This document shows, piece after piece, positions 1-64,000 of a stretch of 64,000 bases of DNA. Source of the DNA: an uncultured delta proteobacterium (lineage in GTDB: Bacteria; Desulfobacterota; BSN033; UBA1163); contig CAVOIK010000015.1 of the NCBI GenBank assembly GCA_963695895.1, forward strand, positions 38,400-102,399, given 5' to 3'. The notes under the pieces are model-generated. The model worked only from the letters and a program-made list of their open reading frames with translations, was not told the origin of the DNA and searched no databases. The translations under genes and the position numbers were made by a program. Numbering within the stretch: position 1 is the stretch's first letter; the number at the start of each line of letters is the position of its first letter.

Positions 1-832
1 AAGGCCCAAGTCGTCGCCGTCCTTGGGACGACCCAAGAAACGAGCCTCCGGGCAGCGTCTGCTCTTGAAAAATACGGGATTGCATCGACTCCTTACTCGA
101 ATTTCGATGACATGGTGGATCAGAGAGAGACCGGACGTTCTGGTGATCGCTTCGCCCGCGTCGACCCACTATGACTATCTGGCCAGAGGCTTGGAATCGG
201 GACTACATGTCTTCTGTGAGAAACCTTTTATTTGGAGTGTGGCTGGGCATCTGGAAAAGGCAGTGAGTCATGTGTTGAACAGGGCTCGCGAAAAACAGCT
301 CACCCTGGCCATGAATTCCCAGTTGCCTTTTACCCTGAACGATTATGAGAAACTGTGCGGGAAGATGGAACAGAGAGAGTCCAATAGGTTCTACGCGGCG
401 ATGTCACCCTTTGCTTCTGGCGCTGAGATGATTCCTGACGCAATGCCTCACGTGTTGAGCCTGCTCTATGCTGTCTTTGGAGAGGGAAAGGTGAGAAACG
501 TTCGGTTCGAGTCCACGACTCCGAGGGACCTGAAGATCGAGTTCCAATACGTGGGCTCATCCGGAATCTGTGAGACTCGGGTTGAGCTGGCGAGTCAAGA
601 GAGACAACCGAGGCCTTTTCGCTTTGGCTGGAACGGAAAGATTGTGAGCCGGAGCTTCGATCTTGCGAACTACGACATTTATTTCAATTACGAAGGCCAA
701 AGACTGAAGATCCAAGATCCCCTGGAGGCATCGGTTGTCAATTTCATCGAGGCCGTGGAAAGGAAAGTGGAGCCCCTGATTGGAAGCCGCCACATCTTGA
801 ACAACTACGGTTCTGTTGAAAGAGATTTTTGA
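1..832 (+). pseudogene. Gfo/Idh/MocA-family NAD(P)-dependent oxidoreductase, 5' partial (starts before window), apparent +1 frameshift near nt ~122
   Basis: Frame 1 from nt 1 reads ...VVAVLGTTQETSLRAASALEKYGIASTPYSNFDDMVDQRE, a typical Gfo/Idh/MocA N-terminal Rossmann region. Frame 2 (ORF 23..832) then continues PDVLVIASPASTHYDYLARGLESGLHVFCEKPF..., the conserved EKP motif. The frame switch sits in a gagagag run. Confidence 0.55.
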
Positions 833-973
833 TCAGTATGGAAAGGCCTGAGACAAGTATGGAGAATCCCGCTGCGAGGGAACATGATTTTGGCTCAAAA
901 CTGAGGCAAGACTCAGTGGTAAAGAGGCTTCAGGACTACGTGTGCTGGCAGAGGAACGTGAGAACCCACCCTG

Positions 974-2074
974 ATGGAGACACCCCCAGACTTCGGTCCT
1001 GTCTCCATCAACCTGGATCTGACGCAGGCCTGTAACTTTTCGTGCCCCTTCTGTGTGGATTCCTCGATCATCAACAGTGGCAAGTCATTCGACCTGGAGA
1101 CGATCAAGGAGACCCTCGCGATTTTACATGCCAAAGGCCTTCTATCGGTGATTCTCTTGGGAGGTGGAGAGCCAACGCTTCATAAGGATTTTGTGGCGGT
1201 TGTTCAAGACATAAAGAAGAGACAGCTCCAGGTTGGAATCGTGACCAACGGGACAAAACTGGACCGGGTTGCAGAAGTCGTGGGACTGTTAAATGAGAAG
1301 GATTGGATTCGGATTTCTCTCGACGCCGCCCGAGAAGAGACCTTTAAGGCGCTGCATCGACCGAAGACCAAGGTGACCCTGAAGCGGATCTTAGGACAGG
1401 CACAAAAGATCAAACAGATGAATTCCCAGGTCTCGCTCGGATATTCCTTTGTCATCATCTGGAACGGTGTCCAGTTCCAGGGGAAAGAACTGCCGTCCAA
1501 TCTTGATGAGATGTCTGAGGCGGTGACGCTGGCCAGAGAACACTCTTTCGACTATGTCTCGTTCAAGCCGTGCCTGGTTCGCCTCGAAAGCTCCCAGAGG
1601 GAATCTCTTCTGGATCACGTCGATGAGAATCAGGAGAGGACGATCGTCGAAGCCATCAGAGTTCGTTTGGAGGAAGCCAAGAAGGCGGCAACGGATCAGA
1701 TCAAGATTCTCGAAAGCATTAATCTCAAGGCCATGCTGAATTACGAGACAGGGACCCTTAAGAAGCAGCCTCGACGATGCCACATGCAATTCTTCAGAAC
1801 GGTGGTTACGCCCATCGGTATTTTTCACTGCCCCGCCTTTCGGGGCGTGGAGAAGGGAAAGATTGGCGAAGAGGACGGATACGCAAGCGATTCAAAATTC
1901 GGTGAGAGTTTGGTGAGAACCGGAGCATCGATCCAGACCTTCGATGCTGAAGAGGAATGTCACGAGGTGGGCTGTTTCTACCACCCAACGAATTGGTGGC
2001 TCGAAGAGCTGATTCGGTCCGGCACGGACATGCGTGAGATCACCCACGTGGAGGATGACAATTTTTTCCTTTGA
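974..2074 (+). CDS. radical SAM domain protein (CxxxCxxC; Cys-rich C-terminal half, possible SPASM/twitch-like)
   Basis: 366-aa ORF with LTQACNFSCPFCVDS (C-x3-C-x2-C) near the N-terminus and GGGEPTL. The C-terminal half has five more Cys (KPC, RRCHMQ, FHCPAF, ECHEVGCFYH). Confidence 0.6.
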   Translation: METPPDFGPVSINLDLTQACNFSCPFCVDSSIINSGKSFDLETIKETLAILHAKGLLSVILLGGGEPTLHKDFVAVVQDIKKRQLQVGIVTNGTKLDRVAEVVGLLNEKDWIRISLDAAREETFKALHRPKTKVTLKRILGQAQKIKQMNSQVSLGYSFVIIWNGVQFQGKELPSNLDEMSEAVTLAREHSFDYVSFKPCLVRLESSQRESLLDHVDENQERTIVEAIRVRLEEAKKAATDQIKILESINLKAMLNYETGTLKKQPRRCHMQFFRTVVTPIGIFHCPAFRGVEKGKIGEEDGYASDSKFGESLVRTGASIQTFDAEEECHEVGCFYHPTNWWLEELIRSGTDMREITHVEDDNFFL

Positions 2075-2078
2075 TCGG

Positions 2079-3199
2079 ATGACGGACATTAGGAAGATAT
2101 GCGTGCTCCACCTGAATCAGATTGGAGATCTGGTCTTTTCCTTGCCCTTTCTCAAAGCATTGAGAGAGTTTTATCCGAGGGCAGAGATCCATTCGGTGGT
2201 GAGGCCCCACCTTGGAGAATTGCTACAGAACTCTCCCCACATCGACATGGCCGTTAAAGAAAACGGGGGATTCTAAATGACCTTCGTCTCCTCTCTGAGA
2301 TTCGGCGAACCGGATATGACGTCGTGATCTCTCTTTCCGATTCTCCGTCTTGCCTTATGATCGCCGGACTGAGCGGAGCCAAGGGGAGGGTTGGATTTAG
2401 ACATTTCCCGTGGGATGCGGGGCTCAATGTGAGGGAGGTCCCAGAAGGTTACCACAGCTGGCACAATGATCTTAAATTCCTAAAGAGATTAAATATCCCC
2501 GTGGCTCAGATGGATTATGTCGGACTTCTCACTTTGCGTGAACGGAAAGATGCTGAAGGATCGATGGAATCCTGGTGGTCCAGGATCGGGGATCATTATG
2601 TCGTTCTGGCCCCAGGGACCTCCGTGCGAAGAGGGATGAAGGCCTGGGAAGAGAAGAAATTTGGAGAGTTGATTGCTCTTCTGAAGAAAACCTACGGTTT
2701 CACACCGTTGCTGGTCGGTGATGAAAAAGATCGTGAGGGAAATGAGAGAGTCATTGAAGAGGCGAAACAGAGAGACAGGGATGGAAAGATAGATTCCATC
2801 GTCAATCTCGCTGGCAAAACCAATCTGGTGGCCCTGTGCCAATTGCTAAAGCGAGCAAGTCTTTTTGTCGGCGTCGATTCAGGGATCATGCACCTTGCCT
2901 CCTCATTGGACATTCCTGTAGTGGGTATTTTCGGGCCCACCGACCCTTCCCAGGTGGGTCCCCAGAATAAGAAAAGTGTGGTGGTCCAAAAGAAGGAGAT
3001 GGAGTGCGTTCCATGTGACTTGAAGGGGTGTAAAGAGAGAGGGTGCCTGACAGGACTGGACGTGAAAGAGGTCTTTGACGCATGTAAGCAGGTGTTGAGT
3101 CGCTGGAGCCCCAAGGATCAAAGCCGTGGCCGCTCCTGTAAGGCTCCTGTGGGGCGACATCGCGGCCATAGCTGGGGCAACTTCTGTATGCCGGGGTAG
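2079..3199 (+). pseudogene. glycosyltransferase family 9 (LPS heptosyltransferase, RfaF/WaaC/WaaQ-like), frame disrupted at G5 run ~nt 2262-2271
   Basis: N-terminus MTDIRKICVLHLNQIGDLVFSLPFLKALREFYPRAEIHSVV in frame 0 ends at a stop at 2274. Frame 2 continues DLRLLSEIRRTGYDVVISLSDS...LAGKTNLVALCQLLKRASLFVGVDSGIMHLASSLDIPVVGIFGPTDP, the GT9 hallmark. Consistent with a 1-nt deletion or 2-nt insertion in aaaacggggga. Confidence 0.6.
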
Positions 3200-3208
3200 G
3201 GAGAAAGA

Positions 3209-3998
3209 ATGGGAAGACCAGACGAGAGACCCAAGATCTCGGTCTACATGATCACCCGCAACAATGAGCGGACCGTGGAAAGGGCGTTGGCGAAGCGTCA
3301 CGTGGGCGGATGAGATCGTGGTGGTCGATTCCTTCAGCACCGATAAGACCCCGGAGATCTGCCGGAGGTTTACGGACAGGGTGATTCAGAGGCCGTGGCC
3401 AGGGTTTCGGGAACAGTATCAGCATGCGGCAGATCTGACGACTCACCCATGGGTCATGTTTATCGATGCGGACGAAGAGGTCTCTCAGGAATTGGCCGAG
3501 GAGATTCAACGCGTCGTGAAGGAAGGGGGAAAGAGCTTCGATGGGTTCATCATCTACCGTCGAACCTACTATCTCGGACGATGGATTCGGCATGGAGCAT
3601 GGTACCCGGACTATGAGATTCGTCTGTACCGCAGGGAGAAGGGGAGATGGGAAGGAGGACTCCACGCGAAGATTGTGGTCGATGGGAAGGTGGGTTCTCT
3701 CAAGCATGAGGTTCTCCACACCACTTATCGGGACATTTCCGATCAGATTCACACCCTTGATCTCTATTCACGGATTGAAGCGGAGGATATGTTCAAAGCT
3801 GGAGAGAGGTTCAGTCTTTTCAAGCTCCTCTTCCGTCCTCCCTTTCGATGGATCAAAGAGTATCTTTTTAAACAAGGCTTTCGGGATGGAATTCCCGGAT
3901 TAGTCATCATCGTCGCAACGATGTTCTATGTCTTTATCAAACACGCCAAACTCTGGGAGTTGACCCACGTGAAGAAAGAGGGGGGAGATGGCTGCTGA
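3209..3998 (+). pseudogene. glycosyltransferase family 2 (LPS core-type GT2), apparent +1 frameshift ~nt 3293
   Basis: Frame A reads MGRPDERPKISVYMITRNNERTVERALAKRHVGG* and frame B (ORF 3264..3998) reads WADEIVVVDSFSTDKTPEICRRF...GFIIYRRTYYLGRW. Removing one A at gcgAAgcg restores ...ERALASVTWADEIVVVDS. Confidence 0.6.
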
Positions 3999-4981
3999 CG
4001 GAAGAGTGTTTGAGGGAAAGAAAGTGTTGGTGACCGGCGGGCTGGGGTTTATCGGGTCCAATCTAGCAACCCGACTTGTGGGGTTTGGGGCAGAGGTGTT
4101 GTTGGTGGATAGTCTGATCCCGGAATATGGCGGTCATCTGTTCAACATTCAACATGTGAGAGAAAGAGTGCGCGTCAATATTTCGGATGTCCGGGATGAA
4201 CACAGCATGCGCTACCTCGTGCAGGGCGAGGATTTTTTGTTCAACCTGGCGGGTCAAACGAGCCATCTCGACTCGATGACAGATCCCTACTACGGACTTG
4301 GAGATCAACGCGCGGGCACAGCTTTCGATTCTCGAATGTTGCCGAAAATATAATCCCGGTCTCAAGATCGTTTTTGCAAGCACTCGCCAGATTTATGGCA
4401 AGCCGGAATATCTGCCCGTGAATGAAAGCCATCCACTCCGTCCGGTCGATGTAAACGGCATCCACAAGATGGCAGGAGAATGCTACCATCTCCTTTATCA
4501 CACTGTTTATGGGATTCGGTCCTGCGTGCTTCGGCTCACAAACACCTACGGTCCCCGGATGCGAGTCAAGGATGCCCGTCAGACCTTCTTAGGAATCTGG
4601 ATTCGACAACTGATGGAGAACAAGCCCTTTGAAGTCTGGGACGGCACTCAACTCAGGGACTTCACTTATGTGGATGATGCGGTGGATGCGCTGCTGATGG
4701 CGGCAGGGAGCGACCCTGTCGGCGGCCACGTGTTCAACCTCGGTGGGGATTGTGTCATCAGCCTGAAGGACCTGGCAGACCTCCTGATTGAAATCCATGG
4801 AGGCGGCGAATACGTCCTTCGGTCCTTCCCGCCCAACCGTAAGCAGATTGACATTGGCAATTACTATGCGGACTTCAGCCGTATCCGAGACGTCTTGAAT
4901 TGGCGGCCCACGATCTCACTTCGGGAGGGACTGACGAGGACGTTGGCCTTTTACCGTGAGCATCTTTCCCGTTATATTTAG
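3988..4981 (+). pseudogene. NAD-dependent epimerase/dehydratase (extended SDR), apparent +1 frameshift ~nt 4300
   Basis: N-terminal ORF KVLVTGGLGFIGSNLATRL...SHLDSMTDPYYGL and the second ORF (4298..4981) EINARAQLSILECCRKYNPGLKIVFASTRQIYG...NTYGP are one SDR epimerase split in cttgGag. Confidence 0.6.
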
Positions 4982-4986
4982 GTCCT

Positions 4987-6118
4987 GTGATGAACGATTC
5001 CATTAGAATTCCCCAGGTTGACCCAAGAGCGAGTTATCTGGCCCACAAAGATGAGATCGATGCGGCGATTGCGCGGGTGTTGGCGAGTGGTCGATACATC
5101 CTAGGGCAGGAAGTCGCCACGTTTGAACAGGAGTTTGCAGATTACATCGGGGTGAAATTTGGAATCGGTGTCGGAAGTGGCACGGATGCTCTGCACTTGG
5201 CGTTGCGAGCCTGCGGGGTTAGGGCAGGGGATGAGGTGATCACGGTGTCGCACACGGCCGTCGCCACCGCAGCGGCGATTGAGCTATCCGGAGCCAGAGC
5301 CTGTCTTTGTCGATATTGAACCGGACACGTTCCTAATGAGCCCGAACTGGATTGAAAAAGCGATAACGCCTCACACCAAAGCGATTCTCCCTGTCCACCT
5401 CTATGGCAATGTCGCAGAGATGGAGAGGATTTTAGATGTAGCAAATCACTATGGACTTCATGTCATTGAAGACTGTGCCCAATCTCATGGAGCCAGGTAC
5501 AAGGAGCGTCGGAGCGGTGCTTGGGGGACCGTAGCGGCCTTCAGCTTCTATCCCACGAAGAACTTGGGAGCCCTTGGAGACGGCGGAATGGTGGTCACGA
5601 ACGATTCTGAACTTGCGACACGAGTTCGTTCTCTACGGGAGTACGGGTGGCATCAGCGCTATGTCAGTGAAACAGCAGGGGTGAACTCACGCTTGGATGA
5701 GTTACAGGCAGCTGTGCTTCGGGTGAAACTGAAGTATCTGGATGGGTCGAATGAAGAGAGAAGGAGAAAGGCGCTGCTCTATACCCAGAGGCTTCAGGGT
5801 GCGGATGTCCGGTGCCCCGCCGTCAGGAAGCATGTCGATTCCGTTTATCACCTGTATGTGATCCGAACAATAGAGAGAGATTCGTTGGGGGCTTTCTTGA
5901 GGGATCGAGGGATCCAAACCCTCATTCATTATCCTGTTCCCGTTCATCTCCAGAACGCCTACAAAAAGTTGGGATACGGGACAGGAGACCTTCCCGTGAC
6001 CGAAGAGGTCTCTCGACAGATCCTGTCACTTCCTCTCTATCCAGAGATGCCAGAATCGGAAATCGAAGAGGTATCGTCCCAGATAGAGAATTTCTTCAAG
6101 AAGTATCCTGCGAAATGA
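4987..6118 (+). pseudogene. DegT/DnrJ/EryC1/StrS-family sugar aminotransferase (WbpE/PglE/ArnB-like), apparent +1 frameshift ~nt 5296
   Basis: ORF 4987..5319 ends ...VITVSHTAVATAAAIELSGA and ORF 5279..6118 continues EPVFVDIEPDTF...FSFYPTKNLGALGDGGMVVTND. One extra A in gccAgag. Confidence 0.6.
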
Positions 6119-6210
6119 AGCTCCCCGCCCCTACCTGCCTGCGGAAGCCAGGGGGGGAATTCACATACACAACGAATCAGTCCGAAATTGGCATGGTTCC
6201 GCTCGAACAG

Positions 6211-7372
6211 ATGAATCCAATAAGATTTGCAACGGCGATTCGGCAGTTCTCAAAAGAGAGAGGAGGAATGGAAAGGTATCTGGTCGGGCTGTGCGACCGC
6301 ATGGTAGAAGAGGGGTTTGAGGTTCATGTGTACACGGAACGCTGGACTGAGGAAAACCCCAAGATCCATTTCCACCCTGTCAGAACGATTCCCTTTCCGA
6401 AAAGCCTTCGCCTCCTCTCCTTTGCGGTCAGGGCCACTCGTGAAATCGAGAGAGGGAGACTACCATCTGTCGTTAGGCGTCGGGACACACTCTTAGAGCA
6501 GATGTCTTCCAGCCGCACGGAGGGGTCCATTGGGCATGGTTCTGGCGCAGTCTGCAGGCTTATGACCGTCGTGTCCTCTGGATCCTAAGATTTCTCGGAA
6601 GAATTCTCAGTCCTGGCCAATGGGCCAGTGGTTGGATCGAAGGTGCACCGTACAGACAGAAGAAGCCTCCCAAGGTCATTGCGATCTCAGACATGGTCAA
6701 GGAAGATATCCTTCACTGGTACGCCATTCCGGAAGAGAAGATTACCGTCATCTACAATGGTGTCGATCTCAAACGGTTCTCCCCCGAGAATCGGCAATAC
6801 CGGGATTCGATAAGAAAGAGGCACGGCTTAGGGGAGGAGAAGGTTATTCTTTTTGTTTCCAATAATTTTAGGATGAAAGGGTTAGCTCACCTGATGGAGG
6901 CCCTGGCTCTCCTTAAGAAGGAAGGAGGTGCCTCCGTTGAAACTCTTGGTCTTGGGAAGAGACCGGAAGGCTCCTTTCTTAGCGTCTGGCCACAAAGCTT
7001 CGGGATTTCTCGAAGAGGTCCTCTTTGCCGGGAGCACGGCCGAACCTGAAAAATATTATGGTGCAGCCGACCTCCTTGTCCACCCTACGTTCTACGATGC
7101 CTGTTCCCTAACCGTCATTGAAGCTCTGTCGAGCGGCCTGCCGGTCCTTACCAGCTCGGCCAATGGGGCGAGCGGAATCGCGCAATCAAGGGGAAAGGGT
7201 CCGGGTGATTGAGGATCCCAAGAAGGTGGATCAGATGAGCCAAGCGATCAGGGATCTCCTTGTTGAAGGGGGTTCACCTGTTAGAAGTCGTGTCGAGTCT
7301 TTCTCGGAGGAGCGAAACTACAGGCAGATGTCGGAGGTTTTTAGGCAGGTCGCGAGAGGTCGAAGAGGATAG
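6211..7372 (+). pseudogene. glycosyltransferase family 4 (GT-B, group 1), at least 4 frameshifts (~6457, ~6485, ~6929, ~7200)
   Basis: Pieces in three frames join into one GT4: MNPIRFATAIRQFSKERGGMERYLVGL...REIERG / DYHLSLGV / GHTLRADVFQPHGGVHWAWF...KVIAISDMVKEDILHWYAIPEEKITVIYNGVDLKRF...LLKKEGG / PPLKLLVLGRDRKAPFLA...LFAGSTAEPEKYYGAADLLVHPTFYDACSLTVIEALSSGLPVLTSSANGASGIA / RVRVIEDPKKVDQMSQAIRDLL. Confidence 0.55.
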
Positions 7373-7429
7373 AAGAGCTCCGGGGGTCAACGAAATTAGC
7401 GAGGAGCGGATCAATATGAGGACAGTGGG

Positions 7430-8047
7430 ATGAATTGGAGCGAACAAGTTCTGTGGCGGGAGAGAATTCATCGTCGATACCCGGAGATTTGGAATCTGAA
7501 GGTTGTAAGGAAGCGACTCCCATTCATCCTGAAGTATGTGAGGGAGGGCGAATCCATTCTTGACGTAGGAGCCTTCGATCGCGCCTTGGGAGAGCGGATT
7601 AGAAGCCGTTGCCCCTCGGTGCGTTACAAAAGTATGGATATTGATTCCACCTACCCGCATGACTATTACTCACTCGAGGAGATTCGGGAGACCTTCGACG
7701 TGATTCTCTTGTTTGAAGTGATTGAGCATCTGGATCTGGAACAAGGCAGAGCCATGATGGCGAGGATCTTCCAGATCTTGAATGGCGGGGGGAGGGTCAT
7801 CTTGAGCACCCCGAACGTCTACACCCCTGGACATTACTGGAAAGATGTCTCTCATCTGACGCCATACCATTACGATGAACTAGGCGGATTGTTGCTCAGT
7901 CAAGGATTTGAGGTTGTTGAAATCTGTCGGTACTTTCACGACGCATTCTTACGGTTTTTTTTGAAAGTTCATCTCCTACACCCTGTCTTCCGATTGATGG
8001 GTGTTGATTTTTCTCAATCAATTTTTCTGGTGGCGAAAAAAGCATGA
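7430..8047 (+). CDS. class I SAM-dependent methyltransferase
   Basis: 205-aa intact ORF with ILDVGAFDRALGERI (SAM-binding motif I-like) and GGRVILSTPN. Stop overlaps the next start (ATGA). Confidence 0.5.
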   Translation: MNWSEQVLWRERIHRRYPEIWNLKVVRKRLPFILKYVREGESILDVGAFDRALGERIRSRCPSVRYKSMDIDSTYPHDYYSLEEIRETFDVILLFEVIEHLDLEQGRAMMARIFQILNGGGRVILSTPNVYTPGHYWKDVSHLTPYHYDELGGLLLSQGFEVVEICRYFHDAFLRFFLKVHLLHPVFRLMGVDFSQSIFLVAKKA

Positions 8048-9038
8048 AGGTTGGTTTCCTGATTCATGGGTTAGACGTCAGCAGTTGTCGTTATCGGGTC
8101 CTTCAGTATTTGCCGTATTTGAAGGACCACGGGATAGAGACATCGGTCTTGTTCTACCCCAGGACGTGGTTTGCCCGGGTTCAGTTTCCTCGTTTACTGA
8201 CAGAACTCGACCTCCTCTACATTCACAGGAAACTATTCCACCCGCTGGAATTCTGGCTGATCCGAAAGAAGGCCAGAAAGATCATCTACGATTTCGATGA
8301 TGCATTGATGTACAGGAGTTCCGGCCCGAGGGGTCCTCATTCGATCTCGCGACGCACCAAATTCGCTTACATGGCGAGACGGGTGGACACGTTGGTGGCG
8401 GGGAATCAGTTTCTACGATCGGAAGCGCTTCCATATAACTCCCACGTGGAAGTCATTCCCACTTCCATCGATCTCTCGCATTATGGAGTCAAGAACAAGT
8501 TTCATCCTGAAGGACCTCTGATCATTGGGTGGCTTGGAAGCAGCAGCACCTTGAAGTATTTGAAGCTTCTCATGCCGACCCTTGAGGCTCTTTATCAGCA
8601 TTACCCACACTTTCAACTGAAGATCGTTTGCGATCAATTCTTGGAAAGTTCCATCCTCCCTGTGATCAAGAAGCGGTGGTCCCTCGATGAAGAAGGGAGT
8701 TGATTTGCAAGAGCTTCGACATCGGCATCATGCCTCTGGCCGATGATCTCTGGTCCAGGGGAAAGTGTGGGCTAAAAATCCTTCAGTATTACGGCGCCGG
8801 TGTCCCAGCCGTGGTTACTCCCGTGGGAATCAATAGAGATATCGTCAAGGATGGCGTCAATGGCTTCTGGGCTCACCATGAGGAGGAGTGGAAGGATCGC
8901 CTTCTCAGATTAATTCAAGACGGGACGTTGAGGCGAGAGATGGGATTGCGAGGCAGAGAGACTGTGAAAAATGAGTATTCCCTCGAAGTCAATGGACCCC
9001 GAGTTTTGACTGTTCTTCAAAGAACGTCAGCTCTCTGA
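8044..9038 (+). pseudogene. GT-B fold glycosyltransferase (family 1/4-like), frame break ~nt 8698
   Basis: ORF 8044..8703 (...LKIVCDQFLESSILPVIKKRWSLDEEG) and ORF 8700..9038 (LICKSFDIGIMPLADDLWSRGKCGLKILQYYGAGVPAVVTPVGINRDIVKDGVNGF) form one GT-B C-terminal domain. Consistent with -1 or +2 at agaagggagttga. Confidence 0.5.
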
Positions 9039-9084
9039 AAGAGATTATTCGACAAAAGCCTTCGATGACGGGTGAAAGCAGCTC

Positions 9085-10687
9085 ATGAAGTTTTCTTCCG
9101 AAGGAATGAAGGGTTGGATCGAAGACGACATTTTTCATCTTCTTCCGTCCTCCTTCCTCGAAGACCCCTTCCATTCCATCCAAGCTTTGAATGGCCAGTT
9201 GATTAAAGAATCGAAATGGAGACGGGCGGCCTTCGTTATTTTACCGACTGGACAGAAGGTCTTTCTGAAAATCGACAAGAGCAAGGACTGGCTTGAATAT
9301 CTCAAATATCTGATTCTACCCTCGAAGGCACGGAAGGAGTGGCTCGTAGCATATAGTCTGCGAAGACAAAGACTTCCCGTCCCGAAACCGATGGGTTGGA
9401 TCGAAAAACGAAGGCTGGGATCCGTCAAGGAGAGTCTCTACCTCTCAGAAGTGCTTGAAACAGGGGTTTCGGCTTCTGATGAGCTAGGCACACTCCAAAG
9501 CGAATCCATGGTGAGACCCCTGGCAGAGACCCTGAGGCGCTTCCATGATGCCGGGTTGACCCACAACGATTTGCACATCGGGAACTTCTTGTGGGTCAAA
9601 GGGATCTCTTTTTCTCACCGATCTGCATAGTGCCTCGATCCGTAAGGCCACCTCCTTAAAGCAAAGACTATGGAATATAACGCATCTGTTTCATTCTCTC
9701 AGATCGTTTTGGTTGGAAAAGGAACAGAGGGCATTTCTTGAAATCTACTTTGAAAAGGAAATCGGTTCTCTTCAGAAAAGGGAAGTGTTCCTTCGGCAGA
9801 TCCATCACGGCATGGATCGTCTTCAGAGAAGACAGTGGCGTAGCAGGACCAAGAGGTGCCTCAAGAACAGCACGGAGTTTTTGCTCGAAAAGGAAGGGAA
9901 CCTGACGGTTTTCCGCCGGAAGGATTTTCCCCTCGACGAGTTAAAAGCCGCCGTAGAAGGTCATCGGAATCTTGCACGGGAAAAACCTGAGGGTCTGGCT
10001 AAACATTCTCCGAGAGTCATCGTTTCTGTGACTCAGAGGCGAGACAAGAAGCTCGCAGTCAAACAGTTCTGTTATCCTTATCTCTGGGATCGCTTGAAGG
10101 ACTTTCTACGAAGATCCAGGGGACGCAAGGCCTGGATTGGAGGGAATGGGTTAAAGGCGCGAGGCATCTCCTCTGTCCAACCCTTAGCCTTGGTTGAGAC
10201 GAACCATTGGCTAGGGCCAAAGGAAAGTTTTTTCCTGATGGAAACTCTTGAAGGAAGTCAGGAGCTTGATCGGTATGTCTTGCAGGGTCTCGGAGGCTTC
10301 AGAAGAAAGAGAATATTCATTAGGTCCTTTGCCGGGTGGCTTGCAGATCTTTATAATAAAAAAATCTATCACAAGGACATGAAAACCTGTAATTTTTTGG
10401 TGGTTGAGAAACAGAGGTCGTGGGATTTCTATCTTTTGGATCTCGAAGATGTGAGGTTCGGGCAGAGAGTGACGGAGAGGAAGTTGTTCAAGAATTTTTT
10501 CCAGTTGAACACCTCTACGCCCAGAATCATTTCCCGAACGGACCGGTTAAGGTTTGCCAAGGAATGTCTCGGACGGATTCCGGACATCAAGAACGCGAAG
10601 AGGCTGCTGCGTCAGGTGGCTCAGGAGAGCCTGGGGAGGGATGTGGTGTATGTTTCCCCCCATGGCACGGTCGTCGAGAAGCTGTAG
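9085..10687 (+). pseudogene. fused tandem lipopolysaccharide kinase (Kdo/WaaP family) domains; KdkA-like N-half + WaaP/RfaP-like C-half; apparent +1 frameshift ~nt 9600
   Basis: ORF 9085..9630 ends ...RFHDAGLTHNDLHIGNFLWVKG. Frame 2 continues without stops (SLFLTDLHSASIRKATSLKQRLWNITHLFHSL...) into ORF 9713..10687, which holds IYHKDMKTCNFLVVEKQRSWDFYLLDLEDV, a second kinase catalytic motif. Confidence 0.55.
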
Positions 10688-10797
10688 GCAGTAAGAAAAA
10701 GAATTGGCGATGAGACGGATGGGCTTCCACGTTGCTGTTTCAAAGCAGGACGATGGAAGGGTATGACGAGGTCTACTTCTACATTTGAGGAGGTTTT

Positions 10798-11808
10798 ATG
10801 GTTGGCGTTGCCACGATAGGAGCTGGAGCTTGGGGCAAGAATCACATCCGGGTTTTTTCGGAATTACGAGGGGCGCAGTTGAAATACGTCTGTGATTCAG
10901 ATGGATCGAAATTGTCTTCGCTTCAGAAGATGTATCCTCAAGTGAAGATGGTCGATCATGTAAAGCCCATCCTCGAAGATGCAGACGTCCGGGGCGTCGT
11001 GATCGCATCCTCGGCAGTCTCCCATTATGCTCTGGCTAGAGAGATGTTGATGGCAGACAAGGACGTGTTGGTTGAGAAGCCCATGACTCTCGATGTGAGA
11101 GGTGCGGAAGAGATCGTGGAGATCGCACAGAAAAGGAAGAGAATCCTGATGGTCGGCCACCTTCTCCTCTATCACCCCGTCGTCGACCGGCTGAAGGAGA
11201 TGATCACGAAGGGAGAGTTGGGCGACATCTACTACCTGTATACGCAGCGGGTCAACCTGGGAGTAATCCGGCAAGACGAGAATGCTCTTCTGTCTTTCGC
11301 TCCTCACGATCTTTCCGTCATCCTCCATCTCATCGAAGACCCGCCCGTCACTGTCTCCGCCCATGGCGAGAGCTACATTCAGAAGGGGATTGAAGATGTG
11401 GTCTTCGTCAGTTTGAGATTTGCTGATGGGAAAATGGCGAATATCCATTTGAGCTGGCTTGACCCTCACAAGATGAGAAAGATTACCATCGTGGGGTCGA
11501 AGAAAATGGTTGTCTTCGACGATATGGAGGTGTCAGAGAAATTGAAGATTTACGACAGGGGGGTCCGAAGTCCCTCCTACAACACCTATGGAGAGTATCT
11601 GTCGCTGCGATTTGGGGACATTACCATCCCAAGCATTAGAATGGTGGAACCCCTCCGGGTCGAGGCCGAGCACTTCGTCAAGTGCGTTGAGTCTCGCCAG
11701 GAACCAAAGACCAGCGGTTACACAGGGCTTCGCGTGGTCAAGATTCTAGTAGCGGCCCAGGCATCCTTGAGAAAAGAAGGGAGTCCAGTCAGTCTTTCTG
11801 GAGGTTGA
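10798..11808 (+). CDS. Gfo/Idh/MocA-family oxidoreductase (WbpB-like UDP-sugar 3-dehydrogenase candidate)
   Basis: 336-aa intact ORF MVGVATIGAGAWGKNHIRVF...VLVEKPMTLDVRGAEEI. Sits with an aminotransferase and a hexapeptide acetyltransferase. Confidence 0.6.
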   Translation: MVGVATIGAGAWGKNHIRVFSELRGAQLKYVCDSDGSKLSSLQKMYPQVKMVDHVKPILEDADVRGVVIASSAVSHYALAREMLMADKDVLVEKPMTLDVRGAEEIVEIAQKRKRILMVGHLLLYHPVVDRLKEMITKGELGDIYYLYTQRVNLGVIRQDENALLSFAPHDLSVILHLIEDPPVTVSAHGESYIQKGIEDVVFVSLRFADGKMANIHLSWLDPHKMRKITIVGSKKMVVFDDMEVSEKLKIYDRGVRSPSYNTYGEYLSLRFGDITIPSIRMVEPLRVEAEHFVKCVESRQEPKTSGYTGLRVVKILVAAQASLRKEGSPVSLSGG

Positions 11809-11811
11809 ACT

Positions 11812-12393
11812 ATGGAGAGAAACTATTTCGTTCACCCCACAGCGATCATAGACGAACCGGTAGAGATTGGGGAGAAAACCCAGATCTGGCACTTTAGTCA
11901 TGTAATGTCCGGGGCAAAGATTGGAGAGAATTGCATTCTCGGTCAGAACGTCTTCATCAGTCGAGGGGTCATACTCGGAAATAACGTTAAGGTCCAGAAC
12001 GATGTCTCTGTTTACGATGCGGTTGTTCTGGAAGACGACGTGTTCTGTGGACCCTCGATGGTTTTCACGAACGTGATTAACCCCCGAAGCTTTATCTCAA
12101 GGAAGGCGGAGTTTCGGAAGACCCTGGTGAAGAAGGGAGCGACGATCGGAGCGAATGCCACGATCGTTTGCGGACATACGATTGGTCAATACGCTCTGGT
12201 CGGGGCAGGGGCTGTGGTGTCGAAAGATGTTCCTGACTATGCCTTGGCCTATGGAAATCCGGCGAGAGTGAAGGGGTGGGTTTGCCAATGCGCGGAGCAG
12301 ATCACGTTTCGATCGGGCAGGGCCAAATGCCGGGCTTGTGGAAAGAGTTACAAGAGGAATCGGTCAGGGGTAAGCCTGCTGGAAAAGACTTGA
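11812..12393 (+). CDS. hexapeptide-repeat sugar N-acetyltransferase (WbpD/PglD/WlbB-like)
   Basis: 193 aa with left-handed beta-helix repeats ([32 protein letters not shown]...[11 protein letters not shown]). Confidence 0.6.
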
Positions 12394-12440
12394 ATGAGAA
12401 CCGGAAACTCTTTCATTCGTTTCCGCTTCGTGTACCTTTT

Positions 12441-12482
12441 GCCCTGCCGCCCTCCCGTGGCAGGGCAAAACCGTGTTTTCTC
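12441..12482 (+). terminator. candidate intrinsic terminator after acetyltransferase gene
   Basis: Hairpin gccctgcc-gccctcccgt-ggcagggc followed by aaaaccgtgttttctct. Confidence 0.3.
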
Positions 12483-12512
12483 TGCGCCCTTTGCGTCTTG
12501 GCGGTGAAAATT
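12476..12512 (+). promoter_or_regulatory. copy A of conserved upstream motif '...ctttgcg...gcggtgaaaa' (immediately 5' of GT39 start)
   Basis: ttctctgcgccctttgcgtcttggcggtgaaaattc. Related copies at 37493-37545 (minus strand, 5' of the AlkP4 operon) and 50573-50610 (5' of or overlapping the lptE start). Confidence 0.35.
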
Positions 12513-12526
12513 CAATTTTGACAAGA

Positions 12527-14053
12527 ATGATGCTCAATCGACTGATCCTCTTCTGCAAACAGATGACCGAAAGGCAAAGGCTTCTACTGCTATTCGCTGT
12601 TGCCTTCAGCTTGCGGCTCTATGCGGCCTTGGCGGCCAAGGGAATCGCCATTGATGGTGCTTATTACGGATTCATGGCGAGGGATTTTCTCAGGGGAGAC
12701 TTTATTAAGGGCCTGTCTGAAGAGCTGCATCCATTCTATCCGCTGCTGGTTTACTTGACTTCTCCTGACACCCTGCATGTGGAGATTGCCGGCAGATTTG
12801 TCTCCCTCTTTCTTGGAACTTTCGCCCTGATCCCTCTTTATTACCTTGTGAAAGAGGCCGTTGGTGAGAAGGAGGCTGTTCTTACTGGACTTTTCTATTC
12901 TTTTCATCCTTACCTTGTAACATACTCAGGAATGCTCCTTTCCGAAGCCACATATTGGGGGCTCCTCATTCTTTCAATTTACTTGTTCTGGGTCGGGTTG
13001 AAAGGGCGAAAGACTTTCGAACTTCTGGCGTCGGGCGCGTTTCTAGGTATGGCGTACCTCACCAGACCTGAAGGTCTGGGGTACCTTATTGCATTTCTCA
13101 TTTGGGTTGGGATCTATGGCGGGCTCCAAGGGGGATGGTTCAGAAAAATAGTGTGGGTGTGTGGCCTGGTGGTCATGTTTTCGATTTTTTTTACACCTTA
13201 TGTGCTGCATATCCACCAAGAGACGGGCCGTTGGTTGATTAGCAAGAAGGCTATCAAAGCCCAAACCAGATATTTGAGTCTGCCGCAGGACACGGGAGGC
13301 CAAGAGAAGGCGAAGGCGACGCGAAGAGGTTTTAGAATTCCGCCCAGGCTGAGAAGAATCGTTCAGAATCTCCCGTTCACCGTTTATGCCTATCTAAGGG
13401 CCTATCATCCTACATTATGGATCTTTCTATTTTTGGGATTGGTTCATACAGTGAGATACAGGAGAAGAGGCGAACTCTTTTTGGCCTCCCTGGTCCTTCT
13501 ACACTTGGTTTCACTGGCTGCCTTGGGCCCTTCGACGGTCCGGTTTTCGGTTCCCGTTGTGGCTTTTTCTCTCTTTTGGGCTGGGGTAGGTGTCGGAGAG
13601 CTCGTGAGACTCTTACAATGGTTGAAGATCCAGAGGCCAGTGAGATGGGTCGCCTTCTTAGTGATTGCGGTTATCCTTATCCAGCTGCCTCAAGCCGTCA
13701 GACCAGAGAGGGCACATCGCGAGGAACAGAGAAAGGCAGGCATCTGGCTAAGACAAAACACCCCTGAGGGAACGATCATCATGAGTAACAGTCCGCAGGA
13801 GACCTTCTATGCAGACCGAGAACTCATTCCACTTCCCGCCCATCGGTCCGTCCCTGAGATTCCCGGTGCGGTTTATAAAGAGGTGATGGATTTCGCGAGA
13901 AAGAATAGAGTGAGATACATCCTGGTGGATGGAAATACGAAGGATCATAATCCGGATTTCTTCGAGTCTATCCGTTCGACAGAATTGAAGGAACGATATA
14001 GGTACGTCGATCAGAATGGGAATGCGACGATCATCTATGAAATCATGTACTGA
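12527..14053 (+). CDS. membrane glycosyltransferase family 39/83 (ArnT/PMT-like, polyprenyl-phosphate-sugar dependent)
   Basis: 509-526 aa, many predicted TM helices (LLLFAVAFSLRLYAAL, LLVYLTSPDTLHV...). Alternative in-frame starts 12473/12527/12563. Confidence 0.55.
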   Translation: MMLNRLILFCKQMTERQRLLLLFAVAFSLRLYAALAAKGIAIDGAYYGFMARDFLRGDFIKGLSEELHPFYPLLVYLTSPDTLHVEIAGRFVSLFLGTFALIPLYYLVKEAVGEKEAVLTGLFYSFHPYLVTYSGMLLSEATYWGLLILSIYLFWVGLKGRKTFELLASGAFLGMAYLTRPEGLGYLIAFLIWVGIYGGLQGGWFRKIVWVCGLVVMFSIFFTPYVLHIHQETGRWLISKKAIKAQTRYLSLPQDTGGQEKAKATRRGFRIPPRLRRIVQNLPFTVYAYLRAYHPTLWIFLFLGLVHTVRYRRRGELFLASLVLLHLVSLAALGPSTVRFSVPVVAFSLFWAGVGVGELVRLLQWLKIQRPVRWVAFLVIAVILIQLPQAVRPERAHREEQRKAGIWLRQNTPEGTIIMSNSPQETFYADRELIPLPAHRSVPEIPGAVYKEVMDFARKNRVRYILVDGNTKDHNPDFFESIRSTELKERYRYVDQNGNATIIYEIMY

Positions 14054-14303
14054 TGAAACTGGATTCACCACGGAAACACGCCTGCCTAGCGGCAGGCAGA
14101 CCTTCGCAAATAGAATTGCGGAATCTCCTGAAGATCCTAAACACATGATGGGATCTCTGTTTTGAAACCATGGAAGGCTTTTCATTTGGCAGGTACCCCT
14201 TCGATTGACTCAGGGCCGTGAGCGCGGTCGAACGGCTCCACGCCAAATAGAACAAGTTTTCTCCGTGACCTCTGTGGTAGAAATTCTTTCTTGGATAAGA
14301 CTT

Positions 14304-15332
14304 GTGAAAGAAAACCCGCTCATCTCCGTGATTGTCCTTAATTGGAACGGTCGCCAATTTCTGGAACAGTGTCTCGGTTCGATCCTGACTCAGACGTATC
14401 ACCCTCTGGAAGTCCTCTTGGTCGATAATGGATCAACCGATGGTTCTCTTGAGTTCGTGAAGGAGATGGTTTTGGATGTGAAGGTGATTGCGAACGGAAA
14501 GAACCTTGGCTACGGTGGTGGGAATAACGTGGGAATCCGTTCCTCCCGGGGCCAATACATCATGATCCTAAACAACGACACTCGACTCGAGCCTGCCTGC
14601 ATCGAGGAACTGCAAAGGTCCATTGAGACGAATGATCGCTACGGAGCCTGCGCTTCCAAGATTCTTTTCGAGCACGGCGATCGGCGGATTGATGCCGCAG
14701 GGCTTGTGGTCTGTCCAGACGGCCTTGCGATTGGGCGCGGGAGATGGGATCGTGAGGATCGATACAATGCAGAGACGGAAGTTTTCTTTGCCAGCGGTTG
14801 TGCTTGTCTCTTCCGTAGAGAGATGCTGGAGGATATTGGCGTTTATGATGAAGATTTCTTTGCTTATGGCGAGGATACAGACCTAGGATGGAGGGCCCAA
14901 CTCGCGGGCTGGAGATGTATCTACAGTCCAAAGGCCATGGTCCACCATTTCCACTCTGCCAGTTCTGGAACGTATTCCCATTTCAAAGCCTATCTGGTCG
15001 AAAGAAATCGGATCTGGGTCTCCCTGAAGAACTTCCCTCTACCGCTGATCATCTTGGGTCAGTTCTACACCCTCTGGAGATATGTCTGGCAGGCTTACGG
15101 AGCCTTTTCAGGGAAAGGAGCCGCAGGCCGGTTCACGTCGGAGTATACGAAGGCAGAGTTGATCAGCATAGTGCTAAGAGTTTACCTTTCAGTATGGAAG
15201 GGTTTTATTCATCTCATGAAAAAGAGGAGAGCGATTCAGAAAAGGAAGCGAATTCCGAGCCGGGAAGTGTATCACATCTTGAAAAAGTTCGGGATCTCTG
15301 CCAAGGAGGTTGCCTTGAAAGAGTGGTCTTGA
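14304..15332 (+). CDS. glycosyltransferase family 2 (rhamnosyltransferase-like)
   Basis: LISVIVLNWNGRQFLEQCLGSILTQTYHPLEVLLVDNGSTDGS and DxD-type GEDTDL. The ORF opens at 14205 (TTG); GTG 14304 gives the usual short N-terminus. Confidence 0.6.
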   Translation: MKENPLISVIVLNWNGRQFLEQCLGSILTQTYHPLEVLLVDNGSTDGSLEFVKEMVLDVKVIANGKNLGYGGGNNVGIRSSRGQYIMILNNDTRLEPACIEELQRSIETNDRYGACASKILFEHGDRRIDAAGLVVCPDGLAIGRGRWDREDRYNAETEVFFASGCACLFRREMLEDIGVYDEDFFAYGEDTDLGWRAQLAGWRCIYSPKAMVHHFHSASSGTYSHFKAYLVERNRIWVSLKNFPLPLIILGQFYTLWRYVWQAYGAFSGKGAAGRFTSEYTKAELISIVLRVYLSVWKGFIHLMKKRRAIQKRKRIPSREVYHILKKFGISAKEVALKEWS

Positions 15333-15389
15333 GCTATGCAGAGGGTGGCGAGTTCGGGAGAAAAGACTGGATAGCGTTGAGGATAGATC

Positions 15390-16346
15390 GTGGAGCACGT
15401 GAACTGTAATCTTTGTGGCTTTGATGATGCGAAAGTTCTTTTCAGGAAAAAGGACAAGTTCAGAATCACGGAGGATGAATTTTCCGTGGTGGAGTGCCGG
15501 AGGTGCGGCCTTGCTTACATCAATCCGAGACCCGACTCCCATGAAATTGGCAGATTCTATCCGGAGACTTATTCGTGGAGAGAGAGTCTAGAGGCAGACT
15601 CAGGGTTAGCAAGAGCCTTGAGAGCGGCAGAAAAAGCCTATCGATACCACCTCCTGAAGGACGAAGTCTCAAAAGTCATAAAATTCACCGGCAAAAGATC
15701 AGGGAAGGTTCTGGATCTTGGATGCGGGACAGGGGATCGGTTGGACGTTTTCAGAAATCATACATGGGAGACCTACGGGATCGAAACCTCTGATTCAGCT
15801 GATTATGCAAAAGAGCACATGAAGCTTGATGTGTTAAAGGGAGACCTCTTCTCGGCGCGCTTTCCAGATCATTTTTTCGATGTGGTGACTTTGTACCATG
15901 TCTTGGAGCACACCCCAGACCCTCTGGGCGTCTGCCGTGAAATTCGCCGGGTTCTCAAGGAAGATGGTTTTTTGGTGATTCAGGTTCCAAACAGGGAATC
16001 GTTTCAGTATGGAATATTCAAAAAGAGATGGGCAGCCTTCGATGTTCCGAGAGACCTCCACTACTTCGGAACCCGAACGCTTTGCTCGTTGCTCGAGAAA
16101 GCAGGATTCGTGCTCATGAAGACAGACCACTTCATGAACTGGTGGCACCCACCCACGCTGGTTCTCTCGCTCTTTCCAAGTCTCGATCCCCAAAAAGCTT
16201 GGCAGAAAGAAGGGAAGGGACAGACCACGCTTTTTCAAAGGGTCGCTTGGATTCTCTTAACTCTCACAGGTGGTCCCCTGACGTGGATTGAGAGTCGGAT
16301 GAGGCATGGGGCCATCATTACTGCCTATGCAGTGAAGTCCTCTTAA
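15390..16346 (+). CDS. class I SAM-dependent methyltransferase with N-terminal Zn-ribbon
   Basis: CNLCGFDDAKVLF...CRRCGLAYINPRP Zn-ribbon, then LDLGCGTGDRL (motif I). Confidence 0.55.
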   Translation: MEHVNCNLCGFDDAKVLFRKKDKFRITEDEFSVVECRRCGLAYINPRPDSHEIGRFYPETYSWRESLEADSGLARALRAAEKAYRYHLLKDEVSKVIKFTGKRSGKVLDLGCGTGDRLDVFRNHTWETYGIETSDSADYAKEHMKLDVLKGDLFSARFPDHFFDVVTLYHVLEHTPDPLGVCREIRRVLKEDGFLVIQVPNRESFQYGIFKKRWAAFDVPRDLHYFGTRTLCSLLEKAGFVLMKTDHFMNWWHPPTLVLSLFPSLDPQKAWQKEGKGQTTLFQRVAWILLTLTGGPLTWIESRMRHGAIITAYAVKSS

Positions 16347-16372
16347 AATGTGCGAAGGCCCGAAGAAACGTT

Positions 16373-17476
16373 ATGAAGATCGCTTTCTTTATTAATACAG
16401 CTGCTCAAGCCCACTTTTTCAAGAATATTATTGGAGCCTTGACTCAGAAGGGACATGACCTGATTGTCTTGGCCCGGAACTATGGAGAAACCCTCTACCT
16501 TCTTCGGACTTTTAACCTTCCTCATGTTGTTTACTCACATCCACCCGCATCCAAATACGGGAAGATTCTGGTGCTCCCATCCGACATTCTTTCTGCTTAT
16601 CGCTATTTGAGAAAGTCAGGGGTGACCTTGATCGTGGGAACAGGGATTTACTCCGTCTATACCGCTCTTCTGCTGAAAAGACCCAATCTCCTATTCATGG
16701 ATGCTATCTCTACCCGTTTGGAATTGAGTTTGACCAGAAGGTTTGCAGACGTCATCGTTACTCCGTCAAACCTCACGGCAGATCTGGGCGAGAAACATAT
16801 TCGGATCAATTCGTTTAAGGAGCTGGCCTACCTCCATCCCGCGTATTTTCACCCAGATCGAACGATGGTCGCTCAACTCCCCATCGCCGAAGGGAAGAAA
16901 TTCGTCGTATTGAGGTTCAATGCCTTTGATGCTACCCATGACTTTGGGATAGGAGGATTTGGTCGAACTGAGCGGAGAGATTTGGTCCATGAATTGAGCA
17001 AGCACGGACAAGTCTTCATCTCTTCGGAGGCGCCTGTCTCCAACGACTTGAACGAATATGTCTTGAGAGTCCCGAGAGAGAGGATACACCACGTTCTTTA
17101 TTATGCCGACCTGCTCATCGCCGACACAGGAACCATGGTGACAGAGGCAGCACTTCTTGGAACTCCGGCGATCTGTTATCACCCGAAGGCACGAAAGATT
17201 GGAAATTTCATTGAGCTGGAGGAACACTACCAGTTAATCCTTACCTTTCAGGATATGCCTCGACTCATTGAAAAAGCGATCGGTTTCCTGACTCAGAAAG
17301 GCTTGAAGGAGGAGTGGAAAGCGAGGAAAGAGAAACTGATCCGCGAGAAAATTGATATGACGCTTTTTATGACCTGGTTTATCGAAAACTACCCTGAAAG
17401 TCTTAAAACCATGCAGAGAGATCCTGCCTGTCAGAAGGTATTTACTCAGGTGAATCCCCGTAACTTCATCCAATAG
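16373..17476 (+). CDS. DUF354-family protein (predicted GT-B-like / epimerase-like fold)
   Basis: 367 aa MKIAFFINTAAQAHFFKNIIGALTQKGHDLIVLARNYGET..., resembling the DUF354 consensus (MKIWxDIxNxPHVxFFKPII...GHEV). 3' end overlaps convergent asnB by 31 nt. Confidence 0.45.
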   Translation: MKIAFFINTAAQAHFFKNIIGALTQKGHDLIVLARNYGETLYLLRTFNLPHVVYSHPPASKYGKILVLPSDILSAYRYLRKSGVTLIVGTGIYSVYTALLLKRPNLLFMDAISTRLELSLTRRFADVIVTPSNLTADLGEKHIRINSFKELAYLHPAYFHPDRTMVAQLPIAEGKKFVVLRFNAFDATHDFGIGGFGRTERRDLVHELSKHGQVFISSEAPVSNDLNEYVLRVPRERIHHVLYYADLLIADTGTMVTEAALLGTPAICYHPKARKIGNFIELEEHYQLILTFQDMPRLIEKAIGFLTQKGLKEEWKARKEKLIREKIDMTLFMTWFIENYPESLKTMQRDPACQKVFTQVNPRNFIQ

Positions 17477-19362
17477 GAAGTAATGAACAGCCTCCACCAG
17501 AACGTATTCCCATCGTAGGGGATTTGATAACGTTTCATGAAAGAGGTAAAGGGGTTATCCCCGTCGAGAAGCCATCGCTTTTCAGGAGTGGAAAAACCGA
17601 TCTTGTCCTTTCGCCACAGAATCTTCTCCGGAAGGACATCTTGCATGGCCATTCGAAAAATCCACTTGGACCAGCCTTGATTGATCTTATAGATGGCCGG
17701 AATAGTCATGACATAATCCACGAATCGGTAATCTAAAAAGGGGACCCGCGCTTCGACACCGAAGGCCATACTATTTCGATCCTCATAATGCAAGAGATGG
17801 GGGATGGTATATTTCGTGAAATCTTGCCAGAGTCTGAGGTTTAAATTTGGAGTTGCTACCTCCGTAACAATGTCCTTCACCGCAGAGGAGACATATTCAG
17901 AATACTGGGGGAAAATTATTTCCAAGAACCTAAAATGCGTTCTTCGGAAGAGCCTATGAACCTTCTCCTTTAGCCCCTGCGGAATGAACCTAAATCCTAA
18001 TGCGAAAGATAACTCCTGAAGAGCGCTTTTCTTATAAAGCGACAGCCGCTGGAAAAACAGCTTGATGTTCCCTTGGGCCATTGCTGCCGGGGAATAGAAG
18101 AAGTAGCCGCCAAAGAGTTCATCCCCGCCCTGCCCATCGAGCACCACTTTGACATGTTGGCTTGCAAGCCTCATCACATTCCATTGAGCGTAGATCGATG
18201 TACTTCCAAAAGGTTCGTCTTGGCAATAGAGGACCGTATCGAGTTCATCCCATAATTTGATTCCATCAGGGAAGGTGAATTTTCCATCAATGGCTGTCCT
18301 CGCGATCAACTCCTGAGCGTAAAGCGTTTCGTCAATGGGGTCGTTGCGATAAGAGGCGGTGAACGTTTTTTGATGGTTACCGATGTTAAAGGTGGAAAGC
18401 CCTCCCTCTTTCATCAGGCGATTGACGAACAGGACAATGCTGGAACTATCCAATCCCCCGGATAAGCAACTTCCTACTGCGACATCGGACCTCAACCTTA
18501 TCTTGACTGAATCGTAGAGCAGATCCCTGATCTCTCTGGCAAACTCCAACGATTTGTCTTGATCGTATTTCCCAAGTTCAGGATTATGATGCAAACGATA
18601 GTAGAAAGAGAGTTTGAGTTCATTTCGCTCAAGAGACAAAGTGAGATGTTGACCAGGCTGGAGTTGGTGAATATCCTCATAAATTGTCTTTTCGTTATGG
18701 TCGATGACACCGAAGGTCAAGAAATCAACCATCTGTCTCGGGTCCAAGTGTTGATCAAGCCCAGGAAGTGAAAGTAAGGCTTTGATCTCGGAGGCAAACG
18801 CAAAGACCGCCCCATCCCAGGTATAGTAGAAGAACTTCACGCCATAACGATCTCGAGAGGCGAAGAGTTTCTTCTGCCGTTTATCATAGATACAAAAGGC
18901 CCAATCTCCATTAAAGTGGTTTTCACAGTCGGATCCCCATTTCAGGTACGAAGCTAAGATCACCTCTGTATCAGAGTTCGTTTGGAAGTCAAACCCGAAC
19001 TGCTTCAACTCCTCTTTGAGTTCGATGTAATTGTAAATTTCACCATTGTAGATAATCCAATAGTCTCCATGGTCGTAAGACATCGGCTGGTGGCCAAAGG
19101 GCGTCAAATCGATGATTGACAATCTCCTGTGTCCGAAGGCTAGATTGGAGGGTGGAAGGGGGTCTTGGATCGATTTCGTCCTGATTTTCAATTGAGGAAC
19201 GGTGTCCTGGCCACTTCTTTCTTCGGAGGCGCCTGTGGGTGTGCTTACAAATAAATATCCTTCGTCGTCCGGTCCCCTGTGCCGAAGTATCTCAGTCATC
19301 TTTCCGATAACTTTCGGGTCAACTGTTCCATGAGAGTGATAAATTCCAGCAATGCCACACAT
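17446..19362 (-). CDS. asnB: asparagine synthetase (glutamine-hydrolysing) family amidotransferase (AsnB/WbpS-like)
   Basis: 638 aa starting MCGIAGIY (N-terminal Cys nucleophile); ...SGGLDSSSIV (PP-loop SGGxDS). Confidence 0.7.
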   Translation of the reverse strand: MCGIAGIYHSHGTVDPKVIGKMTEILRHRGPDDEGYLFVSTPTGASEERSGQDTVPQLKIRTKSIQDPLPPSNLAFGHRRLSIIDLTPFGHQPMSYDHGDYWIIYNGEIYNYIELKEELKQFGFDFQTNSDTEVILASYLKWGSDCENHFNGDWAFCIYDKRQKKLFASRDRYGVKFFYYTWDGAVFAFASEIKALLSLPGLDQHLDPRQMVDFLTFGVIDHNEKTIYEDIHQLQPGQHLTLSLERNELKLSFYYRLHHNPELGKYDQDKSLEFAREIRDLLYDSVKIRLRSDVAVGSCLSGGLDSSSIVLFVNRLMKEGGLSTFNIGNHQKTFTASYRNDPIDETLYAQELIARTAIDGKFTFPDGIKLWDELDTVLYCQDEPFGSTSIYAQWNVMRLASQHVKVVLDGQGGDELFGGYFFYSPAAMAQGNIKLFFQRLSLYKKSALQELSFALGFRFIPQGLKEKVHRLFRRTHFRFLEIIFPQYSEYVSSAVKDIVTEVATPNLNLRLWQDFTKYTIPHLLHYEDRNSMAFGVEARVPFLDYRFVDYVMTIPAIYKINQGWSKWIFRMAMQDVLPEKILWRKDKIGFSTPEKRWLLDGDNPFTSFMKRYQIPYDGNTFWWRLFITSYWMKLRGFT

Positions 19363-19365
19363 GTT

Positions 19366-20500
19366 TCACTCCTGAAGGACACGATGAACGAGGTCCAAGA
19401 AGATCATCTGGTTCTGCTGCGCCGAAAGAAGGCCGGCGACTTTATGAGATTGAGATTTATAATAGTTTATCTTCTGTGAGTCAAGTTGGCTTAAACATTC
19501 CGCTAATGCCCGCGGGGAAAAATCTCTTGAGACGACACCCAGATCGTGTTCCCGCACAATTCGTGTCATTTCGGGGGACGGACCGATGGCAATGGCAAGT
19601 CGAGCTTGAATGAATTCAAAGAGCTTGTTAGGGAGGGCGTGGTAATAGTTGAAGTTCGTCGGCTCGAGCAAGAAAACACCTAAATCGAATTGGTTCAAGT
19701 ACTTAGGTAGAGTGCGCATCGGTACAGGGGGTAAGAAATGAATATTTTCTTTCTTTTTGGCCAGTCGCTTCAAATGCTTCACGTACCCGGGCCATTTCTC
19801 GATGAGGAGCAAATTGAGCTCGAAGCGTCCGTCGAGGTAAGTCCATCATGTGAATCATATTTTCGATTTTCCGAGATGGGCCGACGGCACCATGGTGGGC
19901 CAAGCGAATCTGAGAAGAATTGTAGTCCAGGGGACGCGGTGAAAGGTCTTCGAACTCCCTTGCATTGGTGATCACGGTGGGTCGTGTGAGGAACTCCTTT
20001 TCGTAGGCTTCAGCAATGCCTTCGCACACCGTGATCATAGCATCGACTCGAGGGATATAGGTCCTGCAAAGATAGGCATTATAATCCTGGAGAAACAGTC
20101 GCCACAAGAAAATATCTTCAAATTCGAGAGGGGAATACTCGTGGGCATCCAAAATCACCTTGGCTCCCTGGGCAACCCTCAAAGCCACTGGCAAGGCTTC
20201 GATGTCATTAGCAAGAACAAGGTCCACTCGAAGATGAGACAGCTTCTTAAGGCAATCGATGACATGTCCCTGGCCCCAGTACCAGCTTTCAAAACGACGC
20301 GTGAGGAGTTTAAGGGAAGGGAGAGCGAGCGCGATCATGTTTATTTTTTTTACGATGGGGACAAACTCGACCCCTTCGACCCCTGGAGGGGCGAGTCCAG
20401 CAGCCACTACGCGGTAGTCTTTGCTGAGAAAGCGGATCTGACGGTTCACCCTGGGATCCGTTGCCAGATCTGAAAAAGAAAGAACAAGGATGGTTTTCAT
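19366..20500 (-). pseudogene. uncharacterised GT-B-like protein, paralog A of three tandem copies; apparent +1 frameshift ~nt 19840
   Basis: ORF 19703..20500 MKTILVLSFSDLATDPRVNRQIRFL...HHGAVGPSRKIENMIHMMD and ORF 19366..19812 ...LIEKWPGYVKHLKRLAKKKENIHFLPPVPMRTLPKYL... align end-to-end with intact paralog B. DGRFELNLLLIEKW is readable upstream of ORF 19366 in its frame. Confidence 0.55.
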
Positions 20501-20507
20501 CAGTCCT

Positions 20508-21641
20508 CTATCCTTGAAGCACCTGTTCGACGAGACGGAGCAGGAGGTTCTTGTTTTCTTCTGCCGAAAGAAGCCGGGCTGCTCGATGAGACTGTAACTT
20601 GTAATGGTCTATTTTGTTCTGATCCAAATTCCGTAGGCGCTCGGCCAACGCTTCAGGAGTGAAGTTATCAGCCACCACCCCTAAGTCATATTCCTTGACA
20701 ATCCGCGCCATCTCTGGTGAAGGCCCGACGGCAAGGGCGAGGCGAGCCTGAATGTATTCGAAGAATTTGTTGGGAAGGATGTGAAAATAGTTGAAGTTTG
20801 TAGGCGCGATGAGAGAAACACCGATATCAAATTGATGCAGGTACCGTGAGAGCGTTCTCATGGGTTGGGGTGGAAGGAAACGGACGCTGGGTCTCTTGGC
20901 GCCCAGTTTTTTCAAAAACTTGATATATCCCGGATTCGCAGGGATGAACATGAGATTGAGTTCAAAACGGTCGTCAAGAAAATCCATCATCCTGATCATA
21001 TGTTCTATCTTCCGTGACGGACCGGCAATCCCATGATGAATCAGGCGAATCTTTCTCTCCTGTTGATCAAATAGGTTGGGTTCGAGGTCTTCATAATCCG
21101 GGGCGCTCGTGATCACGAGAGGTTTGACTCCGGTGTCTTTCTCATAGGCCTCTGCAATGCCTGGACAGACCGTCGTCATGCCATGGACCCGCGGGATGTA
21201 TGTTTTGCAGAGATAGGTCGAGTATTCCTGAAAAAGGAGCCTCCACTGAAACACATCTTCGTATTGTCGCGGCGCGTACTCATGAGCATCGAAGATGACT
21301 TTACCTCCCCTGGCCAACCGTAACGCCACTGGCAGGGCATCGAGATCATTTGTAAGGAAGAGGTCTGCCCGGACATGCGATAGAGCCCTGAGGCAATACT
21401 GAATATGACTTTGTCCCCAGTACCAGCTTTCGTATCGCCGAGCGAGAAGTTTCAGGGCAGGCAGAAGAAGCCGTAATCTGTTGATCTCTTTCACGAGAGG
21501 AATGAACTCCACACCCTCGATGCCAGGATCAGCCAACCCAGCAGCAACAACACGGTAACGGTCGCGCAGAAAACGGATCTGACGGTTAACCCGGGGGTCC
21601 GTGGCCAGATTGGAAAATGAGAGGATAAGGATCATCTTCAT
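20508..21641 (-). CDS. uncharacterised GT-B-like protein, paralog B (intact, 377 aa)
   Basis: MKMILILSFSNLATDPRVNRQIRFLRDRYRVVAAGL...; C-terminal half GT-B-like (FFEYIQARLALAVGPSPEMARIVKEYDLGVV). Confidence 0.5.
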   Translation of the reverse strand: MKMILILSFSNLATDPRVNRQIRFLRDRYRVVAAGLADPGIEGVEFIPLVKEINRLRLLLPALKLLARRYESWYWGQSHIQYCLRALSHVRADLFLTNDLDALPVALRLARGGKVIFDAHEYAPRQYEDVFQWRLLFQEYSTYLCKTYIPRVHGMTTVCPGIAEAYEKDTGVKPLVITSAPDYEDLEPNLFDQQERKIRLIHHGIAGPSRKIEHMIRMMDFLDDRFELNLMFIPANPGYIKFLKKLGAKRPSVRFLPPQPMRTLSRYLHQFDIGVSLIAPTNFNYFHILPNKFFEYIQARLALAVGPSPEMARIVKEYDLGVVADNFTPEALAERLRNLDQNKIDHYKLQSHRAARLLSAEENKNLLLRLVEQVLQG

Positions 21642-21649
21642 ACGATGAC

Positions 21650-22788
21650 CTATGCTTCAAGAACTTGCCTGACGAGATCGGTCAAGATCTTCTTGTTCTG
21701 TTCTGAGGACAAGGTCCGTGCGATCTTGTGAGACTGCAACTTATAATAATTCACTTTTTCCCGATCCAACGCTAGAAGGCAACGCGCAAGCGCTACCGGG
21801 GTAAAATCCGGCGAGATGAGACCGAGGTCATGTTCTTTCACAATCCGAGCCATCTCCGGGGAAGGTCCGATCGCGAGGGCAAGCCGAGCCTGGATAAATT
21901 CGAAGAATTTGTTGGGTAGGCTATGAAGGGAATTGAAGTTGAGGGGTTCGAGAAGATGTACTCCTACATCGAAGGAATTGAGGACCCGAGGAAGAATTCT
22001 CATGGGGACGGGGAGGAGAAAATGGATGTTTGCCCTGCGTCGAGCCAAACCCTTCAGATGGTTGAGATATCTTGAGTCTGAACCGGTTAACATGAAGTTA
22101 AGTTCGAATCGGTCGTCCAGATCGTCCATCATTCTGATGATATTCTCCACCTTTCGAGGGGGGCTGGCAACGCCGTGATGAATGAGATGGATTCGCGTTT
22201 GGTCCTTCGAACGAAGCTGTGGTTGAATTTCCTCGTAATCGGTAGCACTGGTGATGACAAGCGGTTTGATCCCTGTATCGCGTTGATAGGCCTCGGCGAT
22301 CCCTTGACAGACGGTGGTCATCCCATGGACCTGGGGAATGTACTTTCGGCACAGATAGGTCGCATAATTTTGGAAGAGGAGCCTCCATGAGAGAACATCT
22401 TCGTATTCCCGCGGGTGCATACTCGTGGGCATCCAGGATCACCTTGGCCCCCTTTGGCCACTTTCAATGCCAGAGGAAGGGTTTGAAGGTCATTGGCCAG
22501 GATCAGGTCCGCATGGACGTTCGACAGTTTGTTGAATGCATCGATGACGTGCTTTTGCTGCCAGTACCAATGATCATACCGGTGGAATAGGATTTGAAGG
22601 AAGGCCAAAGGATTGGGAGAGCTCTTCTTCATTTTCGTGACAGGAATGAACTCCACGCCCTCCACCTCGGGATGAGCCAGACCGACAGCAATGACGCGAT
22701 ACGTGTCCCTGAGAAAGCGTATTTGACGATTGACCCGAGGGTCAGTGGCAAGGTTTGAAAAAGCGATAATGAGGATGGTCTTCGTCAT
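21650..22788 (-). pseudogene. uncharacterised GT-B-like protein, paralog C; two +1 frameshifts ~36 nt apart (~22411 and ~22447, the latter in a C5/G5 run)
   Basis: Minus-strand frames give ALKVAKGG / KVILDAHEYAP / REYEDVLSWRLLFQNYATY..., matching paralog B ALRLARGGKVIFDAHEYAPRQYEDVFQWRLLFQEY. Confidence 0.55.
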
Positions 22789-22828
22789 CTCTGAAGGAAT
22801 TCCCCTTTGAATCGGTGTGGCAAGTGTC

Positions 22829-24094
22829 TCAAGGCTTGTCCTCTCTGCGTCTCTGCTCTGACAAAGACTGGTATAGTCCAGTTAGCTTTCTTCCTTCTAT
22901 TGCCCAGTCGTATCGATGAGTAGCTGCCTCGTGACCACGCCGGCCACACTCTCTCTGAAGGGCAGGGTCGATATGAAGCATCAGGATTTGCTTGGCGAGG
23001 TCCTTTGGGTCACCAGCCTGGAAAACGAGGCCACTCTTTGTCTCCTCAACGATGCGTTTCAAAGGGCGGCAGCTGCTCACCACCACCGGTTTGCTCATGA
23101 GCATGTATTGAAAGAGCTTATGAGGGACCGTGGCATCTGTGTGGGGATTCTGGTGGTGAGGAACCAAGCCGACGTGACTTGCCTCGATATAACTTGGGAC
23201 CTTATGAAATGGCTGCCACCCGATGATCTCCACATGATCCTGGACTCGTTGGGTCTCGGCAATCATCCGATATTCGTCACTCTCTTGGCGGCCGATACCG
23301 ACCAACACAAGTTTCACCTGTGAGGTCGACTCGCGCAGATAGGGCATCGCTTTGATAGCAGTATCCAGTCCGCGATGTTTCCCGCCGCCCCCAATGTAAG
23401 AGATGACGAAAGAATCCTTGTAGCGGGTCAGAATGTCTTGATCCAAGTCTAGACTCTTGAAATAGTCTGCGTCCTCCACGTTCATGACGACCGTAATTTT
23501 CTCCGGTTCAAGGCCATAGTCCTTTATCAATCGCTCCTTTGCTTCATCGACGACGACAACCACGTGAGTGGCAGAACGGACCACCCTTCGTTCGTAAGGG
23601 ACCCAACGCCTTGGATGGGGTGTGAGCCACGATCTGGAACTTGGGTCAGCCTCAATAGAGAGTCTGAGGGAGGCTGGATAATTCTCGTGGAGGTCCGCCA
23701 CCAGTGGAATGCCAAGCCTTTGGCTGACTTCCAGAGCTGTCCCCACGAGGGGGAGGTCGTGGACATGAAGGGCATCGAGCTCGAAGTCTCGGACATATCG
23801 CTCGATGTGGGATGCCCAATAGGGGTTTGTGAAGGTGAGGTAAAAGCGAAGAGAATTCAGGCATCGGCGAGCCGTTTGTAGCTGATCCGGTTCCCTGAGG
23901 ATGCGGCGAACCCTGAGACCTTCGATCTCCTCTTCGGGACGTTCATCTGCCTTTCCTGACCGGTAAGCGAGAAGATGGAGTTGATGGCCAGCGGAGAGAA
24001 GTGTCCGTACCTCCTTTTCAATGCGGATATCCGGTGGAAATTTGTTCCCGAGCACCATTCCGATCTTCATGATCAAGCCTTCCAATTTCTCCAA
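22829..24094 (-). CDS. glycosyltransferase family 4 (GT-B)
   Basis: 421 aa intact; ...GGGGKHRGLDTAIKAM...LVLVGIG; C-terminal GT4-like motifs. Confidence 0.6.
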   Translation of the reverse strand: MEKLEGLIMKIGMVLGNKFPPDIRIEKEVRTLLSAGHQLHLLAYRSGKADERPEEEIEGLRVRRILREPDQLQTARRCLNSLRFYLTFTNPYWASHIERYVRDFELDALHVHDLPLVGTALEVSQRLGIPLVADLHENYPASLRLSIEADPSSRSWLTPHPRRWVPYERRVVRSATHVVVVVDEAKERLIKDYGLEPEKITVVMNVEDADYFKSLDLDQDILTRYKDSFVISYIGGGGKHRGLDTAIKAMPYLRESTSQVKLVLVGIGRQESDEYRMIAETQRVQDHVEIIGWQPFHKVPSYIEASHVGLVPHHQNPHTDATVPHKLFQYMLMSKPVVVSSCRPLKRIVEETKSGLVFQAGDPKDLAKQILMLHIDPALQRECGRRGHEAATHRYDWAIEGRKLTGLYQSLSEQRRREDKP

Positions 24095-25539
24095 CGGCGG
24101 AGTTGGGAACGTAGCAGTCCTTTGAGCGCCTCGAGTTCCTCTTTTTCATAGAACCGAATGGCGTAAAGGAAGAACGGATAAGCAAAAAGCAGAAGGCATT
24201 TCAGTCCGATATTGAGCCATAAGAAAGGGGTCTCGATCAGCAGACTCACGCCGTAGGTGCCCCCCCATGTCAGGGCGAGCTTTGCCATTCGCCCGTATTC
24301 GTATCGAATATAGTAATAATGCAGATTGACCAGAGTCTGGACGATGACAAGGAAGAGGTAGGAAAGAATTGTCGCCCAGGCTGCCCCAATCATGCCGTAA
24401 GGAGGAATGAGGACGTAATTGAGGCCGAGATTGAGCAGGGCAGAACCCACGATGATGGGTGGAACGTAATAGTTTTTGTTCAAGATAGCGAGACCGGTGT
24501 TCGTCATATGACGCACCCCAGAAAAGATGTACGAGAGAGCGATTAAAGGGACGACAGCAGCGGCCGGATAGAATTTGGGAGTCGTCATGATCATGAGCAA
24601 CTCCTTGGCCAAGAGCGACAATACCATGGCGAGGAATCCAAAGGCCAGGAGATAGTAGGTCAGAATTCTGGCAAATTGGTGCTTGGCGTTCGGTTGTTTT
24701 GCAATCGCGAATCGGTGAGGGGGCCAGGCAAGCTGAAAGGCCTGCTCCACCAGGTTCATGATCATCCCAATATTGTAACCCAGGGAATAAAGACCCACCT
24801 GAGCGATTGTCGAGAAATGTTTTAAGAAGTAACGGTCTGCCATCGTGAGGAGAAGACTGGACAGGCCAACAGGGACCAGAGGAATTCCGAACCTGAGCAT
24901 TCTGCGGAGGATGAGTATTGAAAAGGTTCGCCGAAGGTCCTTTGCCATGAGGACGAAGTAGAGGGATGCGAATAGAGCATCTGTAATCAGCGCGGCAACG
25001 ATCAGACCTTCAACCCCCCTGCGAAGAACGGCGATATAATAGAGATTGAGAAGGATGCCAACCGTGAATCGTGCCACCGAGAGCAGGGAGTAGAGTGATG
25101 ATTGGGCTCGAGCGCGCAACCTTGCATTGAAGACAACATCCACTACCCCCACCCAATCCGCCAGAAACACCAGACGAAGGAGATAGACCCGATCCATCGT
25201 ACCAAAGACCAAATTGGAAAGCCCAGGAGAGATGAGGATCAGGGTCCCAAAAAAGAGTGCCGATTCTCCCAGAAGGAAATAGAGCGTGGTGCTCTCCACC
25301 GTTTGTTCGTCGGATCCTTCGTAGATGATCTCGCGAAAAAATGCAGAGCCCAAGCCGAGCTGGGCCACGATCGTTGCAAGACTGCTGGTAACGGTGAGGA
25401 GAGAAAGGATACCATAATCGGCAGGGGTCAGAAGACGAGTATAGACGGGTAACAAAAAAAAACCGATCAGCTTATTCAGCGTCCCTCCAAGCCCGTAGAC
25501 GATAGAGTGTTTCGTCAGATGTTTGATAGTTTCAAGCAT
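24073..25539 (-). CDS. Wzx-type polysaccharide/O-antigen flippase (MOP superfamily)
   Basis: 488 aa, ~12-14 hydrophobic segments, N-terminus ...HSIVYGLGGTLNKLIGFFLLPVYTRLLTPADYGI, typical of polysaccharide biosynthesis protein/Wzx. Confidence 0.65.
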   Translation of the reverse strand: MLETIKHLTKHSIVYGLGGTLNKLIGFFLLPVYTRLLTPADYGILSLLTVTSSLATIVAQLGLGSAFFREIIYEGSDEQTVESTTLYFLLGESALFFGTLILISPGLSNLVFGTMDRVYLLRLVFLADWVGVVDVVFNARLRARAQSSLYSLLSVARFTVGILLNLYYIAVLRRGVEGLIVAALITDALFASLYFVLMAKDLRRTFSILILRRMLRFGIPLVPVGLSSLLLTMADRYFLKHFSTIAQVGLYSLGYNIGMIMNLVEQAFQLAWPPHRFAIAKQPNAKHQFARILTYYLLAFGFLAMVLSLLAKELLMIMTTPKFYPAAAVVPLIALSYIFSGVRHMTNTGLAILNKNYYVPPIIVGSALLNLGLNYVLIPPYGMIGAAWATILSYLFLVIVQTLVNLHYYYIRYEYGRMAKLALTWGGTYGVSLLIETPFLWLNIGLKCLLLFAYPFFLYAIRFYEKEELEALKGLLRSQLRRWRNWKA

Positions 25540-25543
25540 GGTC

Positions 25544-27232
25544 TTATGCTAATCGAGATACCCCAAGGCTTTTCAATTTGTCCTTTATCTCTGACTCCTG
25601 TTCTGGAGTGTAAGTCATCTCTCCCTCTTGCGAGAGCATGGACGTGCCTCGGCGGTCCGATAACCTCAAAGGATCCAGTCCCTGGTCGAAAATATCCAGC
25701 ACCCTCCCATCCATCTCCGGGGTGAGGGGAATCCCGACGGTGTAGGTAGCGGTGGGAGCGACATCAACGATATGGGCTCTTCCAAGGGAATGATTTTGGC
25801 GGATCCCGGGTCCCCAGGCGATGAAGATCCCGTCTCTCTTGTGGGCACCCGTGGTCACCAAGGAATCGCGGAACACCTCACGGGTGAAATAGGACGGATG
25901 GGGGTTGCCCACATCCATAAAGGTGATGAGATCCGGGGCTAAGTGTGCGAAGGGTCCGTGATAAACCTCGCTGCCCTCACGGAGATCTGTAATCACGGGC
26001 TTTCCGTTGTGGGGGAATCGCAAACCGAGAAGCTGCTCTCTCAGATCGTTGAGAATCTTCTGGCTTTCTTTCCCCGGGGACACGATTCCTTTGGGCTCAC
26101 GTCCTTTTCTGTTGATTCGAACCCCGTAGTGATCGGTGAACGCCTGGGTACGATCCCAATCTACCCTCTCCTCGGCCACCCACTGTGCGATCTTCTGTTG
26201 GTAATGACGGGGATCACTTGCTTTAAGACTCTGTTGTTTTCTCTTGCGGTTGAGCCGGACCAGGCGGTTGTAGACGGCCTCTGTGCCAGGGATTTTTCTG
26301 ATCAGCGCTTTGACCGGGTTCTGCTTTTCCGAGAGAATGGGGGTCTTAAGGGTTAGAAACCCTCTTTCTTCGAGAAACTTGTTCAAGTAGAAGATCTTTT
26401 CGAGTGGGCCTGCCCCGTGATCGGAAACGACAAAGACCTGGGTGTCAGAGGGTCGTGCTTCTGTGATGATCCGTACTGCTTCGTCCAGTGCCTCATAGGT
26501 TCTCGGAATCACCCGATTCAAGGAGGAATCCTTTTGATGATGAAAGAGGTGGGATTTGTCCATCTCCGCCCAGAAGTGATGCTGGACCCGATCCAACTCC
26601 GTGAAGACGACCATAAAGAAGTCCCAGGTTTCCTTTTCCATCAGGAATTGAGCTGCCTGGGTGCGAGCTTGTATCGTGTCAAAGAGAGCCTCTGCATAGG
26701 CTCCTTTGCCGGCAGTGCTTTCGAGATCAAAATCGAATGGAGAAACTTCGGTCACATAATTTGGAACCACCTTTAGCAATTCCTGTTGGAATTCCGGCGG
26801 AAAGGTGAACCTCGCTCCCTGAGGAGTGAGCATTCCAGAGATGATCGTGCCGTTGATCGGATAGGGTGGGAATGAGATGGGTTCGTTGATCAGCACACTG
26901 GACTTCCCATACTCTGAAAGCAGACGGGGGAGAGTCTTTGCTCTCACGGTGGTGGAGTTGGGCAATTGGAACCGATAATTGTTTTGATCATCCCGCACCC
27001 CAAACCCAAACACCCCATGTTTCCCTGGATTGACTCCTGTCATGCAGGATGTCCACGCCGGCGCGCTGTGCGGAAAGGCAGTCGACTCCAGGACCGCTCT
27101 CGTTCCTTCACGGAGCAGCCGCTCGATCGTTGGCAACTTGCCTTCGCTGATCAAAGGTTCGATGACCTCAAAGGTCGCTCCATCCAGTCCAATCACCAGA
27201 ATTCGTCCCATCATCTTCCTCTTTGCCGTCAA
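25544..27232 (-). CDS. alkaline-phosphatase-superfamily protein (type I phosphodiesterase/nucleotide pyrophosphatase-like, PF01663-type), paralog 1; probable 1-nt indel at C-terminus (~25556)
   Basis: 562 aa ...ILVIGLDGATFEVIEP...VVSDHGAGPLEK...; no signal peptide. Terminal codons read ...KLKSLGVSRLA*; removing one G of ggggta gives ...KLKSLGYLD*, matching the LGYL tail of the paralogs. Confidence 0.55.
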   Translation of the reverse strand: MTAKRKMMGRILVIGLDGATFEVIEPLISEGKLPTIERLLREGTRAVLESTAFPHSAPAWTSCMTGVNPGKHGVFGFGVRDDQNNYRFQLPNSTTVRAKTLPRLLSEYGKSSVLINEPISFPPYPINGTIISGMLTPQGARFTFPPEFQQELLKVVPNYVTEVSPFDFDLESTAGKGAYAEALFDTIQARTQAAQFLMEKETWDFFMVVFTELDRVQHHFWAEMDKSHLFHHQKDSSLNRVIPRTYEALDEAVRIITEARPSDTQVFVVSDHGAGPLEKIFYLNKFLEERGFLTLKTPILSEKQNPVKALIRKIPGTEAVYNRLVRLNRKRKQQSLKASDPRHYQQKIAQWVAEERVDWDRTQAFTDHYGVRINRKGREPKGIVSPGKESQKILNDLREQLLGLRFPHNGKPVITDLREGSEVYHGPFAHLAPDLITFMDVGNPHPSYFTREVFRDSLVTTGAHKRDGIFIAWGPGIRQNHSLGRAHIVDVAPTATYTVGIPLTPEMDGRVLDIFDQGLDPLRLSDRRGTSMLSQEGEMTYTPEQESEIKDKLKSLGVSRLA

Positions 27233-28629
27233 AGGTATCCGAGCGCTTTGAGCTGCTGAATCGTAACGTCATTTTCTTCCTTTGATGATTTCGCCCCTCG
27301 TTCCTTTCCAAAGTCTCGAACGGTCTTGAAGAGCGTCTGGCGGAGGCTGTCTGCTATCGCGGGAAGGCTGTTGCCGATGTTATTTTGTTCTTTCGGGTCC
27401 TTTGCGAGATCATAGAGCTCTTCATGTCCATTCGAAGAAACGATATATTTATGCCGAAGGGTACGGATACTCTTGTATCCTTTCTTATAAACGGAATAGT
27501 CAAAATCGGGTGTCATTCTCCGGAAATAGTTGAAGACCCCCGGGGGGGCTTGGTATTCGGCGACCACGAAGTTCCTGCCTTCAGGGTTATTAGACTGACG
27601 ATCTGGAAACAAATAAATCCCTTGGCGGGAAGAATCAGATGGCGGCGGAAGGGCGGCTAACCCTAAAATCGACGGCATAACGTCGACCATCGATGCCAGG
27701 GTTGAAACCCGTTCTCCGTGAGGGATCGATCTGGGGTAATGCCAGATCATCGGGATCCGTATGAGAGAGTCGTAGAGACAAAATTGATGATACATGAGTC
27801 CGTGGTCCCCGAGGTTTTCGCCGTGATCAGCAAGCAAGAGGATCAAGGTATCCTCTAACAGATCCTCTGCCTGCAAGAGGACAAACAGCTTGCCAAGGAG
27901 CTCGTCCAAGTAGGTAATCTCACCATCGTAAAGACATTCCAATCCTGTGAATTCATCTTCTGTCACCTCCATCTGGCGGGCCATGAATCGATAGCCATCC
28001 CGGGTCGACAGGTCCTTAAGTTTCTTGGTCATCTGAAAGTTCGTTGGGCTGGCGGCATGACGGTTCAAAAACCTCGTTGGAGGATCATAAGGTGAATGTG
28101 CGGTATTCATGTTTGCAAAAATGAAGAAGGGCATCGAAGGGTCATGCTCTTTGATCCATCTCCGAATTTGTTCGTAAGTATATCGCGTTATTGGATCATC
28201 GAGACGCAGGAAGGAACGTATCTTAGCTTTCCATTTGGGAGTCAGCCGTCCCGTTTGATCCAATTTCCAGGCTTCAACATATTCATCAAACCCTCTATTG
28301 AACCCTTTCGTGACGCTGAGTTGGGGAATGGAACTGATGCCAAGGGTCCGATAACCTGCGTCTCGAAGAATTTCGACGAGGGTTTTATCGGACACGTCCA
28401 GAACCGAATCTCCTGTGTAGACACCGTGAAAGGAGGGATAAAGCCCCGTAAAGAGAGATGCGTGAGACGGGGGAGTCCAACATGAAGTGGAAAATGCATT
28501 CTCAAACAGAATTCCTCGCGTGCTCAGCCTGTCGATGTTTGGGGTAGTCTTCTTTCCGTAGCCGTAACATGACAGGTGATCGAAGCGAACGGCATCTAAC
28601 ACAACGAGTAGAATGTTGGGTCGTTTCAA
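27229..28629 (-). CDS. sulfatase-family (AP superfamily) protein with non-canonical active-site motif
   Basis: 466 aa MKRPNILLVVLDAVRFDHLSCYGY...STSCWTPPSHASLFTGLYP (C-x-P-x-R replaced by C-W-T-P-P-S-H; Arg to His), ...LLADHGENLGDHG; ends ...QQLKALGYL*. No signal peptide. Confidence 0.55.
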   Translation of the reverse strand: MKRPNILLVVLDAVRFDHLSCYGYGKKTTPNIDRLSTRGILFENAFSTSCWTPPSHASLFTGLYPSFHGVYTGDSVLDVSDKTLVEILRDAGYRTLGISSIPQLSVTKGFNRGFDEYVEAWKLDQTGRLTPKWKAKIRSFLRLDDPITRYTYEQIRRWIKEHDPSMPFFIFANMNTAHSPYDPPTRFLNRHAASPTNFQMTKKLKDLSTRDGYRFMARQMEVTEDEFTGLECLYDGEITYLDELLGKLFVLLQAEDLLEDTLILLLADHGENLGDHGLMYHQFCLYDSLIRIPMIWHYPRSIPHGERVSTLASMVDVMPSILGLAALPPPSDSSRQGIYLFPDRQSNNPEGRNFVVAEYQAPPGVFNYFRRMTPDFDYSVYKKGYKSIRTLRHKYIVSSNGHEELYDLAKDPKEQNNIGNSLPAIADSLRQTLFKTVRDFGKERGAKSSKEENDVTIQQLKALGYL

Positions 28630-28773
28630 GTCTCGCTCCTGCTCCAGAACTCGAAAGGGGATCTCATCCTCCGTTGAATCAATAAGGAAACCCTTTCTCT
28701 TTCAATTCAATTGAAACTATGGGTGACTGGGGTGATACGACAACCATTTTTATTCTTCACCCTCATCCAGAGC

Positions 28774-30495
28774 CTAAAGATAACCCAAATCCTCTAGTTT
28801 TTTCGCCATCTTAATCTCATCATCGGGTAATACGGTTTGATCGAGTGCCGCAGACTCTGAGACCTCGCTTTGCTGAACAGGGTGTTCAGCAAGAAAGTCC
28901 GGCCGAAACATCTCTCGAGTCACGGATCCGTCCACGTCTCGAGGCGCTGGAACGCCCAAGGTGTAAAGGATCGTTGGGGCGAGATCCGTGATGTCGGTCG
29001 TTTTCAGGTTCCCTCCTTGTCTAATGAAAGGTCCCTTCGCAATCAAGATGCCATCTCTTCGATGGTTTCCGGATCGAAAACGTTCCGGCTCCATGACGAT
29101 CCCCTCTCGGTCTAAGAAGGGGTAAAAATAGCAACCCACGGTTTCAGATAAGGGAATCAGATCGGGTGCTTCATCGAGGGACGATCCATGATAAATCTCT
29201 TCTTTTCGGAAGACACGGTCGAAGAGCTTCAGCCCGTGTGCATCGGTTAAAGCGAGAAGTTCCTTTGCGATAGCTTCACGGACTTCCTCATACTCCTGAC
29301 CAGGAGCCACCGTTCCCTGCGGTTCGCGGCCACGGAGGTTGATGCGGATCAGACCGGTTGTCCCGACGGAGTATGCCCGAGTCTTCCTCCAGTTCATGCC
29401 TCCCAACATGTGGTGGTAACCCCGGGGATTCAGAAAGTTGGACCATACTGGGAATCGGGATAGGATCCGCCTGAGGACGTGTAACATTCCATGCTGCAAA
29501 GTTAAGGGAAGGATGACCCCGAGGATCAAACTAAATCTTCTCATGACCTGACCGGTCATCCCATCAGAAGCAAGACCCAACCTTGACAGTAGGATCTCGG
29601 AGACGTCCCAGCCGATTCGGGTGAGAGGGGGATGGAGTTTCAGCATCCCCCTCTCTTGAAGCCACCGATTAATATGGAAGGTATAGCGATTTGGGCCAAA
29701 GCCATGGTCGGACATGACGAGGATTGTCGTAAGATCATGATCGACCTGGCTCAATAGTCTGCCGATAGCTTGGTCCACCTCTGAAAATACTTCGAGAAGT
29801 CCATCTCCATACTTGGCTGCGCTGTCTGAGTCATACTGAGGGTGACTGGGATCCACGAACCTCCAGAGGGCGTGCTGGATTACGTCCGTGGCATAGAAAT
29901 GGACCATAAAAAGGTCCCATCTCTCTTTGATCAGTACCTCAGCAGCTCTCAGACGCTCTCTCACCATTTTTTTTAAGTCGGCAATCAGGTCCCCGTATCT
30001 GCCTTCATATTTGGGAAGCCGAACGCTGATCCGATACTGATGTCTGTCCAGATGGAATTGTTCGAAGAGATACGGGGGATGGGTAAATCCCTGGCTGTCG
30101 ACATGAGGAGCGGGGATTCCTGCAATCGTTAGAATATTCGGGTCTTCTTCAGCAGGATAGGTCATTGGAACATTGATGATGATGGACTTTTTCCCATGGC
30201 GACTGAGCTGTTTCCACAATGAAATACCTTTCACCTGGAGGCGGGTCACCGTGCGGACAAGATAGGATTTGTTTTGGCACGAGAAAAAGTCATAGATTCC
30301 TGTATTGGAAGGGTCCCTGCCAGTCGCAAACGCTGACCAGGCGGCACTGGTGATCACAGGAAGGGTAGATCGCAGGATACCTGAAACACCCTCGCGCTGC
30401 ACCCTAGCGAGGTTCGGAAGAGCGCCCTGATCGATCCAAGGTTGAAGAAGTGTCCATGTGGCTCCATCGAGAGCCGAGACAAAAACCTTGTTCAT
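28774..30495 (-). CDS. alkaline-phosphatase-superfamily protein (PF01663-type), paralog 2
   Basis: 573 aa MNKVFVSALDGATWTLLQP...ILVMSDHGFGPNRY...; ends ...KKLEDLGYL*. Confidence 0.55.
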   Translation of the reverse strand: MNKVFVSALDGATWTLLQPWIDQGALPNLARVQREGVSGILRSTLPVITSAAWSAFATGRDPSNTGIYDFFSCQNKSYLVRTVTRLQVKGISLWKQLSRHGKKSIIINVPMTYPAEEDPNILTIAGIPAPHVDSQGFTHPPYLFEQFHLDRHQYRISVRLPKYEGRYGDLIADLKKMVRERLRAAEVLIKERWDLFMVHFYATDVIQHALWRFVDPSHPQYDSDSAAKYGDGLLEVFSEVDQAIGRLLSQVDHDLTTILVMSDHGFGPNRYTFHINRWLQERGMLKLHPPLTRIGWDVSEILLSRLGLASDGMTGQVMRRFSLILGVILPLTLQHGMLHVLRRILSRFPVWSNFLNPRGYHHMLGGMNWRKTRAYSVGTTGLIRINLRGREPQGTVAPGQEYEEVREAIAKELLALTDAHGLKLFDRVFRKEEIYHGSSLDEAPDLIPLSETVGCYFYPFLDREGIVMEPERFRSGNHRRDGILIAKGPFIRQGGNLKTTDITDLAPTILYTLGVPAPRDVDGSVTREMFRPDFLAEHPVQQSEVSESAALDQTVLPDDEIKMAKKLEDLGYL

Positions 30496-30504
30496 TCAAA
30501 TTCC

Positions 30505-31740
30505 TCATGAGGCGCCAGAAGACAGGGGATCGGCCACCGCCCGGTAAACCTCCTCGAACTCTTTGACTTTAATGGCCCAGTCGAATTGAAGCGCATAGCT
30601 CCTAATCTTCTCCCTATCCCAAGACTGTTTCAGCGCAGTCTCAATAGCTGTGGCTAAGGATTCGGGATCCCCTTGAGATGTCAGATACCCATATTCGCGA
30701 GAGGGAAGAAGCTCGCTCAAGACACTTGGACTTCCAAGAACTGGACACCCGCAAAGCATAGCTTCGAAAAAGACAAGGCCGAAGCTTTCCATGAAGCTTG
30801 GCAGGACAAAAAGGTCGGCGGCATGGTAGTAATATGCCAATTCCGACTGGACCTTTGGACCTTCAAGGGAAACACAGGAGGAAAGCCCCTTTTCTTCAAT
30901 CAGCTTCGCGAGTTCAGCTCTCTGAGGTCCATCTCCAACGAGCATCAGATTAAAGTTGATCCCTCTGGCTTTGAGCCTGATGGCACTCTCCATCAGAATC
31001 TTCGGTCCTTTGCGCGGGATCAAGCCACCGACAAAAAGGATCAGAAGCTGACCAGGTTCTCTCCCGATGTGCTGCCGCGCCTTATCGATTGGGATAGAAG
31101 GATATTTCGAGACGTCGATAGGATTGTGGATAACCCAGGTTTTCAGCTTCTCCAGCCTGTTGGGGAAGAGTTCCTCGTACCGTTTCTTGACGAAGTGGCT
31201 CACGAAAATCAGGTTTGGGGCCAGCTGCAGATTTCGGTCAATGAACCGATGCCGGAGGTCCTTCAGGGGAGCTTGGGCGAATTCCACAGAGTGGGTAGAG
31301 TGAATCGTCGTGACGATTGGGGACCGGCCGTTTCCTAGGAAGTGCGCATAGGGGAACCGATTCTCGAGATGGTGAACATGAATGACGTCGGGCTGAAACA
31401 AGTGGATGACACGGTCATAGTCCAGGGATTGCACGATGATTCCAGGCAAATGCTGAAGGGAACCGCACCCACGCTTGACACGGCCAACATTTCTCAGAAA
31501 TTGGGGGTCAAGGACACGGCAAGTCCGAAGAGCTTGGATAGGTCGACGCCGGCCATAGATCTCAATCCCCTCTTGGGTTTTCGAACCCTTGTCCTCGGTG
31601 ACGGTGTTATCTGCGAGCACGGCAATCTGGTGATTCTGTCTAGCCAGATGGGTTACAAGACCCCAGAGATGGGTGGCGACGCCGCCGCGCGTCCGGCCGC
31701 CGACGTCAGGAGGAATAGGACCGACCTGTAGAATTCTCAT
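30505..31740 (-). CDS. glycosyltransferase family 4 (GT-B)
   Basis: Likely start MRILQVGPIPPDVGGRTRGGVATHL (4-nt overlap with the upstream gene stop); C-terminus ...EGPKVQSELAYYYHAADLFVLPSFMESFGLVFFEAMLCGCPVLGS. ORF extends further 5' to 31932 without a better start. Confidence 0.6.
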   Translation of the reverse strand: MRILQVGPIPPDVGGRTRGGVATHLWGLVTHLARQNHQIAVLADNTVTEDKGSKTQEGIEIYGRRRPIQALRTCRVLDPQFLRNVGRVKRGCGSLQHLPGIIVQSLDYDRVIHLFQPDVIHVHHLENRFPYAHFLGNGRSPIVTTIHSTHSVEFAQAPLKDLRHRFIDRNLQLAPNLIFVSHFVKKRYEELFPNRLEKLKTWVIHNPIDVSKYPSIPIDKARQHIGREPGQLLILFVGGLIPRKGPKILMESAIRLKARGINFNLMLVGDGPQRAELAKLIEEKGLSSCVSLEGPKVQSELAYYYHAADLFVLPSFMESFGLVFFEAMLCGCPVLGSPSVLSELLPSREYGYLTSQGDPESLATAIETALKQSWDREKIRSYALQFDWAIKVKEFEEVYRAVADPLSSGAS

Positions 31741-32972
31741 GATATGGATCTGCTTTCTTCCCCTTTCAGGATCAAAGCGTAACATTCTGCGAGGGCTCGG
31801 AGCATCCACGCCTGCCCCCAACGGATGTAAGGAATTTTCAATTTCCAGTCGAATCCCGTTTTGGCTTTTCGAACCATGTAGATAAACCAACCCTCGGGAT
31901 GTTGCATGGTCTTCAAGATCCAAGGAACGCATCTCCCCAGATAGCTTAAGGTCTCTGGAAAATCAGGCGCAAGAGTGCTGTGACAAAGAATGGCCTCGGC
32001 ACAGCTATGGATGTTGATGGGATAAAGCGACTGGGGCCTCATTTTAGGATACCCCTCGGATGTGAAAAGATTTTCACAATAGAAGCGATAGCACTTTCTA
32101 AGCGCCTCATAGATTCCTTTTTCTCCGGTCGATTTCCATATCGAGTGAAGAGAGCGAATTTCGAAACCGGCATGGTAGTGGTCTATCTTGCACTCCTTCT
32201 CCTGATCTTTTCCCCAATAGCAAAAAGAACCATCCTCATTTTGCTGCTTCAGCGTGTAGGTTAGCGCTTTCTCGGCCATCTCAAGATATTCTTTTCGTCC
32301 TGAAACCTTCCCGACTTTGATCAAAAAATCGGCCACAAAAAGGTTACCGTTATGGATATGGAAGTGGTCGAGAGGTGTCTTGCTGAAGCAAAGGGAGTCC
32401 TCCTCCAGGACATCAATGTTGAGGTTACGGAGGAAGAACTCGCAAATACTCTGACAGGGGTGAAGAAAGCGATGATCTTGGGTGCTTTGGTAAAACCGCC
32501 AAAAGGCGTCGCCGATGATAGCCGTGATGACTGACGACGGTGTGTCCTTCGGGACAAGGATTTTCGATTGCCAGCTAAAAGGATGGCCCCAACAGAGTCC
32601 ATCATAACCCTGGCAGGGGTTTTCTTCCAACCACTGAAGAGCCCTCTGGGCTTTCGTAAGGTACGTTGTGTCTCTTGTCGTTTCGTAGAGAACTTGGTAA
32701 CCTGCAGCAAATAGCCCCATCGACTTAGGGTTCACCGTTTTAGGAATACGTAAGACTTTTCTTGGGATGGAAGGAAAGAAAGATTCGGTGATCAAGAGAA
32801 TCTGACGGAGAATCCTTTGGGAGAAAGCAGATCCAGATGTTGAAGAAAGGAAGGGATGCTGTTTCAGATCATAAGGGTCGTACCCAGCCCAACCATAGCG
32901 TGTCATCCAATGATCGAGACGAGCGATACTTTCCTTCACCAGGGCTGTTTGTTCTAAAATGCTCATCCTCAT
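31737..32972 (-). CDS. hypothetical alpha/alpha6-barrel-like protein (possible glycan epimerase/lyase/hydrolase)
   Basis: 411 aa; repeated aromatic/Gly-rich helix-pair signatures (GYDPYD, NGNLFVADFL, QNEDGSFCYW, HYHAGFEIRSL, IRWGQAWMLRALAE). Family not identified with certainty. Confidence 0.35.
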   Translation of the reverse strand: MRMSILEQTALVKESIARLDHWMTRYGWAGYDPYDLKQHPFLSSTSGSAFSQRILRQILLITESFFPSIPRKVLRIPKTVNPKSMGLFAAGYQVLYETTRDTTYLTKAQRALQWLEENPCQGYDGLCWGHPFSWQSKILVPKDTPSSVITAIIGDAFWRFYQSTQDHRFLHPCQSICEFFLRNLNIDVLEEDSLCFSKTPLDHFHIHNGNLFVADFLIKVGKVSGRKEYLEMAEKALTYTLKQQNEDGSFCYWGKDQEKECKIDHYHAGFEIRSLHSIWKSTGEKGIYEALRKCYRFYCENLFTSEGYPKMRPQSLYPINIHSCAEAILCHSTLAPDFPETLSYLGRCVPWILKTMQHPEGWFIYMVRKAKTGFDWKLKIPYIRWGQAWMLRALAECYALILKGEESRSIS

Positions 32973-32980
32973 TCGCCGGT

Positions 32981-34637
32981 TTAAAGGTACCCAAGGTCTT
33001 CGAGAGATCTGCGCACCGATTCATCCTGAATTTCCTTGGCCCCCCGTTCTGTGCGCAGAGTAGGTGCGTTCACGAAACGGATCTCCCTTCGAGCGAAATC
33101 ACTCTCGGGTTCGAAGAGATCTTTCAGAACTCTTCCGTCCATATCGTCGGGAATTGGGATTTCAAGAATGTGGAGAAGGGTCGGGACGATGTCAATGATC
33201 TCCGCTTGTCCTAATCGATGGTCTTTGCGAATCTCAGGCCCTCTGACAATGAGAATCCCCTCAGGACGATGGGTTCCGCTGTAGTCCTCGCGGAGGGAGT
33301 CCTTTTGAAAAACAGCCCCCTGAACAAAAGAGGAACGAGAGATGCAGCGCCAGTTATTGATCACGTAAACAAGATCGGGCGCCTGAGATAGATATTTTTC
33401 GCGATACAGTTCTTCTCGCTTGAATATTTGAATCTGCAAATTTGGAGTGGTTGCACTGAGCACTCTGAGTTCATGGATAATTTGTTCTCTGAGCTCTTCG
33501 TATAACCGTGGGGAAACCGTGCCCTGATCTTGGCGGCCCTCCGAATTGATGTAAATTGTTCCGTAGACCGATGTATGAGGAGGACTGTAAGCTCTTGTTC
33601 TGCTCCAGTCAATCTGCCCCAGCATCGACTCATATGAAACCTTCCTCTCTTTCGGCTTGCTTAGGAACCGGGGCGCCCGTTGTCTCAAGTTTTCTGGCAG
33701 AGGAAGGTGTTGGGCGAGGTTGGAGCTGAAATTGTGGATTCTCTGGGAAAACGACTTGGATTTCAGTCCATCCCCTTTGAGCTTGAGAAAACCTTTTTGG
33801 AGAAGCCACTGATTGATGTAAAAGGTTTCGTCTTGAACTCCAAACCCGTGATCGGAAAGAATAAAAACGGTTGTCTTGTCATCCGTTGTCTCCAAGATGT
33901 TTCCCACCGCTTCGTCGAGATGTTTCCAGAAGTCATGGACCAACTCTCGATACTTCGTGTGATGGACGTCGTCTCCATGTTCTTCAGGATCCATGTATCT
34001 CCACAGTCGATGCTGGACGCGATCCGTGCACGTGAAGGCGAAAATGAACAATTCGGGGTCGTATTTGTTTTTCAGAAAGTGATAAGCTTTCATCCTCTGA
34101 TCAAGTAGACTGTGTACATCGTTAAGAAAGTCTTCGTGCCTTCGGTAGTTCCTATATCGGATGTCGGTACGGTGCCCTCCCGTCACACGATCGAGCTCTG
34201 CCTTTAACTCTAAGGGGTAAGTGTAATCTTGAGCATGGTCGGGAATTGGAAAACCTGCCACTAAGAACCCATTCATTTCCACCGGAGGATACGTGGTGGG
34301 CAAGTCATAAACACCGATGCAGCAATCGCCAAGGGAGCCGACGATATCCCAGATCGTTGGGTCGGGGAGTTGTCCAAGCTGAATCAAAGAGGTCTGATAT
34401 CTCTTGGGGTCGTGCCTTAGAAAGTCAAAGACTCCTGTCGTGCCAGGATTTTTCCCCGTCTTGAAGGCGTGCCAAGACGGACCGCTTACAGGGGGCATGG
34501 TGGATAGAAGCTCTCCGCTCGAACCCTCCGCCATAAGTTTGGCTAGGTTTGGTAAAGTGCCCCTCCTCTATCAAAGGGCGGATCACTTTGAAAGTGACAC
34601 CATCCAATGCAATCAGCAAAACCCTATTTTTCAACAT
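32981..34637 (-). pseudogene. alkaline-phosphatase-superfamily protein (PF01663-type), paralog 3; apparent +1 frameshift ~nt 34560 (C4 run)
   Basis: N-terminal piece MLKNRVLLIALDGVTFKVIRPLIEEG (ORF 34425..34637). Frame of ORF 32981..34534 continues TLPNLAKLMAEGSSGELLSTMPPVSGPSWHAF...; ends ...RSLEDLGYL*. Confidence 0.55.
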
Positions 34638-34711
34638 GTTTGTGCCTGAACCTTGTCTCTGTCACCCAAGAACTCCAGAGCCCAATGCGACCTAGCCTCT
34701 AAAACCGTGTC

Positions 34712-35896
34712 TCAGGACTTCTCATGAGGCCTGGAAGGGGTCTTAGTCAGAATTTTGATGATCCTCTCCGCTGTCTTCCCGTCCCAAAGGGCAGGGATCT
34801 TGGCCTTCTTCGATTTCCCTGCTAGGATCTTGGACGCTTCCCTAATGATCTTTTGGGTATCATTCCAGACCAGGACGTTCGTTCCTTGGGTAATCGTGAT
34901 GGGACGTTCGGTGGTGTTACGAAGGGTCAGGCAGGGAATGTTGAGGACCATCGCCTCCTCTTGAATCCCTCCAGAATCCGTAAAGACCAGTCTTGAATGA
35001 ACCATCAGCTTGACAAAATCGAGATAACCCAAAGGATCCATTCCGTAGAAGCCGGGGGAACTCAGGTCGGCTCGCCGACGGACATCTCGGAAGAGAATTT
35101 TGTCTTGAAGTCCAAACGCAGACAACTGTTTCCTGGTCCGGGGGTGAACGGGAAACAAAATGGGTATTCTCTTCGAAATGACTTCGAGACCCTTCAGGAT
35201 CTTCGTCAGAGAGCCTTGATCATCGGCATTGCTGGGACGATGGAGCGTGAGGAGAGCGTAGGGAGAGATGCGGGAGGGGTCTTTCTGAAGGCCCAATCGG
35301 ACCAGGATGTTTGATTTTTCTGCTTCCTTCATATGAAAGAAGAGACTGTCAATCATGATGTCTCCCACTTGATAGATCTTCTTAGCAGAGACCCCTTCTT
35401 TCAAGAGGTTCTTGCCGCCGTCCGGCGAGGGAGTGAAGAGATAGGTGGAGAGTGAATCGGTCACCAGACGATTGATCTCTTCGGGCATGGTTCGATCGAA
35501 AGATCGCAGGCCAGCTTCCACATGAGCTACCGGGATGGTCAATTTCACTGCGGCTAGCGTACAGGCGAGGGTTGAATTCACGTCACCCACCACAATCACT
35601 GCCTCCGGTTTTTCTCTTAAGAGTACCTTCTCAAACTCGACCATGACCTTCCCGGTCTGCTCGGCATGACTTCCTGAACCGACCCCCAGGTGAATGTGGG
35701 GGTCCGGAATCTTCAAATCTTCAAAAAAAGAATCGGACATATTGAAGTCGTAATGTTGTCCGGTGTGGACCAACACGTATTTCACGCGTTCCTTCTTTGT
35801 TTCCACAGAACGGTTGTGCTTTTCTATGGCCCGAACCAAAGGGGCCACCTTCATGAAGTTGGGTCGTGCAGCGGCAACCAGAATGAATTTCTTCAT
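34712..35896 (-). CDS. wecB: UDP-N-acetylglucosamine 2-epimerase (non-hydrolysing)
   Basis: 394 aa MKKFILVAAARPNFMKVAPLVRAI...HTGQHYDFNMSDSFFEDLKIPDPHIHLGVGSGSHAEQT... Confidence 0.75.
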   Translation of the reverse strand: MKKFILVAAARPNFMKVAPLVRAIEKHNRSVETKKERVKYVLVHTGQHYDFNMSDSFFEDLKIPDPHIHLGVGSGSHAEQTGKVMVEFEKVLLREKPEAVIVVGDVNSTLACTLAAVKLTIPVAHVEAGLRSFDRTMPEEINRLVTDSLSTYLFTPSPDGGKNLLKEGVSAKKIYQVGDIMIDSLFFHMKEAEKSNILVRLGLQKDPSRISPYALLTLHRPSNADDQGSLTKILKGLEVISKRIPILFPVHPRTRKQLSAFGLQDKILFRDVRRRADLSSPGFYGMDPLGYLDFVKLMVHSRLVFTDSGGIQEEAMVLNIPCLTLRNTTERPITITQGTNVLVWNDTQKIIREASKILAGKSKKAKIPALWDGKTAERIIKILTKTPSRPHEKS

Positions 35897-36166
35897 TGTC
35901 TTGATCCTGTAGTTAACGTATTTCTGAGAACGACTCTCACCGAAGTCCTACTTGCAGGCTCCGTGCACGTGAAGAACCAATTCTTATCTATTCCAGTTCA
36001 ACGGTAAAATCAGATGATCTTATAAAGTCATTCTGCCGGAGGTTCGGGTGAATGGAAACTTTATGATTGCTATCATTCAATCCCTAATTCCGATCAATGG
36101 CAGAATCAGAACAGTCAAGTGATTAGGCCATGTAAAAAACTGGTATGGACATTGGGCGAAGGCAGA

Positions 36167-37465
36167 CTATGACGAGAAGTAGTCCAGGATGACTTTGGCG
36201 GGAAACTCTATATTCATAGTGCCTTCCAATTTGATATGAGAGGGAAGGATGAGGACGGCATTGTTCCACGTGTGCATTCCCGTGAAAATATCGGACGTAA
36301 ACACTTCTTCCTTTCTCATATTCCCTTTCAGGTCGTACCCCACGTTCGGAACACAGACAAGGTCCGGAGCCTGTTCAAGGTAGGGGCCTTGATAGATCTT
36401 CTCTTTTTCGAAAACGGAATTGATCACCGGTGTGCCATCTTCGGTTTTCAGTTCAGAAAGCACTGCTTTTACCTGTTCCCTGAACTTGCTTGCCTGGCCC
36501 GCGGTCACATGCCCCTTGGGAAATTTCTCGTCGTGGATATAGATCCTCCCAGGATCCATGGCAAAGGCCAAGGTGCCGCGGTCGATCTTCTCATAGTATT
36601 CCTTCGATGGATCCAACTTAAGCAGTCCCGTCTTTTGAAGATAGGCATTCAGATTGACCTCTCGCTCCAACAGAGAGAACCCATGGTCAGAAAGAATCAT
36701 GAAAAGGAAATCCTCTCCCCATTTCTTCTTCGCTGCGTAGTAGAGGTCTGACATCATTTCATCAATCGCCCGGTAAGGCTTCTCAAAGGTGTCCGACTCC
36801 TTTTCGTTGAAAAAGAAGTGATGAAGCCGATCTGTCTCGGTGATACAGAAAACGCAAAGATCCCATGCCTCTCGATCAAAGAGGTCAAGGAAGACTTTCC
36901 GACGAACAGAAAGGCTCTGAAGGATGTCTGCATAGAGAGCTTTCTTGTCTCTCCGAGCCTTTTCTGCCTCGACGTCGATGATATAGTTCATGGATCTCAA
37001 GAGTGGGACGTAGGAGGAGGGATAGACGGCCTTCTCGAAATCGACCGCGACAAAGCCAGAGACCAGTAGCCCTTCAATGGGAAAGGCAGGATAGGTGCTT
37101 GGCACATTGATCACAAGAGTCTTGTTAAGTTTTCCCTGTTTGGAGAGAGTCTGCCAGAAGGGGGGCGACCTCATATCTCTCGAATTAGTAAAGTGAAGCT
37201 TATAAGAAGCGGGTTGGAGGTGAGTAAATCCAAAGATGCCGTGCTGACCCGGATTGACCCCGGTCATGAACGAGGTCCATGAGACACTCGAGATTTCAGG
37301 GAGGGATGCGTTCATGGAATGGAGCGCGAACCCTTGGGTCAAAATCTGATTCAGTTTGGGCATGGTTCCATTCTTTATAAAGGTGTCGAGCAGCGGGTGA
37401 GGAACACCATCAATTCCGATGACGAGGGCTCTTTTCCTTTTTTTCGAAAACCATTTCATGGACAT
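36167..37465 (-). CDS. alkaline-phosphatase-superfamily protein (PF01663-type), paralog 4; first gene of the minus-strand operon
   Basis: 432 aa ...ALVIGIDGVPHPLLDTF...FMILSDHGFS...; lacks the LGYL tail. Confidence 0.55.
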   Translation of the reverse strand: MSMKWFSKKRKRALVIGIDGVPHPLLDTFIKNGTMPKLNQILTQGFALHSMNASLPEISSVSWTSFMTGVNPGQHGIFGFTHLQPASYKLHFTNSRDMRSPPFWQTLSKQGKLNKTLVINVPSTYPAFPIEGLLVSGFVAVDFEKAVYPSSYVPLLRSMNYIIDVEAEKARRDKKALYADILQSLSVRRKVFLDLFDREAWDLCVFCITETDRLHHFFFNEKESDTFEKPYRAIDEMMSDLYYAAKKKWGEDFLFMILSDHGFSLLEREVNLNAYLQKTGLLKLDPSKEYYEKIDRGTLAFAMDPGRIYIHDEKFPKGHVTAGQASKFREQVKAVLSELKTEDGTPVINSVFEKEKIYQGPYLEQAPDLVCVPNVGYDLKGNMRKEEVFTSDIFTGMHTWNNAVLILPSHIKLEGTMNIEFPAKVILDYFSS

Positions 37466-37492
37466 ACTCCGTAAGGCATCCCTCTTGGGCAG

Positions 37493-37545
37493 ATCACATT
37501 TTCACCGCAAAGGCGCAAGGAGCGCAAAGGAGCAAACCTTTCCCC
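37493..37545 (-). promoter_or_regulatory. copy B of conserved upstream motif (5' of the AlkP4/minus-strand operon)
   Basis: Minus-strand reading: ggtttgctcctttgcgctccttgcgcctttgcggtgaaaatgtgatc, about 30-80 nt upstream of the start at 37465. Confidence 0.35.
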
Positions 37546-37589
37546 CTGCCGCACACACCCCATAACACTTTTTGATGAAGTGTGTCCAA

Positions 37590-37752
37590 TTGGATTCCCT
37601 TCCACCTGGCCGGAGAGTTCCCCGTCGCGCCCAGGCAGGATAGGGGGGTCCCTGCCTGCCGGCAGGCAGGCACAATATAGAAATAGTAAATCATTGTCGG
37701 GAAGTCCCGGGCTGTGCCTGCCTGTCGGCAGACAGGCGCGGGAGCTTCATAA
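37590..37752. repeat. BIME/REP-like mosaic intergenic repeat unit (type 2)
   Basis: Contains palindrome cctgcctgccggcaggcagg, box cacaatatagaaatagtaaatcattgtcgggaag, second palindrome ctgtgcctgcctgtcggcagacaggcgcgggagcttcat. Near-identical unit at 41172-41302. Confidence 0.6.
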
Positions 37753-37820
37753 TTTCCTTGATTAACTTGATTAAGTTGTGAAGTTTTGTTAGAAAAGCCT
37801 TAACCGAATGGAGTCCAACC

Positions 37821-38543
37821 ATGGTTCCAAGCGAGAAAGTTCTGGTGATCATCCCAGCCTATAATGAAGAGAAATCGATCGGGAAGGTCATCGAAGACGT
37901 CAAGACCCATTTCCCGCAAGCAGATATTCTGGTGGCTAATGATGGATCCACGGATCACACGTCTGAACGGGCTAGGAACTGTTCAGTGACCGTCCTGGAT
38001 CTTCCCTACAATCTAGGCATCGGGGGGGCGGTGCAGGCCGGTTATAAGTATGCTTTTGAGAAAGAATATGATGTCGCCATTCAGGTGGATGGAGACGGAC
38101 AACATGCACCCAAAGAGATCCGTAAGCTCTTTGAAAATTTGATCAAGAACGGAAATGACATGACCATCGGGTCTCGTTTTCTGGGTGGCTCAGAGTACCG
38201 GGCCTCCCTGATGCGCCGGGTGGGAATTACGATTCTCTCCATGGTCGTCTCTGTCCTCATCAGACAAAAAGTCACGGATCCAACGTCGGGATTCCGGGCA
38301 GCAAGTCGAAGGGCGATTCAACTCTTCGCCCTGGATTACCCCCAGGACTATCCTGAGCCAGAGGTTCTGGTTCTGTTGAGCCGTAACGGTCTGAAGATCG
38401 AAGAAGTTCCGGTAAAAATTGAGCAACGATCCTTCGGAGAATCTTCGATCACGAACATCAGGGCCATCTACTACATGATCAAAGTGTTACTGGCCATTTT
38501 CGTGGATTGTTTTAAGAAAAAGACCCCTTTGACCGGCAAGTGA
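37821..38543 (+). CDS. GT2 polyprenyl-phosphate glycosyltransferase (GtrB/ArnC/DPM1-like)
   Basis: 240 aa VLVIIPAYNEEKSIGKVI...VANDGSTDHTSE...VDGDGQH...PTSGFRA, classic Dpm1/GtrB motifs. Confidence 0.65.
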   Translation: MVPSEKVLVIIPAYNEEKSIGKVIEDVKTHFPQADILVANDGSTDHTSERARNCSVTVLDLPYNLGIGGAVQAGYKYAFEKEYDVAIQVDGDGQHAPKEIRKLFENLIKNGNDMTIGSRFLGGSEYRASLMRRVGITILSMVVSVLIRQKVTDPTSGFRAASRRAIQLFALDYPQDYPEPEVLVLLSRNGLKIEEVPVKIEQRSFGESSITNIRAIYYMIKVLLAIFVDCFKKKTPLTGK

Positions 38544-38642
38544 CCCGTCCCGCCTGAGCGGGAAGGGCGGGGTCACGGGGCACAATATGAAAGGAAGCTA
38601 CCTTACCGGGAAGCCCGGCCCTTTAGGGCGGGGAGATTCACA
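38540..38642. repeat. BIME/REP-like mosaic repeat unit (type 1) with terminator-like hairpin and SD-bearing 3' end
   Basis: Hairpin gtgacccgtcccgcc-tgagcgggaag-ggcggggtcac; gggcacaatatgaaagga; ccgggaagcccggccctttagggcggggagattcac, ending 16 nt before the ATG at 38657. Confidence 0.55.
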
Positions 38643-38656
38643 TAGGAGAACCAAAG

Positions 38657-39040
38657 ATGTTGATCAAAATCCAAATTATCATCGGAGCCCTGAGCATTGC
38701 TCTCCTCCTCTTTACGTGTGAGTTGATTCGGCAGAAGAGACTGAGGGAGGAGTATTCTCTCCTTTGGCTATTTACCGCCGGAGCAACTTTCATTTTCAGC
38801 CTCTCTCCAAACTTCTTCCTTGCCAAATTTTTCAGCCGTATCACAGGCCTCTACTATCTTTCGGCGGTCGTGCTGATCCTCTTTGCCTTTCTGCTTTTGA
38901 TCGTCTTCCATTTCTCGGTGGTGATCTCAAAGCTTACTGATCGAAACAAGGAGCTGACGCAGCGGTACTCCCTCTTGGAACTGGAATTTAAGGAATTCAA
39001 GAAACAGCTTTCTTCAGAGCCGAGGAGAAATCCATCATGA
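38657..39040 (+). CDS. DUF2304-family small membrane protein (GT2/GtrA-associated)
   Basis: 127 aa, 3-4 hydrophobic helices, cytoplasmic coiled C-terminus; immediately downstream of the GtrB-like GT2. Confidence 0.45.
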   Translation: MLIKIQIIIGALSIALLLFTCELIRQKRLREEYSLLWLFTAGATFIFSLSPNFFLAKFFSRITGLYYLSAVVLILFAFLLLIVFHFSVVISKLTDRNKELTQRYSLLELEFKEFKKQLSSEPRRNPS

Positions 39041-39996
39041 CAAGAGCCTTGGTCACCGGAGGAGGGGGGTTCATCGGGTCCCACCTGGCTGAAGCCCTAC
39101 TTAAGAAAGGGCATGGGGTTCGGATCCTTGATGACTTCTCAACGGGCAAGAGAGAAAACCTAACCTTCAGAAATCACACTCCTTCGCTGGACATTGTCGA
39201 AGGAGATATTCGCGACCTGGTCCTCTGTCAAAAAGCGATGGAAGGGGTGGACTATGTCTTCCACCAAGCGGCCCTGCCGTCCGTCCAACGCTCTGTGGAG
39301 GATCCCCTCGGTTCCAATGCGGTAAATGTGGGAGGAACACTCAACGTCCTTCTTGCAGCGAGGGATGCGAAAGTGAAGCGAGTGATGTATGCGTCTTCTT
39401 CATCGATCTACGGCGATACGCCAACGCTACCGAAGAAAGAAGACATGTCTCCCACGCCGCTTTCGCCTTATGCTTTGCAAAAATACACAGGAGAGCAATA
39501 CTGCCGGCTTTTTTCCCAGCTCTATGGTCTCGAAACGGTCTCATTGAGATACTTCAATGTCTTTGGTCCAAGACAAGACCCAAACTCTGTCTACTCAGCC
39601 GTCATCCCAAGATTTATTGAGGCCTTGCTCCACCGACGGTCTCCCATTGTTTACGGAGACGGAGAACAGTCACGGGATTTCACCTACATTGACAATGTGG
39701 TCCAGGCAAACGTGTTGGCCATGTCTGCTCAAGGTCTTCAAGGAGAGATCGTCAACATCGCCTGCGGGCAGAGGATCTCATTGAACCAACTGCTGGGGTT
39801 CTTGAAGCAGTTCATCCCTTCAGAGAGACCCGCGGTTTACGAGGAGGCAAGGCCAGGAGATGTTCGACATTCTTTAGCCGATATCTCTAAGGCAAAGGAC
39901 TGCTTGAGGTACGAGCCGATAGCGAGTATTGAAACCGGACTGAAAAGGACTGTCGAATTTTTTGGCCGGCAAGTGTCCCGCAAGCCCCATCCTTGA
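39037..39996 (+). CDS. NAD-dependent epimerase/dehydratase (WbpP/TviC-like UDP-sugar 4-epimerase)
   Basis: 319 aa MTRALVTGGGGFIGSHL...YASSSSIYGD...YALQKY (YxxxK). Confidence 0.6.
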   Translation: MTRALVTGGGGFIGSHLAEALLKKGHGVRILDDFSTGKRENLTFRNHTPSLDIVEGDIRDLVLCQKAMEGVDYVFHQAALPSVQRSVEDPLGSNAVNVGGTLNVLLAARDAKVKRVMYASSSSIYGDTPTLPKKEDMSPTPLSPYALQKYTGEQYCRLFSQLYGLETVSLRYFNVFGPRQDPNSVYSAVIPRFIEALLHRRSPIVYGDGEQSRDFTYIDNVVQANVLAMSAQGLQGEIVNIACGQRISLNQLLGFLKQFIPSERPAVYEEARPGDVRHSLADISKAKDCLRYEPIASIETGLKRTVEFFGRQVSRKPHP

Positions 39997-40072
39997 AGGT
40001 GGGGTCGAGGGGCACAATATAAAAGGAAACGACCCTACCGGGAAGCCCCGCCTTCAGGGCGTGGAGCTTCAC
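39990..40072. repeat. BIME/REP-like mosaic repeat unit (type 1)
   Basis: gggcacaatataaaaggaaacgaccctaccgggaagccccgccttcagggcgtggagcttcac, ~25 nt before the GTG start at 40099. Confidence 0.55.
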
Positions 40073-40098
40073 AAAGCGTCCGTGAAAGGGATTGAAAA

Positions 40099-41094
40099 GT
40101 GAGAGAGAAGGGGCAACGGAAGACCTTGGAAAGACTCGTTCGTGACTTTGCAGAGGCGAAAATTCTCGTCGTTGGCGATATCATGGTAGACCGCTTTATC
40201 TGGGGCAAGGTGTCGCGGATTTCCCCGGAGGCTCCTGTTCCTGTCGTCCTTATTGACAAGGAGACTTTTCTCTTCGGAGGAGCTGCAAACGTCGTCCATA
40301 ATATCCATACCCTTGGAGGGTCCGTATCGCTCTGTGGCGTGGTGGGGGAGGATGACCTGGGGCAGAGGATTCTGAAGGGCTTGGAAGAGGTCGGGGTTCG
40401 AACCGATGGAATCTTTGTGGAACAGGGAAGACAGACGACCGTGAAAACCCGGGTCATTGCCCACCAGCAACAGGTGGTGCGAATTGACCGTGAAACGACG
40501 GACCATTTGAAGAGGTCAACGTTGCAAGAGTTGTTGAACTTCATTCATCACCATATGAAAGATTTTGACAGCATCGTTCTCTCCGATTATGGGAAGGGGT
40601 TGCTCACACGGGGGCTGATCCGGTCCCTGATCAAGAAGGCAAGACAAACCAAGACGCGCGTCTTGGTTGATCCGAAGGTGAAAAATTTTTTCTCTTACAG
40701 GGGAGCCAGCGTGATCACTCCCAACACGACTGAGGCGGGTGCAGCCTCTGGCGTGGCGATTACGGACTTGTCCTCTTTGAAGAGGGCAGGCAAGGTTCTT
40801 CTGAGACGACTCCGATGCGATATCCTCCTGGTCACTCGAGGAGAAGAGGGAATGGCCGTGTTCGAGCCTCACAAAGAACCTCTCCTCGTCCCCACCGTGG
40901 CGAAGGAAGTCTATGATGTCACTGGAGCAGGAGACACGGTCATTGGGACAATGAGTCTCGCCTTGGCTGCCGGTGCAAGTACACGTGCAGCGGCCAATCT
41001 GGCCAACTATGCCGCTGGGATCGTGGTCGGCAAGGTCGGGACAGCGACGGTCAACCGAGAGGAACTGATTCAGGTCATCAGAGAAAGCCACTGA
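40099..41094 (+). CDS. D-glycero-beta-D-manno-heptose-7-phosphate kinase (RfaE/HldE domain I only; PfkB-family sugar kinase)
   Basis: 331 aa ...ILVVGDIMVDRFIWGKVSRISPEAPVPVV...GGAANVVHNI...DVTGAGDT; no adenylyltransferase domain. Confidence 0.65.
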   Translation: MREKGQRKTLERLVRDFAEAKILVVGDIMVDRFIWGKVSRISPEAPVPVVLIDKETFLFGGAANVVHNIHTLGGSVSLCGVVGEDDLGQRILKGLEEVGVRTDGIFVEQGRQTTVKTRVIAHQQQVVRIDRETTDHLKRSTLQELLNFIHHHMKDFDSIVLSDYGKGLLTRGLIRSLIKKARQTKTRVLVDPKVKNFFSYRGASVITPNTTEAGAASGVAITDLSSLKRAGKVLLRRLRCDILLVTRGEEGMAVFEPHKEPLLVPTVAKEVYDVTGAGDTVIGTMSLALAAGASTRAAANLANYAAGIVVGKVGTATVNREELIQVIRESH

Positions 41095-41171
41095 AGAAAG
41101 GACAGAAAAGGCCCCATGCTCGGGAAAACAAGAGTACCACCGAGGTCCGAGAATGAGGCCTTTAATGTTAG

Positions 41172-41302
41172 ACCGGAGCGTGCCCCGTCCCGCCTTAGCG
41201 GGATGAGCGGGGCTTGCGGCAGGCACAATATTAAATAACAAATCATTGCCGGGAAGCCCCGCGCTGTGCCTGCCTGCGGTAGGCAGGCGCGGGGACTTCG
41301 CA
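41172..41302. repeat. BIME/REP-like mosaic repeat unit (type 2)
   Basis: gccccgtcccgccttagcgggatgagcggggc hairpin; aggcacaatattaaataacaaatcattgccgggaagccccgcgctgtgcctgcctgcggtaggcaggcgcggggacttcgc. Confidence 0.6.
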
Positions 41303-41581
41303 TTATGTTTCGAGGACGAAAATCACTTCCATTCTCACCCGGTATTCAATAATCTTTGTATTCTCCACAGCAACCCTGAACTCCACCACGCGCATCCCGG
41401 TGACACCCCTCAAAGTTTTCAATGCCCTTGAGAACCCTGTCCGGACAGCTTCATCAAACCCTTTGGGAGACCCTGCAATAATTTCTGTGACTCTTGCGAC
41501 CCTAGGCTCTGTCATTCTAATCACCTCCTTTGCCGTGAGATCGTTCACCTGACCTAAAAGTTTACACAGAATTCCGAACAA
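41303..41581 (-). CDS. dodecin-family flavin-binding protein
   Basis: 92 aa ...VARVTEIIAGSPKGFDEAVRTGFSRALKTLRGVTGMRVVEFRV...EYRVRMEV, matching the dodecin fold signature. Confidence 0.6.
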   Translation of the reverse strand: MFGILCKLLGQVNDLTAKEVIRMTEPRVARVTEIIAGSPKGFDEAVRTGFSRALKTLRGVTGMRVVEFRVAVENTKIIEYRVRMEVIFVLET

Positions 41582-41799
41582 AAGTCAACGGAAAAAAGAA
41601 TGAAGAAAGTAAGCATTTAGTTACTGGTGGCGACCTGCCCAGTGTGGTCTTCTCCGAACCCCTGTATGGCGGGTCTTCAGACGAATGGATGACGGGACTT
41701 GCGGAGCTGGGAGATTGTATTTAAGGCAGTTCGTTTCTGCAGTTGGACACGCAAGGGTACCGCCACAGGGTTTCTCCGAAGACCACACCGGCCCGGCCG

Positions 41800-41966
41800 C
41801 CTGTCATTTCTCCACCCTTGGCCGGCAAGCTGCCCCGTAAGCCCCACCCTTGAGGGCCTGCCCTTAAAGGCAGGTCCCTGCCTGCCGGCAGGCAGGAAGG
41901 GGCACAATATAAAAGGAAAGTACCTTATCGGGAAGCCCAGCCCTTTAGGGCGTGGAGCTTCACTAA
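41800..41966. repeat. BIME/REP-like mosaic repeat unit (type 1, long form)
   Basis: ...gccccacccttgagggcctgcccttaaaggcaggtccctgcctgccggcaggcaggaaggggcacaatataaaaggaaagtaccttatcgggaagcccagccctttagggcgtggagcttcac. An inverted copy lies at 54068-54215. Confidence 0.6.
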
Positions 41967-42325
41967 GAAGCTGTGAAAAGATCAAAAACGTTCAAAAAAT
42001 AGAGCTTGTCCTGCACGGACGGTTCTCTTGGAGAACTTTGGATCGGAACCCCTTGCCGTTCAATTCAATCGGCTGAATTGCAATAACTTCGTACCCTTAC
42101 TGCCACGAAATGTTGCCCGGAATATGATGCTCCGCATTCCAAAGGTGCGGAAAGAGAGCCATCCTGGAAGGGGCAAGCGCAAATGAATAGCAATTTTGTC
42201 GCGCCCTCTGAATGTTTGCGGCAAGAGAGATTATGTTGTTGATTAATTTGCCAATTGTGTTATATGTTTTTTTCGATTATATTTTCATGGGTTATGCGGG
42301 TTCAGGTGGACAGGAGTTAGAGCCG

Positions 42326-43291
42326 ATGCAGAGTGCGCAACTGCGCCAGACTCATCCATGGATTCGACAGTTCATATCCTATTTGTCGGCAGAGAAGAAT
42401 GCCTCGCCCCACACCTGTCGAAACTATCAACGGGACCTGGAGCAATTCGAAAATTTCTTGAAGGATTCAGGGACGTGTCTGACCCCGTCTGGTGAGATGG
42501 ATGTTGGCAAAGTAGATCGTCTGGTTCTTCGAAGGTATTTGAGTTTCCTTCACAAGAAAAACAAGAAGAGTTCAATCGCAAGAAAAGTCTCCACGTTGCG
42601 ATCTTTCTTCAAGTACCTCGTCCGCGAACAACTCGCATCAGCCAATCCGGCCAAGGGTGTTTCTTCTCCCAAACTGGAGAAGGTTCTTCCGACGACCCTC
42701 ACGGTGGATGAAGCCTTTCGTTTGGTGGAATCTCCTGCGGAGAAGCACGATCACCCGAACCTCAGAGACCGAGCCATTCTGGAACTTCTCTATTCGAGTG
42801 GCATTCGGGTGAGTGAGTTGGTGGGTTTGAACCTGAAGCAGCTCGATTTCGACTTAGGGCTCGTCAGGGTGATGGGAAAACGTAAGAAAGAACGGATTGC
42901 TCCTGTCGGCTCGAAAGCGATGGAATCTCTCCGTGCCTATTTGAAGGATAGGGGAGAGATGGAGGAGGAAGAACCGTTGTTTGTTAACAGTCGGGGAGGG
43001 AGGTTGACGAGTCGAAGCGTGGGACGACTGGTCAAGAAATACACGAAGCGGGCAGGTATCTTCAGAAACATTAGTCCTCACACCCTCCGTCACACCTTTG
43101 CCACTCACCTCCTCGATTCGGGAGCGGATATCCGCGAAATCCAGGAGATGCTTGGGCATGCCAGCCTCTCAACGACCCAAAGATATACTCACCTCACCCT
43201 TGGGAAGTTGATGGAAGTTTACGACAAGGCCCATCCTCGAAGCTTTGGAGCCGCCGAGTATAATAAGGAAAAAAAGAATAGTAATCAGTAG
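42326..43291 (+). CDS. xerC: tyrosine recombinase XerC (chromosome dimer resolution)
   Basis: Phage-integrase N-terminal SAM-like domain plus C-terminal RHRY catalytic residues (...HTLRHTFATHLL...GHASLSTTQRYTHL). Conserved xerC-hslV-hslU order. The ORF opens at 42212; ATG 42326 gives ~321 aa. Confidence 0.75.
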   Translation: MQSAQLRQTHPWIRQFISYLSAEKNASPHTCRNYQRDLEQFENFLKDSGTCLTPSGEMDVGKVDRLVLRRYLSFLHKKNKKSSIARKVSTLRSFFKYLVREQLASANPAKGVSSPKLEKVLPTTLTVDEAFRLVESPAEKHDHPNLRDRAILELLYSSGIRVSELVGLNLKQLDFDLGLVRVMGKRKKERIAPVGSKAMESLRAYLKDRGEMEEEEPLFVNSRGGRLTSRSVGRLVKKYTKRAGIFRNISPHTLRHTFATHLLDSGADIREIQEMLGHASLSTTQRYTHLTLGKLMEVYDKAHPRSFGAAEYNKEKKNSNQ

Positions 43292-43442
43292 TCAGTGAGC
43301 AGTAATCAGTGATCAGTGGTCAGTAATCAGTAAGCAATGACTTAATGACCAATAACTAGTGGGTTAATGACCCAATTACCCAATAACCTAATAAGCGATA
43401 ACCTGGTGACCAGTGGTTTAATGACCCAATAACCCAATGACG
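43276..43442. repeat. heptanucleotide tandem-repeat array (cagtRRt x~9, then cccaata/taatgac-type units)
   Basis: aatagtaat cagtagt cagtgag cagtaat cagtgat cagtggt cagtaat cagtaag caatgac ttaatga ccaataa ...; begins inside the last codons of xerC and fills the xerC-hslV spacer. Confidence 0.6.
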
Positions 43443-43490
43443 AGAATAATTGGAGGTCTTGTGGAGGAGGGCGATACGGGGAGACAAGTC

Positions 43491-44024
43491 ATGAAGAAGA
43501 TGCATGGTACAACGGTTCTCTGTGTTCGACACAAGGGGAAGGTCGTGATGGCTGGAGATGGCCAGATTACCCTCGAACAAACGATCATGAAGCATACGGC
43601 GAGGAAGGTCCGCAGGATTTACCAGGACAGAGTCTTGGCCGGATTTGCCGGAGCCACGGCAGATGCCTTCACCCTGTTCGCGAAATTCGAGGAGAAGCTG
43701 GAGCAGTATAACGGCAATCTGCTCAGGGGCGCTGTCGAACTGGCCAAGGACTGGAGGACGGACAGGATCCTTCGACGATTGGAGGCACTTTTGATTGTTG
43801 CCGATACGGAGCACACCCTCATCATCTCGGGAAATGGGGACGTCATCGAGCCTGATGATTCAATGACAGCCATCGGGAGCGGGGGCCCTTATGCCCATGC
43901 CGCAGCCAAAGCCCTGACCTCCTTTTCGAATCTTGATGCGCGAGCCATTGCAGAAGAGGCAATGAAGATTGCTGCGTCCATTTGCATCTACACCAATGAG
44001 CGGATCATCCTGGAGGAACTGTAG
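43491..44024 (+). CDS. hslV: ATP-dependent protease subunit HslV
   Basis: ...[39 protein letters not shown]...GSGGPYA; N-terminal Thr after a short leader, as in CodW. Confidence 0.75.
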
Positions 44025-45360
44025 TGGAGAATTTTACTCCCCGTGAGATTGTTTCAGAATTAGACAAGTATATTGTCGGCCAGAAGGACGCCAAGCGCTG
44101 CGTGGCTATTGCCTTGCGTAACCGGTGGAGGCGTCAGCAAGTCCCTGAGGCTCTCCGCGATGAGATTGCACCCAAGAACATCATCATGATTGGTCCCACG
44201 GGAGTCGGAAAAACAGAGATTGCGAGAAGGTTGGCCAAGCTGGCCCAGGCTCCGTTCTTGAAAGTGGAGGCGTCGAAATATACTGAAGTCGGCTATGTGG
44301 GTCGGGATGTGGAGTCTATGATTCGGGATCTCGCGGAGCTCGCGGTGAACATGTTGAAGGCAGAGGAATCGAAGAAGGTTCGGACGAAGGCCGAGGAAAT
44401 AGCGGAAGAGAGACTTCTCGATCTTCTTCTTCCCCGTTCTGGCCGAGGGGTGCGGGGTGCATAAGGAAGAAGAGGATCAGCAAACAACACGGGAAAGACT
44501 CCGAAGACTGCTGAAGTCGGGAAAACTGGACGAGCGATATGTGGAAGTCGAGGTGACGGATCGGGGCATCCCCATCGTCGAAATCTTCTCCGCCTCCGGG
44601 ATGGAAGAAATGGACATCAACGTTAAAGAGATGTTCAGCGGCCTCTTCCCCAAGAAGAAGAAACAGAAGAAGGTCAAGGTTCCCGAAGCCCTTGGTCTCT
44701 TGGTTCAGGAAGAAGCCCAGAGACTGATCGATATGGACTCGGTGGTCAAACAGGCCATCGAGCGTGTCGAGCAATCGGGTATCATTTTTGTCGATGAGCT
44801 CGATAAGGTGGCAGGTCGCGAGTCCACCTATGGACCTGACGTGTCGAGAGAGGGCGTCCAGCGGGATATCCTGCCTATTGTGGAAGGGACGACCGTGATG
44901 ACCAAGTACGGGATGGTGAAGACCGATCATATCCTCTTCATTGCTGCAGGTGCCTTTCACGTGTCGAAGCCTTCCGATCTGATTCCGGAGCTCCAAGGTC
45001 GGTTTCCCATTCGAGTCGAGCTCGGCCCTTTGGGGAAGGATGACTTCGTCAGGATTCTGACGGAACCCGAAAACGCTTTGATCAAACAATATATCGCCCT
45101 CATGGACACAGAACGGGTCAAACTGGAATTCAAGAAGGACGGGATTGCGGAAATCGCCGCCACGGCCGCTCTGATCAATGAACGAACCGAGAACATCGGT
45201 GCGAGGAGACTCTACACGATCATGGAAAGGTTGCTTGAGGAGATTTCCTTTGATGCACCAGAGGTGGCTGGTCAAGTCCATGGTCATCGATGCAATTTAC
45301 GTGCGAGAGAAGTTGAAAGAGTTTGTGGAGGATGAAGATCTTAGTAGGTTTATACTGTGA
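44024..45360 (+). pseudogene. hslU: ATP-dependent protease ATPase subunit HslU with two apparent +1 frameshifts (~44433 in a C4 run; ~45273)
   Basis: [23 protein letters not shown]...[22 protein letters not shown]...LLDLLLP / ...[23 protein letters not shown]...[10 protein letters not shown]...[15 protein letters not shown]...[28 protein letters not shown] / [28 protein letters not shown]. The C-terminus matches E. coli ...[10 protein letters not shown]. Confidence 0.7.
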
Positions 45361-45364
45361 AAAA

Positions 45365-46438
<1,074 letters not shown>

Positions 46439-46457
46439 GAAAGAAAACTCCGGAAAC

Positions 46458-46545
46458 AATGGAGTGATGGAGTAGTGGAATAATGGAATGCTGATCATCA
46501 AGGCCTTAACCCAACACTCCATTACTCCACTACTCCAATAACCCA
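46458..46545. repeat. heptad-repeat hairpin (ggagtga tggagta gtggaat aatggaa ... ccattac tccacta ctccaat aaccc)
   Basis: The two arms are approximate reverse complements around loop ctgatcatcaaggccttaacccaa; argB-argD spacer. Confidence 0.5.
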
Positions 46546-46571
46546 GAATCTTTTCATTGAACGGAGTGATT

Positions 46572-47771
46572 ATGGATTCCAAGACGCTCATGGAGTTGTC
46601 TCAGAAGTATGTGGCGAACACGTACAATCGTTACCCCCTCGTTCTCGTTCGAGGAAAAGGAACTCGCCTTTGGGACGCAGAAGGCCGTGAATATCTCGAC
46701 TTCGTTTCCGGCCTTGCCGTCTGTAATCTGGGGCACTGTCATCCCAAAGTGGTGAAGGCGATCCAGGAACAGGCAGCAAAATTGATCCACGTCTCCAACT
46801 TCTACTACATCGAACCACAGATCAGACTCTCGTCGCTTCTCTGTGAGCATTCCTTTGCCGACAAAGTGTTCTTCTGCAACAGTGGGGCCGAGGCAAATGA
46901 GGGGGCGATCAAATTGGCCCGTAAGTATGCCAAGGACAAGATGGATGGAGATCGTTACGAGATCATCACCATGGAGCGGTCGTTCCATGGGAGAACGCTG
47001 GCCACGTTAACGGCTACTGGCCAGGAGAAGTTCCATAAGGGGTATGCCCCTCTGGTTCCCGGGTTTAAGTATGTTCCTTTCAATGACGTGGAAGCCATAA
47101 GAAAAGCCATCGACTCGAAGACGTGTGCGATCCTGGTGGAGCCCATTCAGGGGGAGGGTGGGGTGAACTGTCCGTCAGAAGGTTATCTCAAGGCTCTTCG
47201 GGACATCTGTGACACTCACAAGATGTTACTCATGTTCGATGAGGTTCAGGTGGGAATGGGAAGGACCGGCAAACTCTTTGCTTATGAACATTATGGCGTT
47301 GAACCGGATATTCTTACCCTTGCGAAATCTTTGGCAGGAGGTGTTCCGATCGGTGCCCTGTTGATCAAGAAGGGGATCGATGAGGGGTTCAAACCCGGTG
47401 ACCACGCTTCCACGTTCGGAGGAAATCCTCTGGCCACGGCAGCAGGTGTTGCGGCCTTAACCGCCATCCTTGAGGAGAAGATGCTCGAGAATTGCCAGAA
47501 GGTCGGCGCCTATTTTTATTCGAAACTCGTGCGGCTTAAGGAGAAGTTCCCCTTCATTCAGGAGGTTCGTGGTAAAGGACTGATTCTTGGGATGGAGCTA
47601 AAGATGGAGGGGGGTCCTATCGTTCTCGAAATGATGAAGAAGGGAATCCTCATCAACTGCACCATGGGGAATGTGCTCCGATTCCTTCCACCCCTCATCG
47701 TCACCGAGAAAGAGGTGGATCAGGTCGTTCAGGCCCTGGAAGAAGTCCTTGAAAACACCAAATATCAATGA
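46572..47771 (+). CDS. argD: acetylornithine aminotransferase (class III PLP aminotransferase)
   Basis: 400 aa MDSKTLMELSQKYVANTYNRYPLVLVRGKGTRLWDAEGREYLDF...MFDEVQVGMGRTGKLFAYEHYGVEPDILTLAKSLAGGVPIGA; adjacent to argB. Confidence 0.75.
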   Translation: MDSKTLMELSQKYVANTYNRYPLVLVRGKGTRLWDAEGREYLDFVSGLAVCNLGHCHPKVVKAIQEQAAKLIHVSNFYYIEPQIRLSSLLCEHSFADKVFFCNSGAEANEGAIKLARKYAKDKMDGDRYEIITMERSFHGRTLATLTATGQEKFHKGYAPLVPGFKYVPFNDVEAIRKAIDSKTCAILVEPIQGEGGVNCPSEGYLKALRDICDTHKMLLMFDEVQVGMGRTGKLFAYEHYGVEPDILTLAKSLAGGVPIGALLIKKGIDEGFKPGDHASTFGGNPLATAAGVAALTAILEEKMLENCQKVGAYFYSKLVRLKEKFPFIQEVRGKGLILGMELKMEGGPIVLEMMKKGILINCTMGNVLRFLPPLIVTEKEVDQVVQALEEVLENTKYQ

Positions 47772-47895
47772 TCCATGGACATTGACTGATGATCAATGAC
47801 TCATGACTCAATGACTCAATGACCTTACTGACCCAATGACCCAATGACTCAGTGACTGAATGACTGAATGACCTCATGACTCAGTGATCCATCGG
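47767..47895. repeat. octanucleotide tandem-repeat array (Rtgactca / atgaccca, ~13 units)
   Basis: caatgatc catggaca ttgactga tgatcaa tgactca tgactcaa tgactcaa tgacctta ctgaccca atgaccca atgactca gtgactga atgactga atgacctc atgactca gtgatcca; begins at the argD stop. Confidence 0.6.
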
Positions 47896-47924
47896 GTGCA
47901 GTAACTTCAGAGGTGAGAGATTTC

Positions 47925-50522
47925 ATGGAGCCGCGATACAATCCGACCGTGATTGAACAGAAGTGGCAGAAAATTTGGGAAGCCCAACGACTGTTCAAAG
48001 TGACGGAAGATTCGAAGAAGAGGAAGTACTATCTGCTGGAGATGTTTCCATATCCCTCTGGCCGAATTCACATGGGACACGTCCGAAACTATTCCATTGG
48101 TGACGTGTTGGCTCGTTACAAGAGAATGAGGGGGTTTAATGTCCTTCATCCCATGGGGTGGGATGCCTTCGGAATGCCTGCGGAGAATGCGGCGATCGAG
48201 CATGGTGCCCACCCTGCGAAGTGGACTTACGACAACATCGAGTACATGAAGCGCCAACTCAAACGGATGGGTTTCAGTTATGATTGGGATCGTGAGCTTG
48301 CCACCTGCGACGTTTCCTATTACCGATGGGAACAGCTTTTTTTTGTGAGGATGTACGAGAAGGGGCTCGCCTATAAGAAAAAATCTTCTGTGAACTGGTG
48401 TGAGATTTGTAAGACGGTTCTGGCGAATGAACAGGTCATGAGTGACGGGACATGCTGGAGAGGGCATGCCGACGATCCCGGAGTGACGCAGAAAGAACTG
48501 GAGCAGTGGTTTTTCAAAATCACAGACTATGCCGAAGAGCTTCTGCAATGGTGCGACAAACTGCCTGGCTGGCCGGAGCGCGTCCTCACCATGCAGAAAA
48601 ACTGGATTGGGAAGTCCGTGGGTGCCGAAATTCATTTTCCTCTGGAGAAATCGAAGGACGTTATCCGAGTCTTCACGACGCGACAAGATACGGTCTTTGG
48701 GGCCACTTTCATGAGTTTAGCTCCCGAGCATCCGCTGACGCTCAGTTTATCGAAAGGGACACCGCAGGAAGAGGCGGTGAGAGGTTTTGTTGAAAAGACA
48801 AAACGGCAGGACTGGAGAAAAAGGACGGCAGAGACGGCGGAGAAGGAAGGTGTTTTCACTGGAGCCACCTGTCTAAACCCGATGACCGGTGCAAGGATGC
48901 CTATTTTCGTCGCCAATTTTGTGCTCATGCAGTATGGAACGGGTGCGGTGATGGCTGTCCCTACCCATGACCAGAGAGATTTCGAATTTGCCAAGAAATA
49001 TGACCTTCCTTTGATCGTGGTCATCCAGCCCAAGGATCAACTCTTGGATGAGAAGACCATGACGGGGGCTTATGAAGGGGAGGGGACCCTGGTCAACTCG
49101 GGCGAGTTCAACGGAATGGAGAGCATCAAGGCAAGGGAAGCCATTGCCGAACACCTTGAACATCGAGGTCTGGGAGGGAAGAGAATCAGTTATCGTCTGA
49201 AGGATTGGGGGATCTCGCGACAACGCTACTGGGGAGCACCGATCCCCATCATTGATTGTGACCGGTGCGGAATTGTTCCAGTTCCAGAAAAGGATCTTCC
49301 CGTCGTTCTTCCGCTCAATGTGCAAGTGACTGGGATGGGAGAATCGCCCCTGGCACGATCAAAGGATTTTGTCGAGACGACATGCCCGAAGTGTGGCGGT
49401 CCAGGACGGCGAGAGACAGATACGATGGATACATTCGTTGAATCGTCCTGGTACTTCGACCGGTTTGCGTGCGCCGATTATCATCAGGGCCCTCTGGACA
49501 AGAAGAGGGTCGATTACTGGATGTCCGTCGATCAGTATATCGGCGGGATTGAACACGCCATTCTTCACCTCCTCTATTCCCGTTTTTTCACCCGGGTCTT
49601 AAAAGAAATGGGATGGGTGAGCGTGGAAGAACCTTTCACGAACCTGCTTACGCAGGGGATGGTGTGTAAGGAAATCTACGAGTGTTCGAAGGACGGGTAT
49701 CTCTATCCCGATGAGGTAGAGGTGGAAGGCGAGGGGGCTCGATGTCGGAAGTGTGGCAATGAAATTCCCATGGGTCGACTCGAAAAGATGTCCAAGTCGA
49801 AGAAGAACGTCGTGGATCCAGAATACCTGGTGGAGAAGTATGGAGCAGACACAGCCAGGATGTTTTGCCTCTTCGCTGCCCCTCCAGAAAAGGACTTGGA
49901 CTGGAATGACCAGGGGGTGGAAGGAAGCTTCCGTTTTCTGAATCGGGTCTGGCGTCTCGTCTATGACCAGCATGATCGTCTGCAGAAGGCTAACCCTGTG
50001 TCTGCTGGAGCCCTCCTCGAAGGGGACAATCTCTCTTTACGTCAGAAGGCCCACAGAACGATCAGAAAAGTGACGGAGGACATCGACCGGTTCCATTTTA
50101 ATACAGCCATCAGCGCGATCATGGAGTTGGTGAACGAGATCTACGGGTCCAAGGTGAAAGATCAAACTGAGGCACTCTCCGTCAAGGTCATGGCGGAGGC
50201 CATCGAGGCTGTTGCGTTACTGTTATCCCCCTTTGTCCCTCACTTTGCGGAAGAGCTTTGGGAAGCGCTGGGGAAAAAGGAATCGATCCTCACCCGGCCG
50301 TGGCCTGACTACGATCCTCAAGCGGTCCTGGAAGACGAGGTGCTCATCGTAGTCCAAGTAAACGGAAAGCTGAGAGATCGAGTGATCGTCCCGACTTCTT
50401 ACGGAGAGAACCAGGTGAAGGAAGCAGCACTCAAGACAGAGAAGATTCGTAGCCTTGTTGAAGGCAGAGAGATTAGGAAGGTGATTCTTGTCCCAAAGAA
50501 ATTGGTTAACATTGTGTGCTAA
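47925..50522 (+). CDS. leuS: leucyl-tRNA synthetase
   Basis: HMGH ([17 protein letters not shown]) and KMSKS motifs; 866 aa intact. The ORF opens at 47913; ATG 47925 follows a gaggtgagag SD. Confidence 0.85.
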
Positions 50523-50526
50523 GAGG

Positions 50527-51105
50527 ATGACAGCGCTTTTTCACCACAGACACACAGAAAACGCAGAGGAGGGATTGTTTGCTTTGCGTTCTCGGCGCCT
50601 TTGCGGTGAAATCATTCTCTTATTTCTTCTTGTTGTTCTTTGTGGATGTGGCTACCAACTGACTGGGAAGTCGACCCATCTCCCTGCTGGGATCACCTCT
50701 CTCGCCATTCCCACGTTCAGCAACCAAACCTTGGAGCCCGGGATTGAAGTTCCTTTAACCCAATCCTTTTTGAGGGAATTTATGTTCGATGGAAGAGTCA
50801 AGGTCCTGAGCCCGAAGGAGGCAGACACGATCCTAGAAGGGAGCATCAAGACCTTTCGGATTCGGTCGGTCTCCTATAATGAGTCCGGTCTTGTCCAAGA
50901 ATACCAGGTCGCTTTAACCGTCGATTTGACATTAACAAAGTCTTCCGGCGAAATCGTGTGGAAAGATGATAATTTGACGGAAATCCGGTGGTATCGAGCT
51001 TCTTTTGGCGGTGTCATCAACGAAGCCAGCAAGAATAGTGCGGTCCAGGAGCTCGGAAAATTCATGGCGGAACGGGTAAAGAGTCGTTTCTTCTACAACT
51101 TTTGA
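50527..51105 (+). CDS. lptE: LPS-assembly lipoprotein LptE (RlpB-like)
   Basis: Signal/lipobox ...RRLCGEIILLFLLVVLCGCGYQL; the conserved leuS-lptE-holA neighbourhood supports identity. The start is uncertain (ATG 50527 or TTG 50576); the upstream-motif copy C overlaps this region. Confidence 0.55.
   Translation: MTALFHHRHTENAEEGLFALRSRRLCGEIILLFLLVVLCGCGYQLTGKSTHLPAGITSLAIPTFSNQTLEPGIEVPLTQSFLREFMFDGRVKVLSPKEADTILEGSIKTFRIRSVSYNESGLVQEYQVALTVDLTLTKSSGEIVWKDDNLTEIRWYRASFGGVINEASKNSAVQELGKFMAERVKSRFFYNF
50573..50610 (+). promoter_or_regulatory. copy C of conserved '...tttgcg...gcgcctttgcggtgaaa' motif
   Basis: ttgtttgctttgcgttctcggcgcctttgcggtgaaatc; shares gcgcctttgcggtgaaa with copy B and ctttgcg/ggtgaaa with copy A. 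Confidence 0.3.
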
Positions 51106-51126
51106 TCCAAAGAGCATTCCCTTCCC

Positions 51127-51176
51127 ACGGGCAAGTCGGCTGGATGCCCCGCCTTGGGGCGGGGAGCTTCATTCAC
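51127..51176. repeat. REP-like short unit
   Basis: gggcaagtcggctggatgccccgccttggggcggggagcttcat, the same module as at 54763-54800 and 61716-61745. Confidence 0.5.
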
Positions 51177-51214
51177 GCATCCCTTTGGTTTACGACCTGC
51201 CGTCCTGAGGGGAG

Positions 51215-52138
51215 CTAAAGCTCCTCGGGTGTAAATGCGACGACGTCGTCAATGGTGTGGGCATCCAGCATAACCATGACCAGGCGGTCCACTCCAAGGG
51301 CAATTCCTGCCGCCGGAGGCATGGCTTCCAGTTCCTTGAGAAATTTCTCCGGAAGAGGATAAGAGAGTTTGGACAGAGAACGGCGATAGGACTGTTCGGA
51401 CAGGAAGCGCTTCCTCTGCTCCTCCGCGTCGATCAATTCCGAGAAGGCATTGGCCAGCTCCAGGCCTCCGATGTAAAGCTCAAAGCGTTCCGCAAGAGAG
51501 GGATCCTCCTTCTTCAAACGGGCCAGGGCCGCTCGCTCAACCGGGTAGTCGTAGAGGAATGTTGGTTTGCTCCGTCCGAGATGAGGTTCGATTTCCTCGA
51601 CCATGATCTCATCAAAACAATGCTCGGCCAACGCTTTCTTCATTGGGGTGTGTGCGTACCGTTGAAACGCGTCGTCCACAGAGATCCTTTCCCAGGGAGG
51701 AGAGAGCTCGATCGTTTGGCCATGATAGCGGAGCGTTTCGCTCAGACCGAGGGTGGAAGCAACACGCTGGATGAGTGCCTCGCATTCCTCCATCAATCCG
51801 AGATAGTCACTGTTTGATCGATACCACTCCAGAAGAGTGAACTCCGGAGTATGTTGACTCCCTCGCTCTCCCTCTCGCCAACAGCGACAGATCTGAAAGA
51901 TCTTTTCATATCCAGCAGCCAGGAGGCGTTTCATGCAGAGTTCAGGCGATGTGTGGAGGAACCAAGAACCGGAAGGAACGGCATCGATATGGGACTCGGG
52001 AGCAGGAGCGGGAATCCGGTGGGGGGTTTCTACCTCGAAATATCCCTCATGAATAAAGAAGAGCCGGATGGCCTGAAGGATGTTAGCTCTTGCCCGAAGC
52101 GCACCCTGGCGTCTTACCAGAGTCCAGTTTTTCGCCAC
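51215..52138 (-). CDS. epmA: EF-P (R)-beta-lysine ligase EpmA (PoxA/GenX, truncated class II LysRS paralog)
   Basis: 307 aa with class II aaRS motifs (...FEVETPH..., ...RCWREGERGSQHTPEFTLLEWY..., GIALGVDRLVMVM); directly upstream of efp. Confidence 0.7.
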   Translation of the reverse strand: MAKNWTLVRRQGALRARANILQAIRLFFIHEGYFEVETPHRIPAPAPESHIDAVPSGSWFLHTSPELCMKRLLAAGYEKIFQICRCWREGERGSQHTPEFTLLEWYRSNSDYLGLMEECEALIQRVASTLGLSETLRYHGQTIELSPPWERISVDDAFQRYAHTPMKKALAEHCFDEIMVEEIEPHLGRSKPTFLYDYPVERAALARLKKEDPSLAERFELYIGGLELANAFSELIDAEEQRKRFLSEQSYRRSLSKLSYPLPEKFLKELEAMPPAAGIALGVDRLVMVMLDAHTIDDVVAFTPEEL

Positions 52139-52142
52139 GGAC

Positions 52143-52706
52143 TTATTCCTTTACTCGCGTCGAGTATTCACCCGTACGGGTGTCGATGGTGATCAATTCA
52201 CCTTCCTGGACGAAAGGGGGGATCCGAAGGACATAGCCGGTTTCAAGGGTGGCTGGCTTCGAATCGCTGCCCGACGTGTCCCCTTTGACCCAGATGTCAG
52301 TTTTGACTACCCTTAAATTGACGAAATTAGGCAGATCAACCCCAATGGCCTTATCCCTGAACATTAAGACTTTCACGTTGAGGTTCTCCTTGAGATAATG
52401 GCTTGCCTCTCCCAAGGCCTCTTCCGTGATGGTGATCTGTTCATAGGTCTGATTGTCCATGAAGTGGTAGTGGTGTTCTTCTTTGTAGAGATACTGCATT
52501 TCTCGCTCTTCGAGCAAGGCCGGCTCAAACGTGTCACCAGGACGGTAGGTCCTGTCGATGGCGATTCCCGTGATCATATTGCGGAGCTTGGTTCGATAGA
52601 GGGCTTGACCCTTTCCGGGTTTTGAAAAATCGAAGACGGTGACGACGTAAGGCTCACCGTCAATCACCACTTTCAGTCCTTTCTTCAGATCTGCGGATGT
52701 GTACAT
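52143..52706 (-). CDS. efp: elongation factor P
   Basis: 187 aa MYTSADLKKGLKVVIDGEPYVVTVFDFSKPGKGQALYRTKLRNMITG... (Lys in KPGKGQA loop). Confidence 0.85.
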   Translation of the reverse strand: MYTSADLKKGLKVVIDGEPYVVTVFDFSKPGKGQALYRTKLRNMITGIAIDRTYRPGDTFEPALLEEREMQYLYKEEHHYHFMDNQTYEQITITEEALGEASHYLKENLNVKVLMFRDKAIGVDLPNFVNLRVVKTDIWVKGDTSGSDSKPATLETGYVLRIPPFVQEGELITIDTRTGEYSTRVKE

Positions 52707-53055
52707 GAGTCCTCTTCCCCTTCACGATATTAGTAGGTTTCAATTTAACCCAAATCCACTGTTTTGTTAAGAGCATTTTTCTGAATCAAATAGAGCGTCA
52801 GTGAGGTATGAGTGCATAGGCCCAGGGGGCGGCCTATTGCCTTCCTCGCGGTGCACTATAGAAAGAGTGCTGTACTTGGAAGAACGCTTGGCTCGAGCGA
52901 TTACCGTCATGGAGATTATCAAGCTCAGTTCCACTTTCGAGGTACACCGCTCGCGCTTCAGATCGGCGGTTTTGTTCGAAATAATCGAATCCCGTCGGAG
53001 GCTTGAATTGACCTCCGAAAAGATGCATAACACAACCGTCTGAATGTGAGGGCAG

Positions 53056-54108
53056 ATGAAAAAACACGCAGACCTCTATCCTGTCTATTTGTTCTACGGC
53101 CCCGAGGACTTTCTCATGGAGGAGGAAATCGAGAGACTTCTCGAGAAAACCCTTTCGCCGAAGGAGAAAGGGTTGAATCTCCATGTCTTCAGTGCGGAGG
53201 AGCATAGTGCTCAAGAGATCGCCCAGGCGGCACAGACCCTTCCCATGTTCTCCCAGTACCGTTTTGTTCTGGTCAAAGAAGCGGACCAGTTGGAAGAGGA
53301 TAAAGTCAAGATCCTATTGAGGTACATCGAAAACCCTTCACCCAGTACCTGCCTCGTTCTCCAGGGTTTAACTCTGGGATCCTGGAGAGGCCACCAGGCC
53401 CAGATCGAGAAAGTCGGAAAAGTGGTTGAATATTCTCGGCTCCGAGGAAAATCACTTATGTCGTGGCTAAGAAACAAGATGGCTGAGAAGGGAAAGGCAC
53501 TTTCAGAGGCAGCGGCAGATTATCTGGTGGAGGTGGTTGGAGACAGTCTTTTTCATTTGGAAAGTGCTCTCGAGAAGGCTTTCCTCATGGTGGGAGAAAG
53601 ACGAACGGTTGAACTCTCCGATATCGAGGGAATGGTTGCCGATATCAAGTTGAGTACGGTCTTTGATCTGACGGATGCGATCAGCCGTCAGGATGTAGAG
53701 AAAGCACTTGGAGTTTTGGAGAAGGTCATGGGGTCGAAGGTTCTTTCCTTCAAAAAAGGTGAAGAGGCATCTAAGGTGGGCGATCCCATTCCGCTTCTCT
53801 TGAACATGATGGCTCGTCAATATCGGTTGATCTGGAGGGCCAAGGTCTTGAAGAGCCGGCAAGCCCCGCTCGGAGAGATGGTGAAAGAGTTGAGAATGTC
53901 CCAATGGATGGTCAAGAACCTCATCGATCAATCAAAGAACTTCTCAGAGTTTTCCCTCCGCGAAGGGATCCTGAAGTGCCATCGGACAGACCTTGCCGTG
54001 AAGCGAGGTCGTGGCCCGAAAGAACTGTTGATGGAAAAGTTGGTTATTGACCTATGCCATCCGAGCGAAGTGAAACTCCACGCCCTAAAGGGTGTAGCTT
54101 CCCGGTAA
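53056..54108 (+). CDS. holA: DNA polymerase III delta subunit HolA
   Basis: 350 aa MKKHADLYPVYLFYGPEDFLMEEEI...; conserved position after lptE. The last ~13 codons (SEVKLHALKGVASR*) are encoded by a REP element. Confidence 0.65.
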   Translation: MKKHADLYPVYLFYGPEDFLMEEEIERLLEKTLSPKEKGLNLHVFSAEEHSAQEIAQAAQTLPMFSQYRFVLVKEADQLEEDKVKILLRYIENPSPSTCLVLQGLTLGSWRGHQAQIEKVGKVVEYSRLRGKSLMSWLRNKMAEKGKALSEAAADYLVEVVGDSLFHLESALEKAFLMVGERRTVELSDIEGMVADIKLSTVFDLTDAISRQDVEKALGVLEKVMGSKVLSFKKGEEASKVGDPIPLLLNMMARQYRLIWRAKVLKSRQAPLGEMVKELRMSQWMVKNLIDQSKNFSEFSLREGILKCHRTDLAVKRGRGPKELLMEKLVIDLCHPSEVKLHALKGVASR

Positions 54109-54360
54109 GGTACTTTTATTTTCTATTGTGTCCCTTCCTGCCTGCCAGCAGGCAGGGACCCCGTCCTCAAGGGCGGGGCTTAGGGGGCACTTGCCGGTCA
54201 AGGGGAAGAAGAGTCTCCAGGTGAGCGGTAAAGCGAACCCGATGGGCCGTTGACCCGTTCGGCCGCGCCAATCCGCGTCTTTCAAGACGGAGTGAAGGAG
54301 CGCGGCTCAGGGTCAACCCTGAGCAAGCTCCGGCCTTTAGGCCGGGGAGTCGAAGGGTTG
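54068..54360. repeat. cluster of REP/BIME-like units (inverted long type-1 unit, plus a 'ctcagggtcaaccctgag' hairpin unit)
   Basis: Reverse complement of 54068-54215 aligns with 41840-41966. 54306-54360 ctcagggtcaaccctgagcaagctccggcctttaggccggggagtcgaagggttga recurs at 61935-62045. Confidence 0.55.
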
Positions 54361-54362
54361 AT

Positions 54363-54629
54363 TTAGGCCTTCAGCGCATTGACCCCTCGGGTCAACCTGG
54401 AGATTTTTCTCGCGGACGTGTTCTTATGGAAAACACCTTTGGAACGGGCCCTGTGAATCAAAGGAACAGCTTTGGCAAGTGCCTGTTGGGCACCTTCAAT
54501 ATCCTTCTTCTCAATGGCTAACCTCACCTTCTTAACATGAGTTGCCACTGCAGTTTTCACATGAGCGTTTCGAACTTTCCTTTTCTTGTTCTGTCTGGCC
54601 CGCTTGATGGCCGATGGATGACTTGCCAA
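54363..54629 (-). CDS. rpsT: 30S ribosomal protein S20
   Basis: 88 aa MASHPSAIKRARQNKKRKVRNAHVKTAV... Confidence 0.85.
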   Translation of the reverse strand: MASHPSAIKRARQNKKRKVRNAHVKTAVATHVKKVRLAIEKKDIEGAQQALAKAVPLIHRARSKGVFHKNTSARKISRLTRGVNALKA

Positions 54630-54759
54630 CGTTTAACCCCTTTCTGTGAAGTTTATTGATTTTTCTAACATTTTCATTTAGCGTGTGTCAAGTTTTGCTT
54701 CCTTTTCCCGTCACATGGATAAGGAGTAGAGGCGATAGATCAAGAGGAGAACGTCCAGT

Positions 54760-54886
54760 CGCGGGCAAGTCGGCTGGATGCCCCGCCTTGTACGCGGGGA
54801 GGAAGATCGACCCTGTCATCATATCTACATTACCCGGAAGCCCCGCCCTGTGCCTGCCTGCGGTAGGCAGGGACGGGGAGCTTCAC
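54760..54886. repeat. REP/BIME-like mosaic unit immediately 5' of murJ
   Basis: gggcaagtcggctggatgccccgccttgtacgcggggaggaagatcgaccctgtcatcatatctacattacccggaagccccgccctgtgcctgcctgcggtaggcagggacggggagcttcac; same architecture at 61716-61850. Confidence 0.6.
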
Positions 54887-54892
54887 TGTCCT

Positions 54893-56416
54893 ATGACTGA
54901 ACAACACAAGATTACCAGAGCAGCCACCACGATCGGGACCGGAACGCTTCTCAGTCGTATCCTGGGATTTCTGAGGGATATGGTTATTGCCAATTTCTTT
55001 GGGGCCGGGATGGCAGCAGACGCTTTTTTTGTCGCTTTTCGCCTTCCCAATCTCTGGAGGAGATTGGTCGGAGAGGGGTCGATGACCATCTCCTTTATCC
55101 CCGTCTATACGGAGTACCTGACGCAGCGTTCAGAGGAAGAATCGAGGGAACTGACCCACATCGCCTTTACGTTGGCTGGGACTCTCTTGGCCATCCTCAC
55201 CATTCTGGGCGTCGTTTTTGCGCCCCTCCTCGTACGGATCATTGCACCAGGATGGGTGAGAAAATCCCCAGAAACATTCCAACTGACGGTAACGTCTTAG
55301 TCAGGATCATCTTTCCCTATATCTTCTTCATGGGCTTGTTTGCTCTGGCCATGGGGATACTGAATTCCCGCAGGCATTTTTTCGCCCCCTCTCTTGCTCC
55401 GGTCTTTCTCAACATCTGCATGATTCTGTCTGTTCTGCTATTTTTTTTCCATTTAAAACCACCTGTGTTGACTCTTGCCTTCGGAGTTCTTGCCGGGGGT
55501 GTTCTGCAGTTCTTGTTTCAGATCCCTTTTTTGTCGAAGAAGGGGATCACCTTTCGATTCAACTTTGATGTCAGGCATCCCGCCATTCGACGAATCGGGC
55601 TTCTCATGGTTCCGGGTCTGATCGGGACGGCGGTCTATCAACTCAACGTCTTTATCGATACGATCTTTGCTTCCTTTTTGCCCGGCGGAAGCGTTTCCTA
55701 TCTTTACTTTGCGGACCGACTCATGGAGTTTCCCCTCGGGATCTTTGCAGTCGCCATGGGGGTGGCTGCCCTCCCCAGTCTTTCAGAACTGGCCTCTAGG
55801 GGAAGGAAAGAGGAGCTGAGCGAAACCGTTTCGTTTGCGTTTCGGCTCGTTTCCTTTATCAGTGTTCCTGCACTGGTAGGGTTGATTGCCTTGAAGACGC
55901 CTATCATCAACCTTCTCTTCCAGAGGGGAGTTTTCGACGAACATGCGACCCAGATGACGGCGAGAGCTCTGCTCTGCTATTGCGTGGGACTCTGGGCCAT
56001 CGCCGGAGTGAGGACCGTTGTCCCCGCCTTCTATGCCCTCCAGGATACGAAGACCCCTTTGAAGATTGGACTGATTTGCTTGGGCGCAAATGTTGTCCTG
56101 AATGCCGCTCTTGATCGTTCCTCTCCAGCATGCTGGGTTAGCCCTTGCCACCAGTCTTTCATCTTTCCTGAACCTCGTTCTTCTGTCGAGGAAACTGAGA
56201 GAAGCCCTGGGAAAGATCGACTTCAGGAAGGATATCAAATCTCTAATGCGACACTTTGCCTGCAGCGTGCCCATGGGGTTGGCGGCCTATCTGATTTGTT
56301 CTTCTGGAGACTGGACCCAGGCGGGCCGCAGCCTGCCCAAGCTTTTTCTTCTGATGATTGGAATCGTTGTCGGAGCAGGCGTCTACCTGGCGTGCTCTTA
56401 CTGGACGAAAGAATGA
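54893..56416 (+). pseudogene. murJ: lipid II flippase MurJ (MviN) with two apparent frameshifts (~55297 and ~56113)
   Basis: MTEQHKITRAATTIGTGTLLSRILGFLRDMVIANFFGAG...PETFQLTVT / LVRIIFPYIFFMGLFALAMGILNS...GLICLGANVVLNAAL / IVPLQHAGLALATSLSSFLNLVLLSRKLRE...YLACSYWTKE*. Confidence 0.7.
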
Positions 56417-56491
56417 AGAGATGCTGTTCTTGTTGAAGATGGTGAAAAGGAAGAGGCGACCCTGAAGAGCAGGAAGGGACCGTTCCTTGCT

Positions 56492-57652
56492 ATGATAGAA
56501 AAGGCTGCAGATGTTGTCATCGTCGGCGGAGGGGTCATCGGAGCAAGCATTGCCTACCACCTTGCCATGAGAAAGGCGGGCAGGGTGCTTCTGCTCGAAA
56601 AAGGGCAGCTCGGCGAGGGTTCCACGAGTCGCTGTGTCGGGCGGAATCCGAACCCAATTCTCCACCGAGATCAATCTCCTGTTCTCTCTGGAATCCTTGA
56701 AAACCTTTGAGCAGTTTCAAGACGAATTTGGCGTCGATCCTGAATTCAGGCGCATCGGCTATCTCTTCCTGGCGACGATCACCCATTGAGATGAAAATAT
56801 TTAAGGAAAACGTTATAGTTGCAGAGAAAATATGATATCCCTGTTGAACTTTTGAACGGCGATGAGATCAAGAGAAGGTGGCCCTACTTGAGGACGGACG
56901 ACATCGTGGGCGGAACCTTCTGCCCCTGGGATGGGTATGCGGGCCGAGTGAGGTTCTGTCAGGATTTGCCGCTGCCGCGAGAAGGGCGGGGGTAAAGATT
57001 CATGAAGGGGTTGAAGCCGTCGGGATTCAAGTGAAGGGAGGAAAGGTCGAGTCCGTCACCACAAAAGAAGGGGAAATCTCAACGCGTGTTGTCGTGAATG
57101 CGGCAGGTCCCCACGCCGCCGCAGATTGGAGCGATGGCAGGCGTGGACGTTCCCGTCAAACCCCTCCGAAGGCAGATCTTCGTCACAGCACCTTTTCGGC
57201 TCACGGACCAGGCGATCCCATTAACCATCGATTTTCACAGGGGCTGGTATTTTCGTCAGGAAGTGGACGGTTACCTTCTTTCAGGGCCTCTGGACAAGGA
57301 GCCAAGCTTCAACCTCACTCTTGACTATGAAGCCATGGCAGAGGCTGTTGACCACGCAATCTATCGTGTCCCAACACTGGAGAATGCCCGGATTGCAAGA
57401 GGATGGGCAGGACTTTATGAGATTTCTCCTGACCATCATGCCATCCTGGGAAGGGTGCCTGAAGTCGAAGGCTTCATTCTGGCAAACGGGTTCAGTGGTC
57501 ACGGATTTCAACATAGTCCTGCGGTGGGAAAAGTGATTGCAGAACTCATCGTGGATGGGAAGGCGACGACCATCGACATTTCACCCCTCTCTATTGAGCG
57601 CTTTTCGAGAGGCGAACTTATTCAAGAGTCCATGACCGCCTTCAAGGATTGA
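56492..57652 (+). pseudogene. FAD-dependent oxidoreductase (DAO/sarcosine-oxidase-beta/ThiO-like), five frameshifts in 1.16 kb (~56639, ~56784, ~56833, ~56935, ~57122)
   Basis: MIEKAADVVIVGGGVIGASIAYHLA...GSTSRCV / GGIRTQFSTEINLLFSLESLKTFEQF...GYLFLATIT / IEMKIFKENVIVAEKI / DIPVELLNGDEIKRRWPYLRTDDIVGGTFCPWDGYAG / PSEVLSGFAAAARRAGVKIHEGVEAVGI...VVVNAAGPHAA / QIGAMAGVDVPVKPLRRQIFVT...ANGFSGHGFQHSPAVGK. Confidence 0.6.
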
Positions 57653-57990
57653 TTTTAGGATTCTGACCATAGGTCGTTCGTTTATTTTCTATCACGCGTA
57701 AACAGCCATGATCTTTCCAAAGCAGGGGCTTCGTGTCTGGATTATATCCGTTGGAGTGATCTTTAGAGAAGATTGTCAAAAACTATTCCTGCCAGGCTGC
57801 TCAAAAAGGCAGCAGATGCAAGTTGAGCCTTGCGAAATCCCGTTCGCGGGAGCGCCCGAAATCCTGAGAGTGGCGTCGCGACGAATAAGGAGCGACTTCT
57901 TGCCACGCCGGCGAGTTGGTGAGCCGGCCAGAGGCGTACTTCAGGGGAAACGCCGCAGATGAGTCTTTTGGGGCAGCCTGAGAGATATTA

Positions 57991-60111
57991 CTACCGTGCG
58001 ACGGACTGCTGCACTGCCGTGACGATTTCCTTCTGAAAATTGTCGTAGGCTGCCTTAAACTCAGCAAGGGTCTTCTGAACCGGGCCAAACTTGGGCCACT
58101 CCTCCGGTTTCAAGCCCTCCTTCCCGAAGTCTCCTACGATTCCCGCCGACTTGAAGATACCTGCCAGTTCAGGGTTGATGTCGTAGGCCTTGCAGAAGTC
58201 ATCGATCTGTCTCAACCGCTGCAGAAACTGAGGTGGAAAGGTCTTCGAAATCGAGGATTCGTACTCCTTCAGCCTGAAGTGGTCCGTTTCAGACAGGGTC
58301 CTCACATTTTCCTGGTGGTCCGGAAACTCCGTGTGAACCATGTTCTTTGAGGCAAGGGTCCAATAGGTATCGAAAGGCTTCCGCTTGGAAGCTGGGAGAT
58401 AGTGGATTCGGTCGAGAATCAGCTTGGCTTGAGCTTGGGTCACTCCGTATTTCTTGCGCAGGTAACGAGCCCAACGGGGTCGATTCCTGGGAGAGAAGAA
58501 GATCGACCACACCCTTCTGGCGACGAAGGTCCCTGATCGGCCGATGGCCTCCTCCCAATCCAGGAGGTCCTGCTTGGAAGCAACATCCGCAAGGGCTTCG
58601 CAGACCGGTTCATTGATGGTTCGTTGATTGGCAAAACGTGTGGCGGCGACAACCTTTTCTTGGTAAGTGCTGGCTTTGGCCACCTTGTCCTTGGTTCCGT
58701 TGGCTCCGGCCAAGTGCTCGACCTTTTCGATGGCCTTTTGTTCTCCAACTTTCTTCTTCAATTCCTGAAAGAGCTCTTCGAGCTTAACCTCTCTGAGATG
58801 GCTCTCCAAGCGGCCACCCATGTTGGTCATGTAAAGCTGGGTCGGCTGAATTCCTTTCCTGAGGGCGCCTGCCATTCCTTCCATTTCGTCGAGGATCAGT
58901 GTGGCCTCTTGACTCACCGTGTAATCCACCGTGATGTTCGATCCGAAACCAAAGCGATTGATGGCTCGGGTGATGGTTCTTGCCGCGGGCGTTGTCGCAG
59001 CCACCTTGATCACGATGTTGGGTCTTCCTCTTTCAACCTCAGTACGGTACCCCGCCAGCAGGTAGCGGTCATACAGGGAGAGATTCTCCGAAGCGAGGGA
59101 AAAGGCCTTGAAGACGTCGCGAACACTTTCATCGACGAGGTGAGCAATGTTTGGGTTCAATTGAAAGCTGACCACTCCTCCACCTGACATCTCCCGAAGG
59201 TTGAAGAAGATGGGCCGGAAGACGTGGAGGTTGTCCCAAAGGGCAAGAAGTGTTGCGAAGAGGGTAATCTCTTCTCCGTGAAGAGATGGAGCCACTGACC
59301 ATTCGTGGAAGTTGGGATGACGTTTCAGCTCATCGCGGAAAATGGCCATAAGATCGGGTTCGTCCTGATAGGCTCTGGCTGCCAGGACAGGATTGGTAGA
59401 CACCTGCTCATAGCCGAGGTGTCTTAGCCATCTCAGCCCAAGAGCATAATCATTGCCGAACTTGCACTTTCCCTCCTTGACCATTCGGTAGTAGATATTT
59501 CCTTTGATTTCCACCTCGGCCTTCTTGAGAAGGGCGACCGCCACATTCTTCTGAAAATCGAGACCGCTCTCAATACGCGAGGCGGTTTTTGCAACCATGC
59601 TGTTCCCCTTCTGGACTTTCTTCATTCTGGCCAACCACTTCCGGATGACGGCCGAGGCCACAGAAGTCTCGCCTTCTTCTCTTTCGAGATTCTCCCACTC
59701 ATCCAGGGTGTTCCAAATGAATTCAAGGCATTCCTTCTTTTCTCGCTCACGGAGCCAGCGGCTCTCGAGCCCACAGAAATTGAGCCCCATTTCGGTCAAC
59801 GCCTCGTAAGCATACTGTCGGAAACGGACTTTTTCCTTCCAAGCCTCTTCGCTCTCCCCTTGGATGGGTTTGGCCGATGAAAAGAGAACATTCAATTGCC
59901 GGATGACTCCTGTGACCGTTCGAGACAACACGCCGTTCATCTCGGGGAAAAGAAGGTGATCGGCCGCCAGACAGGTCTGCCCCATTTGAACGAGTTGACA
60001 GATGTGAGCCACATGATCATCGGAAATGGGCGGTCTAGCCTCCAGCGAGAGCCTTTCCGGGATGCTCGAGCTGACAACCTGGTCCATCATGGGTTGGGCT
60101 AACTTCGTCAT
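57991..60111 (-). CDS. large (706 aa) transaldolase-fold domain protein with uncharacterised N- and C-terminal extensions
   Basis: Central region aligns to transaldolase: VSTNPVLAARAY (TTNPSL), GGVVSFQLNPNIAHL, NIVIKVAATTPAARTI (Schiff-base Lys region, cf. RILIKLASTWQGI), GSNITVDYTVSQEA (NCNLTLLFSFAQA). About 220 aa N-terminal and 290 aa C-terminal have no recognised domain. Confidence 0.5.
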   Translation of the reverse strand: MTKLAQPMMDQVVSSSIPERLSLEARPPISDDHVAHICQLVQMGQTCLAADHLLFPEMNGVLSRTVTGVIRQLNVLFSSAKPIQGESEEAWKEKVRFRQYAYEALTEMGLNFCGLESRWLREREKKECLEFIWNTLDEWENLEREEGETSVASAVIRKWLARMKKVQKGNSMVAKTASRIESGLDFQKNVAVALLKKAEVEIKGNIYYRMVKEGKCKFGNDYALGLRWLRHLGYEQVSTNPVLAARAYQDEPDLMAIFRDELKRHPNFHEWSVAPSLHGEEITLFATLLALWDNLHVFRPIFFNLREMSGGGVVSFQLNPNIAHLVDESVRDVFKAFSLASENLSLYDRYLLAGYRTEVERGRPNIVIKVAATTPAARTITRAINRFGFGSNITVDYTVSQEATLILDEMEGMAGALRKGIQPTQLYMTNMGGRLESHLREVKLEELFQELKKKVGEQKAIEKVEHLAGANGTKDKVAKASTYQEKVVAATRFANQRTINEPVCEALADVASKQDLLDWEEAIGRSGTFVARRVWSIFFSPRNRPRWARYLRKKYGVTQAQAKLILDRIHYLPASKRKPFDTYWTLASKNMVHTEFPDHQENVRTLSETDHFRLKEYESSISKTFPPQFLQRLRQIDDFCKAYDINPELAGIFKSAGIVGDFGKEGLKPEEWPKFGPVQKTLAEFKAAYDNFQKEIVTAVQQSVAR

Positions 60112-61658
60112 GGTCCTTCTCCTTTTTCGACGCCAAGAGATACTAGATGTTTTTCGATATGCCTTTCAAGCAGTGACCAATACTCTTCTTCAAACTGTGT
60201 CAGAACATGAAAGAAGCGGTTTCTAAAGAGGTCCGTACCTTCTGGGGTTTTTGCATTGAGCAGATAACCGTACGTGATGTGAAGGAGCTGTCTCGAATCG
60301 ACTTCATCGAGAAGGCCCACGAGCTCCTGATCCTTGAGGCGATTGACGTCCGGAATTTTTTCGAGATCGGTCGTCACGTGGTAAAGTTTTGCGGCGTCCT
60401 TAAAAACCGATAGCGCATACTCGTGCATCTGTCGGTAGAGGGGTGGGGCGATCTCAGCGATCAAGCGCACGGCCTCGAGCCAGCTCGTCCCCGCCGTCTT
60501 GAGGTGGAAGCCGCCCTTTGACAACCTTCCGATCTCAGGAAAAACAGAGAATTTGTCGCTTCCCGAATGAATGGAGATCTTGTAATTTCCGTAATGCTGG
60601 GCGATCAGGCTATGTTTGAGATACTGCTCGCGAAAGGCCTGGAGGTCTCCGATATAGTCGATGGCCTTCTGAAATTCACCAACGAACCTCGGAGCGAGCG
60701 AATCGAGCTGGACTCCTCGCTGAGTCACCTGAATAACAAAGAAGAGATGGTTTTCCGGAGTTGTCGGGAAAGGGGTTTCGTCAATGGAGATCTCAAAGTC
60801 GATCGTAGGTCTGTGGCCCGTTTTGGAATCGATGAATTCGTAAGCCTCCTCGGTGAAATCGATGGCTTTCTGATAGAGGAGGACATTTCGTTTCAGCTCT
60901 TCTTCATTGAATTGGATGCGACATTCTCCCTGAGGGCCTTTTAGATGAAATTCCTTCTCTAGAAAGAGATGGGAGAGGACTTTCATCTCTTCCTCATCCA
61001 CAGCTTGGTGAAACTCACGATCGAGCGTCTCCTTCGAGAACTCGAACGCCTTTGGATTCAACTTCTCTGACAAGTCGAGGGTTACCATCGATACGCCTGC
61101 ATCGAGGGCAGCCTTGATTTCCTGAAAGGTCTTCAGATGGTCTCCGTCCGCTCCGTATCCTTTTTGATAATTTTCCAGGAAAACCCCCCAGGCTGCATCC
61201 TGGATCATCTCTGGAAAGCTTCGGCCTGTCTGTATATTTTCACGGACCGATTGCTGGGCGAGGACGGGACGAACCGGAAACTTGTCGACCGCGCGCAGGT
61301 GGCCGGGAGTTGCCAGCCCCAGTCGATCTCCCGTCCCGATCGTTGTCCACTTCCTCAAGAGAGGAATCGGTTTCGTGAAAGGGAAAAGATCCATGAGACA
61401 CTGAGTGTTTTCCAAAGTCAGATCGCAGAGCTTGAGGGTGGATGCATCATGGAAAGTTCTTCCTTTGAAGGGATCGGCAAGAACTGCTGCCTTTTCTCCA
61501 AGGACAACCAGTTTTTTCCCCTCTGGGTTCCGAATCAACCCATAGATTAAGCCGTTCTTGAGGACGAAAGACTTTGGATAAAACTTGAGCAACTGGAGCG
61601 GAAAGCGCTTGAGGGATTCGGAAATCTTTTCGTGAGAGATTGTCGGTTCTTGGGTCAT
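60108..61658 (-). CDS. conserved hypothetical protein (516 aa), translationally coupled upstream of the transaldolase-fold gene; possible sugar isomerase/epimerase
   Basis: Intact ORF; stop overlaps the start of the 706-aa gene (ATGA); motifs TIGTGDRLGLATPGH, ISIHSGSDKFSVFP. Family not confidently identified. Confidence 0.35.
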   Translation of the reverse strand: MTQEPTISHEKISESLKRFPLQLLKFYPKSFVLKNGLIYGLIRNPEGKKLVVLGEKAAVLADPFKGRTFHDASTLKLCDLTLENTQCLMDLFPFTKPIPLLRKWTTIGTGDRLGLATPGHLRAVDKFPVRPVLAQQSVRENIQTGRSFPEMIQDAAWGVFLENYQKGYGADGDHLKTFQEIKAALDAGVSMVTLDLSEKLNPKAFEFSKETLDREFHQAVDEEEMKVLSHLFLEKEFHLKGPQGECRIQFNEEELKRNVLLYQKAIDFTEEAYEFIDSKTGHRPTIDFEISIDETPFPTTPENHLFFVIQVTQRGVQLDSLAPRFVGEFQKAIDYIGDLQAFREQYLKHSLIAQHYGNYKISIHSGSDKFSVFPEIGRLSKGGFHLKTAGTSWLEAVRLIAEIAPPLYRQMHEYALSVFKDAAKLYHVTTDLEKIPDVNRLKDQELVGLLDEVDSRQLLHITYGYLLNAKTPEGTDLFRNRFFHVLTQFEEEYWSLLERHIEKHLVSLGVEKGEGP

Positions 61659-61715
61659 GTTTCCCTCCCGTTGTTCGGATTATAGCTCTGGTCGTTCACC
61701 CTGTCAATTTTTCAC

Positions 61716-62050
61716 GGGCAAGTCGACTGGGAGCCCCGACTTGCCTGCCTGCGGTAGGCAGGTAATCGGGGAGGAAAGCCGACCCTATAGTCATATTTAC
61801 ATCTCCCGGAAGCCCCACCCTCTGGGCGGGTGCTTCCTTTTTCACTTTCCAGAGTTCATCTCATCTGCAAGAAGACCAAGGCATTGACCCTGCGATTCTG
61901 TCCAGGTTCTCTATTTTAGATTTACGAGAAGAGAGTACTCAGGGTCAACCCTGAGACTCAACTTGAACGGCTCGACTGAGCCCTTCGGTCTTGAGCGACT
62001 CAGGGTCGAAAGATTCGCCGAATTCTTGGGTCGAAGGGTTGACTTTTCTT
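61716..62050. repeat. REP/BIME-like units (two) in the divergent spacer before argS
   Basis: 61716-61850 gggcaagtcgactgggagccccgacttgcctgcctgcggtaggcaggtaatcggggaggaaagccgaccctatagtcatatttacatctcccggaagccccaccctctgggcggg; 61935-62045 ctcagggtcaaccctgag...cgactcagggtcgaaag...gtcgaagggttgac. Confidence 0.55.
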
Positions 62051-62100
62051 CGACTTCCACATAATAAATAACTGAGTGACAAAGGAGCGAAACAAAAAAG

Positions 62101-64000
62101 ATGATCAGAGAGAAAGTCGTCGAAAAACTGAGAGATGTCCTTAACGTTGAAGAAATTCCCCTCAATATTCCACCGAAACCGGAGATGGGTGATTTTTCGA
62201 GTGCCATTTGTCTCGCCCTTGCAAAACAGAGGCGGCAGTCTCCGATGAACATAGCGAAAGAAGCATCAGCAGCGCTTAAAGCATTAGGCCTCCCTGATTT
62301 TCTTGAAGAAGTTAGCGTATCTCCACCAGGATACCTTAATTTCAAAGTGAACTGGCCGAGAGTGGCGTCATCCCTCATTCCGGAGATCCTCAGTGAGAAA
62401 AAACCTTTCGGAAAATACTCCGAAGTCGAATCGGGGAAGGTATTCATCGAACATACGAGTGTGAATCCGAACAAAGCCATGCATATCGGGCATCTCAGAA
62501 ATTCGGTTCTCGGCGATACGATAGCAAACGTCTTCAAATGGCTCGGCTTTGAAACAGAGATCTGCAATTATATCGATGATACAGGTGTCCAGGTTGTGGA
62601 CGTCGTCACCGCCCTTCTTTATCTTGACCCCCCTCTGTACAAGGAAAGTTCATCAGACTTTAAGCAAATCTGGGCAAAGACTCCCAAGGATCAACCCTTC
62701 GACTATTTCTGCTGGGACATCTACGCAAGGTTTCAGCATGAGCTCGAAAAGAATCCAACGTTGGGCGAGAAAAGGGAAGAAGTTCTTCATCAGATCGAGG
62801 CAGGCGGAAACCCTGTCGCCTTTTTTGCCAAGGAATTATCGACAAAGATTGTTCATGCCCATCTGGCCACGGTCGGTCAGCTTTTCATCTTCTATGACCT
62901 TCTCAATTGGGAATCAGATATCATCCACGGGGGGTTTTGGGGAGCCGCGTTCGAGTTGCTCAAAGAGCGAGGGGCTCTTCGCTTGGAGACCGAGGGGCCC
63001 AACGAGGGATGCTGGGTGGTTCCTCTCGGTGGTGTTGTAGAAACCAGCGAAGGGGTCAAGAGCCTTGACAAGGTTCTGGTCCGCTCTAATGGGAGTGTCG
63101 TCTACACAGGAAAAGACATTGCGTACCAGTTCTGGAAGTTCGGTTTGTTGAAGAAAGATTTTTTCTACAAGATGTGGGGACCTCAGCCGAATGGAAAGAT
63201 GCTGTGGACGACCACCTCGGAGTGTGAACACACCGATCGGCCCATGAAGCCCTTCGGCCATGCAGATCGGGTCATTAATGTGATTGACGTGCGGCAGAGT
63301 TACCCCCAGCAAGTGGTCATTGACTCTATTCGACAAGCGGGCTTCGCGAAGCAGGCAGATCAATCGGTCCATCTTGCCTATGAGGTGGTTAATCTGTCTG
63401 CTCAGGCAGCTCGACTCTTGAAAGTGGACGACGTGGAAGAGAAAAAGTCTGTGGCCATGTCAGGCCGTTCGGGCACAGGAGTCAAGGCCAACGATTTTAT
63501 CGAGATGGTCAAGCAAAAGGTGAAGGAGAAGGCCGACCACCCTCTCGAAGAGGCTGTGGCGAATTCCCTGGCAGCGGCTGCCATCCGTTACTACCTGTTG
63601 AAGTTCACTGTGGAGAGTCAGATCATCTTCGATTTCGACGAGGCCTTAAAGACCACGGGCGATACGGGGATCTACTTGGAATACGCTCACGCGCGCGCCT
63701 GCAGTATTCTCAGAAAAGCCGAAGAAAACAAGATTGACCTTGGCTGGAAAATTGGAAGTATTCCTTCCCAATTCACGCGAACAGAAAGAAGTCTATTGGA
63801 AACCTTGGAGAGATTTCCTGCCGTGGTGATCAACACGAGTAAGACGCTCAGGGTTTCTCAGGTGACAGAATATGCTTTTCAACTGGCGAGTGCCTTCACC
63901 GACTTCTATGAACACCCCGATCCTGACGTAGAAGTTCAGACTCCCTTCATCCATCTCCAGAATCGAGAACTTCAGTTATTTCGACTCAGCTTGGTGAAAG
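62101..64000 (+). CDS. argS: arginyl-tRNA synthetase, 3' partial (runs off window end)
   Basis: Open frame from ATG 62101 (SD aaaggag) to the window end with no stop; HTSVNPNKAMHIGHLRNSVLGD (class I HIGH). Absent from the ORF track only because no stop lies within the window. Confidence 0.8.
   Translation, partial: MIREKVVEKLRDVLNVEEIPLNIPPKPEMGDFSSAICLALAKQRRQSPMNIAKEASAALKALGLPDFLEEVSVSPPGYLNFKVNWPRVASSLIPEILSEKKPFGKYSEVESGKVFIEHTSVNPNKAMHIGHLRNSVLGDTIANVFKWLGFETEICNYIDDTGVQVVDVVTALLYLDPPLYKESSSDFKQIWAKTPKDQPFDYFCWDIYARFQHELEKNPTLGEKREEVLHQIEAGGNPVAFFAKELSTKIVHAHLATVGQLFIFYDLLNWESDIIHGGFWGAAFELLKERGALRLETEGPNEGCWVVPLGGVVETSEGVKSLDKVLVRSNGSVVYTGKDIAYQFWKFGLLKKDFFYKMWGPQPNGKMLWTTTSECEHTDRPMKPFGHADRVINVIDVRQSYPQQVVIDSIRQAGFAKQADQSVHLAYEVVNLSAQAARLLKVDDVEEKKSVAMSGRSGTGVKANDFIEMVKQKVKEKADHPLEEAVANSLAAAAIRYYLLKFTVESQIIFDFDEALKTTGDTGIYLEYAHARACSILRKAEENKIDLGWKIGSIPSQFTRTERSLLETLERFPAVVINTSKTLRVSQVTEYAFQLASAFTDFYEHPDPDVEVQTPFIHLQNRELQLFRLSLVK

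Follow-up and report, generated by a model that had tools for sequence, protein, structure and literature searches.

Our analysis identified 32 frameshifting indels in 17 genes within the window, by which we mean the whole 64,000-nt stretch of DNA that was analyzed, in its sequence as given. We favor, at a probability of about 0.7, the explanation that these frameshifts are consensus-calling errors caused by collapsed strain polymorphism, and do not exist in the organism's own DNA. The indels are confined to the window sequence, avoid homopolymers, and coincide with positions at which relatives vary, with both alleles kept in the sequence. The net effect on the reading frame was +1 at 27 sites and -1 at five. 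This is consistent with a first-pass annotation of the same DNA, which had listed 27 of at least 27 frameshifts, most of them +1; 26 of these were present at, or within approximately 20 bp of, the coordinates that it gave, whereas for the 27th, at 25556, the only evidence is a paralogue's C-terminus. Five further sites, at about 806, 975, 3167, 46250 and 56410, were added here.

Three kinds of evidence were used to detect the indels: single-base gaps in blastn alignments against relatives of 87-96% identity, frame junctions in tblastn, and Pfam profile coordinates that run on consecutively through fragments lying in different frames. Approximately half of the 32 sites lack a close relative and were placed only to within 5-60 bp, and the statistical tests on inserted bases and alleles use 9-13 sites. 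The sites are as follows, together with one non-coding insertion; the numbers L001, L002 and so on denote individual relatives.

121..122, + strand: +1 insertion in a gene for a GFO_IDH_MocA oxidoreductase; the window reads GAT[CA]G, with A in L001 and C in L002 and L170.
805..806, + strand: +1 insertion in the GFO_IDH_MocA gene, about 14 codons upstream of the stop; the window reads AA[CT]ACGG, with C (AAC) in L001 and T (AAT) in L170, a synonymous pair.
975..978, + strand: +1 insertion at about codon 40 of a radical-SAM gene, whose homologues are 404 aa long; the T allele of L002 adjoins the G allele of L170.
2255..2256, + strand: -1 deletion in a heptosyltransferase gene (GT9); at the lost position L001 has C, whereas L002-4, L169 and L170 have G, and the window reads GTT-AAAG.
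3167..3168, + strand: -1 deletion (AA to A) within the final codons of the GT9 gene, at a position with no known polymorphism among relatives; the stop codon is lost and the ORF runs on to 3199.
3292..3294, + strand: +1 insertion in a GT2 gene; the window reads GC[GA], with GCA in L001 and GCG in L002 and L170, a synonymous pair.
4290..4291, + strand: +1 insertion in an NAD-dependent epimerase gene; the window reads TA[CT]ACG and the relatives TAT, and the implied second allele, TAC, is synonymous.
5296..5298, + strand: +1 insertion in a DegT/DnrJ aminotransferase gene, from a blastn gap and a tblastn junction.
6453..6453, + strand: +1 insertion in a GT4 glycosyltransferase gene (6211-7372), from a blastn gap and Pfam coordinates.
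6481..6481, + strand: +1 insertion in the same GT4 gene, from a blastn gap and Pfam coordinates.
6910..6930, + strand: +1 shift (frame 3 to 1) in the same GT4 gene, placed through Pfam coordinates only.
7190..7210, + strand: +1 shift (frame 1 to 2) in the same GT4 gene, position approximate.
8690..8700, + strand: -1 shift in a glycosyltransferase gene (8044-9038), probably affecting the third position of a codon for Gly.
9590..9612, + strand: +1 shift in a two-domain Kdo/WaaP-type kinase gene (9085-10687).
19841..19841, - strand: +1 insertion in a GT1/GT4 gene (19366-20500).
22414..22418, - strand: +1 insertion in a glycosyltransferase gene (21650-22788); the coding strand, CC[CG]CGG, fits a synonymous Pro CCC/CCG allele pair.
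22447..22451, - strand: +1 insertion in the same glycosyltransferase gene, within a G5 run (C5 on the + strand); the sole break clearly inside a homopolymer.
25556..25559, - strand: putative +1 within the final four codons of a phosphodiesterase-family gene (25544-27232), from the paralogue C-terminus.
34558..34561, - strand: +1 shift in the other phosphodiesterase-family paralogue (32981-34637), close to its N-terminus and in or adjoining a G4/C4 run.
44448..44461, + strand: 7-bp tandem duplication (GGGGTGC x2), +1 in effect, in a SNP-dense stretch of hslU.
45274..45275, + strand: +1 insertion (A to AA) in hslU, 28 codons from the end of the gene.
45544..45544, + strand: non-coding 1-bp insertion just 5' of the argB start, seen against L085 only and absent from the first-pass annotation.
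46250..46250, + strand: +1 insertion in argB, distinct from that at 46262; AA[AG] fits synonymous Lys AAA/AAG alleles.
46262..46262, + strand: +1 insertion in argB.
46348..46349, + strand: +1 insertion in argB; the window reads CAT[GA]CGC, with A in L087 and G in L085.
55280..55297, + strand: -1 shift in murJ, between positions 99 and 100 of the Pfam MurJ profile.
56097..56108, + strand: +1 shift in murJ, around position 370 of the profile.
56403..56413, + strand: weak +1 shift in the vicinity of the murJ C-terminus, from a short match to a single relative.
56637..56641, + strand: +1 shift in a DAO-family FAD oxidoreductase gene (56492-57652).
56777..56786, + strand: +1 shift in the same DAO gene.
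56819..56832, + strand: +1 shift in the same DAO gene.
56899..56962, + strand: -1 shift in the same DAO gene, position approximate.
57122..57150, + strand: +1 shift in the same DAO gene.

Fragments in different frames matched consecutive segments of a Pfam profile in the GT4 gene at 6211-7372, in MurJ (1-99, 100-371 and 370-431) and in the DAO-family protein (1-44, 43-94, 110-153, 133-227 and 208-353). In argB, the three insertions total +3, and the frame is regained after approximately 33 scrambled codons that include four stops.

The first-pass annotation had read the breaks as assembly indel errors and not as real pseudogenes, and had suggested checking whether close relatives carry intact frames. 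We compared the window with 13 relatives of 87-96% DNA identity, all of them short-read metagenome contigs: six over 1-6.5 kb, four over 12-21 kb and three over 42-54 kb. Frames were intact in all 13 relatives at all 19 sites covered, no interruption was common to the window and a relative, and every gene that could be tested in these regions was uninterrupted and of the expected length. Amino-acid identity to the relatives was 88-97% in the sequence flanking each break in the broken genes and 94-97% in the intact ones. The broken genes contained no nonsense codons, apart from stops downstream of a shift, and no large deletions. These observations bear out that core reading. Also in line with the earlier account, leuS, argD, asnB and the gene for a 706-aa protein were unbroken.

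The indels also bear a characteristic mark. Nine insertions were testable for alleles, being those at which at least two distinct relatives align, and at five of them (121, 806, 975, 3292 and 46348) both of the relatives' SNP alleles stand side by side in the window. The chance of such an arrangement is 4-9% per site, which gives P of about 5e-4 for five of nine. The T allele at 806 was first predicted from the collapsed-allele model and was later found in L170. Among the 13 precisely located insertions, the inserted base and its neighbor formed a transition pair in 11, as compared to approximately 43% expected if insertion were random (P=0.003), and the implied change was a synonymous transition in seven (P=0.002). 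The 1-bp deletion at 2255 coincides exactly with a position where the relatives vary between C and G.

It had also been proposed that several of the breaks lie in homopolymers and that systematic error at specific motifs or homopolymers produced them. Our results did not support this mechanism. None of the 365 runs of at least 4 nt in 26.9 kb of aligned sequence had changed length at a frameshift, and the inserted base was the same as its neighbor in only one of the 13 precisely located insertions, against 5.6 expected (P=0.007). No sequence context common to these 13 sites was seen. The break that had been assigned to the heptosyltransferase G5 tract (2262-2271) is the 1-bp deletion at 2255; the tract begins 7 bp downstream of the deleted base, and its length is identical in L001, L003 and L004. 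Likewise, the hslU break is not in the C4 run at 44432-44435 but is the 7-bp duplication at 44448-44461. What stands of the homopolymer assignments is the break at 22447, which is clearly in a run, and those at 34560 and 25556, which may be; these three may be ordinary homopolymer errors. Homopolymer-type sequencing error was otherwise rejected as the source of the indels.

The indels were distributed unevenly, as had been noted previously. The variance-to-mean ratio of 2-kb bins was 2.5, a value matched by none of 20,000 random placements, and no indel was seen between 11.7 and 19.8 kb in comparison with relatives of 86.6-96.4% identity. Patchy polymorphism between strains accounts for this better than motif-specific error does; the indels sit on SNP sites with both alleles present.

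In the mechanism that we propose, the contig would derive from a natural population of at least two strains whose SNP differences lie in patches, and it would have been built by a consensus method that favors gaps over mismatches, like long-read POA/DAG consensus or the multiple alignments of older overlap-layout assemblies; what platform and assembler were used, and that strains were mixed, are points that we infer. Reads with one allele and reads with the other at a single site would be placed in two adjacent columns, so that the SNP would be modelled as an insertion plus a deletion. If both columns won the vote, the consensus would carry both bases, a 1-bp insertion; if neither won, the base would be dropped, a 1-bp deletion. 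SNP-dense stretches would give larger scrambles, such as the 7-bp duplication in hslU. With alleles placed in adjacent columns, clusters of indels should thus mark the stretches in which the co-assembled strains differ, and indels should be missing where they agree. The same type of artefact was described for a PacBio assembly, that of Trypanosoma brucei Lister 427, in which collapsed alleles with nearby variants gave INDEL errors and apparent frameshifts (PMC8445201). There, too, nearby allelic variants shifted the read alignments in a collapsed-haplotype long-read assembly, ORFs were truncated, genes were miscalled as pseudogenes, and the errors were nearly all indels or complex variants with few substitutions. 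The two cases differ in that homologous chromosomes were involved in T. brucei, whereas we propose bacterial strains that occur together in a metagenome or an enrichment, and in that here the side-by-side alleles are known through comparison with relatives only.

Two further explanations accept that genes are broken in the sequence but locate the cause elsewhere. The indels might be random residual errors of a poorly polished or low-coverage long-read assembly, independent of strain polymorphism, their patchiness reflecting local drops in coverage. Such errors commonly cause frameshifts (PMC8445201, PMC9262707), the indels here are single-base, non-homopolymeric, insertion-biased and clustered, and in four of the nine testable insertions the second allele was absent from the few relatives at hand. 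However, random error predicts a neighbor-identical base in approximately 43% of insertions, and it accounts neither for the excess of transition pairs nor for the matches to a relative's alternative allele; we therefore regard it as unlikely. The homopolymer errors of Nanopore, 454 and Ion Torrent data resemble our case in that they shift frames and break up gene calls even where an assembly is good in other respects (PMC9262707), but they are changes in run length, whereas the bases inserted here avoid identity with their neighbors. The other explanation, that the sequence is accurate and that the genome is decaying, with the broken genes as genuine pseudogenes of recent origin, seems improbable. 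Many genes are broken, some repeatedly, as in Mycobacterium leprae or Sodalis, and several breaks fall in accessory surface-polysaccharide genes that are possibly dispensable. Pseudogene-rich genomes undergoing reductive evolution, such as these two, also carry nonsense codons and deletions, have lesions in common with relatives and are under relaxed constraint. In contrast, no such nonsense codons, large deletions or loss of conservation were seen in the window, and no interruption was held in common with relatives at up to 96% DNA identity. Furthermore, murJ and argB are affected and the DAO gene carries five frameshifts; bacterial pseudogene decay is biased towards deletions, against which the 27:5 excess of insertions runs; and real indel mutations are concentrated in homopolymers, which the indels of the window avoid.

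Phase-variable contingency loci with homopolymeric tracts are found in LPS/LOS glycosyltransferases of Neisseria, Haemophilus and Campylobacter, and it had been suggested that a subset of the sites, namely the G5 of the heptosyltransferase and, at 22447, the C5 of the glycosyltransferase, could be slipped-strand switches of this kind in surface-polysaccharide genes. The break at 22447-22451 does lie within a 5-nt G/C run of a glycosyltransferase gene. Nevertheless, 5 nt is short for a contingency locus, and that gene has a second, non-homopolymer frameshift 33 bp from the tract, so that mending the tract alone would not restore it. For the heptosyltransferase, the suggestion fails on the invariant length of the tract among relatives and the position of the lost base outside it. 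Most breaks in the window lie outside any repeat, and housekeeping genes are equally affected, which again differs from the known loci. We consider phase variation of such a subset very improbable, although the tract at 22447 may still be a switch. Programmed recoding, whether by ribosomal +1 frameshifting, transcriptional slippage or RNA editing, could keep the broken genes expressed, for which the predominance of +1 events is the sole support. Its likelihood is close to nil: the 13 precisely located insertions have no common context, the shifts are conserved in no relative, the change is -1 at several sites and +7 at one, and no Rfam element was found in the window. A prfB-type programmed ribosomal frameshift was rejected, as orthologues lack the shift at every site. 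We give just as little credence to the idea that the sequence is accurate and that genes with dozens of mostly non-homopolymeric single-base insertions, among them essential genes such as murJ and argB, are expressed by means of a novel mechanism, either recoding across the whole genome or deletion-editing at the RNA level.

Collapsed strain polymorphism therefore appears to be the best account of these data. As the broken genes are almost certainly products of consensus error, the frameshifts in this window hold no new biology.

The ORF listing gave many overlapping same-strand fragments in place of single genes. The window was collinear with contigs of relatives, with isolated 1-bp alignment gaps exactly at the frame changes, and tblastn with the relatives' ORFs switched frame between adjoining matches at these positions too. 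In regions lacking a relative, gene fragments covered consecutive parts of one Pfam profile: 1-44, 43-94, 110-153, 133-227 and 208-353, in five frames, for the DAO gene (an FAD oxidoreductase); Glyco_transf_4 2-72 and 72-170, then Glycos_transf_1 3-43 and 40-134, for the GT4 gene; and 1-99, 100-371 and 370-431 for MurJ. In total, we found 32 coding frameshifts in 17 genes, together with one non-coding insertion at 45544. Twenty-seven frameshifts act as +1 and five (2255, 3167, 8698, 55297 and 56935) as -1. The first-pass annotation, made from the sequence alone, had listed 27 sites, of which 26 were confirmed; the other, at 25556, could be deduced only from a paralogue's C-terminus. Sites 806, 975, 3167 and 46250, and a weakly supported one at ~56410, are additional to that list, and the frameshift observation is real and, if anything, was under-counted. 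Site 25556 lies in a run of phosphodiesterase/sulfatase-superfamily genes (25544-34637, minus strand), two of which, at 25544-27232 and 32981-34637, are paralogues with similar N- and C-termini; both are frameshifted, and they adjoin a polysaccharide flippase and several glycosyltransferases.

For base-level comparison we used metagenome contigs of relatives. Positions 1-6.5 kb were compared with L001 (JGI; 93.7% DNA identity), with L002-L004 and L169 (ENA MEGAHIT contigs; 88-90%) and with L170 (90%); 11.7-20.9 kb with L088-L093 (86.6-96.4%); 42.2-54 kb with L085-L087 (89-99%); and 58-61.7 kb with L167 and L168. Family-level MAGs (L005-L010; LeuS about 80% identical) served for protein-level comparison. 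A scan of GTDB species representatives returned only family-level relatives (LeuS identity ≤81%), which are suited to frame junctions and not to base-level placement. Window proteins had no exact-sequence match in the collections searched. The closest LeuS proteins (99-94% identity) came from JGI and ENA metagenomes, and the best GTDB representatives (79-81%) were MAGs labelled Thermodesulfobacteriota, Syntrophaceae, Syntrophorhabdus or 'delta proteobacterium'. The window lineage is an uncultured relative of Syntrophaceae within Thermodesulfobacteriota.

The check proposed with the first-pass annotation, whether close relatives carry intact frames, was run, and all relatives were uninterrupted: in every one the genes were unbroken and of normal length. 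The genes which that annotation had named as intact in the window were indeed so when aligned to relatives.

Intact lengths in relatives
GFO_IDH_MocA, 309 aa
radical SAM, 404 aa
GT9 (heptosyltransferase), 363 aa
GT2, 262 aa
epimerase, 330 aa
DegT, 375 aa
HslU, 442 aa
ArgB, 294 aa
ArgD, 399 aa
LeuS, 865 aa

In the DegT gene (window 5023-5028), L170 differs from the window, L001 and L002 by two 1-bp indels that lie 5 bp apart and compensate each other, owing either to natural variation or to a minor error of the L170 contig. Correction of the ~9600 frameshift in 9085-10687 gives a product of ~470-530 aa with two Kdo/WaaP-type lipopolysaccharide kinase domains, matching a 473-aa ORF of sequence L109. 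A conserved gene pair at 57991-61658 (minus strand), both members intact in the window, encodes a 706-aa protein ('hypothetical' at JGI; some homologues match PF00923, the transaldolase family) and a UxaE-like protein of 516 aa (PF16257). Homologues of the pair number in the hundreds among MAGs of Thermodesulfobacteriota, at 65-95% identity. The contigs of two relatives of the 706-aa gene both stop in the intergenic region at ~57.9 kb, leaving the DAO/murJ patch uncovered. The DAO gene is absent from all fetched relative contigs, and its breaks were therefore placed from Pfam coordinates only.

Several breaks had been assigned to homopolymers, and error at specific motifs had been proposed; neither suggestion was supported. 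Close relatives align over 26.9 kb, which contain 365 homopolymers of ≥4 nt, including 91 of ≥5 nt. None of these changed length at a frameshift, and the few gaps touching runs lay in intergenic repeats, in-frame length variants or a 7-bp duplication. Visual inspection of the insertion sites for a shared motif (including a Dam GATC at 121, and CTACGG at 806 and 4290) found none beyond chance. The hslU break, previously placed in a C4 tract, is a 7-bp tandem duplication (GGGGTGC x2, 44448-44461) amid four SNPs in 8 bp. In GT9 the base was lost 7 bp upstream of the G5 tract thought to carry the break (GTT-AAAG). The argB insertions at 46250, 46262 and 46348 sum to +3, scramble ~33 codons and introduce four stops. 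Among 13 precisely located insertions, only one inserted base equalled its neighbour, against a random expectation of 5.6 (P=0.007), which is the opposite of homopolymer-type sequencing error or slipped-strand mutation. In Nanopore consensus sequences, indels are usually tied to homopolymers (PMC9262707). Short runs may hold three of the sites that no close relative covers: 22447 (G5), 34560 and 25556.

The intergenic regions around hslVU, argB, argD and leuS contain degenerate tandem arrays of 7-8 nt units (AGTAATC, CAGTGAT, CAATGAC and ATGACTCA). L085-L087 share these arrays, with lengths that differ, often by 7 bp or multiples.

Degenerate tandem arrays
43280-43440
45363-45398, with AAGGGGTC at 45363
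46440-46545, two arrays opposed as an inverted repeat
47764-47887

At several insertions, the window holds, side by side, two alleles that are found singly in different relatives.

Window insertions and the alleles of relatives
121, window GAT[CA]G; A in L001, C in L002 and L170
806, window AA[CT]ACGG; AAC in L001, AAT in L170
975, window T beside G; T in L002, G in L170, the remainder being identical to L170
3292, window GC[GA]; GCA in L001, GCG in L002 and L170
46348, window CAT[GA]CGC; A in L087, G in L085

The AAT allele at 806 was predicted before L170 was fetched, and L170 carried exactly AAT. Both alleles were recovered at five of the nine insertions having at least two relatives, as compared to 4-9% of sites when random insertions were simulated in the same three-way alignments (P about 5e-4). 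Transitions made up 11 of 13 implied allele pairs (null 0.43, P=0.003), and seven of the 13 would be synonymous transitions (null 0.17, P=0.002), almost all of them at the third position of a codon. Judged by base changes and codon positions, the implied pairs look like natural SNPs. The base deleted at 2255 coincides exactly with a polymorphic site, with C in L001 and G in five other relatives. Mismatch density near the six indels that L001 covers was ~5.6% (roughly 8/144 bases, tallied by eye), not above the background of 6.3%, and so carried no information. Sites located only by translation also fit this picture, if not rigorously: 9600 (AA[AG]) suggests a Lys allele pair, 22414 (CC[CG]CGG) suggests Pro CCC/CCG alleles, and the base lost at 8698 and 55297 would be the third of a four-fold degenerate codon.

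The uneven density described in the first-pass annotation was borne out. The 32 sites are strongly over-dispersed (variance/mean 2.5 in 2-kb bins, reached in 0 of 20000 random placements), and eight gaps between sites are ≤150 bp, as in only 0.1% of placements. Dense patches lie at 0-9.6, 19.8-25.6, 44.4-46.4 and 55.3-57.2 kb, and no indels were found at 9.7-19.8 kb despite alignment to relatives of similar divergence. Strain microdiversity breaks de Bruijn graph assemblies. The relatives' short-read contigs (L001, L002, L090, L093, L086, L167 and L168) stop at or beside dense patches, at ~5.3, 6.5, 19.8-20.9, 54.0 and 57.9 kb, and 54.0-57.9 kb, with murJ and the DAO gene, is spanned by none of the relative contigs obtained. 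These ends fit local strain microdiversity, a pattern that is suggestive only and may partly reflect contig retrieval.

The core of the first-pass reading, indel error in the assembly, is supported by intact relatives and normal conservation across the breaks, and some form of assembly or consensus artefact very probably underlies the frameshifts. That it arose specifically from collapsed strain polymorphism has a probability of roughly 0.7. In the simplest account, the contig would be a consensus over a population of two or more strains, in which a consensus step preferring gaps to mismatches represents a SNP by an inserted base in some reads and by a missing one in the rest. Calling both columns would keep both alleles, a +1 insertion; calling neither would lose the base, a -1 deletion; and where SNPs are dense, larger scrambles could result, as in the hslU duplication. 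The same artefact is documented for a collapsed diploid PacBio assembly (PMC8445201). Expansion of IUPAC ambiguity codes to two bases was rejected: base order is inconsistent (GA and AG), and the deletions and 7-bp duplication are also at odds with it. Random long-read noise would account for the insertion bias and clustering, but it leaves unexplained the both-allele matches, the avoidance of neighbouring bases and the bias towards transitions and synonymous changes.

Real pseudogenes are contradicted by the absence of the lesions from relatives of up to 96% identity, by normal amino-acid identity flanking the breaks (88-97%, vs 94-97% in intact neighbours), and by the lack of independent nonsense codons in the broken genes; one 1.2-kb gene has five frameshifts yet no other damage. 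Bacterial genomes have a known deletional bias, against which the insertion excess runs. Phase variation, raised as an alternative for surface-polysaccharide genes, is refuted for the heptosyltransferase, whose G5 tract is of equal length in L001, L003 and L004, and is unlikely at 22447, where a second frameshift, outside any repeat, lies 33 bp away in the same glycosyltransferase gene. Nothing supports programmed recoding: the shifts lack a conserved context and are not conserved in orthologues, and an Rfam scan gave no match.

The significance of the result lies in annotation rather than biology; biological interest is low, and the practical value is for annotating this contig. The analysis also offers a read-free diagnostic: an insertion that consists of two SNP alleles, mostly transitions and often at synonymous third positions, and that avoids homopolymers indicates collapsed-strain consensus error and not mutation. 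Naive gene calling would split or lose at least 17 genes on the contig, and MurJ, ArgB, HslU and much of an LPS/exopolysaccharide cluster would appear as pseudogenes or as missing. For the lineage, this would skew pseudogene counts, metabolic reconstruction and estimates of completeness.

Follow-up and report, generated by a model that had tools for sequence, protein, structure and literature searches.

The window, the whole 64,000-nucleotide stretch of DNA analysed here, is a chromosomal fragment from an uncultured delta proteobacterium (Thermodesulfobacteriota, Syntrophales-like) and contains a ~30-kb Wzx-type envelope-polysaccharide locus in which five genes of the alkaline phosphatase (AP) superfamily, A1 to A5, all lie on the minus strand. 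Four of them encode enzymes that resemble nucleotide pyrophosphatases/phosphodiesterases (NPPs) and match PF01663 in Pfam: A1 (25544..27232; E 3.5e-37), of the 'COG3379 / AlkP family' type; A3 (28774..30495, 573 aa; E 2.1e-40); A4 (32981..34637, 551 aa after removal of an indel; E 3.1e-23 for the truncated ORF at 32981-34534); and the short A5 (36167..37465, 432 aa; E 4.6e-46 across the whole profile). The fifth, A2 (27229..28629; PF00884, E 2.3e-49), has the S1-sulfatase fold. As the original prediction had stated, these genes are interleaved with glycan genes of the same strand. A Wzx-type flippase gene (24073..25539; PF01943 and PF13440) lies directly downstream of A1 and is followed by a GT4 glycosyltransferase gene (22829..24094; PF00534 and PF13579); a second GT4 gene (30505..31932; PF00534 and PF13439) lies between A3 and the gene of an alpha/alpha-barrel-like protein (31737..32972), which gave only weak Pfam matches (C5-epimerase_C, GH88 and GH76) and no NCBIfam match; and a WecB-type UDP-GlcNAc 2-epimerase gene (34712..35896; PF02350, E 6e-106) separates A4 from A5. 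Both the five AP-superfamily genes and their position in a Wzx-type glycan locus are confirmed. The ORF of the second GT4 gene overlaps that of the barrel-like gene, its orthologs have 409 aa, and the ATG at 31740, right after the stop of the barrel-like gene, probably marks its true start. Upstream of A5, a divergent plus-strand unit (37821..39996; PF10066 and PF01370) encodes a protein like GT2 polyprenyl-phosphate sugar synthases, with PpgS/AglJ-like NCBIfam matches below cutoff, a DUF2304 protein and an NAD-dependent epimerase/dehydratase. No Wzy or PGT family was found among the scanned ORFs of the window, some of which have no Pfam match and many of which are split by indels.

The block A5-WecB-GT4-A3-A2-A1-Wzx-GT4 is kept in relatives at 65-98% identity, with the flippase gene next to A1 in L001, L002 and L004 and the outer GT4 gene syntenic; the divergent unit is also kept upstream of A5 (synteny in L088, L089, L097, L100 and L103). 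The barrel-like gene and A4 are paired in four relatives (L089, L001, L092 and L095), and both are missing from the 65%-identity relatives L002-L004.

Two of the five genes carry a 1-nt insertion. A1 as assembled encodes 562 aa and ends in LKSLGVSRLA, and taking one base out of CTTGGGGTAT (25561-25566) yields a 560-aa protein that ends in LKSLGYLD, with its stop at 25549-25551; the orthologs in L001 and L002 end in LKSLGYLD and LKGLGYLG, respectively. The indel originally proposed for A1 is therefore borne out in its effect, as the correction restores a tail that matches the orthologs, but its site is 25561-25566 and not ~25556. The true start of A4 is the ATG at 34637, and one extra base lies at ~34557 in the window; a 98% identical contig (L089), which is without this base, encodes an intact 551-aa protein. 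Both insertions are probably assembly errors, because essential genes in the window (HslU and MurJ) are split likewise, as are genes for a DegT protein, an epimerase and a WaaP-like kinase.

A1, A3 and A4 are true paralogs with 29-34% identity (A1 to A3 and A4, 29-31% over the full length by BLASTP), for which the original claim of five paralogs holds. It does not extend to A2, which is related at superfamily level only, its BLASTP alignment to the other four being limited to the first ~70 residues; A5 is a short divergent copy (26-28% identity to A1, A3 and A4) that has neither the helical insert nor the tail described below and ends in VILDYFSS. The PF01663 scores of the four NPP-like proteins range from 83 to 158 bits against a gathering cutoff of 23, and databases label the family 'predicted AlkP superfamily phosphohydrolase/phosphomutase' (the COG3379 label) or 'alkaline phosphatase family protein'. 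The tail-bearing 'COG3379 / AlkP family' clade was delimited operationally by three features, namely similarity over the full length, a helical insert of basic character and L(R/K/E)xLGY(L/I/V)x at the C-terminus; A1 (corrected), A3 and A4 combine all of these, and A5 has the core similarity only. The A3-type family, like that of A2, is very large: at E<=1e-30 it comprises about 4,200 clusters of 50% identity in bacterial and archaeal phyla, and no characterised member of this family or of the tail-bearing family of A2 was found in the literature or by NCBIfam models above cutoff.

Metal ligands and a Ser/Thr nucleophile are retained in all five proteins, and the active site of the NPP-like members is well conserved. 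Among 80 homologs, the two-metal ligands (Asp; Asp+His; Asp-His; His) and the Thr/Ser nucleophile are invariant or nearly so: D10, D204, D263, H264 and H478 of A3 are invariant, the H208 and T49 columns are nearly so, and all are kept in the paralogs. The corresponding residues of A1 are D17, S56, D214, H218, D271, H272 and H464; A5 keeps D19, S59, D212, H216, D260 and H261, and its last metal His is not in the alignment, but a GMH motif is visible by eye in its sequence. The N-terminal (V/I)IGLDG stretch, which had been taken for the nucleophile region, instead carries the first metal-binding Asp, and the nucleophile (S56 in A1, T49 in A3, S51 in A4 and S59 in A5) follows ~40 residues later, in a column that matches PhnA in the profile alignment. 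A3, the only NPP-like member modelled, gave an AF2 model with pLDDT 92.6 and pTM 0.91, in which Foldseek recognised the NPP/AP alpha/beta core with a probability of 1.0 to 7n1s, 2gsn, ENPP1/3 and 3t02. No close PDB relative of A3 was found; the best PDB matches were Xac NPP, ENPP1/3 (including NPP3 with UDP-GlcNAc) and PhnA. Xanthomonas NPP, ENPP1-7 and PhnA (PF01663) have the same fold as A3 (Foldseek E 3e-17, TM 0.68-0.70 relative to target) and agree with it in the six positions of the metal ligands and in the motif that holds the Thr/Ser nucleophile, but they share only 11-15% identity with the NPP-like proteins of the window. Moreover, the known enzymes are secreted, whereas those in the window are cytoplasmic, carry a basic helical insert of ~60 residues and, at the C-terminus, an extension of ~100 residues with the LGY tail, and have their genes in glycan loci, where these often form arrays.

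A2 scored 168.8 bits against PF00884 (cutoff 25), and its AF2 model (pLDDT 90.8) has the fold of S1 sulfatases and phosphonate monoester hydrolases (PF00884; 4upi, 4uph, 6g5z and 5g2v), with a Foldseek TM of about 0.7 and 18-23% identity. It shares with 4upi the N-terminal LDxxRxDxLSCYG strand, and the His and Lys of its active-site region (H178 and K394) are conserved. However, A2 was rejected as a formylglycine-dependent S1 sulfatase, as the C/S-x-P-x-R signature is absent: the formylglycine site reads WTPPSH, in which Thr and His align with the Cys/Ser and Arg of sulfatases (phmmer against 4upi), and A2 shares W-T-(P/L)-P-S-H with the majority of its 120 best homologs. Because T-P-P-S-H replaces the signature throughout the A2 clade, no formylglycine is formed, and A2 further departs from S1 sulfatases in being cytoplasmic, in its LGY tail and in its glycan-locus context. 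A2-type genes also occur in archaeal glycan loci. As regards a maturase (anSME or FGE), with which such sulfatases are associated, a radical-SAM protein is encoded at 974-2074 of the window, 25 kb from A2.

The original prediction that four of the five proteins end in L(K/E)xLGYL was correct: A2 (QQLKALGYL), A3 (KKLEDLGYL) and A4 (RSLEDLGYL) do so directly and A1 after correction, and the tail thus survives indel correction in both A1 and A4. The A2 tail (NDVTIQQLKALGYL; 27232..27273, minus strand) appears in an anchored logo of 111 homologs as an amphipathic helix followed by G-Y-hydrophobic; in the A3 tail (EIKMAKKLEDLGYL; 28777..28818, minus strand) none of 80 homologs deviates at L567, G571 or Y572; and the A4 tail (DESVRRSLEDLGYL; 32984..33025, minus strand), read directly, aligns to the family tail columns. 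The models place helices at residues 454-462 of A2, where the block-mean pLDDT drops from 75 to 61 over residues 441-466, and at 557-569 of A3 (pLDDT 74-85), so that the tail is predicted to be an amphipathic helix with a terminal G-Y-hydrophobic, at a tail pLDDT of 61-85.

This tail occurs far more often than chance would allow: among the ORFs of the loci, 112 of the 122 that belong to the AP superfamily match the pattern L..[LMIV]GY.{0,4}$, against 1 of the 946 others. The tail is carried by 118/120 homologs of A3 and 111/120 of A2 (about 90-98% across both families) and by 128 of 144 exhaustive representatives, in archaea as well as in unrelated bacterial phyla. Only 1-2 residues follow GY in the A2 and A3 homologs, the L, G and Y vary as little as the catalytic residues, and a two-domain fusion (P0361) bears the tail at its extreme C-terminus only. 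Judged by this conservation, the L(K/R/E)xLGY(L/I/V/F) ending is a C-terminal hallmark of both families. It had been supposed to dock onto a common partner or complex, but a family-wide hallmark that is also present in single-copy loci does not fit a locus-specific docking role; no neighbour gene family common to most loci was found, and thus no locus-encoded common partner is evident.

A signal peptide or TM segment is absent from all five proteins, in agreement with the original prediction as to signal peptides, and the first metal-binding Asp strand starts 5-17 residues from the N-terminus. The A3 insert (~285-370) is helical, basic and partly hydrophobic, with a top 19-residue hydropathy of 1.73 at residues 323-341. 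In 80 homologs the insert has a median length of 63.5 aa and a net charge of +8 (range +2 to +16), and TM-like hydrophobicity occurs in only 4 of the 80; from charge alone, we infer that it may associate with the membrane.

The multiplicity of these genes, which had been considered unusual, is not peculiar to this locus, as 2-5 copies were found in about 18 of 80 unrelated genome loci (five in L007, four in L018 and three in L042). Such arrays occur in several phyla, and multi-copy loci often lie beside Wzx, MurJ or Wzy genes, for example in the orders AP x3-Wzx-AP-GT4 (L007) and MurJ-AP x4-Wzy-like (L018). The 143 flanking ORFs from 38 unrelated loci include GT2 (17), GT1/GT4 (8), Wzx-type (7), PMT_2 (6) and MurJ (4) proteins, and donor-synthesis genes for phospho-substituents, e.g., for CDP-glycerol or CDP-choline, were not among the 25 commonest neighbour families.

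Our leading explanation, which we hold tentatively, is that A1-A5 may be membrane-peripheral phosphoryl-transfer enzymes that work on intermediates of glycan synthesis ahead of their export. They would be active enzymes with phosphodiesterase or phosphotransferase chemistry via a covalent Ser/Thr intermediate, and their substrates would be lipid-linked or nucleotide-activated repeat-unit intermediates at the cytoplasmic membrane face, before Wzx flips them. The chemistry originally suggested, addition or removal of phospho-substituents or processing of intermediates that are nucleotide sugars or lipids, is still plausible. Against a phosphoryl reading speak the lack of donor-synthesis genes for phospho-substituents among the 25 commonest neighbour families and the sulfate-activation genes that several relatives adjoin instead.

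It is also conceivable, although we consider it rather unlikely, that these are soluble enzymes of precursor or by-product metabolism, i.e., nucleotide pyrophosphatases, phosphodiesterases or phosphomutases that tune or drive the pathway by hydrolysing NDP-sugars, NDP/NMP by-products, PPi or PAP, or by interconverting sugar phosphates. The nearest structures, namely the nucleotide pyrophosphatases/phosphodiesterases (with the UDP-GlcNAc complex of NPP3) and PhnA, agree with this, as does the family name 'phosphohydrolase/phosphomutase', and adjacency to ATP sulfurylase genes would fit removal of PPi or PAP. In L098, an A5-like gene follows an ABC permease and an ATPase that appear PstA/PstB-like by size and C-terminus, which suggests phosphate metabolism. 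Nevertheless, a locus with four or five diverged paralogs, arrays beside flippases and polymerases, a conserved basic insert and an invariant docking-like C-terminal motif all exceed the needs of a housekeeping hydrolase, and the identity of only 26-34% among the paralogs suggests distinct specificities.

A link to sulfate activation, absent from the original prediction, was raised by the gene contexts of relatives. On this basis the proteins could form a novel class of glycan sulfotransferases that work in the cytoplasm (or of enzymes that edit sulfate esters) and pass sulfuryl groups from APS/PAPS through sulfo-Ser/Thr to lipid-linked sugars; we consider this reading rather unlikely as well. 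Sulfate-activation neighbours occur in three arrangements, which span two phyla and involve two non-homologous ATP sulfurylases: L003 has the order CysD-x-CysN-A5 ortholog-WecB, L098 has A5-like-CysD-CysN, and in L022 and L030 Sat, a tail-less copy and APS kinase follow in order with stop/start overlap. In 13 Chloroflexota loci, a tailed copy lies 0.1-4.6 kb upstream of a Sat/CysC fusion, to which seven are directly adjacent, often with a second CysC next. A2, with its S1-sulfatase fold and retained H178 and K394, is compatible with sulfuryl chemistry, and the scans of the window revealed no canonical sulfotransferase domain. When Ser replaces formylglycine, the sulfo-enzyme intermediate is trapped rather than hydrolysed, a behaviour that would suit a transferase. 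However, sulfate-activation genes are missing from the locus in the window and in its nearest relatives (L001, L088 and L089), and phosphoryl transfer is the reaction that a two-metal NPP site with a Thr/Ser nucleophile classically serves. The 15 Chloroflexota loci represent one clade whose neighbours include the housekeeping PrmC and Sua5, L022 already holds an ASST-like sulfotransferase candidate, and the adjacency could equally mean hydrolysis of PAP, PPi or APS.

The CysD proteins of the relatives end in MQKLRALGYM and that of P. syringae (1zun_A) in MEEKKRQGY(F), a helix-like stretch followed by a terminal G-Y-hydrophobic as in the AP tails, but CysD has an unrelated fold (PAPS-reductase-like ATP pyrophosphatase) and the likeness, over about 10-24 residues, may be coincidental. 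We speculate, as a distinctly unlikely case, that the NPP-like and Thr-type sulfatase-like tail-bearers are unrecognised cytoplasmic glycan sulfotransferases or, more broadly, anionic-ester transferases that use APS/PAPS via a covalent sulfo-Ser/Thr, with the acidic-helix-LGY tail, echoing the CysD C-terminus, as a docking signal to a conserved partner.

Most characterised AP-superfamily modifiers of glycans and lipids, as well as NPPs, act outside the cytoplasm, and the motif is strictly C-terminal; export with the tail as a secretion or sorting signal, and action outside the cytoplasm as by LtaS, EptA, OpgB and BcsG, is nonetheless very improbable, given the lack of a signal peptide or TM anchor, the metal-binding strand close to the N-terminus, the same tail in archaea and unrelated bacterial phyla, for which we know of no common C-terminal-signal export system, and the acidic, helical character of the tail, unlike known C-terminal sorting signals. 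It is likewise very improbable that A1 and A4 are pseudogenes in decay and that the cluster of paralogs is redundant remnant DNA: the insertions in the window remove the last residues of A1 and the first 34 of A4, but their orthologs at 65-98% identity are intact, the other genes split alike, essential ones included, point to assembly indels, and every catalytic residue is conserved.

Candidates of the LtaS/EptA/OpgB/BcsG type were rejected for A1-A5, which show no N-terminal TM-like hydropathy and score below the NCBIfam cutoffs (weak matches of A2 to EptA, CptA and MCR, 19-41 bits against cutoffs of 404-1250). In LtaS, EptA/MCR-1, CptA, OpgB and BcsG, an AP-superfamily domain with a Thr nucleophile adds phospho-substituents to envelope glycans and lipids, and these enzymes have N-terminal multi-span anchors and act at the outer face, whereas the window proteins have neither feature. 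LtaS/EptA/OpgB/BcsG-type transferases are the functional analogy that underlies the phosphoryl-transfer explanation. According to that explanation, the strongly basic helical insert would keep the enzymes at the anionic surface of the membrane, the tail would let them self-associate or dock to a ubiquitous rather than a locus-specific partner, and each paralog may handle a different position or substituent.

The five alkaline-phosphatase (AP) superfamily genes of the polysaccharide locus lie, as the original prediction had placed them, on one strand, which is the minus strand throughout: A1 at 25544-27232, A2 at 27229-28629, A3 at 28774-30495, A4 at 32981-34534 as the assembled ORF, and A5 at 36167-37465. 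In Pfam, A1, A3, A4 and A5 scored far above the gathering score of PF01663 and A2 far above that of PF00884, the two profile families that the prediction had named, and all five stayed below the cutoff of every NCBIfam model. The description of five paralogous enzymes had to be narrowed, because BLASTP among the five showed that A1, A3 and A4 are full-length paralogs (29-34% identity) and A5 is shorter and more distant (26-28%), whereas A2 is related to the other four only at superfamily level, over the first ~70 residues. By direct reading, A2 ends in LKALGYL and both A3 and A4 in LEDLGYL, the L(K/R/E)xLGY(L/I/V/F)-type C-terminus that we call the tail, and A5 ends in VILDYFSS. A1 as assembled ends in LKSLGVSRLA, but its terminal DNA, CTTGGGGTATCTCGATTAG (25549-25567, minus strand), gives LKSLGYLD and a stop when one base is removed, and its orthologs in the related contigs L001 and L002 end in LKSLGYLD and LKGLGYLG, each followed by a stop, which bears out the claim that four of the five carry the tail. 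The proposed absence of signal peptides was confirmed by sequence reading and hydropathy, which found no transmembrane (TM) segment in A1-A5 either.

The AF2 model of A3 (pLDDT 92.6, pTM 0.91) matches the nucleotide pyrophosphatase/phosphodiesterase (NPP) of Xac, ENPP1/3 and phosphonoacetate hydrolase (PhnA), with Foldseek E-values down to 3e-17 and TM-scores of 0.68-0.70 on the target, at 11-15% identity; searched by sequence, no solved structure was related to A3 at better than E 0.003. Across 80 A3 homologs, D10, D204, D263, H264 and H478 are invariant and the H208 and T49 columns nearly so. These conserved columns correspond to the metal ligands and the nucleophile of NPP, the nucleophile column agrees with PhnA in a profile alignment, and the positions are kept in A1, A3, A4 and A5, the last His of A5 being placed by eye only. 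The N-terminal IGLDG strand, which had been taken for the nucleophile region, holds the first metal-binding Asp, and the nucleophile follows ~40 residues on, as S56 in A1, T49 in A3, S51 in A4 and S59 in A5. The A3-type proteins have fold and active site in common with NPP and PhnA but differ from them in location, insert, tail, and genomic context. The insert is helical (A3 residues ~285-370); its median length is 63.5 aa and its net charge +8, with values between +2 and +16. That of A3 is the most hydrophobic stretch among the five window proteins, and only 4 of 80 inserts have TM-like hydrophobicity. The model of A2 (pLDDT 90.8) has the S1 sulfatase fold, which it shares with S1 sulfatases and phosphonate monoester hydrolases (TM about 0.7 to 9ihk, 5g2v, 6g5z, 4upi and 4uph), but it lacks the defining S1 signature: W-T-(P/L)-P-S-H stands at the sulfatase C/S-x-P-x-R site in the majority of its 120 best homologs, and in the phmmer alignment with 4upi, the Thr of A2 takes the place of the formylglycine and the His that of the Arg. 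With these two replacements, A2 is, as read from its sequence, not a formylglycine sulfatase.

The tail was found in 118 of 120 A3 homologs, 111 of 120 A2 homologs, and 128 of 144 representatives of the exhaustive search, and among ORFs called at the homolog loci in 112 of 122 AP ORFs as opposed to 1 of 946 others. Its residues L567, G571 and Y572 in A3 and L460, G464 and Y465 in A2 are as invariant as the catalytic residues. Logos anchored on the GY pair are alike in both families: counted from the Gly as 0, acidic residues at -13 to -9, a hydrophobic one at -8, R/K/Q at -5, Leu at -4 (100%), R/K at -3 and Leu at -1 (97-98%) are followed by Gly, Tyr, L/I/V/F and 0-1 further residue, and the hydrophobic spacing (i, i+4, i+7) is compatible with one helix face. 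AF2 places helices at 557-569 in A3 (pLDDT 74-85) and 454-462 in A2 (block-mean pLDDT falling from 75 to 61), each with four non-helical residues after it. In P0361, a 1,104-aa two-domain fusion, the motif occurs solely at the extreme C-terminus. The tail is therefore a real, ancient and strictly C-terminal trait of two families otherwise related at superfamily level only, and is not peculiar to the window locus. The original prediction saw in it a means of docking onto a common partner or complex. In most loci a single tailed protein is encoded, which speaks against the tail serving mainly to hold paralogs together in a hetero-complex; it may mediate self-association, act as a latch within its own chain or bind a ubiquitous partner. 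Some family members are longer, among them P0361, P0390 (862 aa) and P0200, P0202, P0227 and P0240 (650-720 aa), with two NPP-like domains fused in tandem in one case and additional domains on proteins of the sulfatase type in others; the tail is again at the extreme C-terminus in P0200, P0202, P0227 and P0240, and P0390 is without it.

Both families are large, and the window genes belong to sequence families that the databases already hold. A3 gave 1,922 word-index matches, and the exhaustive search yielded 18,689 A3-type clusters at 50% identity with E<=1e-3 and 4,195 with E<=1e-30, named "alkaline phosphatase family protein" or "predicted AlkP superfamily phosphohydrolase/phosphomutase", the latter being the COG3379 label. 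When GTDB species representatives were scanned with an alignment of 12 closer A3-type sequences, none encoded a protein close to those of the window (best match 38% identical), and the 355 more distant relatives were mostly Anaerolineae and other Chloroflexota, the rest belonging to Thermodesulfobacteriota, Planctomycetota, Poribacteria, Eisenbacteria, Nitrospinota, Methanobacteriota and Geothermarchaeales. A2 gave 3,070 matches named "arylsulfatase A-like enzyme" or "sulfatase", Bathyarchaeota among them. The databases and literature searched held no characterised family member and no account of the tail. In this sense the locus does contain something undescribed, as the phrase "undescribed glycan-modification module" had it, but the oddity lies in the families and not in the window. 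What would be newly described is a cytoplasmic form of AP-superfamily group-transfer enzyme that carries the tail and is associated with flippase loci.

The host is a diderm of the Thermodesulfobacteriota, as its LeuRS (47913-50522) matches metagenome proteins at 99% identity and, at ~80%, proteins of MAGs named Thermodesulfobacteriota, Desulfobacterales, Syntrophaceae or Deltaproteobacteria; this placement speaks against a Chloroflexota host, which the Anaerolineae origin of the named AP homologs had suggested. Glycan-synthesis-related genes span the window from its start to about 40 kb. The plus strand carries radical SAM, GT9, GT2, epimerase, DegT, GT4-like and methyltransferase genes at 1-8 kb, several truncated or split, and a split WaaP-like kinase, GFO oxidoreductase, hexapeptide acyltransferase, PMT_2, GT2, methyltransferase and DUF354 genes at 9-17.5 kb. 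On the minus strand follow an AsnB-type amidotransferase, three GT4-like paralogs (two split), GT4, Wzx, A1, A2, A3, GT4, a barrel-like gene, A4, WecB and A5, beyond which lie divergent GT2 (polyprenyl-phosphate sugar synthase-like), DUF2304 and epimerase genes. The radical-SAM/4Fe-4S protein (974-2074) lies close to the start of the window, 25 kb from A2 and beside the GT9 and GT2 genes; A2, for its part, has neither Cys nor Ser at the formylglycine position on which a sulfatase maturase (anSME) would act. The three tandem paralogs (19366-22788) encode an atypical GT4-like protein, whose intact copy (20508-21641, 377 aa) has weak Pfam GT4 matches only. The GT4 ORF at 30505-31932 overlaps the barrel-like gene (31737-32972) by 196 nt; its real start is probably the ATG at 31740 (MRILQVGP...), directly after the stop of the barrel gene, which fits the 409-aa orthologs. 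A tyrosine recombinase of the phage-integrase family (42212-43291) separates the glycan-locus genes from hslVU and could be the boundary of a mobile or variable region; housekeeping genes come after it, and the Rfam search detected neither a tRNA nor any other family in the whole window.

The A5-WecB-GT4-A3-A2-A1-Wzx-GT4 block is conserved in relatives at 65-98% identity, and A4 and the barrel gene are missing from the 65%-identity relatives L002-L004 and found in L089, L001, L092 and L095. The multiplicity of AP enzymes, which the original prediction called unusual in a glycan locus, recurs, since about 18 of 80 genome loci hold at least two copies, with up to five. A Thermodesulfobacteriota locus (L007) reads AP, AP, AP, Wzx, AP, GT4 plus a fifth copy, a Chloroflexota locus (L018) has MurJ, four APs and a Wzy/O-antigen-ligase-like gene, and a Planctomycetota locus (L042) has three copies. 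Among 143 flanking ORFs from 38 loci, Pfam counted GT2 (17), methyltransferases (9), GT1/GT4 (8), LPG_synthase_TM (7), Wzx-type (7), APS kinase (6), PMT_2 (6), MurJ (4), SurE (4) and ATP sulfurylase (3). A2-type genes occur in glycan loci of Bathyarchaeota and others beside GT2, GT4, DUF2206, DegT and WbqC, and in L085 together with another PF01663 gene; one of the three A2-type loci examined was not a glycan locus.

We tentatively favour phosphoryl (phosphodiester) transfer or editing on glycan intermediates as the function of these enzymes. A1-A5 would be active through a covalent Ser/Thr intermediate and would act, at the cytoplasmic face and prior to flipping, on intermediates that are lipid-linked or nucleotide-activated, with an acceptor or substituent that may differ between paralogs; the basic insert may provide membrane contact and the tail docking. 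Sulfuryl transfer, which we consider rather unlikely, draws on family members that adjoin sulfate-activation genes in three arrangements. In the 65%-identity relative L003 (1-3839), CysD, a small ORF and CysN precede an A5 ortholog (73% identical), WecB, GT4, A3, A2 and A1, and in L098 (1910-4599) an A5-like gene (46% identical) lies directly upstream of CysD-CysN, with an ABC permease and ATPase before it. In L022 (14012-17208) and L030 (15201-18412), Sat is followed by a tail-less family member and this in turn by APS kinase, the start of the APS kinase gene overlapping the stop of the family member. A Sat/CysC fusion is preceded by a tailed copy, 0.1-4.6 kb upstream of it, in 13 further Chloroflexota loci, and in seven of these the two are immediate neighbours: the gaps are 0.1-0.35 kb in L045, L060, L068, L072, L076 and L078, where the neighbourhood is at about 10-14 kb, and 2.7 kb in L026. 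The only non-AP ORF with the tail pattern among the 946 is the CysD of L003 (15-656; ...MQKLRALGYM; match to 1zun_A at E 1.6e-48); Pseudomonas syringae CysD (1zun_A) itself ends in ...MEEKKRQGY(F), and the C-terminus of the L098 CysD (3275-4078) also resembles the AP-family tail.

The carriers of these neighbours are Thermodesulfobacteriota-like and Chloroflexota contigs, and because two phyla and two non-homologous ATP sulfurylases are involved, pure chance is an unlikely cause of the adjacency. Nevertheless, it would fit hydrolysis of PAP, PPi or APS as well as sulfuryl transfer, and a role in soluble nucleotide, PPi, PAP or sugar-phosphate metabolism, which that hydrolysis would exemplify, seems to us equally doubtful. 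No sulfate-activation genes were found at the locus in the window or its nearest relatives, and the housekeeping genes PrmC and Sua5 are also near the AP gene in the Chloroflexota Sat/CysC loci. The tail-less L022 and L030 copies were rejected as A5-type, being closer to A4 and A1 in BLASTP, and in L022 an ASST-like arylsulfotransferase lies directly upstream of the AP gene. The L098 ABC transporter (181-1885) was set aside as a sulfate importer; by size and C-terminus its permease and 282-aa ATPase look more PstA/PstB-like, which hints at a phosphate-starvation context for the A5 relative and leaves the setting ambiguous between phosphate and sulfate metabolism. Haloferax Agl7 (HVO_2046) might belong to one of the two tailed families, a possibility that is given no weight in the readings weighed here. 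One report states that this protein "contributes to sulfation of DolP-hexose" (PMC3892788).

Export of the enzymes is highly improbable: LtaS, EptA, OpgB and BcsG are functional analogues, but the membrane anchor and outward topology of these proteins were looked for in A1-A5 and are absent. The A1 and A4 indels might suggest pseudogenes, which we regard as very improbable, since essential genes of the window are split likewise and assembly error is the simplest account of the two insertions. The start codon of A4 is the ATG at 34637, and a surplus base near 34557 shifts its frame; the 98%-identical contig L089 is without this base and encodes an intact 551-aa protein. Single-base frame shifts also split HslU (44024-44464 and 44457-45335), MurJ (54656-55300 and 55252-56436), the WaaP-like kinase (9085-10687) and the two flanking GT4-like paralogs, each in two pieces (19366-20500; 21650-22788), and split or truncate the epimerase (4298-4981) and DegT (5279-6118). 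The assembly is thus probably indel-prone and the genome not decaying, as essential genes are hit too.

Current database labels say little about these proteins, as the A3-type ones are called only "alkaline phosphatase family protein" or given the AlkP label, and "sulfatase" is misleading for the A2-type; metagenomic surveys should leave the clade with Thr in place of formylglycine out of their sulfatase counts. The invariant C-terminal motif of two distantly related families offers a concrete experimental handle, and an alternative chemistry that can be tested directly is suggested by the recurrent link to sulfate activation. Because the genes recur in envelope-glycan loci beside flippases and polymerases, solving their reaction would expose a widespread, undescribed glycan-modification step in mostly uncultured lineages.

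Follow-up and report, generated by a model that had tools for sequence, protein, structure and literature searches.

The palindromic repeats of the window (the whole 64,000-nucleotide stretch of DNA analysed here) are genuine copies of one non-coding mobile element family, which represents a new family of a familiar selfish bacterial repeat type. The element is gained and lost precisely between strains at the same site. The best explanation, and one that we consider probable, is that of a non-autonomous, gene-less element family moved as single-stranded DNA by an HUH-type enzyme. On this reading, any effects on neighbouring genes are incidental and do not amount to a designed terminator or ribosome-binding function.

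Using nhmmer and a covariance model, nine family copies were identified in the window, five of them packed into 4.4 kb (Table 1). These five units, all on the forward strand, had been located at about these positions by a first-pass annotation, and their limits were refined here from strain comparisons and flank statistics. That annotation had also listed further members, of which copy 6, the mini and the two variant-2 copies were recovered, while 54215-54340 and 61930-62050 were rejected as belonging to a different repeat family. It held in addition that the repeats flank every gene of the block; the units are real, but there is none between the DUF2304 and epimerase genes, which overlap by 4 nt.

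Table 1. Positions in the window of element copies and related features (CM, covariance model).
Feature	Positions	Strand	Support
Copy 1, extended form	37609..37748	+	nhmmer, CM
Copy 2, basic two-hairpin form	38532..38639	+	nhmmer, CM 92 bits
Copy 3, basic form	39965..40070	+	CM 107.8 bits
Copy 4	41172..41299	+	nhmmer, CM
Copy 5, extended form, perfect palindrome 41877-41896	41821..41961	+	empty site in L061
Copy 6, between holA and rpsT	54072..54198	-	nhmmer, CM 74 bits
Variant-2 copy before murJ	54762..54884	+	CM 47 bits
Variant-2 copy upstream of uxaE-like gene (divergent), left boundary approximate	61715..61836	+	CM 32 bits
One-hairpin mini, between lptE and class II tRNA-synthetase-like gene	51128..51170	+	CM 22.5 bits
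Solo 3'-type hairpin (GAAGCTCCCCGCCCC...GGGGGGGAATTC), nested palindrome-like insert	6117..6162	+	
Stand-alone small palindrome CCTGCCTRSCGGCAGGCAG, 3 mismatches, in unique intergenic DNA	14081..14100	.	
Empty target site CTCTTG^ATCTATCG	54740..54741	-	filled in L066

The basic unit is ~106 nt long, and units overall span ~106-141 nt with fixed ends. It begins with RCCGG (5' end sequence RCCGGNANGTGCCCCG) and ends with AGCTTC. A first hairpin, CCCCGCC-loop-GGCGGGG, commonly has (C/T)AAG just before it (..AAG-CCCCGCC) and is followed by an AT-rich core (CACAATATAAAA...; CACAATATAAAATGAAATTACCTTGCC), with the single-stranded core CACAATATAAAATGAAATTACC strongly conserved between species. The second hairpin is very similar to the first, with GAAG before it and AG-CTTC after it, both hairpins being GC-rich and in direct orientation relative to each other. 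Optional small hairpins, such as the 20-nt palindrome CCTGCCTGCCGGCAGGCAGG, sit in or beside the hairpin loops, and it is because these extra hairpins occupy loops that the element looks mosaic. One-hairpin minis and solo hairpins also occur in the family.

The three shared modules of the first-pass annotation are real and far beyond chance, with 0 copies expected in each case: CACAATATNAAA-N14-CGGGAAGC has four exact copies and one with a single mismatch, GGAAGCCC..GGAGNTTCA has four, and the 20-nt palindrome has two perfect and three close copies. They are shared and shuffled between copies as described, although they are parts of one unit and not independent boxes. The wider description, of mosaic intergenic palindromic repeats broadly analogous to REP/BIME, is likewise supported. 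Single-strand DNA folds of independent copies gave the same architecture, and a compensatory hairpin switch from GCCC/GGGC to GGCC/GGCC was found (12 versus 11 sequences). As most stem positions are invariant and covariation is confined to one pair, structural support beyond sequence conservation is thin.

Individual copies differ in their inserts. Copy 1, which separates the divergent phosphodiesterase and GT2 genes, has the 20-nt palindrome at 37651-37670 and a second, with two mismatches, in its 3' hairpin loop (37717-37736). Copy 4, which lies where the PfkB kinase and dodecin genes converge, has a 19-nt palindrome inserted in the 3' hairpin loop (41268-41286); its flanks (TAG on the left, GC on the right) are atypical, as are those of some other copies. 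The palindrome of copy 6 lies at 54137-54156. The variant-2 copy before murJ differs at its 5' end (CGGGCAAGTCGG) and keeps the usual 3' hairpin and AGCTTC terminus, and the mini consists of the variant-2 5' end, one hairpin and then GGGGAGCTTC. Comparable one-hairpin minis were found in contigs L057, L078, L101, L107 and L178, and solo hairpins like that of the window in L113 and L098. In addition to the stand-alone palindrome of Table 1, strains of the L056 type have a 34-nt CCTGCC...GGCAGG hairpin that is also an insertion into unique DNA.

Mobility was evident from strain comparison, copies 3 and 5 being cleanly missing in other strains' versions of the locus. Copy 3 is carried by the window, L056, L057, L059, L063 and L064 and is missing in five of the 11 strain contigs (L058, L060, L061, L062 and L065). 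It lies within the 3' end of the epimerase gene, where it provides 11 replacement codons and a stop (39994-39996). In L060 and L061, two of the contigs without copy 3, the stop codon of the epimerase gene overlaps with the GTG of PfkB (GTGA), an overlap that the insertion destroyed. For copy 5, the clean empty site in L061 (ctccacccttg^actaagaagc) can be set against the filled site of the window (cccttg[GCCGG...GAGCTTC]actaag), and the boundaries are unambiguous. A third junction, of which the right side alone is visible, is given by L066, where a main-type element occupies the site that is empty in the window. Insertions fall between genes or within the final codons of a gene, so that C-termini are rewritten and one translational coupling is broken. 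The last codons and TGA stop of GT2 (38541-38543) are encoded by the flanking TTG (38529-38531) and the first bases of copy 2, the 3' end of copy 6 overlaps the last 12 codons and stop of holA, and the solo hairpin begins inside the TGA stop (6116-6118) of a DegT-type gene.

Copies also vary in place. Copy 1 is internally rearranged and without the AT-rich core in L056, L058-L060 and L062-L065, and the copy 2 site in L057 holds a 52-nt one-hairpin mini with the same downstream Shine-Dalgarno (SD) sequence. In L056 and L058-L065 copy 4 lacks its loop palindrome, and in L057 its first hairpin is followed by an additional 20-nt palindrome. The palindrome of copy 6 is present in L068 and missing in L066 and L067. 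Such in-place gain and loss of modules could be due to gene conversion between copies and not to separate transposition.

The two clean empty sites show that the element enters between TTG and A(C). Its target is not duplicated, and terminal inverted repeats are lacking. Among 180 left flanks, T occupies -3 in 66% and -2 in 92%, and G occupies -1 in 97%; among 155 right flanks, +1 is A in 94% and +2 is C in 66% and never G. Because the element starts with A or G and finishes with CTTC, both junctions read TT(G/C)^(A/G). Counted from the foot of the first hairpin, the left nick is 20 nt away on the 5' side; the right terminal tetranucleotide is 2 nt from the second hairpin, on its 3' side. The complementarity between CAAG/GAAG and the junction tetranucleotides does not covary with flank variants.

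From these ends it is possible to propose a route of movement. An HUH-type single-strand DNA transposase, encoded elsewhere in the genome and of the REP-associated/IS200-IS605 Y1 or IS91 Y2 type, would recognise the two subterminal hairpins and nick one strand at the left junction, TTG^A, and at the right one, TTC^A. That strand would then be pasted into single-stranded TTG^A sites, with preference for the lagging-strand template. Copies favour the G-rich strand (69 of 106, p=0.002; 43 of 59 at |skew| >= 0.04), and eight of the nine in the window lie on the positive-skew strand. This bias is moderate (65%), and local skew is confounded with coding-strand composition, since the G-rich strand is the majority gene strand in 77 of 95 loci. 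A tblastn search of ~1.1 Mb of DNA, using an IS200 TnpA query, gave no match, and neither a transposase-like ORF between element ends nor a transposase with matching ends was found in the DNA examined.

The family had been regarded as lineage-specific. Near-identical units were however found in 17 MAG species (Thermodesulfobacteriota, Syntrophaceae or 'delta') and in >120 metagenome contigs; the family was not found in the literature searched. Orientation relative to adjacent genes is random (60 versus 62 and 63 versus 62), and intergenic classes are occupied in proportion to their length.

That ~110 nt are nearly identical in many species may also be due to selection for a role in the host. 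The element might be a domesticated REP-like sequence, either bound by host proteins (gyrase, IHF-like or nucleoid proteins) or stabilising RNA, which selection maintains and which rarely moves. The full unit is very strongly conserved over the 17 species, copies are retained at the same sites between species (L009/L040/L051, L004/L012 and L023/L033), and such roles are known for E. coli REPs (PMC3333891, PMC2817692). We nevertheless regard this as unlikely, given the presence and absence between strains and rapid internal rearrangement in one species, together with the insertions into coding ends. Such domestication is compatible with the best explanation, as it concerns maintenance and not origin.

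It is more doubtful still that the copies are a multicopy structured RNA gene or cis-RNA (an omega-RNA-type, guide-RNA-like scaffold or small RNA) that has spread through its RNA function and for which DNA mobility is secondary. The stems P0, P1, P1a and P2 form a conserved multi-stem architecture in which loop hairpin inserts of variable length are tolerated, the single-stranded core is highly conserved, and orientation is independent of neighbouring genes. Against this, a comparison of the unit with Rfam gave no match at any E up to 10, the copies come with neither promoter-like nor terminator-like signals, and covariation is limited as described. The core is often lost by internal deletion (minis, the L056 form and L026), and coding ends are overlapped by copies in either orientation.

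The first-pass annotation had proposed that the repeats are co-opted by the host as cis cassettes combining terminator, spacer and ribosome-binding site for the flanking genes. Copies of the GT2-to-PfkB block do stand directly after stop codons and before start codons, and they hold strong GC hairpins and GGAG. However, the GGAG lies 21 nt from the DUF2304 start and 32 nt from that of the PfkB kinase, which is not ribosome-binding-site distance. The DUF2304 SD is AGGAGA (38644-38649), outside copy 2, whose right end is 17 nt upstream of the ATG; the AAAGGGA before the PfkB GTG is also outside the element, and both SD-like sequences are identical in strains without the element or with the 52-nt mini. 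The hairpin at 38541-38578, taken for a terminator, exists but has no T tract. T tracts are absent elsewhere too, and terminator-like sites occur at chance level (7 found versus 6.1 expected). On the refutation test that the annotation itself set, module positions are random relative to gene orientation, even if the copies are intergenic or at gene ends. Copy 3 is dispensable in five strain contigs and broke a start/stop overlap on insertion. The variant-2 copy before murJ is a possible exception: its GGGGAG (54875-54880) precedes the ATG (54893) by 12 nt and is the only purine-rich run there. As a general account, the cassette proposal is very improbable.

It is scarcely credible that the unit is a classical MITE mobilised by a DDE transposase, or a tyrosine-recombinase cassette (integron attC-like or a Xer/dif hijacker). 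The copies are small, intergenic and numerous, and copy 5 has a Xer-type recombinase gene (42212-43291) 250 nt away. Against this, terminal inverted repeats and target duplication are absent at both clean empty sites, inspection by eye revealed no attC R''/R' boxes (RYYYAAC...GTTRRRY) and no convincing dif-like core, and the recombinase gene belongs to an xerC-hslV-hslU arrangement that is conserved in every strain, strains lacking copy 5 among them.

The preferred reading, of a gene-less element moved by an HUH-type enzyme, can be compared with several known systems. The multicopy intergenic nucleotide sequences of Geobacter, a related bacterial group, are similarly palindrome-based, with a sizeable intergenic share and often clustered, although they have been described as for the most part species-specific, and the comparison made here is one of description (PMC2996986). 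With REP/BIME the element shares extragenic, GC-rich hairpins that are 20-40 nt long, occur in high copy number and have a conserved 5'-foot tetranucleotide, as well as composite mosaic arrangements, solo hairpins, the lack of coding capacity, a presumed enzyme encoded elsewhere (RAYT, i.e., TnpA-REP, a Y1 HUH enzyme, for REP) and insertions that may extend or rewrite gene ends. It differs in its foot tetranucleotide, (C/T/G)AAG as opposed to GT[AG]G (PMC6006769), in its direct and not inverted hairpins, in the conserved AT-rich core joining them and fixed 16-nt 5' extension, and in that the whole ~106-nt unit, not a single hairpin, is gained or lost. No REPtron (RAYT gene between repeats) was found in the DNA examined.

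IS91 inserts without duplicating its target, which is CTTG/GTTC and lies outside one end, and both of its ends have subterminal palindromes (PMC13181058). The element also lacks a target duplication, and its YTTG flank recalls the 5'-CTTG just outside one IS91 end; a related tetranucleotide lies by the subterminal palindrome at the other (CTCG/GTTC in IS91-type elements, CTTC here), and one or two palindromes at the ori-like end are shared (PMC13181058). Unlike the ~106-nt unit, IS91 requires ~80-90 bp per end, and a preference for A at +1 of the right flank has not been described for IS91; the DNA examined yielded no Y2 transposase. To our knowledge, there are no miniature IS91 derivatives of this form.

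Compared with IS200/IS605, the target is (T)TG^A and not TTAC or TTGAT, guide-to-cleavage-site pairing is without covariation support, and no tnpA- or tnpB-bearing parent with the element's ends was found in the DNA examined. In IS608, where no DNA is gained or lost, the nick-to-hairpin distances are 19 nt on the left and 10 nt on the right (PMC3201880), so that the left distance of 20 nt is similar and the right one of 2 nt differs. IS200/IS605 elements show an orientation bias to the lagging-strand-template strand (PMC5027513), and the same kind of bias is seen here to the G-rich strand. With these elements and their gene-less derivatives (palindrome-associated transposable elements), the family shares the lack of inverted terminal repeats and target duplication, two similar subterminal hairpins in direct orientation, and insertion 3' of a short specific sequence that is left outside the element.

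The non-coding repeats situated between the genes of the GT2-DUF2304-epimerase-PfkB block were found to be copies of one element, the mobility of which is shown by comparison of strains. Pfam identified the genes of this block as GT2, DUF2304, NAD-dependent epimerase and PfkB-type kinase, followed by dodecin and an Xer-type recombinase, in agreement with the gene calls of the first-pass annotation. Direct reading of positions 37400-42100, together with a repeat finder (repeat families D4-D10, D13 and D14), located the shared modules of the five units in this 4.4-kb block at the places where that annotation had described them. The combined box CACAATATNAAA-N14-CGGGAAGC was present in four exact copies and one with a single mismatch (none expected in shuffles), the pair GGAAGCCC..GGAGNTTCA in four copies (none expected), and the palindrome CCTGCCTGCCGGCAGGCAGG in two perfect copies and three with one to three mismatches (none expected), a sixth listed match to the latter being discounted as it merely overlaps a perfect copy. 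Using nhmmer and a covariance model, nine copies of the element were identified in the 64-kb window, five of these within 37.6-42.0 kb, and three of the remainder have a different 5' end (CGGGCAAGTCGG) in common (see table).

Positions of the element copies and of neighbouring features in the window
Feature	Position	Strand
Upstream 110-aa ORF overlapping the DegT-type ORF	4987-5319	
DegT-type aminotransferase ORF	5279-6118	
Solo hairpin	6117	
Small palindrome, stand-alone	14081	
Tandem triplicate	19538-22453	
Copy 1	37609-37748	+
Copy 2	38532-38639	+
AGGAGA before the DUF2304 start	38644-38649	
Copy 3	39965-40070	+
New epimerase stop to kinase start	39994-40101	
Copy 4	41172-41299	+
Conserved non-coding DNA beside copy 5	41600-41817	
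Copy 5	41821-41961	+
Xer-type tyrosine recombinase, then hslV and hslU	42212-44024 onward	
8-nt tandem repeats	43355-43448; 47816-47895	
Mini copy with the different 5' end	51128-51170	+
Copy 6	54072-54198	-
Third-element sites (corresponding positions)	about 54095-54125; about 54655	
Second repeat family	54215-54340; 61930-62050	
Copy before murJ, with the different 5' end	54762-54884	+
murJ, overlapping ORFs	54893-55300; 55252-56436	
Copy with the different 5' end	61715-61836	+

An alignment of 50 loci indicated that the ends of the unit are sharp. The first-pass annotation had described a mosaic of modules; these are indeed shared, but all are located inside one unit, and its mosaic look is due to extra hairpins. 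With flanks bracketed, the basic form is (TTG)ACCGGAACGTGCCCCGCAAGCCCCGCCTTGTAGGCGGGGTCAAGGGGCACAATATAAAATGAAATTACCTTGCCGGGAAGCCCCGCCCTGTGGGCGGGGAGCTTC(AC). CCGG pairs with CCGG (P0) and GTGCCCC with GGGGCAC (P1), while the first hairpin (P1a) exists in two alternative forms and is resembled by the second (P2: GAAG and CCCCGCCC against GGGCGGGG, an AG bulge and CTTC). Both hairpins of each copy are in direct orientation, separated by a conserved linker of ~40 nt, and are preceded by CAAG, TAAG or GAAG. They are subterminal, one at each end of an element which has no terminal inverted repeats, its ends RCCGG... and ...AGCTTC not being inverted copies of one another. Folding individual window copies as single-strand DNA reproduced this architecture (z-scores on the element strand, -1.8 to -3.2); most pairs are invariant and a real compensatory change was seen at one pair only (C-G in 12 sequences, G-C in 11). 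The extra hairpins are a 20-nt palindrome and the GTGCCTGTCCCGTCCTAACGGGATGG hairpin, which may follow the first hairpin or occupy the loop of either. Further forms are one-hairpin minis of ~43-70 nt, long-core variants and solo hairpins of the second type. Main-family elements at two metagenome loci (L094, 1800-1850; L184, 1620-1690) additionally contain two to four inserted repeats of a 15-16-nt tandem unit (GCCCAATGGGTTGAGA), possibly related to the 8-nt tandem repeats of the window (CCCAATGA / CTGAATGA type), which occur at two places 4.4 kb apart.

The exact DUF2304 protein of the window is encoded on contigs from many other samples, and these represent strains of the same species among which the repeats vary. 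Copy 3 occurs in the window and five contigs and is absent from five others, the filled allele reading gaattttttg[GCCGG...GAGCTTC]acaaagcg and the empty allele gaattttttgagaaagcg in strain contig L061 and ttttttcagaaagcg in the remaining empty contigs. Copy 5 is likewise absent in L061, where ctccacccttg^actaagaagc corresponds to a filled cccttg[GCCGGCAAG...GGAGCTTC]actaagaagc, whose boundaries cannot be shifted by a single base. At a third site, a main-type element in L066, a contig of the rpsT region, abuts atctatcgcc, for which the window (reverse strand) has ctcttg^atctatcgcc. From the filled and empty alleles of these three sites, the insert extends from the R of RCCGG to the C of CTTC and is placed between TTG and A, with no target duplication and no gain or loss of target DNA. 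The flanks of all element copies collected have the same preference: in 180 left flanks, T (44%) or C (23%) at -4, T at -3 (66%) and -2 (92%) and G at -1 (97%); in 155 right flanks, A at +1 (94%), C at +2 (66%) and never G at +2. As the element starts with A/G and ends with TTC, both junctions read TT(G/C)^(A/G).

Smaller differences between strains were also found. The 20-nt palindrome is polymorphic in place (present or absent at GGGGTC^AAGGGG), as is a 19-nt palindrome in the second-hairpin loop of copy 4; eight strain contigs have copy 1 in a form without the core, L057 has a 52-nt mini version in place of copy 2, and the L056-type strains contain, in unique DNA, an inserted 34-nt CCTGCC...GGCAGG hairpin. 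These changes of modules may have arisen either by independent insertion or through gene conversion among the copies. On this strain-resolved evidence the element is still moving. Split genes in the window suggest assembly indel errors, but these leave unaffected the presence/absence differences of 100 nt, which are seen in many independent assemblies. The gene murJ is certainly split, its two overlapping ORFs being in different frames and matching Pfam MurJ positions 1-99 and 100-371, and a DegT-type aminotransferase is probably split, its ORF matching no more of the Pfam model than positions 87-359 and overlapping a 110-aa ORF upstream; both are probably frameshifts, whether from assembly indel errors or in pseudogenes. 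In a separate comparison of two Syntrophaceae MAG species (L023 and L033), the right flank is 98% identical up to the element and the left flanks are unrelated, which places the element exactly at a synteny breakpoint and suggests a rearrangement by recombination between copies.

Other repeats and conserved sequences are found close to these copies. Two stretches that the first-pass annotation had assigned to the main family (see table) belong to a second, unrelated family sharing CTCAGGGTCAACCCTGAG and GTCGAAGGGTTGA. The copy of this family downstream of rpsT is precisely absent in L068, another rpsT-region contig, where CCAAC alone remains, the window flanks being TCAAC...TCAAC; it resembles a MITE bounded by a 5-bp target duplication. 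A third element of ~190-240 nt (TGGAGCCCCACGGGCTTAGCCCGTGG...GTAGGCGGA) occurs around rpsT in L066 and L067, inserted at AATA^TAAA within the conserved CACAATATAAAA box of the main element, with a second insertion at TCAA^TAAA upstream of rpsT in L066 and probably L067. Copy 5 is surrounded by conserved non-coding DNA with long-range complementary arms (GTGGTCTYCCCTCCGAAA ... TTCTCCGGAGAGACCAC), which is also found at same-site copies in three other species (L009, L040 and L051) and ~130 nt of which is missing in the L056-type strains; it gave no Rfam match and may represent another element or a structured RNA not yet recognised. The Xer-type tyrosine recombinase precedes hslV and hslU in the conserved xerC/codV-hslVU arrangement, and is read as a housekeeping gene without link to the repeats. 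Elsewhere in the window, a ~1142-bp unit is repeated three times in tandem at 60-73% identity, its copies encoding ORFs of 265, 377 and 260 aa that resemble GT4 / group 1 glycosyltransferases; a glycosyltransferase gene has been triplicated here, and some of the copies may be truncated.

The insertion site of copy 3 is within the 3'-terminal part of the epimerase gene. In two strains with an empty site, L060 and L061, the stop codon of the epimerase and the GTG start of the kinase share bases (GTGA), an arrangement which implies that the two genes would be translationally coupled. In the window, the last ten epimerase codons are replaced by eleven element-encoded ones, and the PfkB kinase starts 102 nt downstream of the new stop, such that the insertion has pulled apart a pair predicted to be coupled. 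Strain contigs L058, L062 and L065 have an additional 1-nt deletion, giving a 313-aa epimerase.

The repeats had been proposed in the first-pass annotation to serve as combined terminator, spacer and RBS cassettes. Shine-Dalgarno (SD) sequences are purine-rich matches to the anti-SD, 5-10 nt upstream of the start codon. The GGAG of the element, which belongs to the second hairpin, its GG being paired and its AG bulged, lies 21 nt from the start codon of DUF2304 and 32 nt from that of the kinase. The AGGAGA preceding DUF2304 is outside the element and unchanged in the mini-form strain, and the sequence before the kinase start (aaagcgtccgtgaaagggattgaaaaGTG) is identical with and without the element, which argues against an SD supplied by the repeat. 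Intrinsic terminators consist of a GC-rich hairpin followed directly by a T/U tract; no T tract follows the hairpins here, their 3' neighbour being CACAATAT or AGCTTCAC, and terminator-like sites are about as frequent as expected by chance (7 against 6.1). Nor did orientation relative to the nearest gene show any bias among 169 copies in 149 sequences, with gene calls being crude longest-ORF calls (5' side, 60 same and 62 opposite; 3' side, 63 and 62). The number of copies in co-directional, divergent and convergent intergenic regions roughly follows the combined length of each class, and by the same crude gene call nine of the 169 copies are inside long ORFs. Given these distances, the lack of a T tract and the random orientation, the cassette reading is unsupported as a property of the family. 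The variant copy before murJ, with GGGGAG 12 nt upstream of the ATG and no other SD visible, is a possible accidental exception. Among promoter readings, no sigma-70-like site lies wholly inside the element, one chance-level match spanning the right junction of copy 1; the target TTG^AC(A), compared with a TTGACA -35 box, had -10 boxes 16-18 nt past the right junction in 2 of 153 cases, below control offsets, and was rejected as a -35 box; and GGCAC-N5 as a sigma-54 -24/-12 element was rejected by eye, having no GC at the correct spacing.

Further copies exist across genomes. Scanning one genome per species (596 Gb) with the box pattern, for which ~4 chance matches are expected from its 19 specified bases, yielded 55 loci, of which 50 are genuine and five (Balneolaceae, Bacteroidaceae, two Clostridiales and Sumerlaeota) are chance matches, as they are without every other feature of the unit. 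The genuine loci belong to 17 MAG species, which carry the labels Thermodesulfobacteriota, Syntrophaceae, Syntrophorhabdus or 'delta proteobacterium'. Comparison of the window with the named MAG loci revealed neither orthologues in common nor usable synteny. A metagenome scan with the left-end pattern gave at least 120 stretches, and a collection of viral contigs gave no match to the element. Rfam searches of the window and eight loci, at the gathering score and at E up to 10, returned nothing relevant, the only matches being chance-level ones to miRNA-type hairpins. No tRNA or tmRNA was found, and a literature search for characteristic sequence strings returned only unrelated primer matches.

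The absence of inverted ends and of a duplication, the two direct hairpins, the target sequence left outside and the related end tetranucleotide form the signature of HUH single-strand transposons, and we infer that the element is moved by an HUH nuclease. Such an enzyme would cut single-strand DNA at the element ends, leaving a short specific sequence outside one of them. Copies are located on the G-rich strand in 69 of 106 cases (p=0.002), a moderate effect, and of the 23 cases in which skew and gene majority disagree, orientation agrees with skew in 15; GC skew measured across a few kb is not a perfect proxy. In the window, the skew is positive throughout and eight of the nine copies are on the plus strand. 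Outside the window, no clustering of same-orientation copies within loci was seen (10 same, 10 opposite). No IS200-like TnpA was detected by tblastn in the ~1.1 Mb examined, using an approximate IS200 TnpA query. Transposase-like ORFs were absent between separated left and right ends and between inverted copies, and no parent IS with a tnpA (Y1) bounded by the same ends was found among 188 loci; matches to the left or right end only were variants, minis or solo hairpins.

A more elaborate hierarchical reading, which we consider unlikely, is that of an undescribed HUH-mobilised class of miniature elements. Here a REP-like hairpin would be the basic mobile unit, the two-hairpin composite would move whole by an IS91-like end logic (YTTG outside, CTTC inside), the 19-34-nt CCTGCC...GGCAGG palindromes would insert independently into element loops and unique DNA, and nearly every base, at all levels, would be conserved among many Thermodesulfobacteriota species. 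If true, a miniature family would for the first time be linked to a Y2 or atypical Y1 enzyme.

The family opens no new kind of biology. Its value lies in a sequence-level account, covering ends, target, structure and variants, of a mobile repeat that is abundant in uncultivated sediment and wetland Thermodesulfobacteriota. It also concerns annotation, as ORFs run on into repeat sequence, C-terminal codons are replaced and short contigs end at the copies. Should the enzyme be found, the ~106-nt element with its TTG^A target would provide a compact natural substrate for studies of HUH single-strand transposition.

Of the known mobile systems, IS91 causes no duplication and has 5'-CTTG/GTTC just outside one end and CTCG/GTTC beside a subterminal palindrome at the other (PMC13181058). 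The TTG flank outside, the lack of target duplication and the CTTC end 2 nt past a hairpin match this, and the IS91 end pattern fits the element at least as well as that of IS608. With IS200/IS605 the element shares the lack of terminal inverted repeats, the subterminal hairpins and insertion 3' of a specific sequence, which in IS200/IS605 is a tetra- or pentanucleotide; the preference of that family's top strand for the lagging-strand template is matched moderately, by way of the GC-skew proxy. IS608 is cleaved on its left at an external TTAC lying 19 nt 5' of the left hairpin foot and on its right at an internal site 10 nt 3' of the right hairpin; each foot has a four-base guide on its 5' side, and target DNA is neither added nor removed (PMC3201880). 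In the present element the left nick precedes the first hairpin foot by 20 nt (common form), and CTTC lies 2 nt 3' of the second hairpin. CAAG is complementary to the CTTG flank and GAAG to the CTTC end, but the flank variants GTG and CTG are unmatched by guide changes and no covariation of guide and cleavage site was found.

REPs are short imperfect palindromes with a conserved GT[AG]G at the 5' foot of the hairpin, a 'double foot' reading GT[AG]G...C[TC]AC, and with a RAYT gene flanked by REPs (PMC6006769). The analogy with BIMEs drawn in the first-pass annotation holds for the high-copy, extragenic distribution (the 64 kb contain nine copies, and one MAG has 16 exact-pattern loci) and fails for foot and orientation: the foot here is CAAG, TAAG or GAAG, the solo hairpins GTGAAGC...GCTTCAC are similar but not equal to the double foot, and BIMEs pair REPs in inverted orientation with short linkers whereas these hairpins are direct with a conserved one. 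No REPtron, a RAYT gene flanked by cognate repeats, was seen in the ~1.1 Mb of DNA searched. Classical MITEs have terminal inverted repeats and a target-site duplication, and the element has neither inverted ends nor, at empty and filled sites, a duplication. By eye, the R''/R' boxes of an integron attC are missing from the element, and its match to dif is poor. Related groups, Geobacter among them, have multicopy palindromic intergenic families of their own (PMC2996986). We would file the present family under REP-like or IS-end-derived miniature elements, among which its fixed architecture of two direct hairpins, nested mini-palindromes and near base-for-base conservation across species are unusual.
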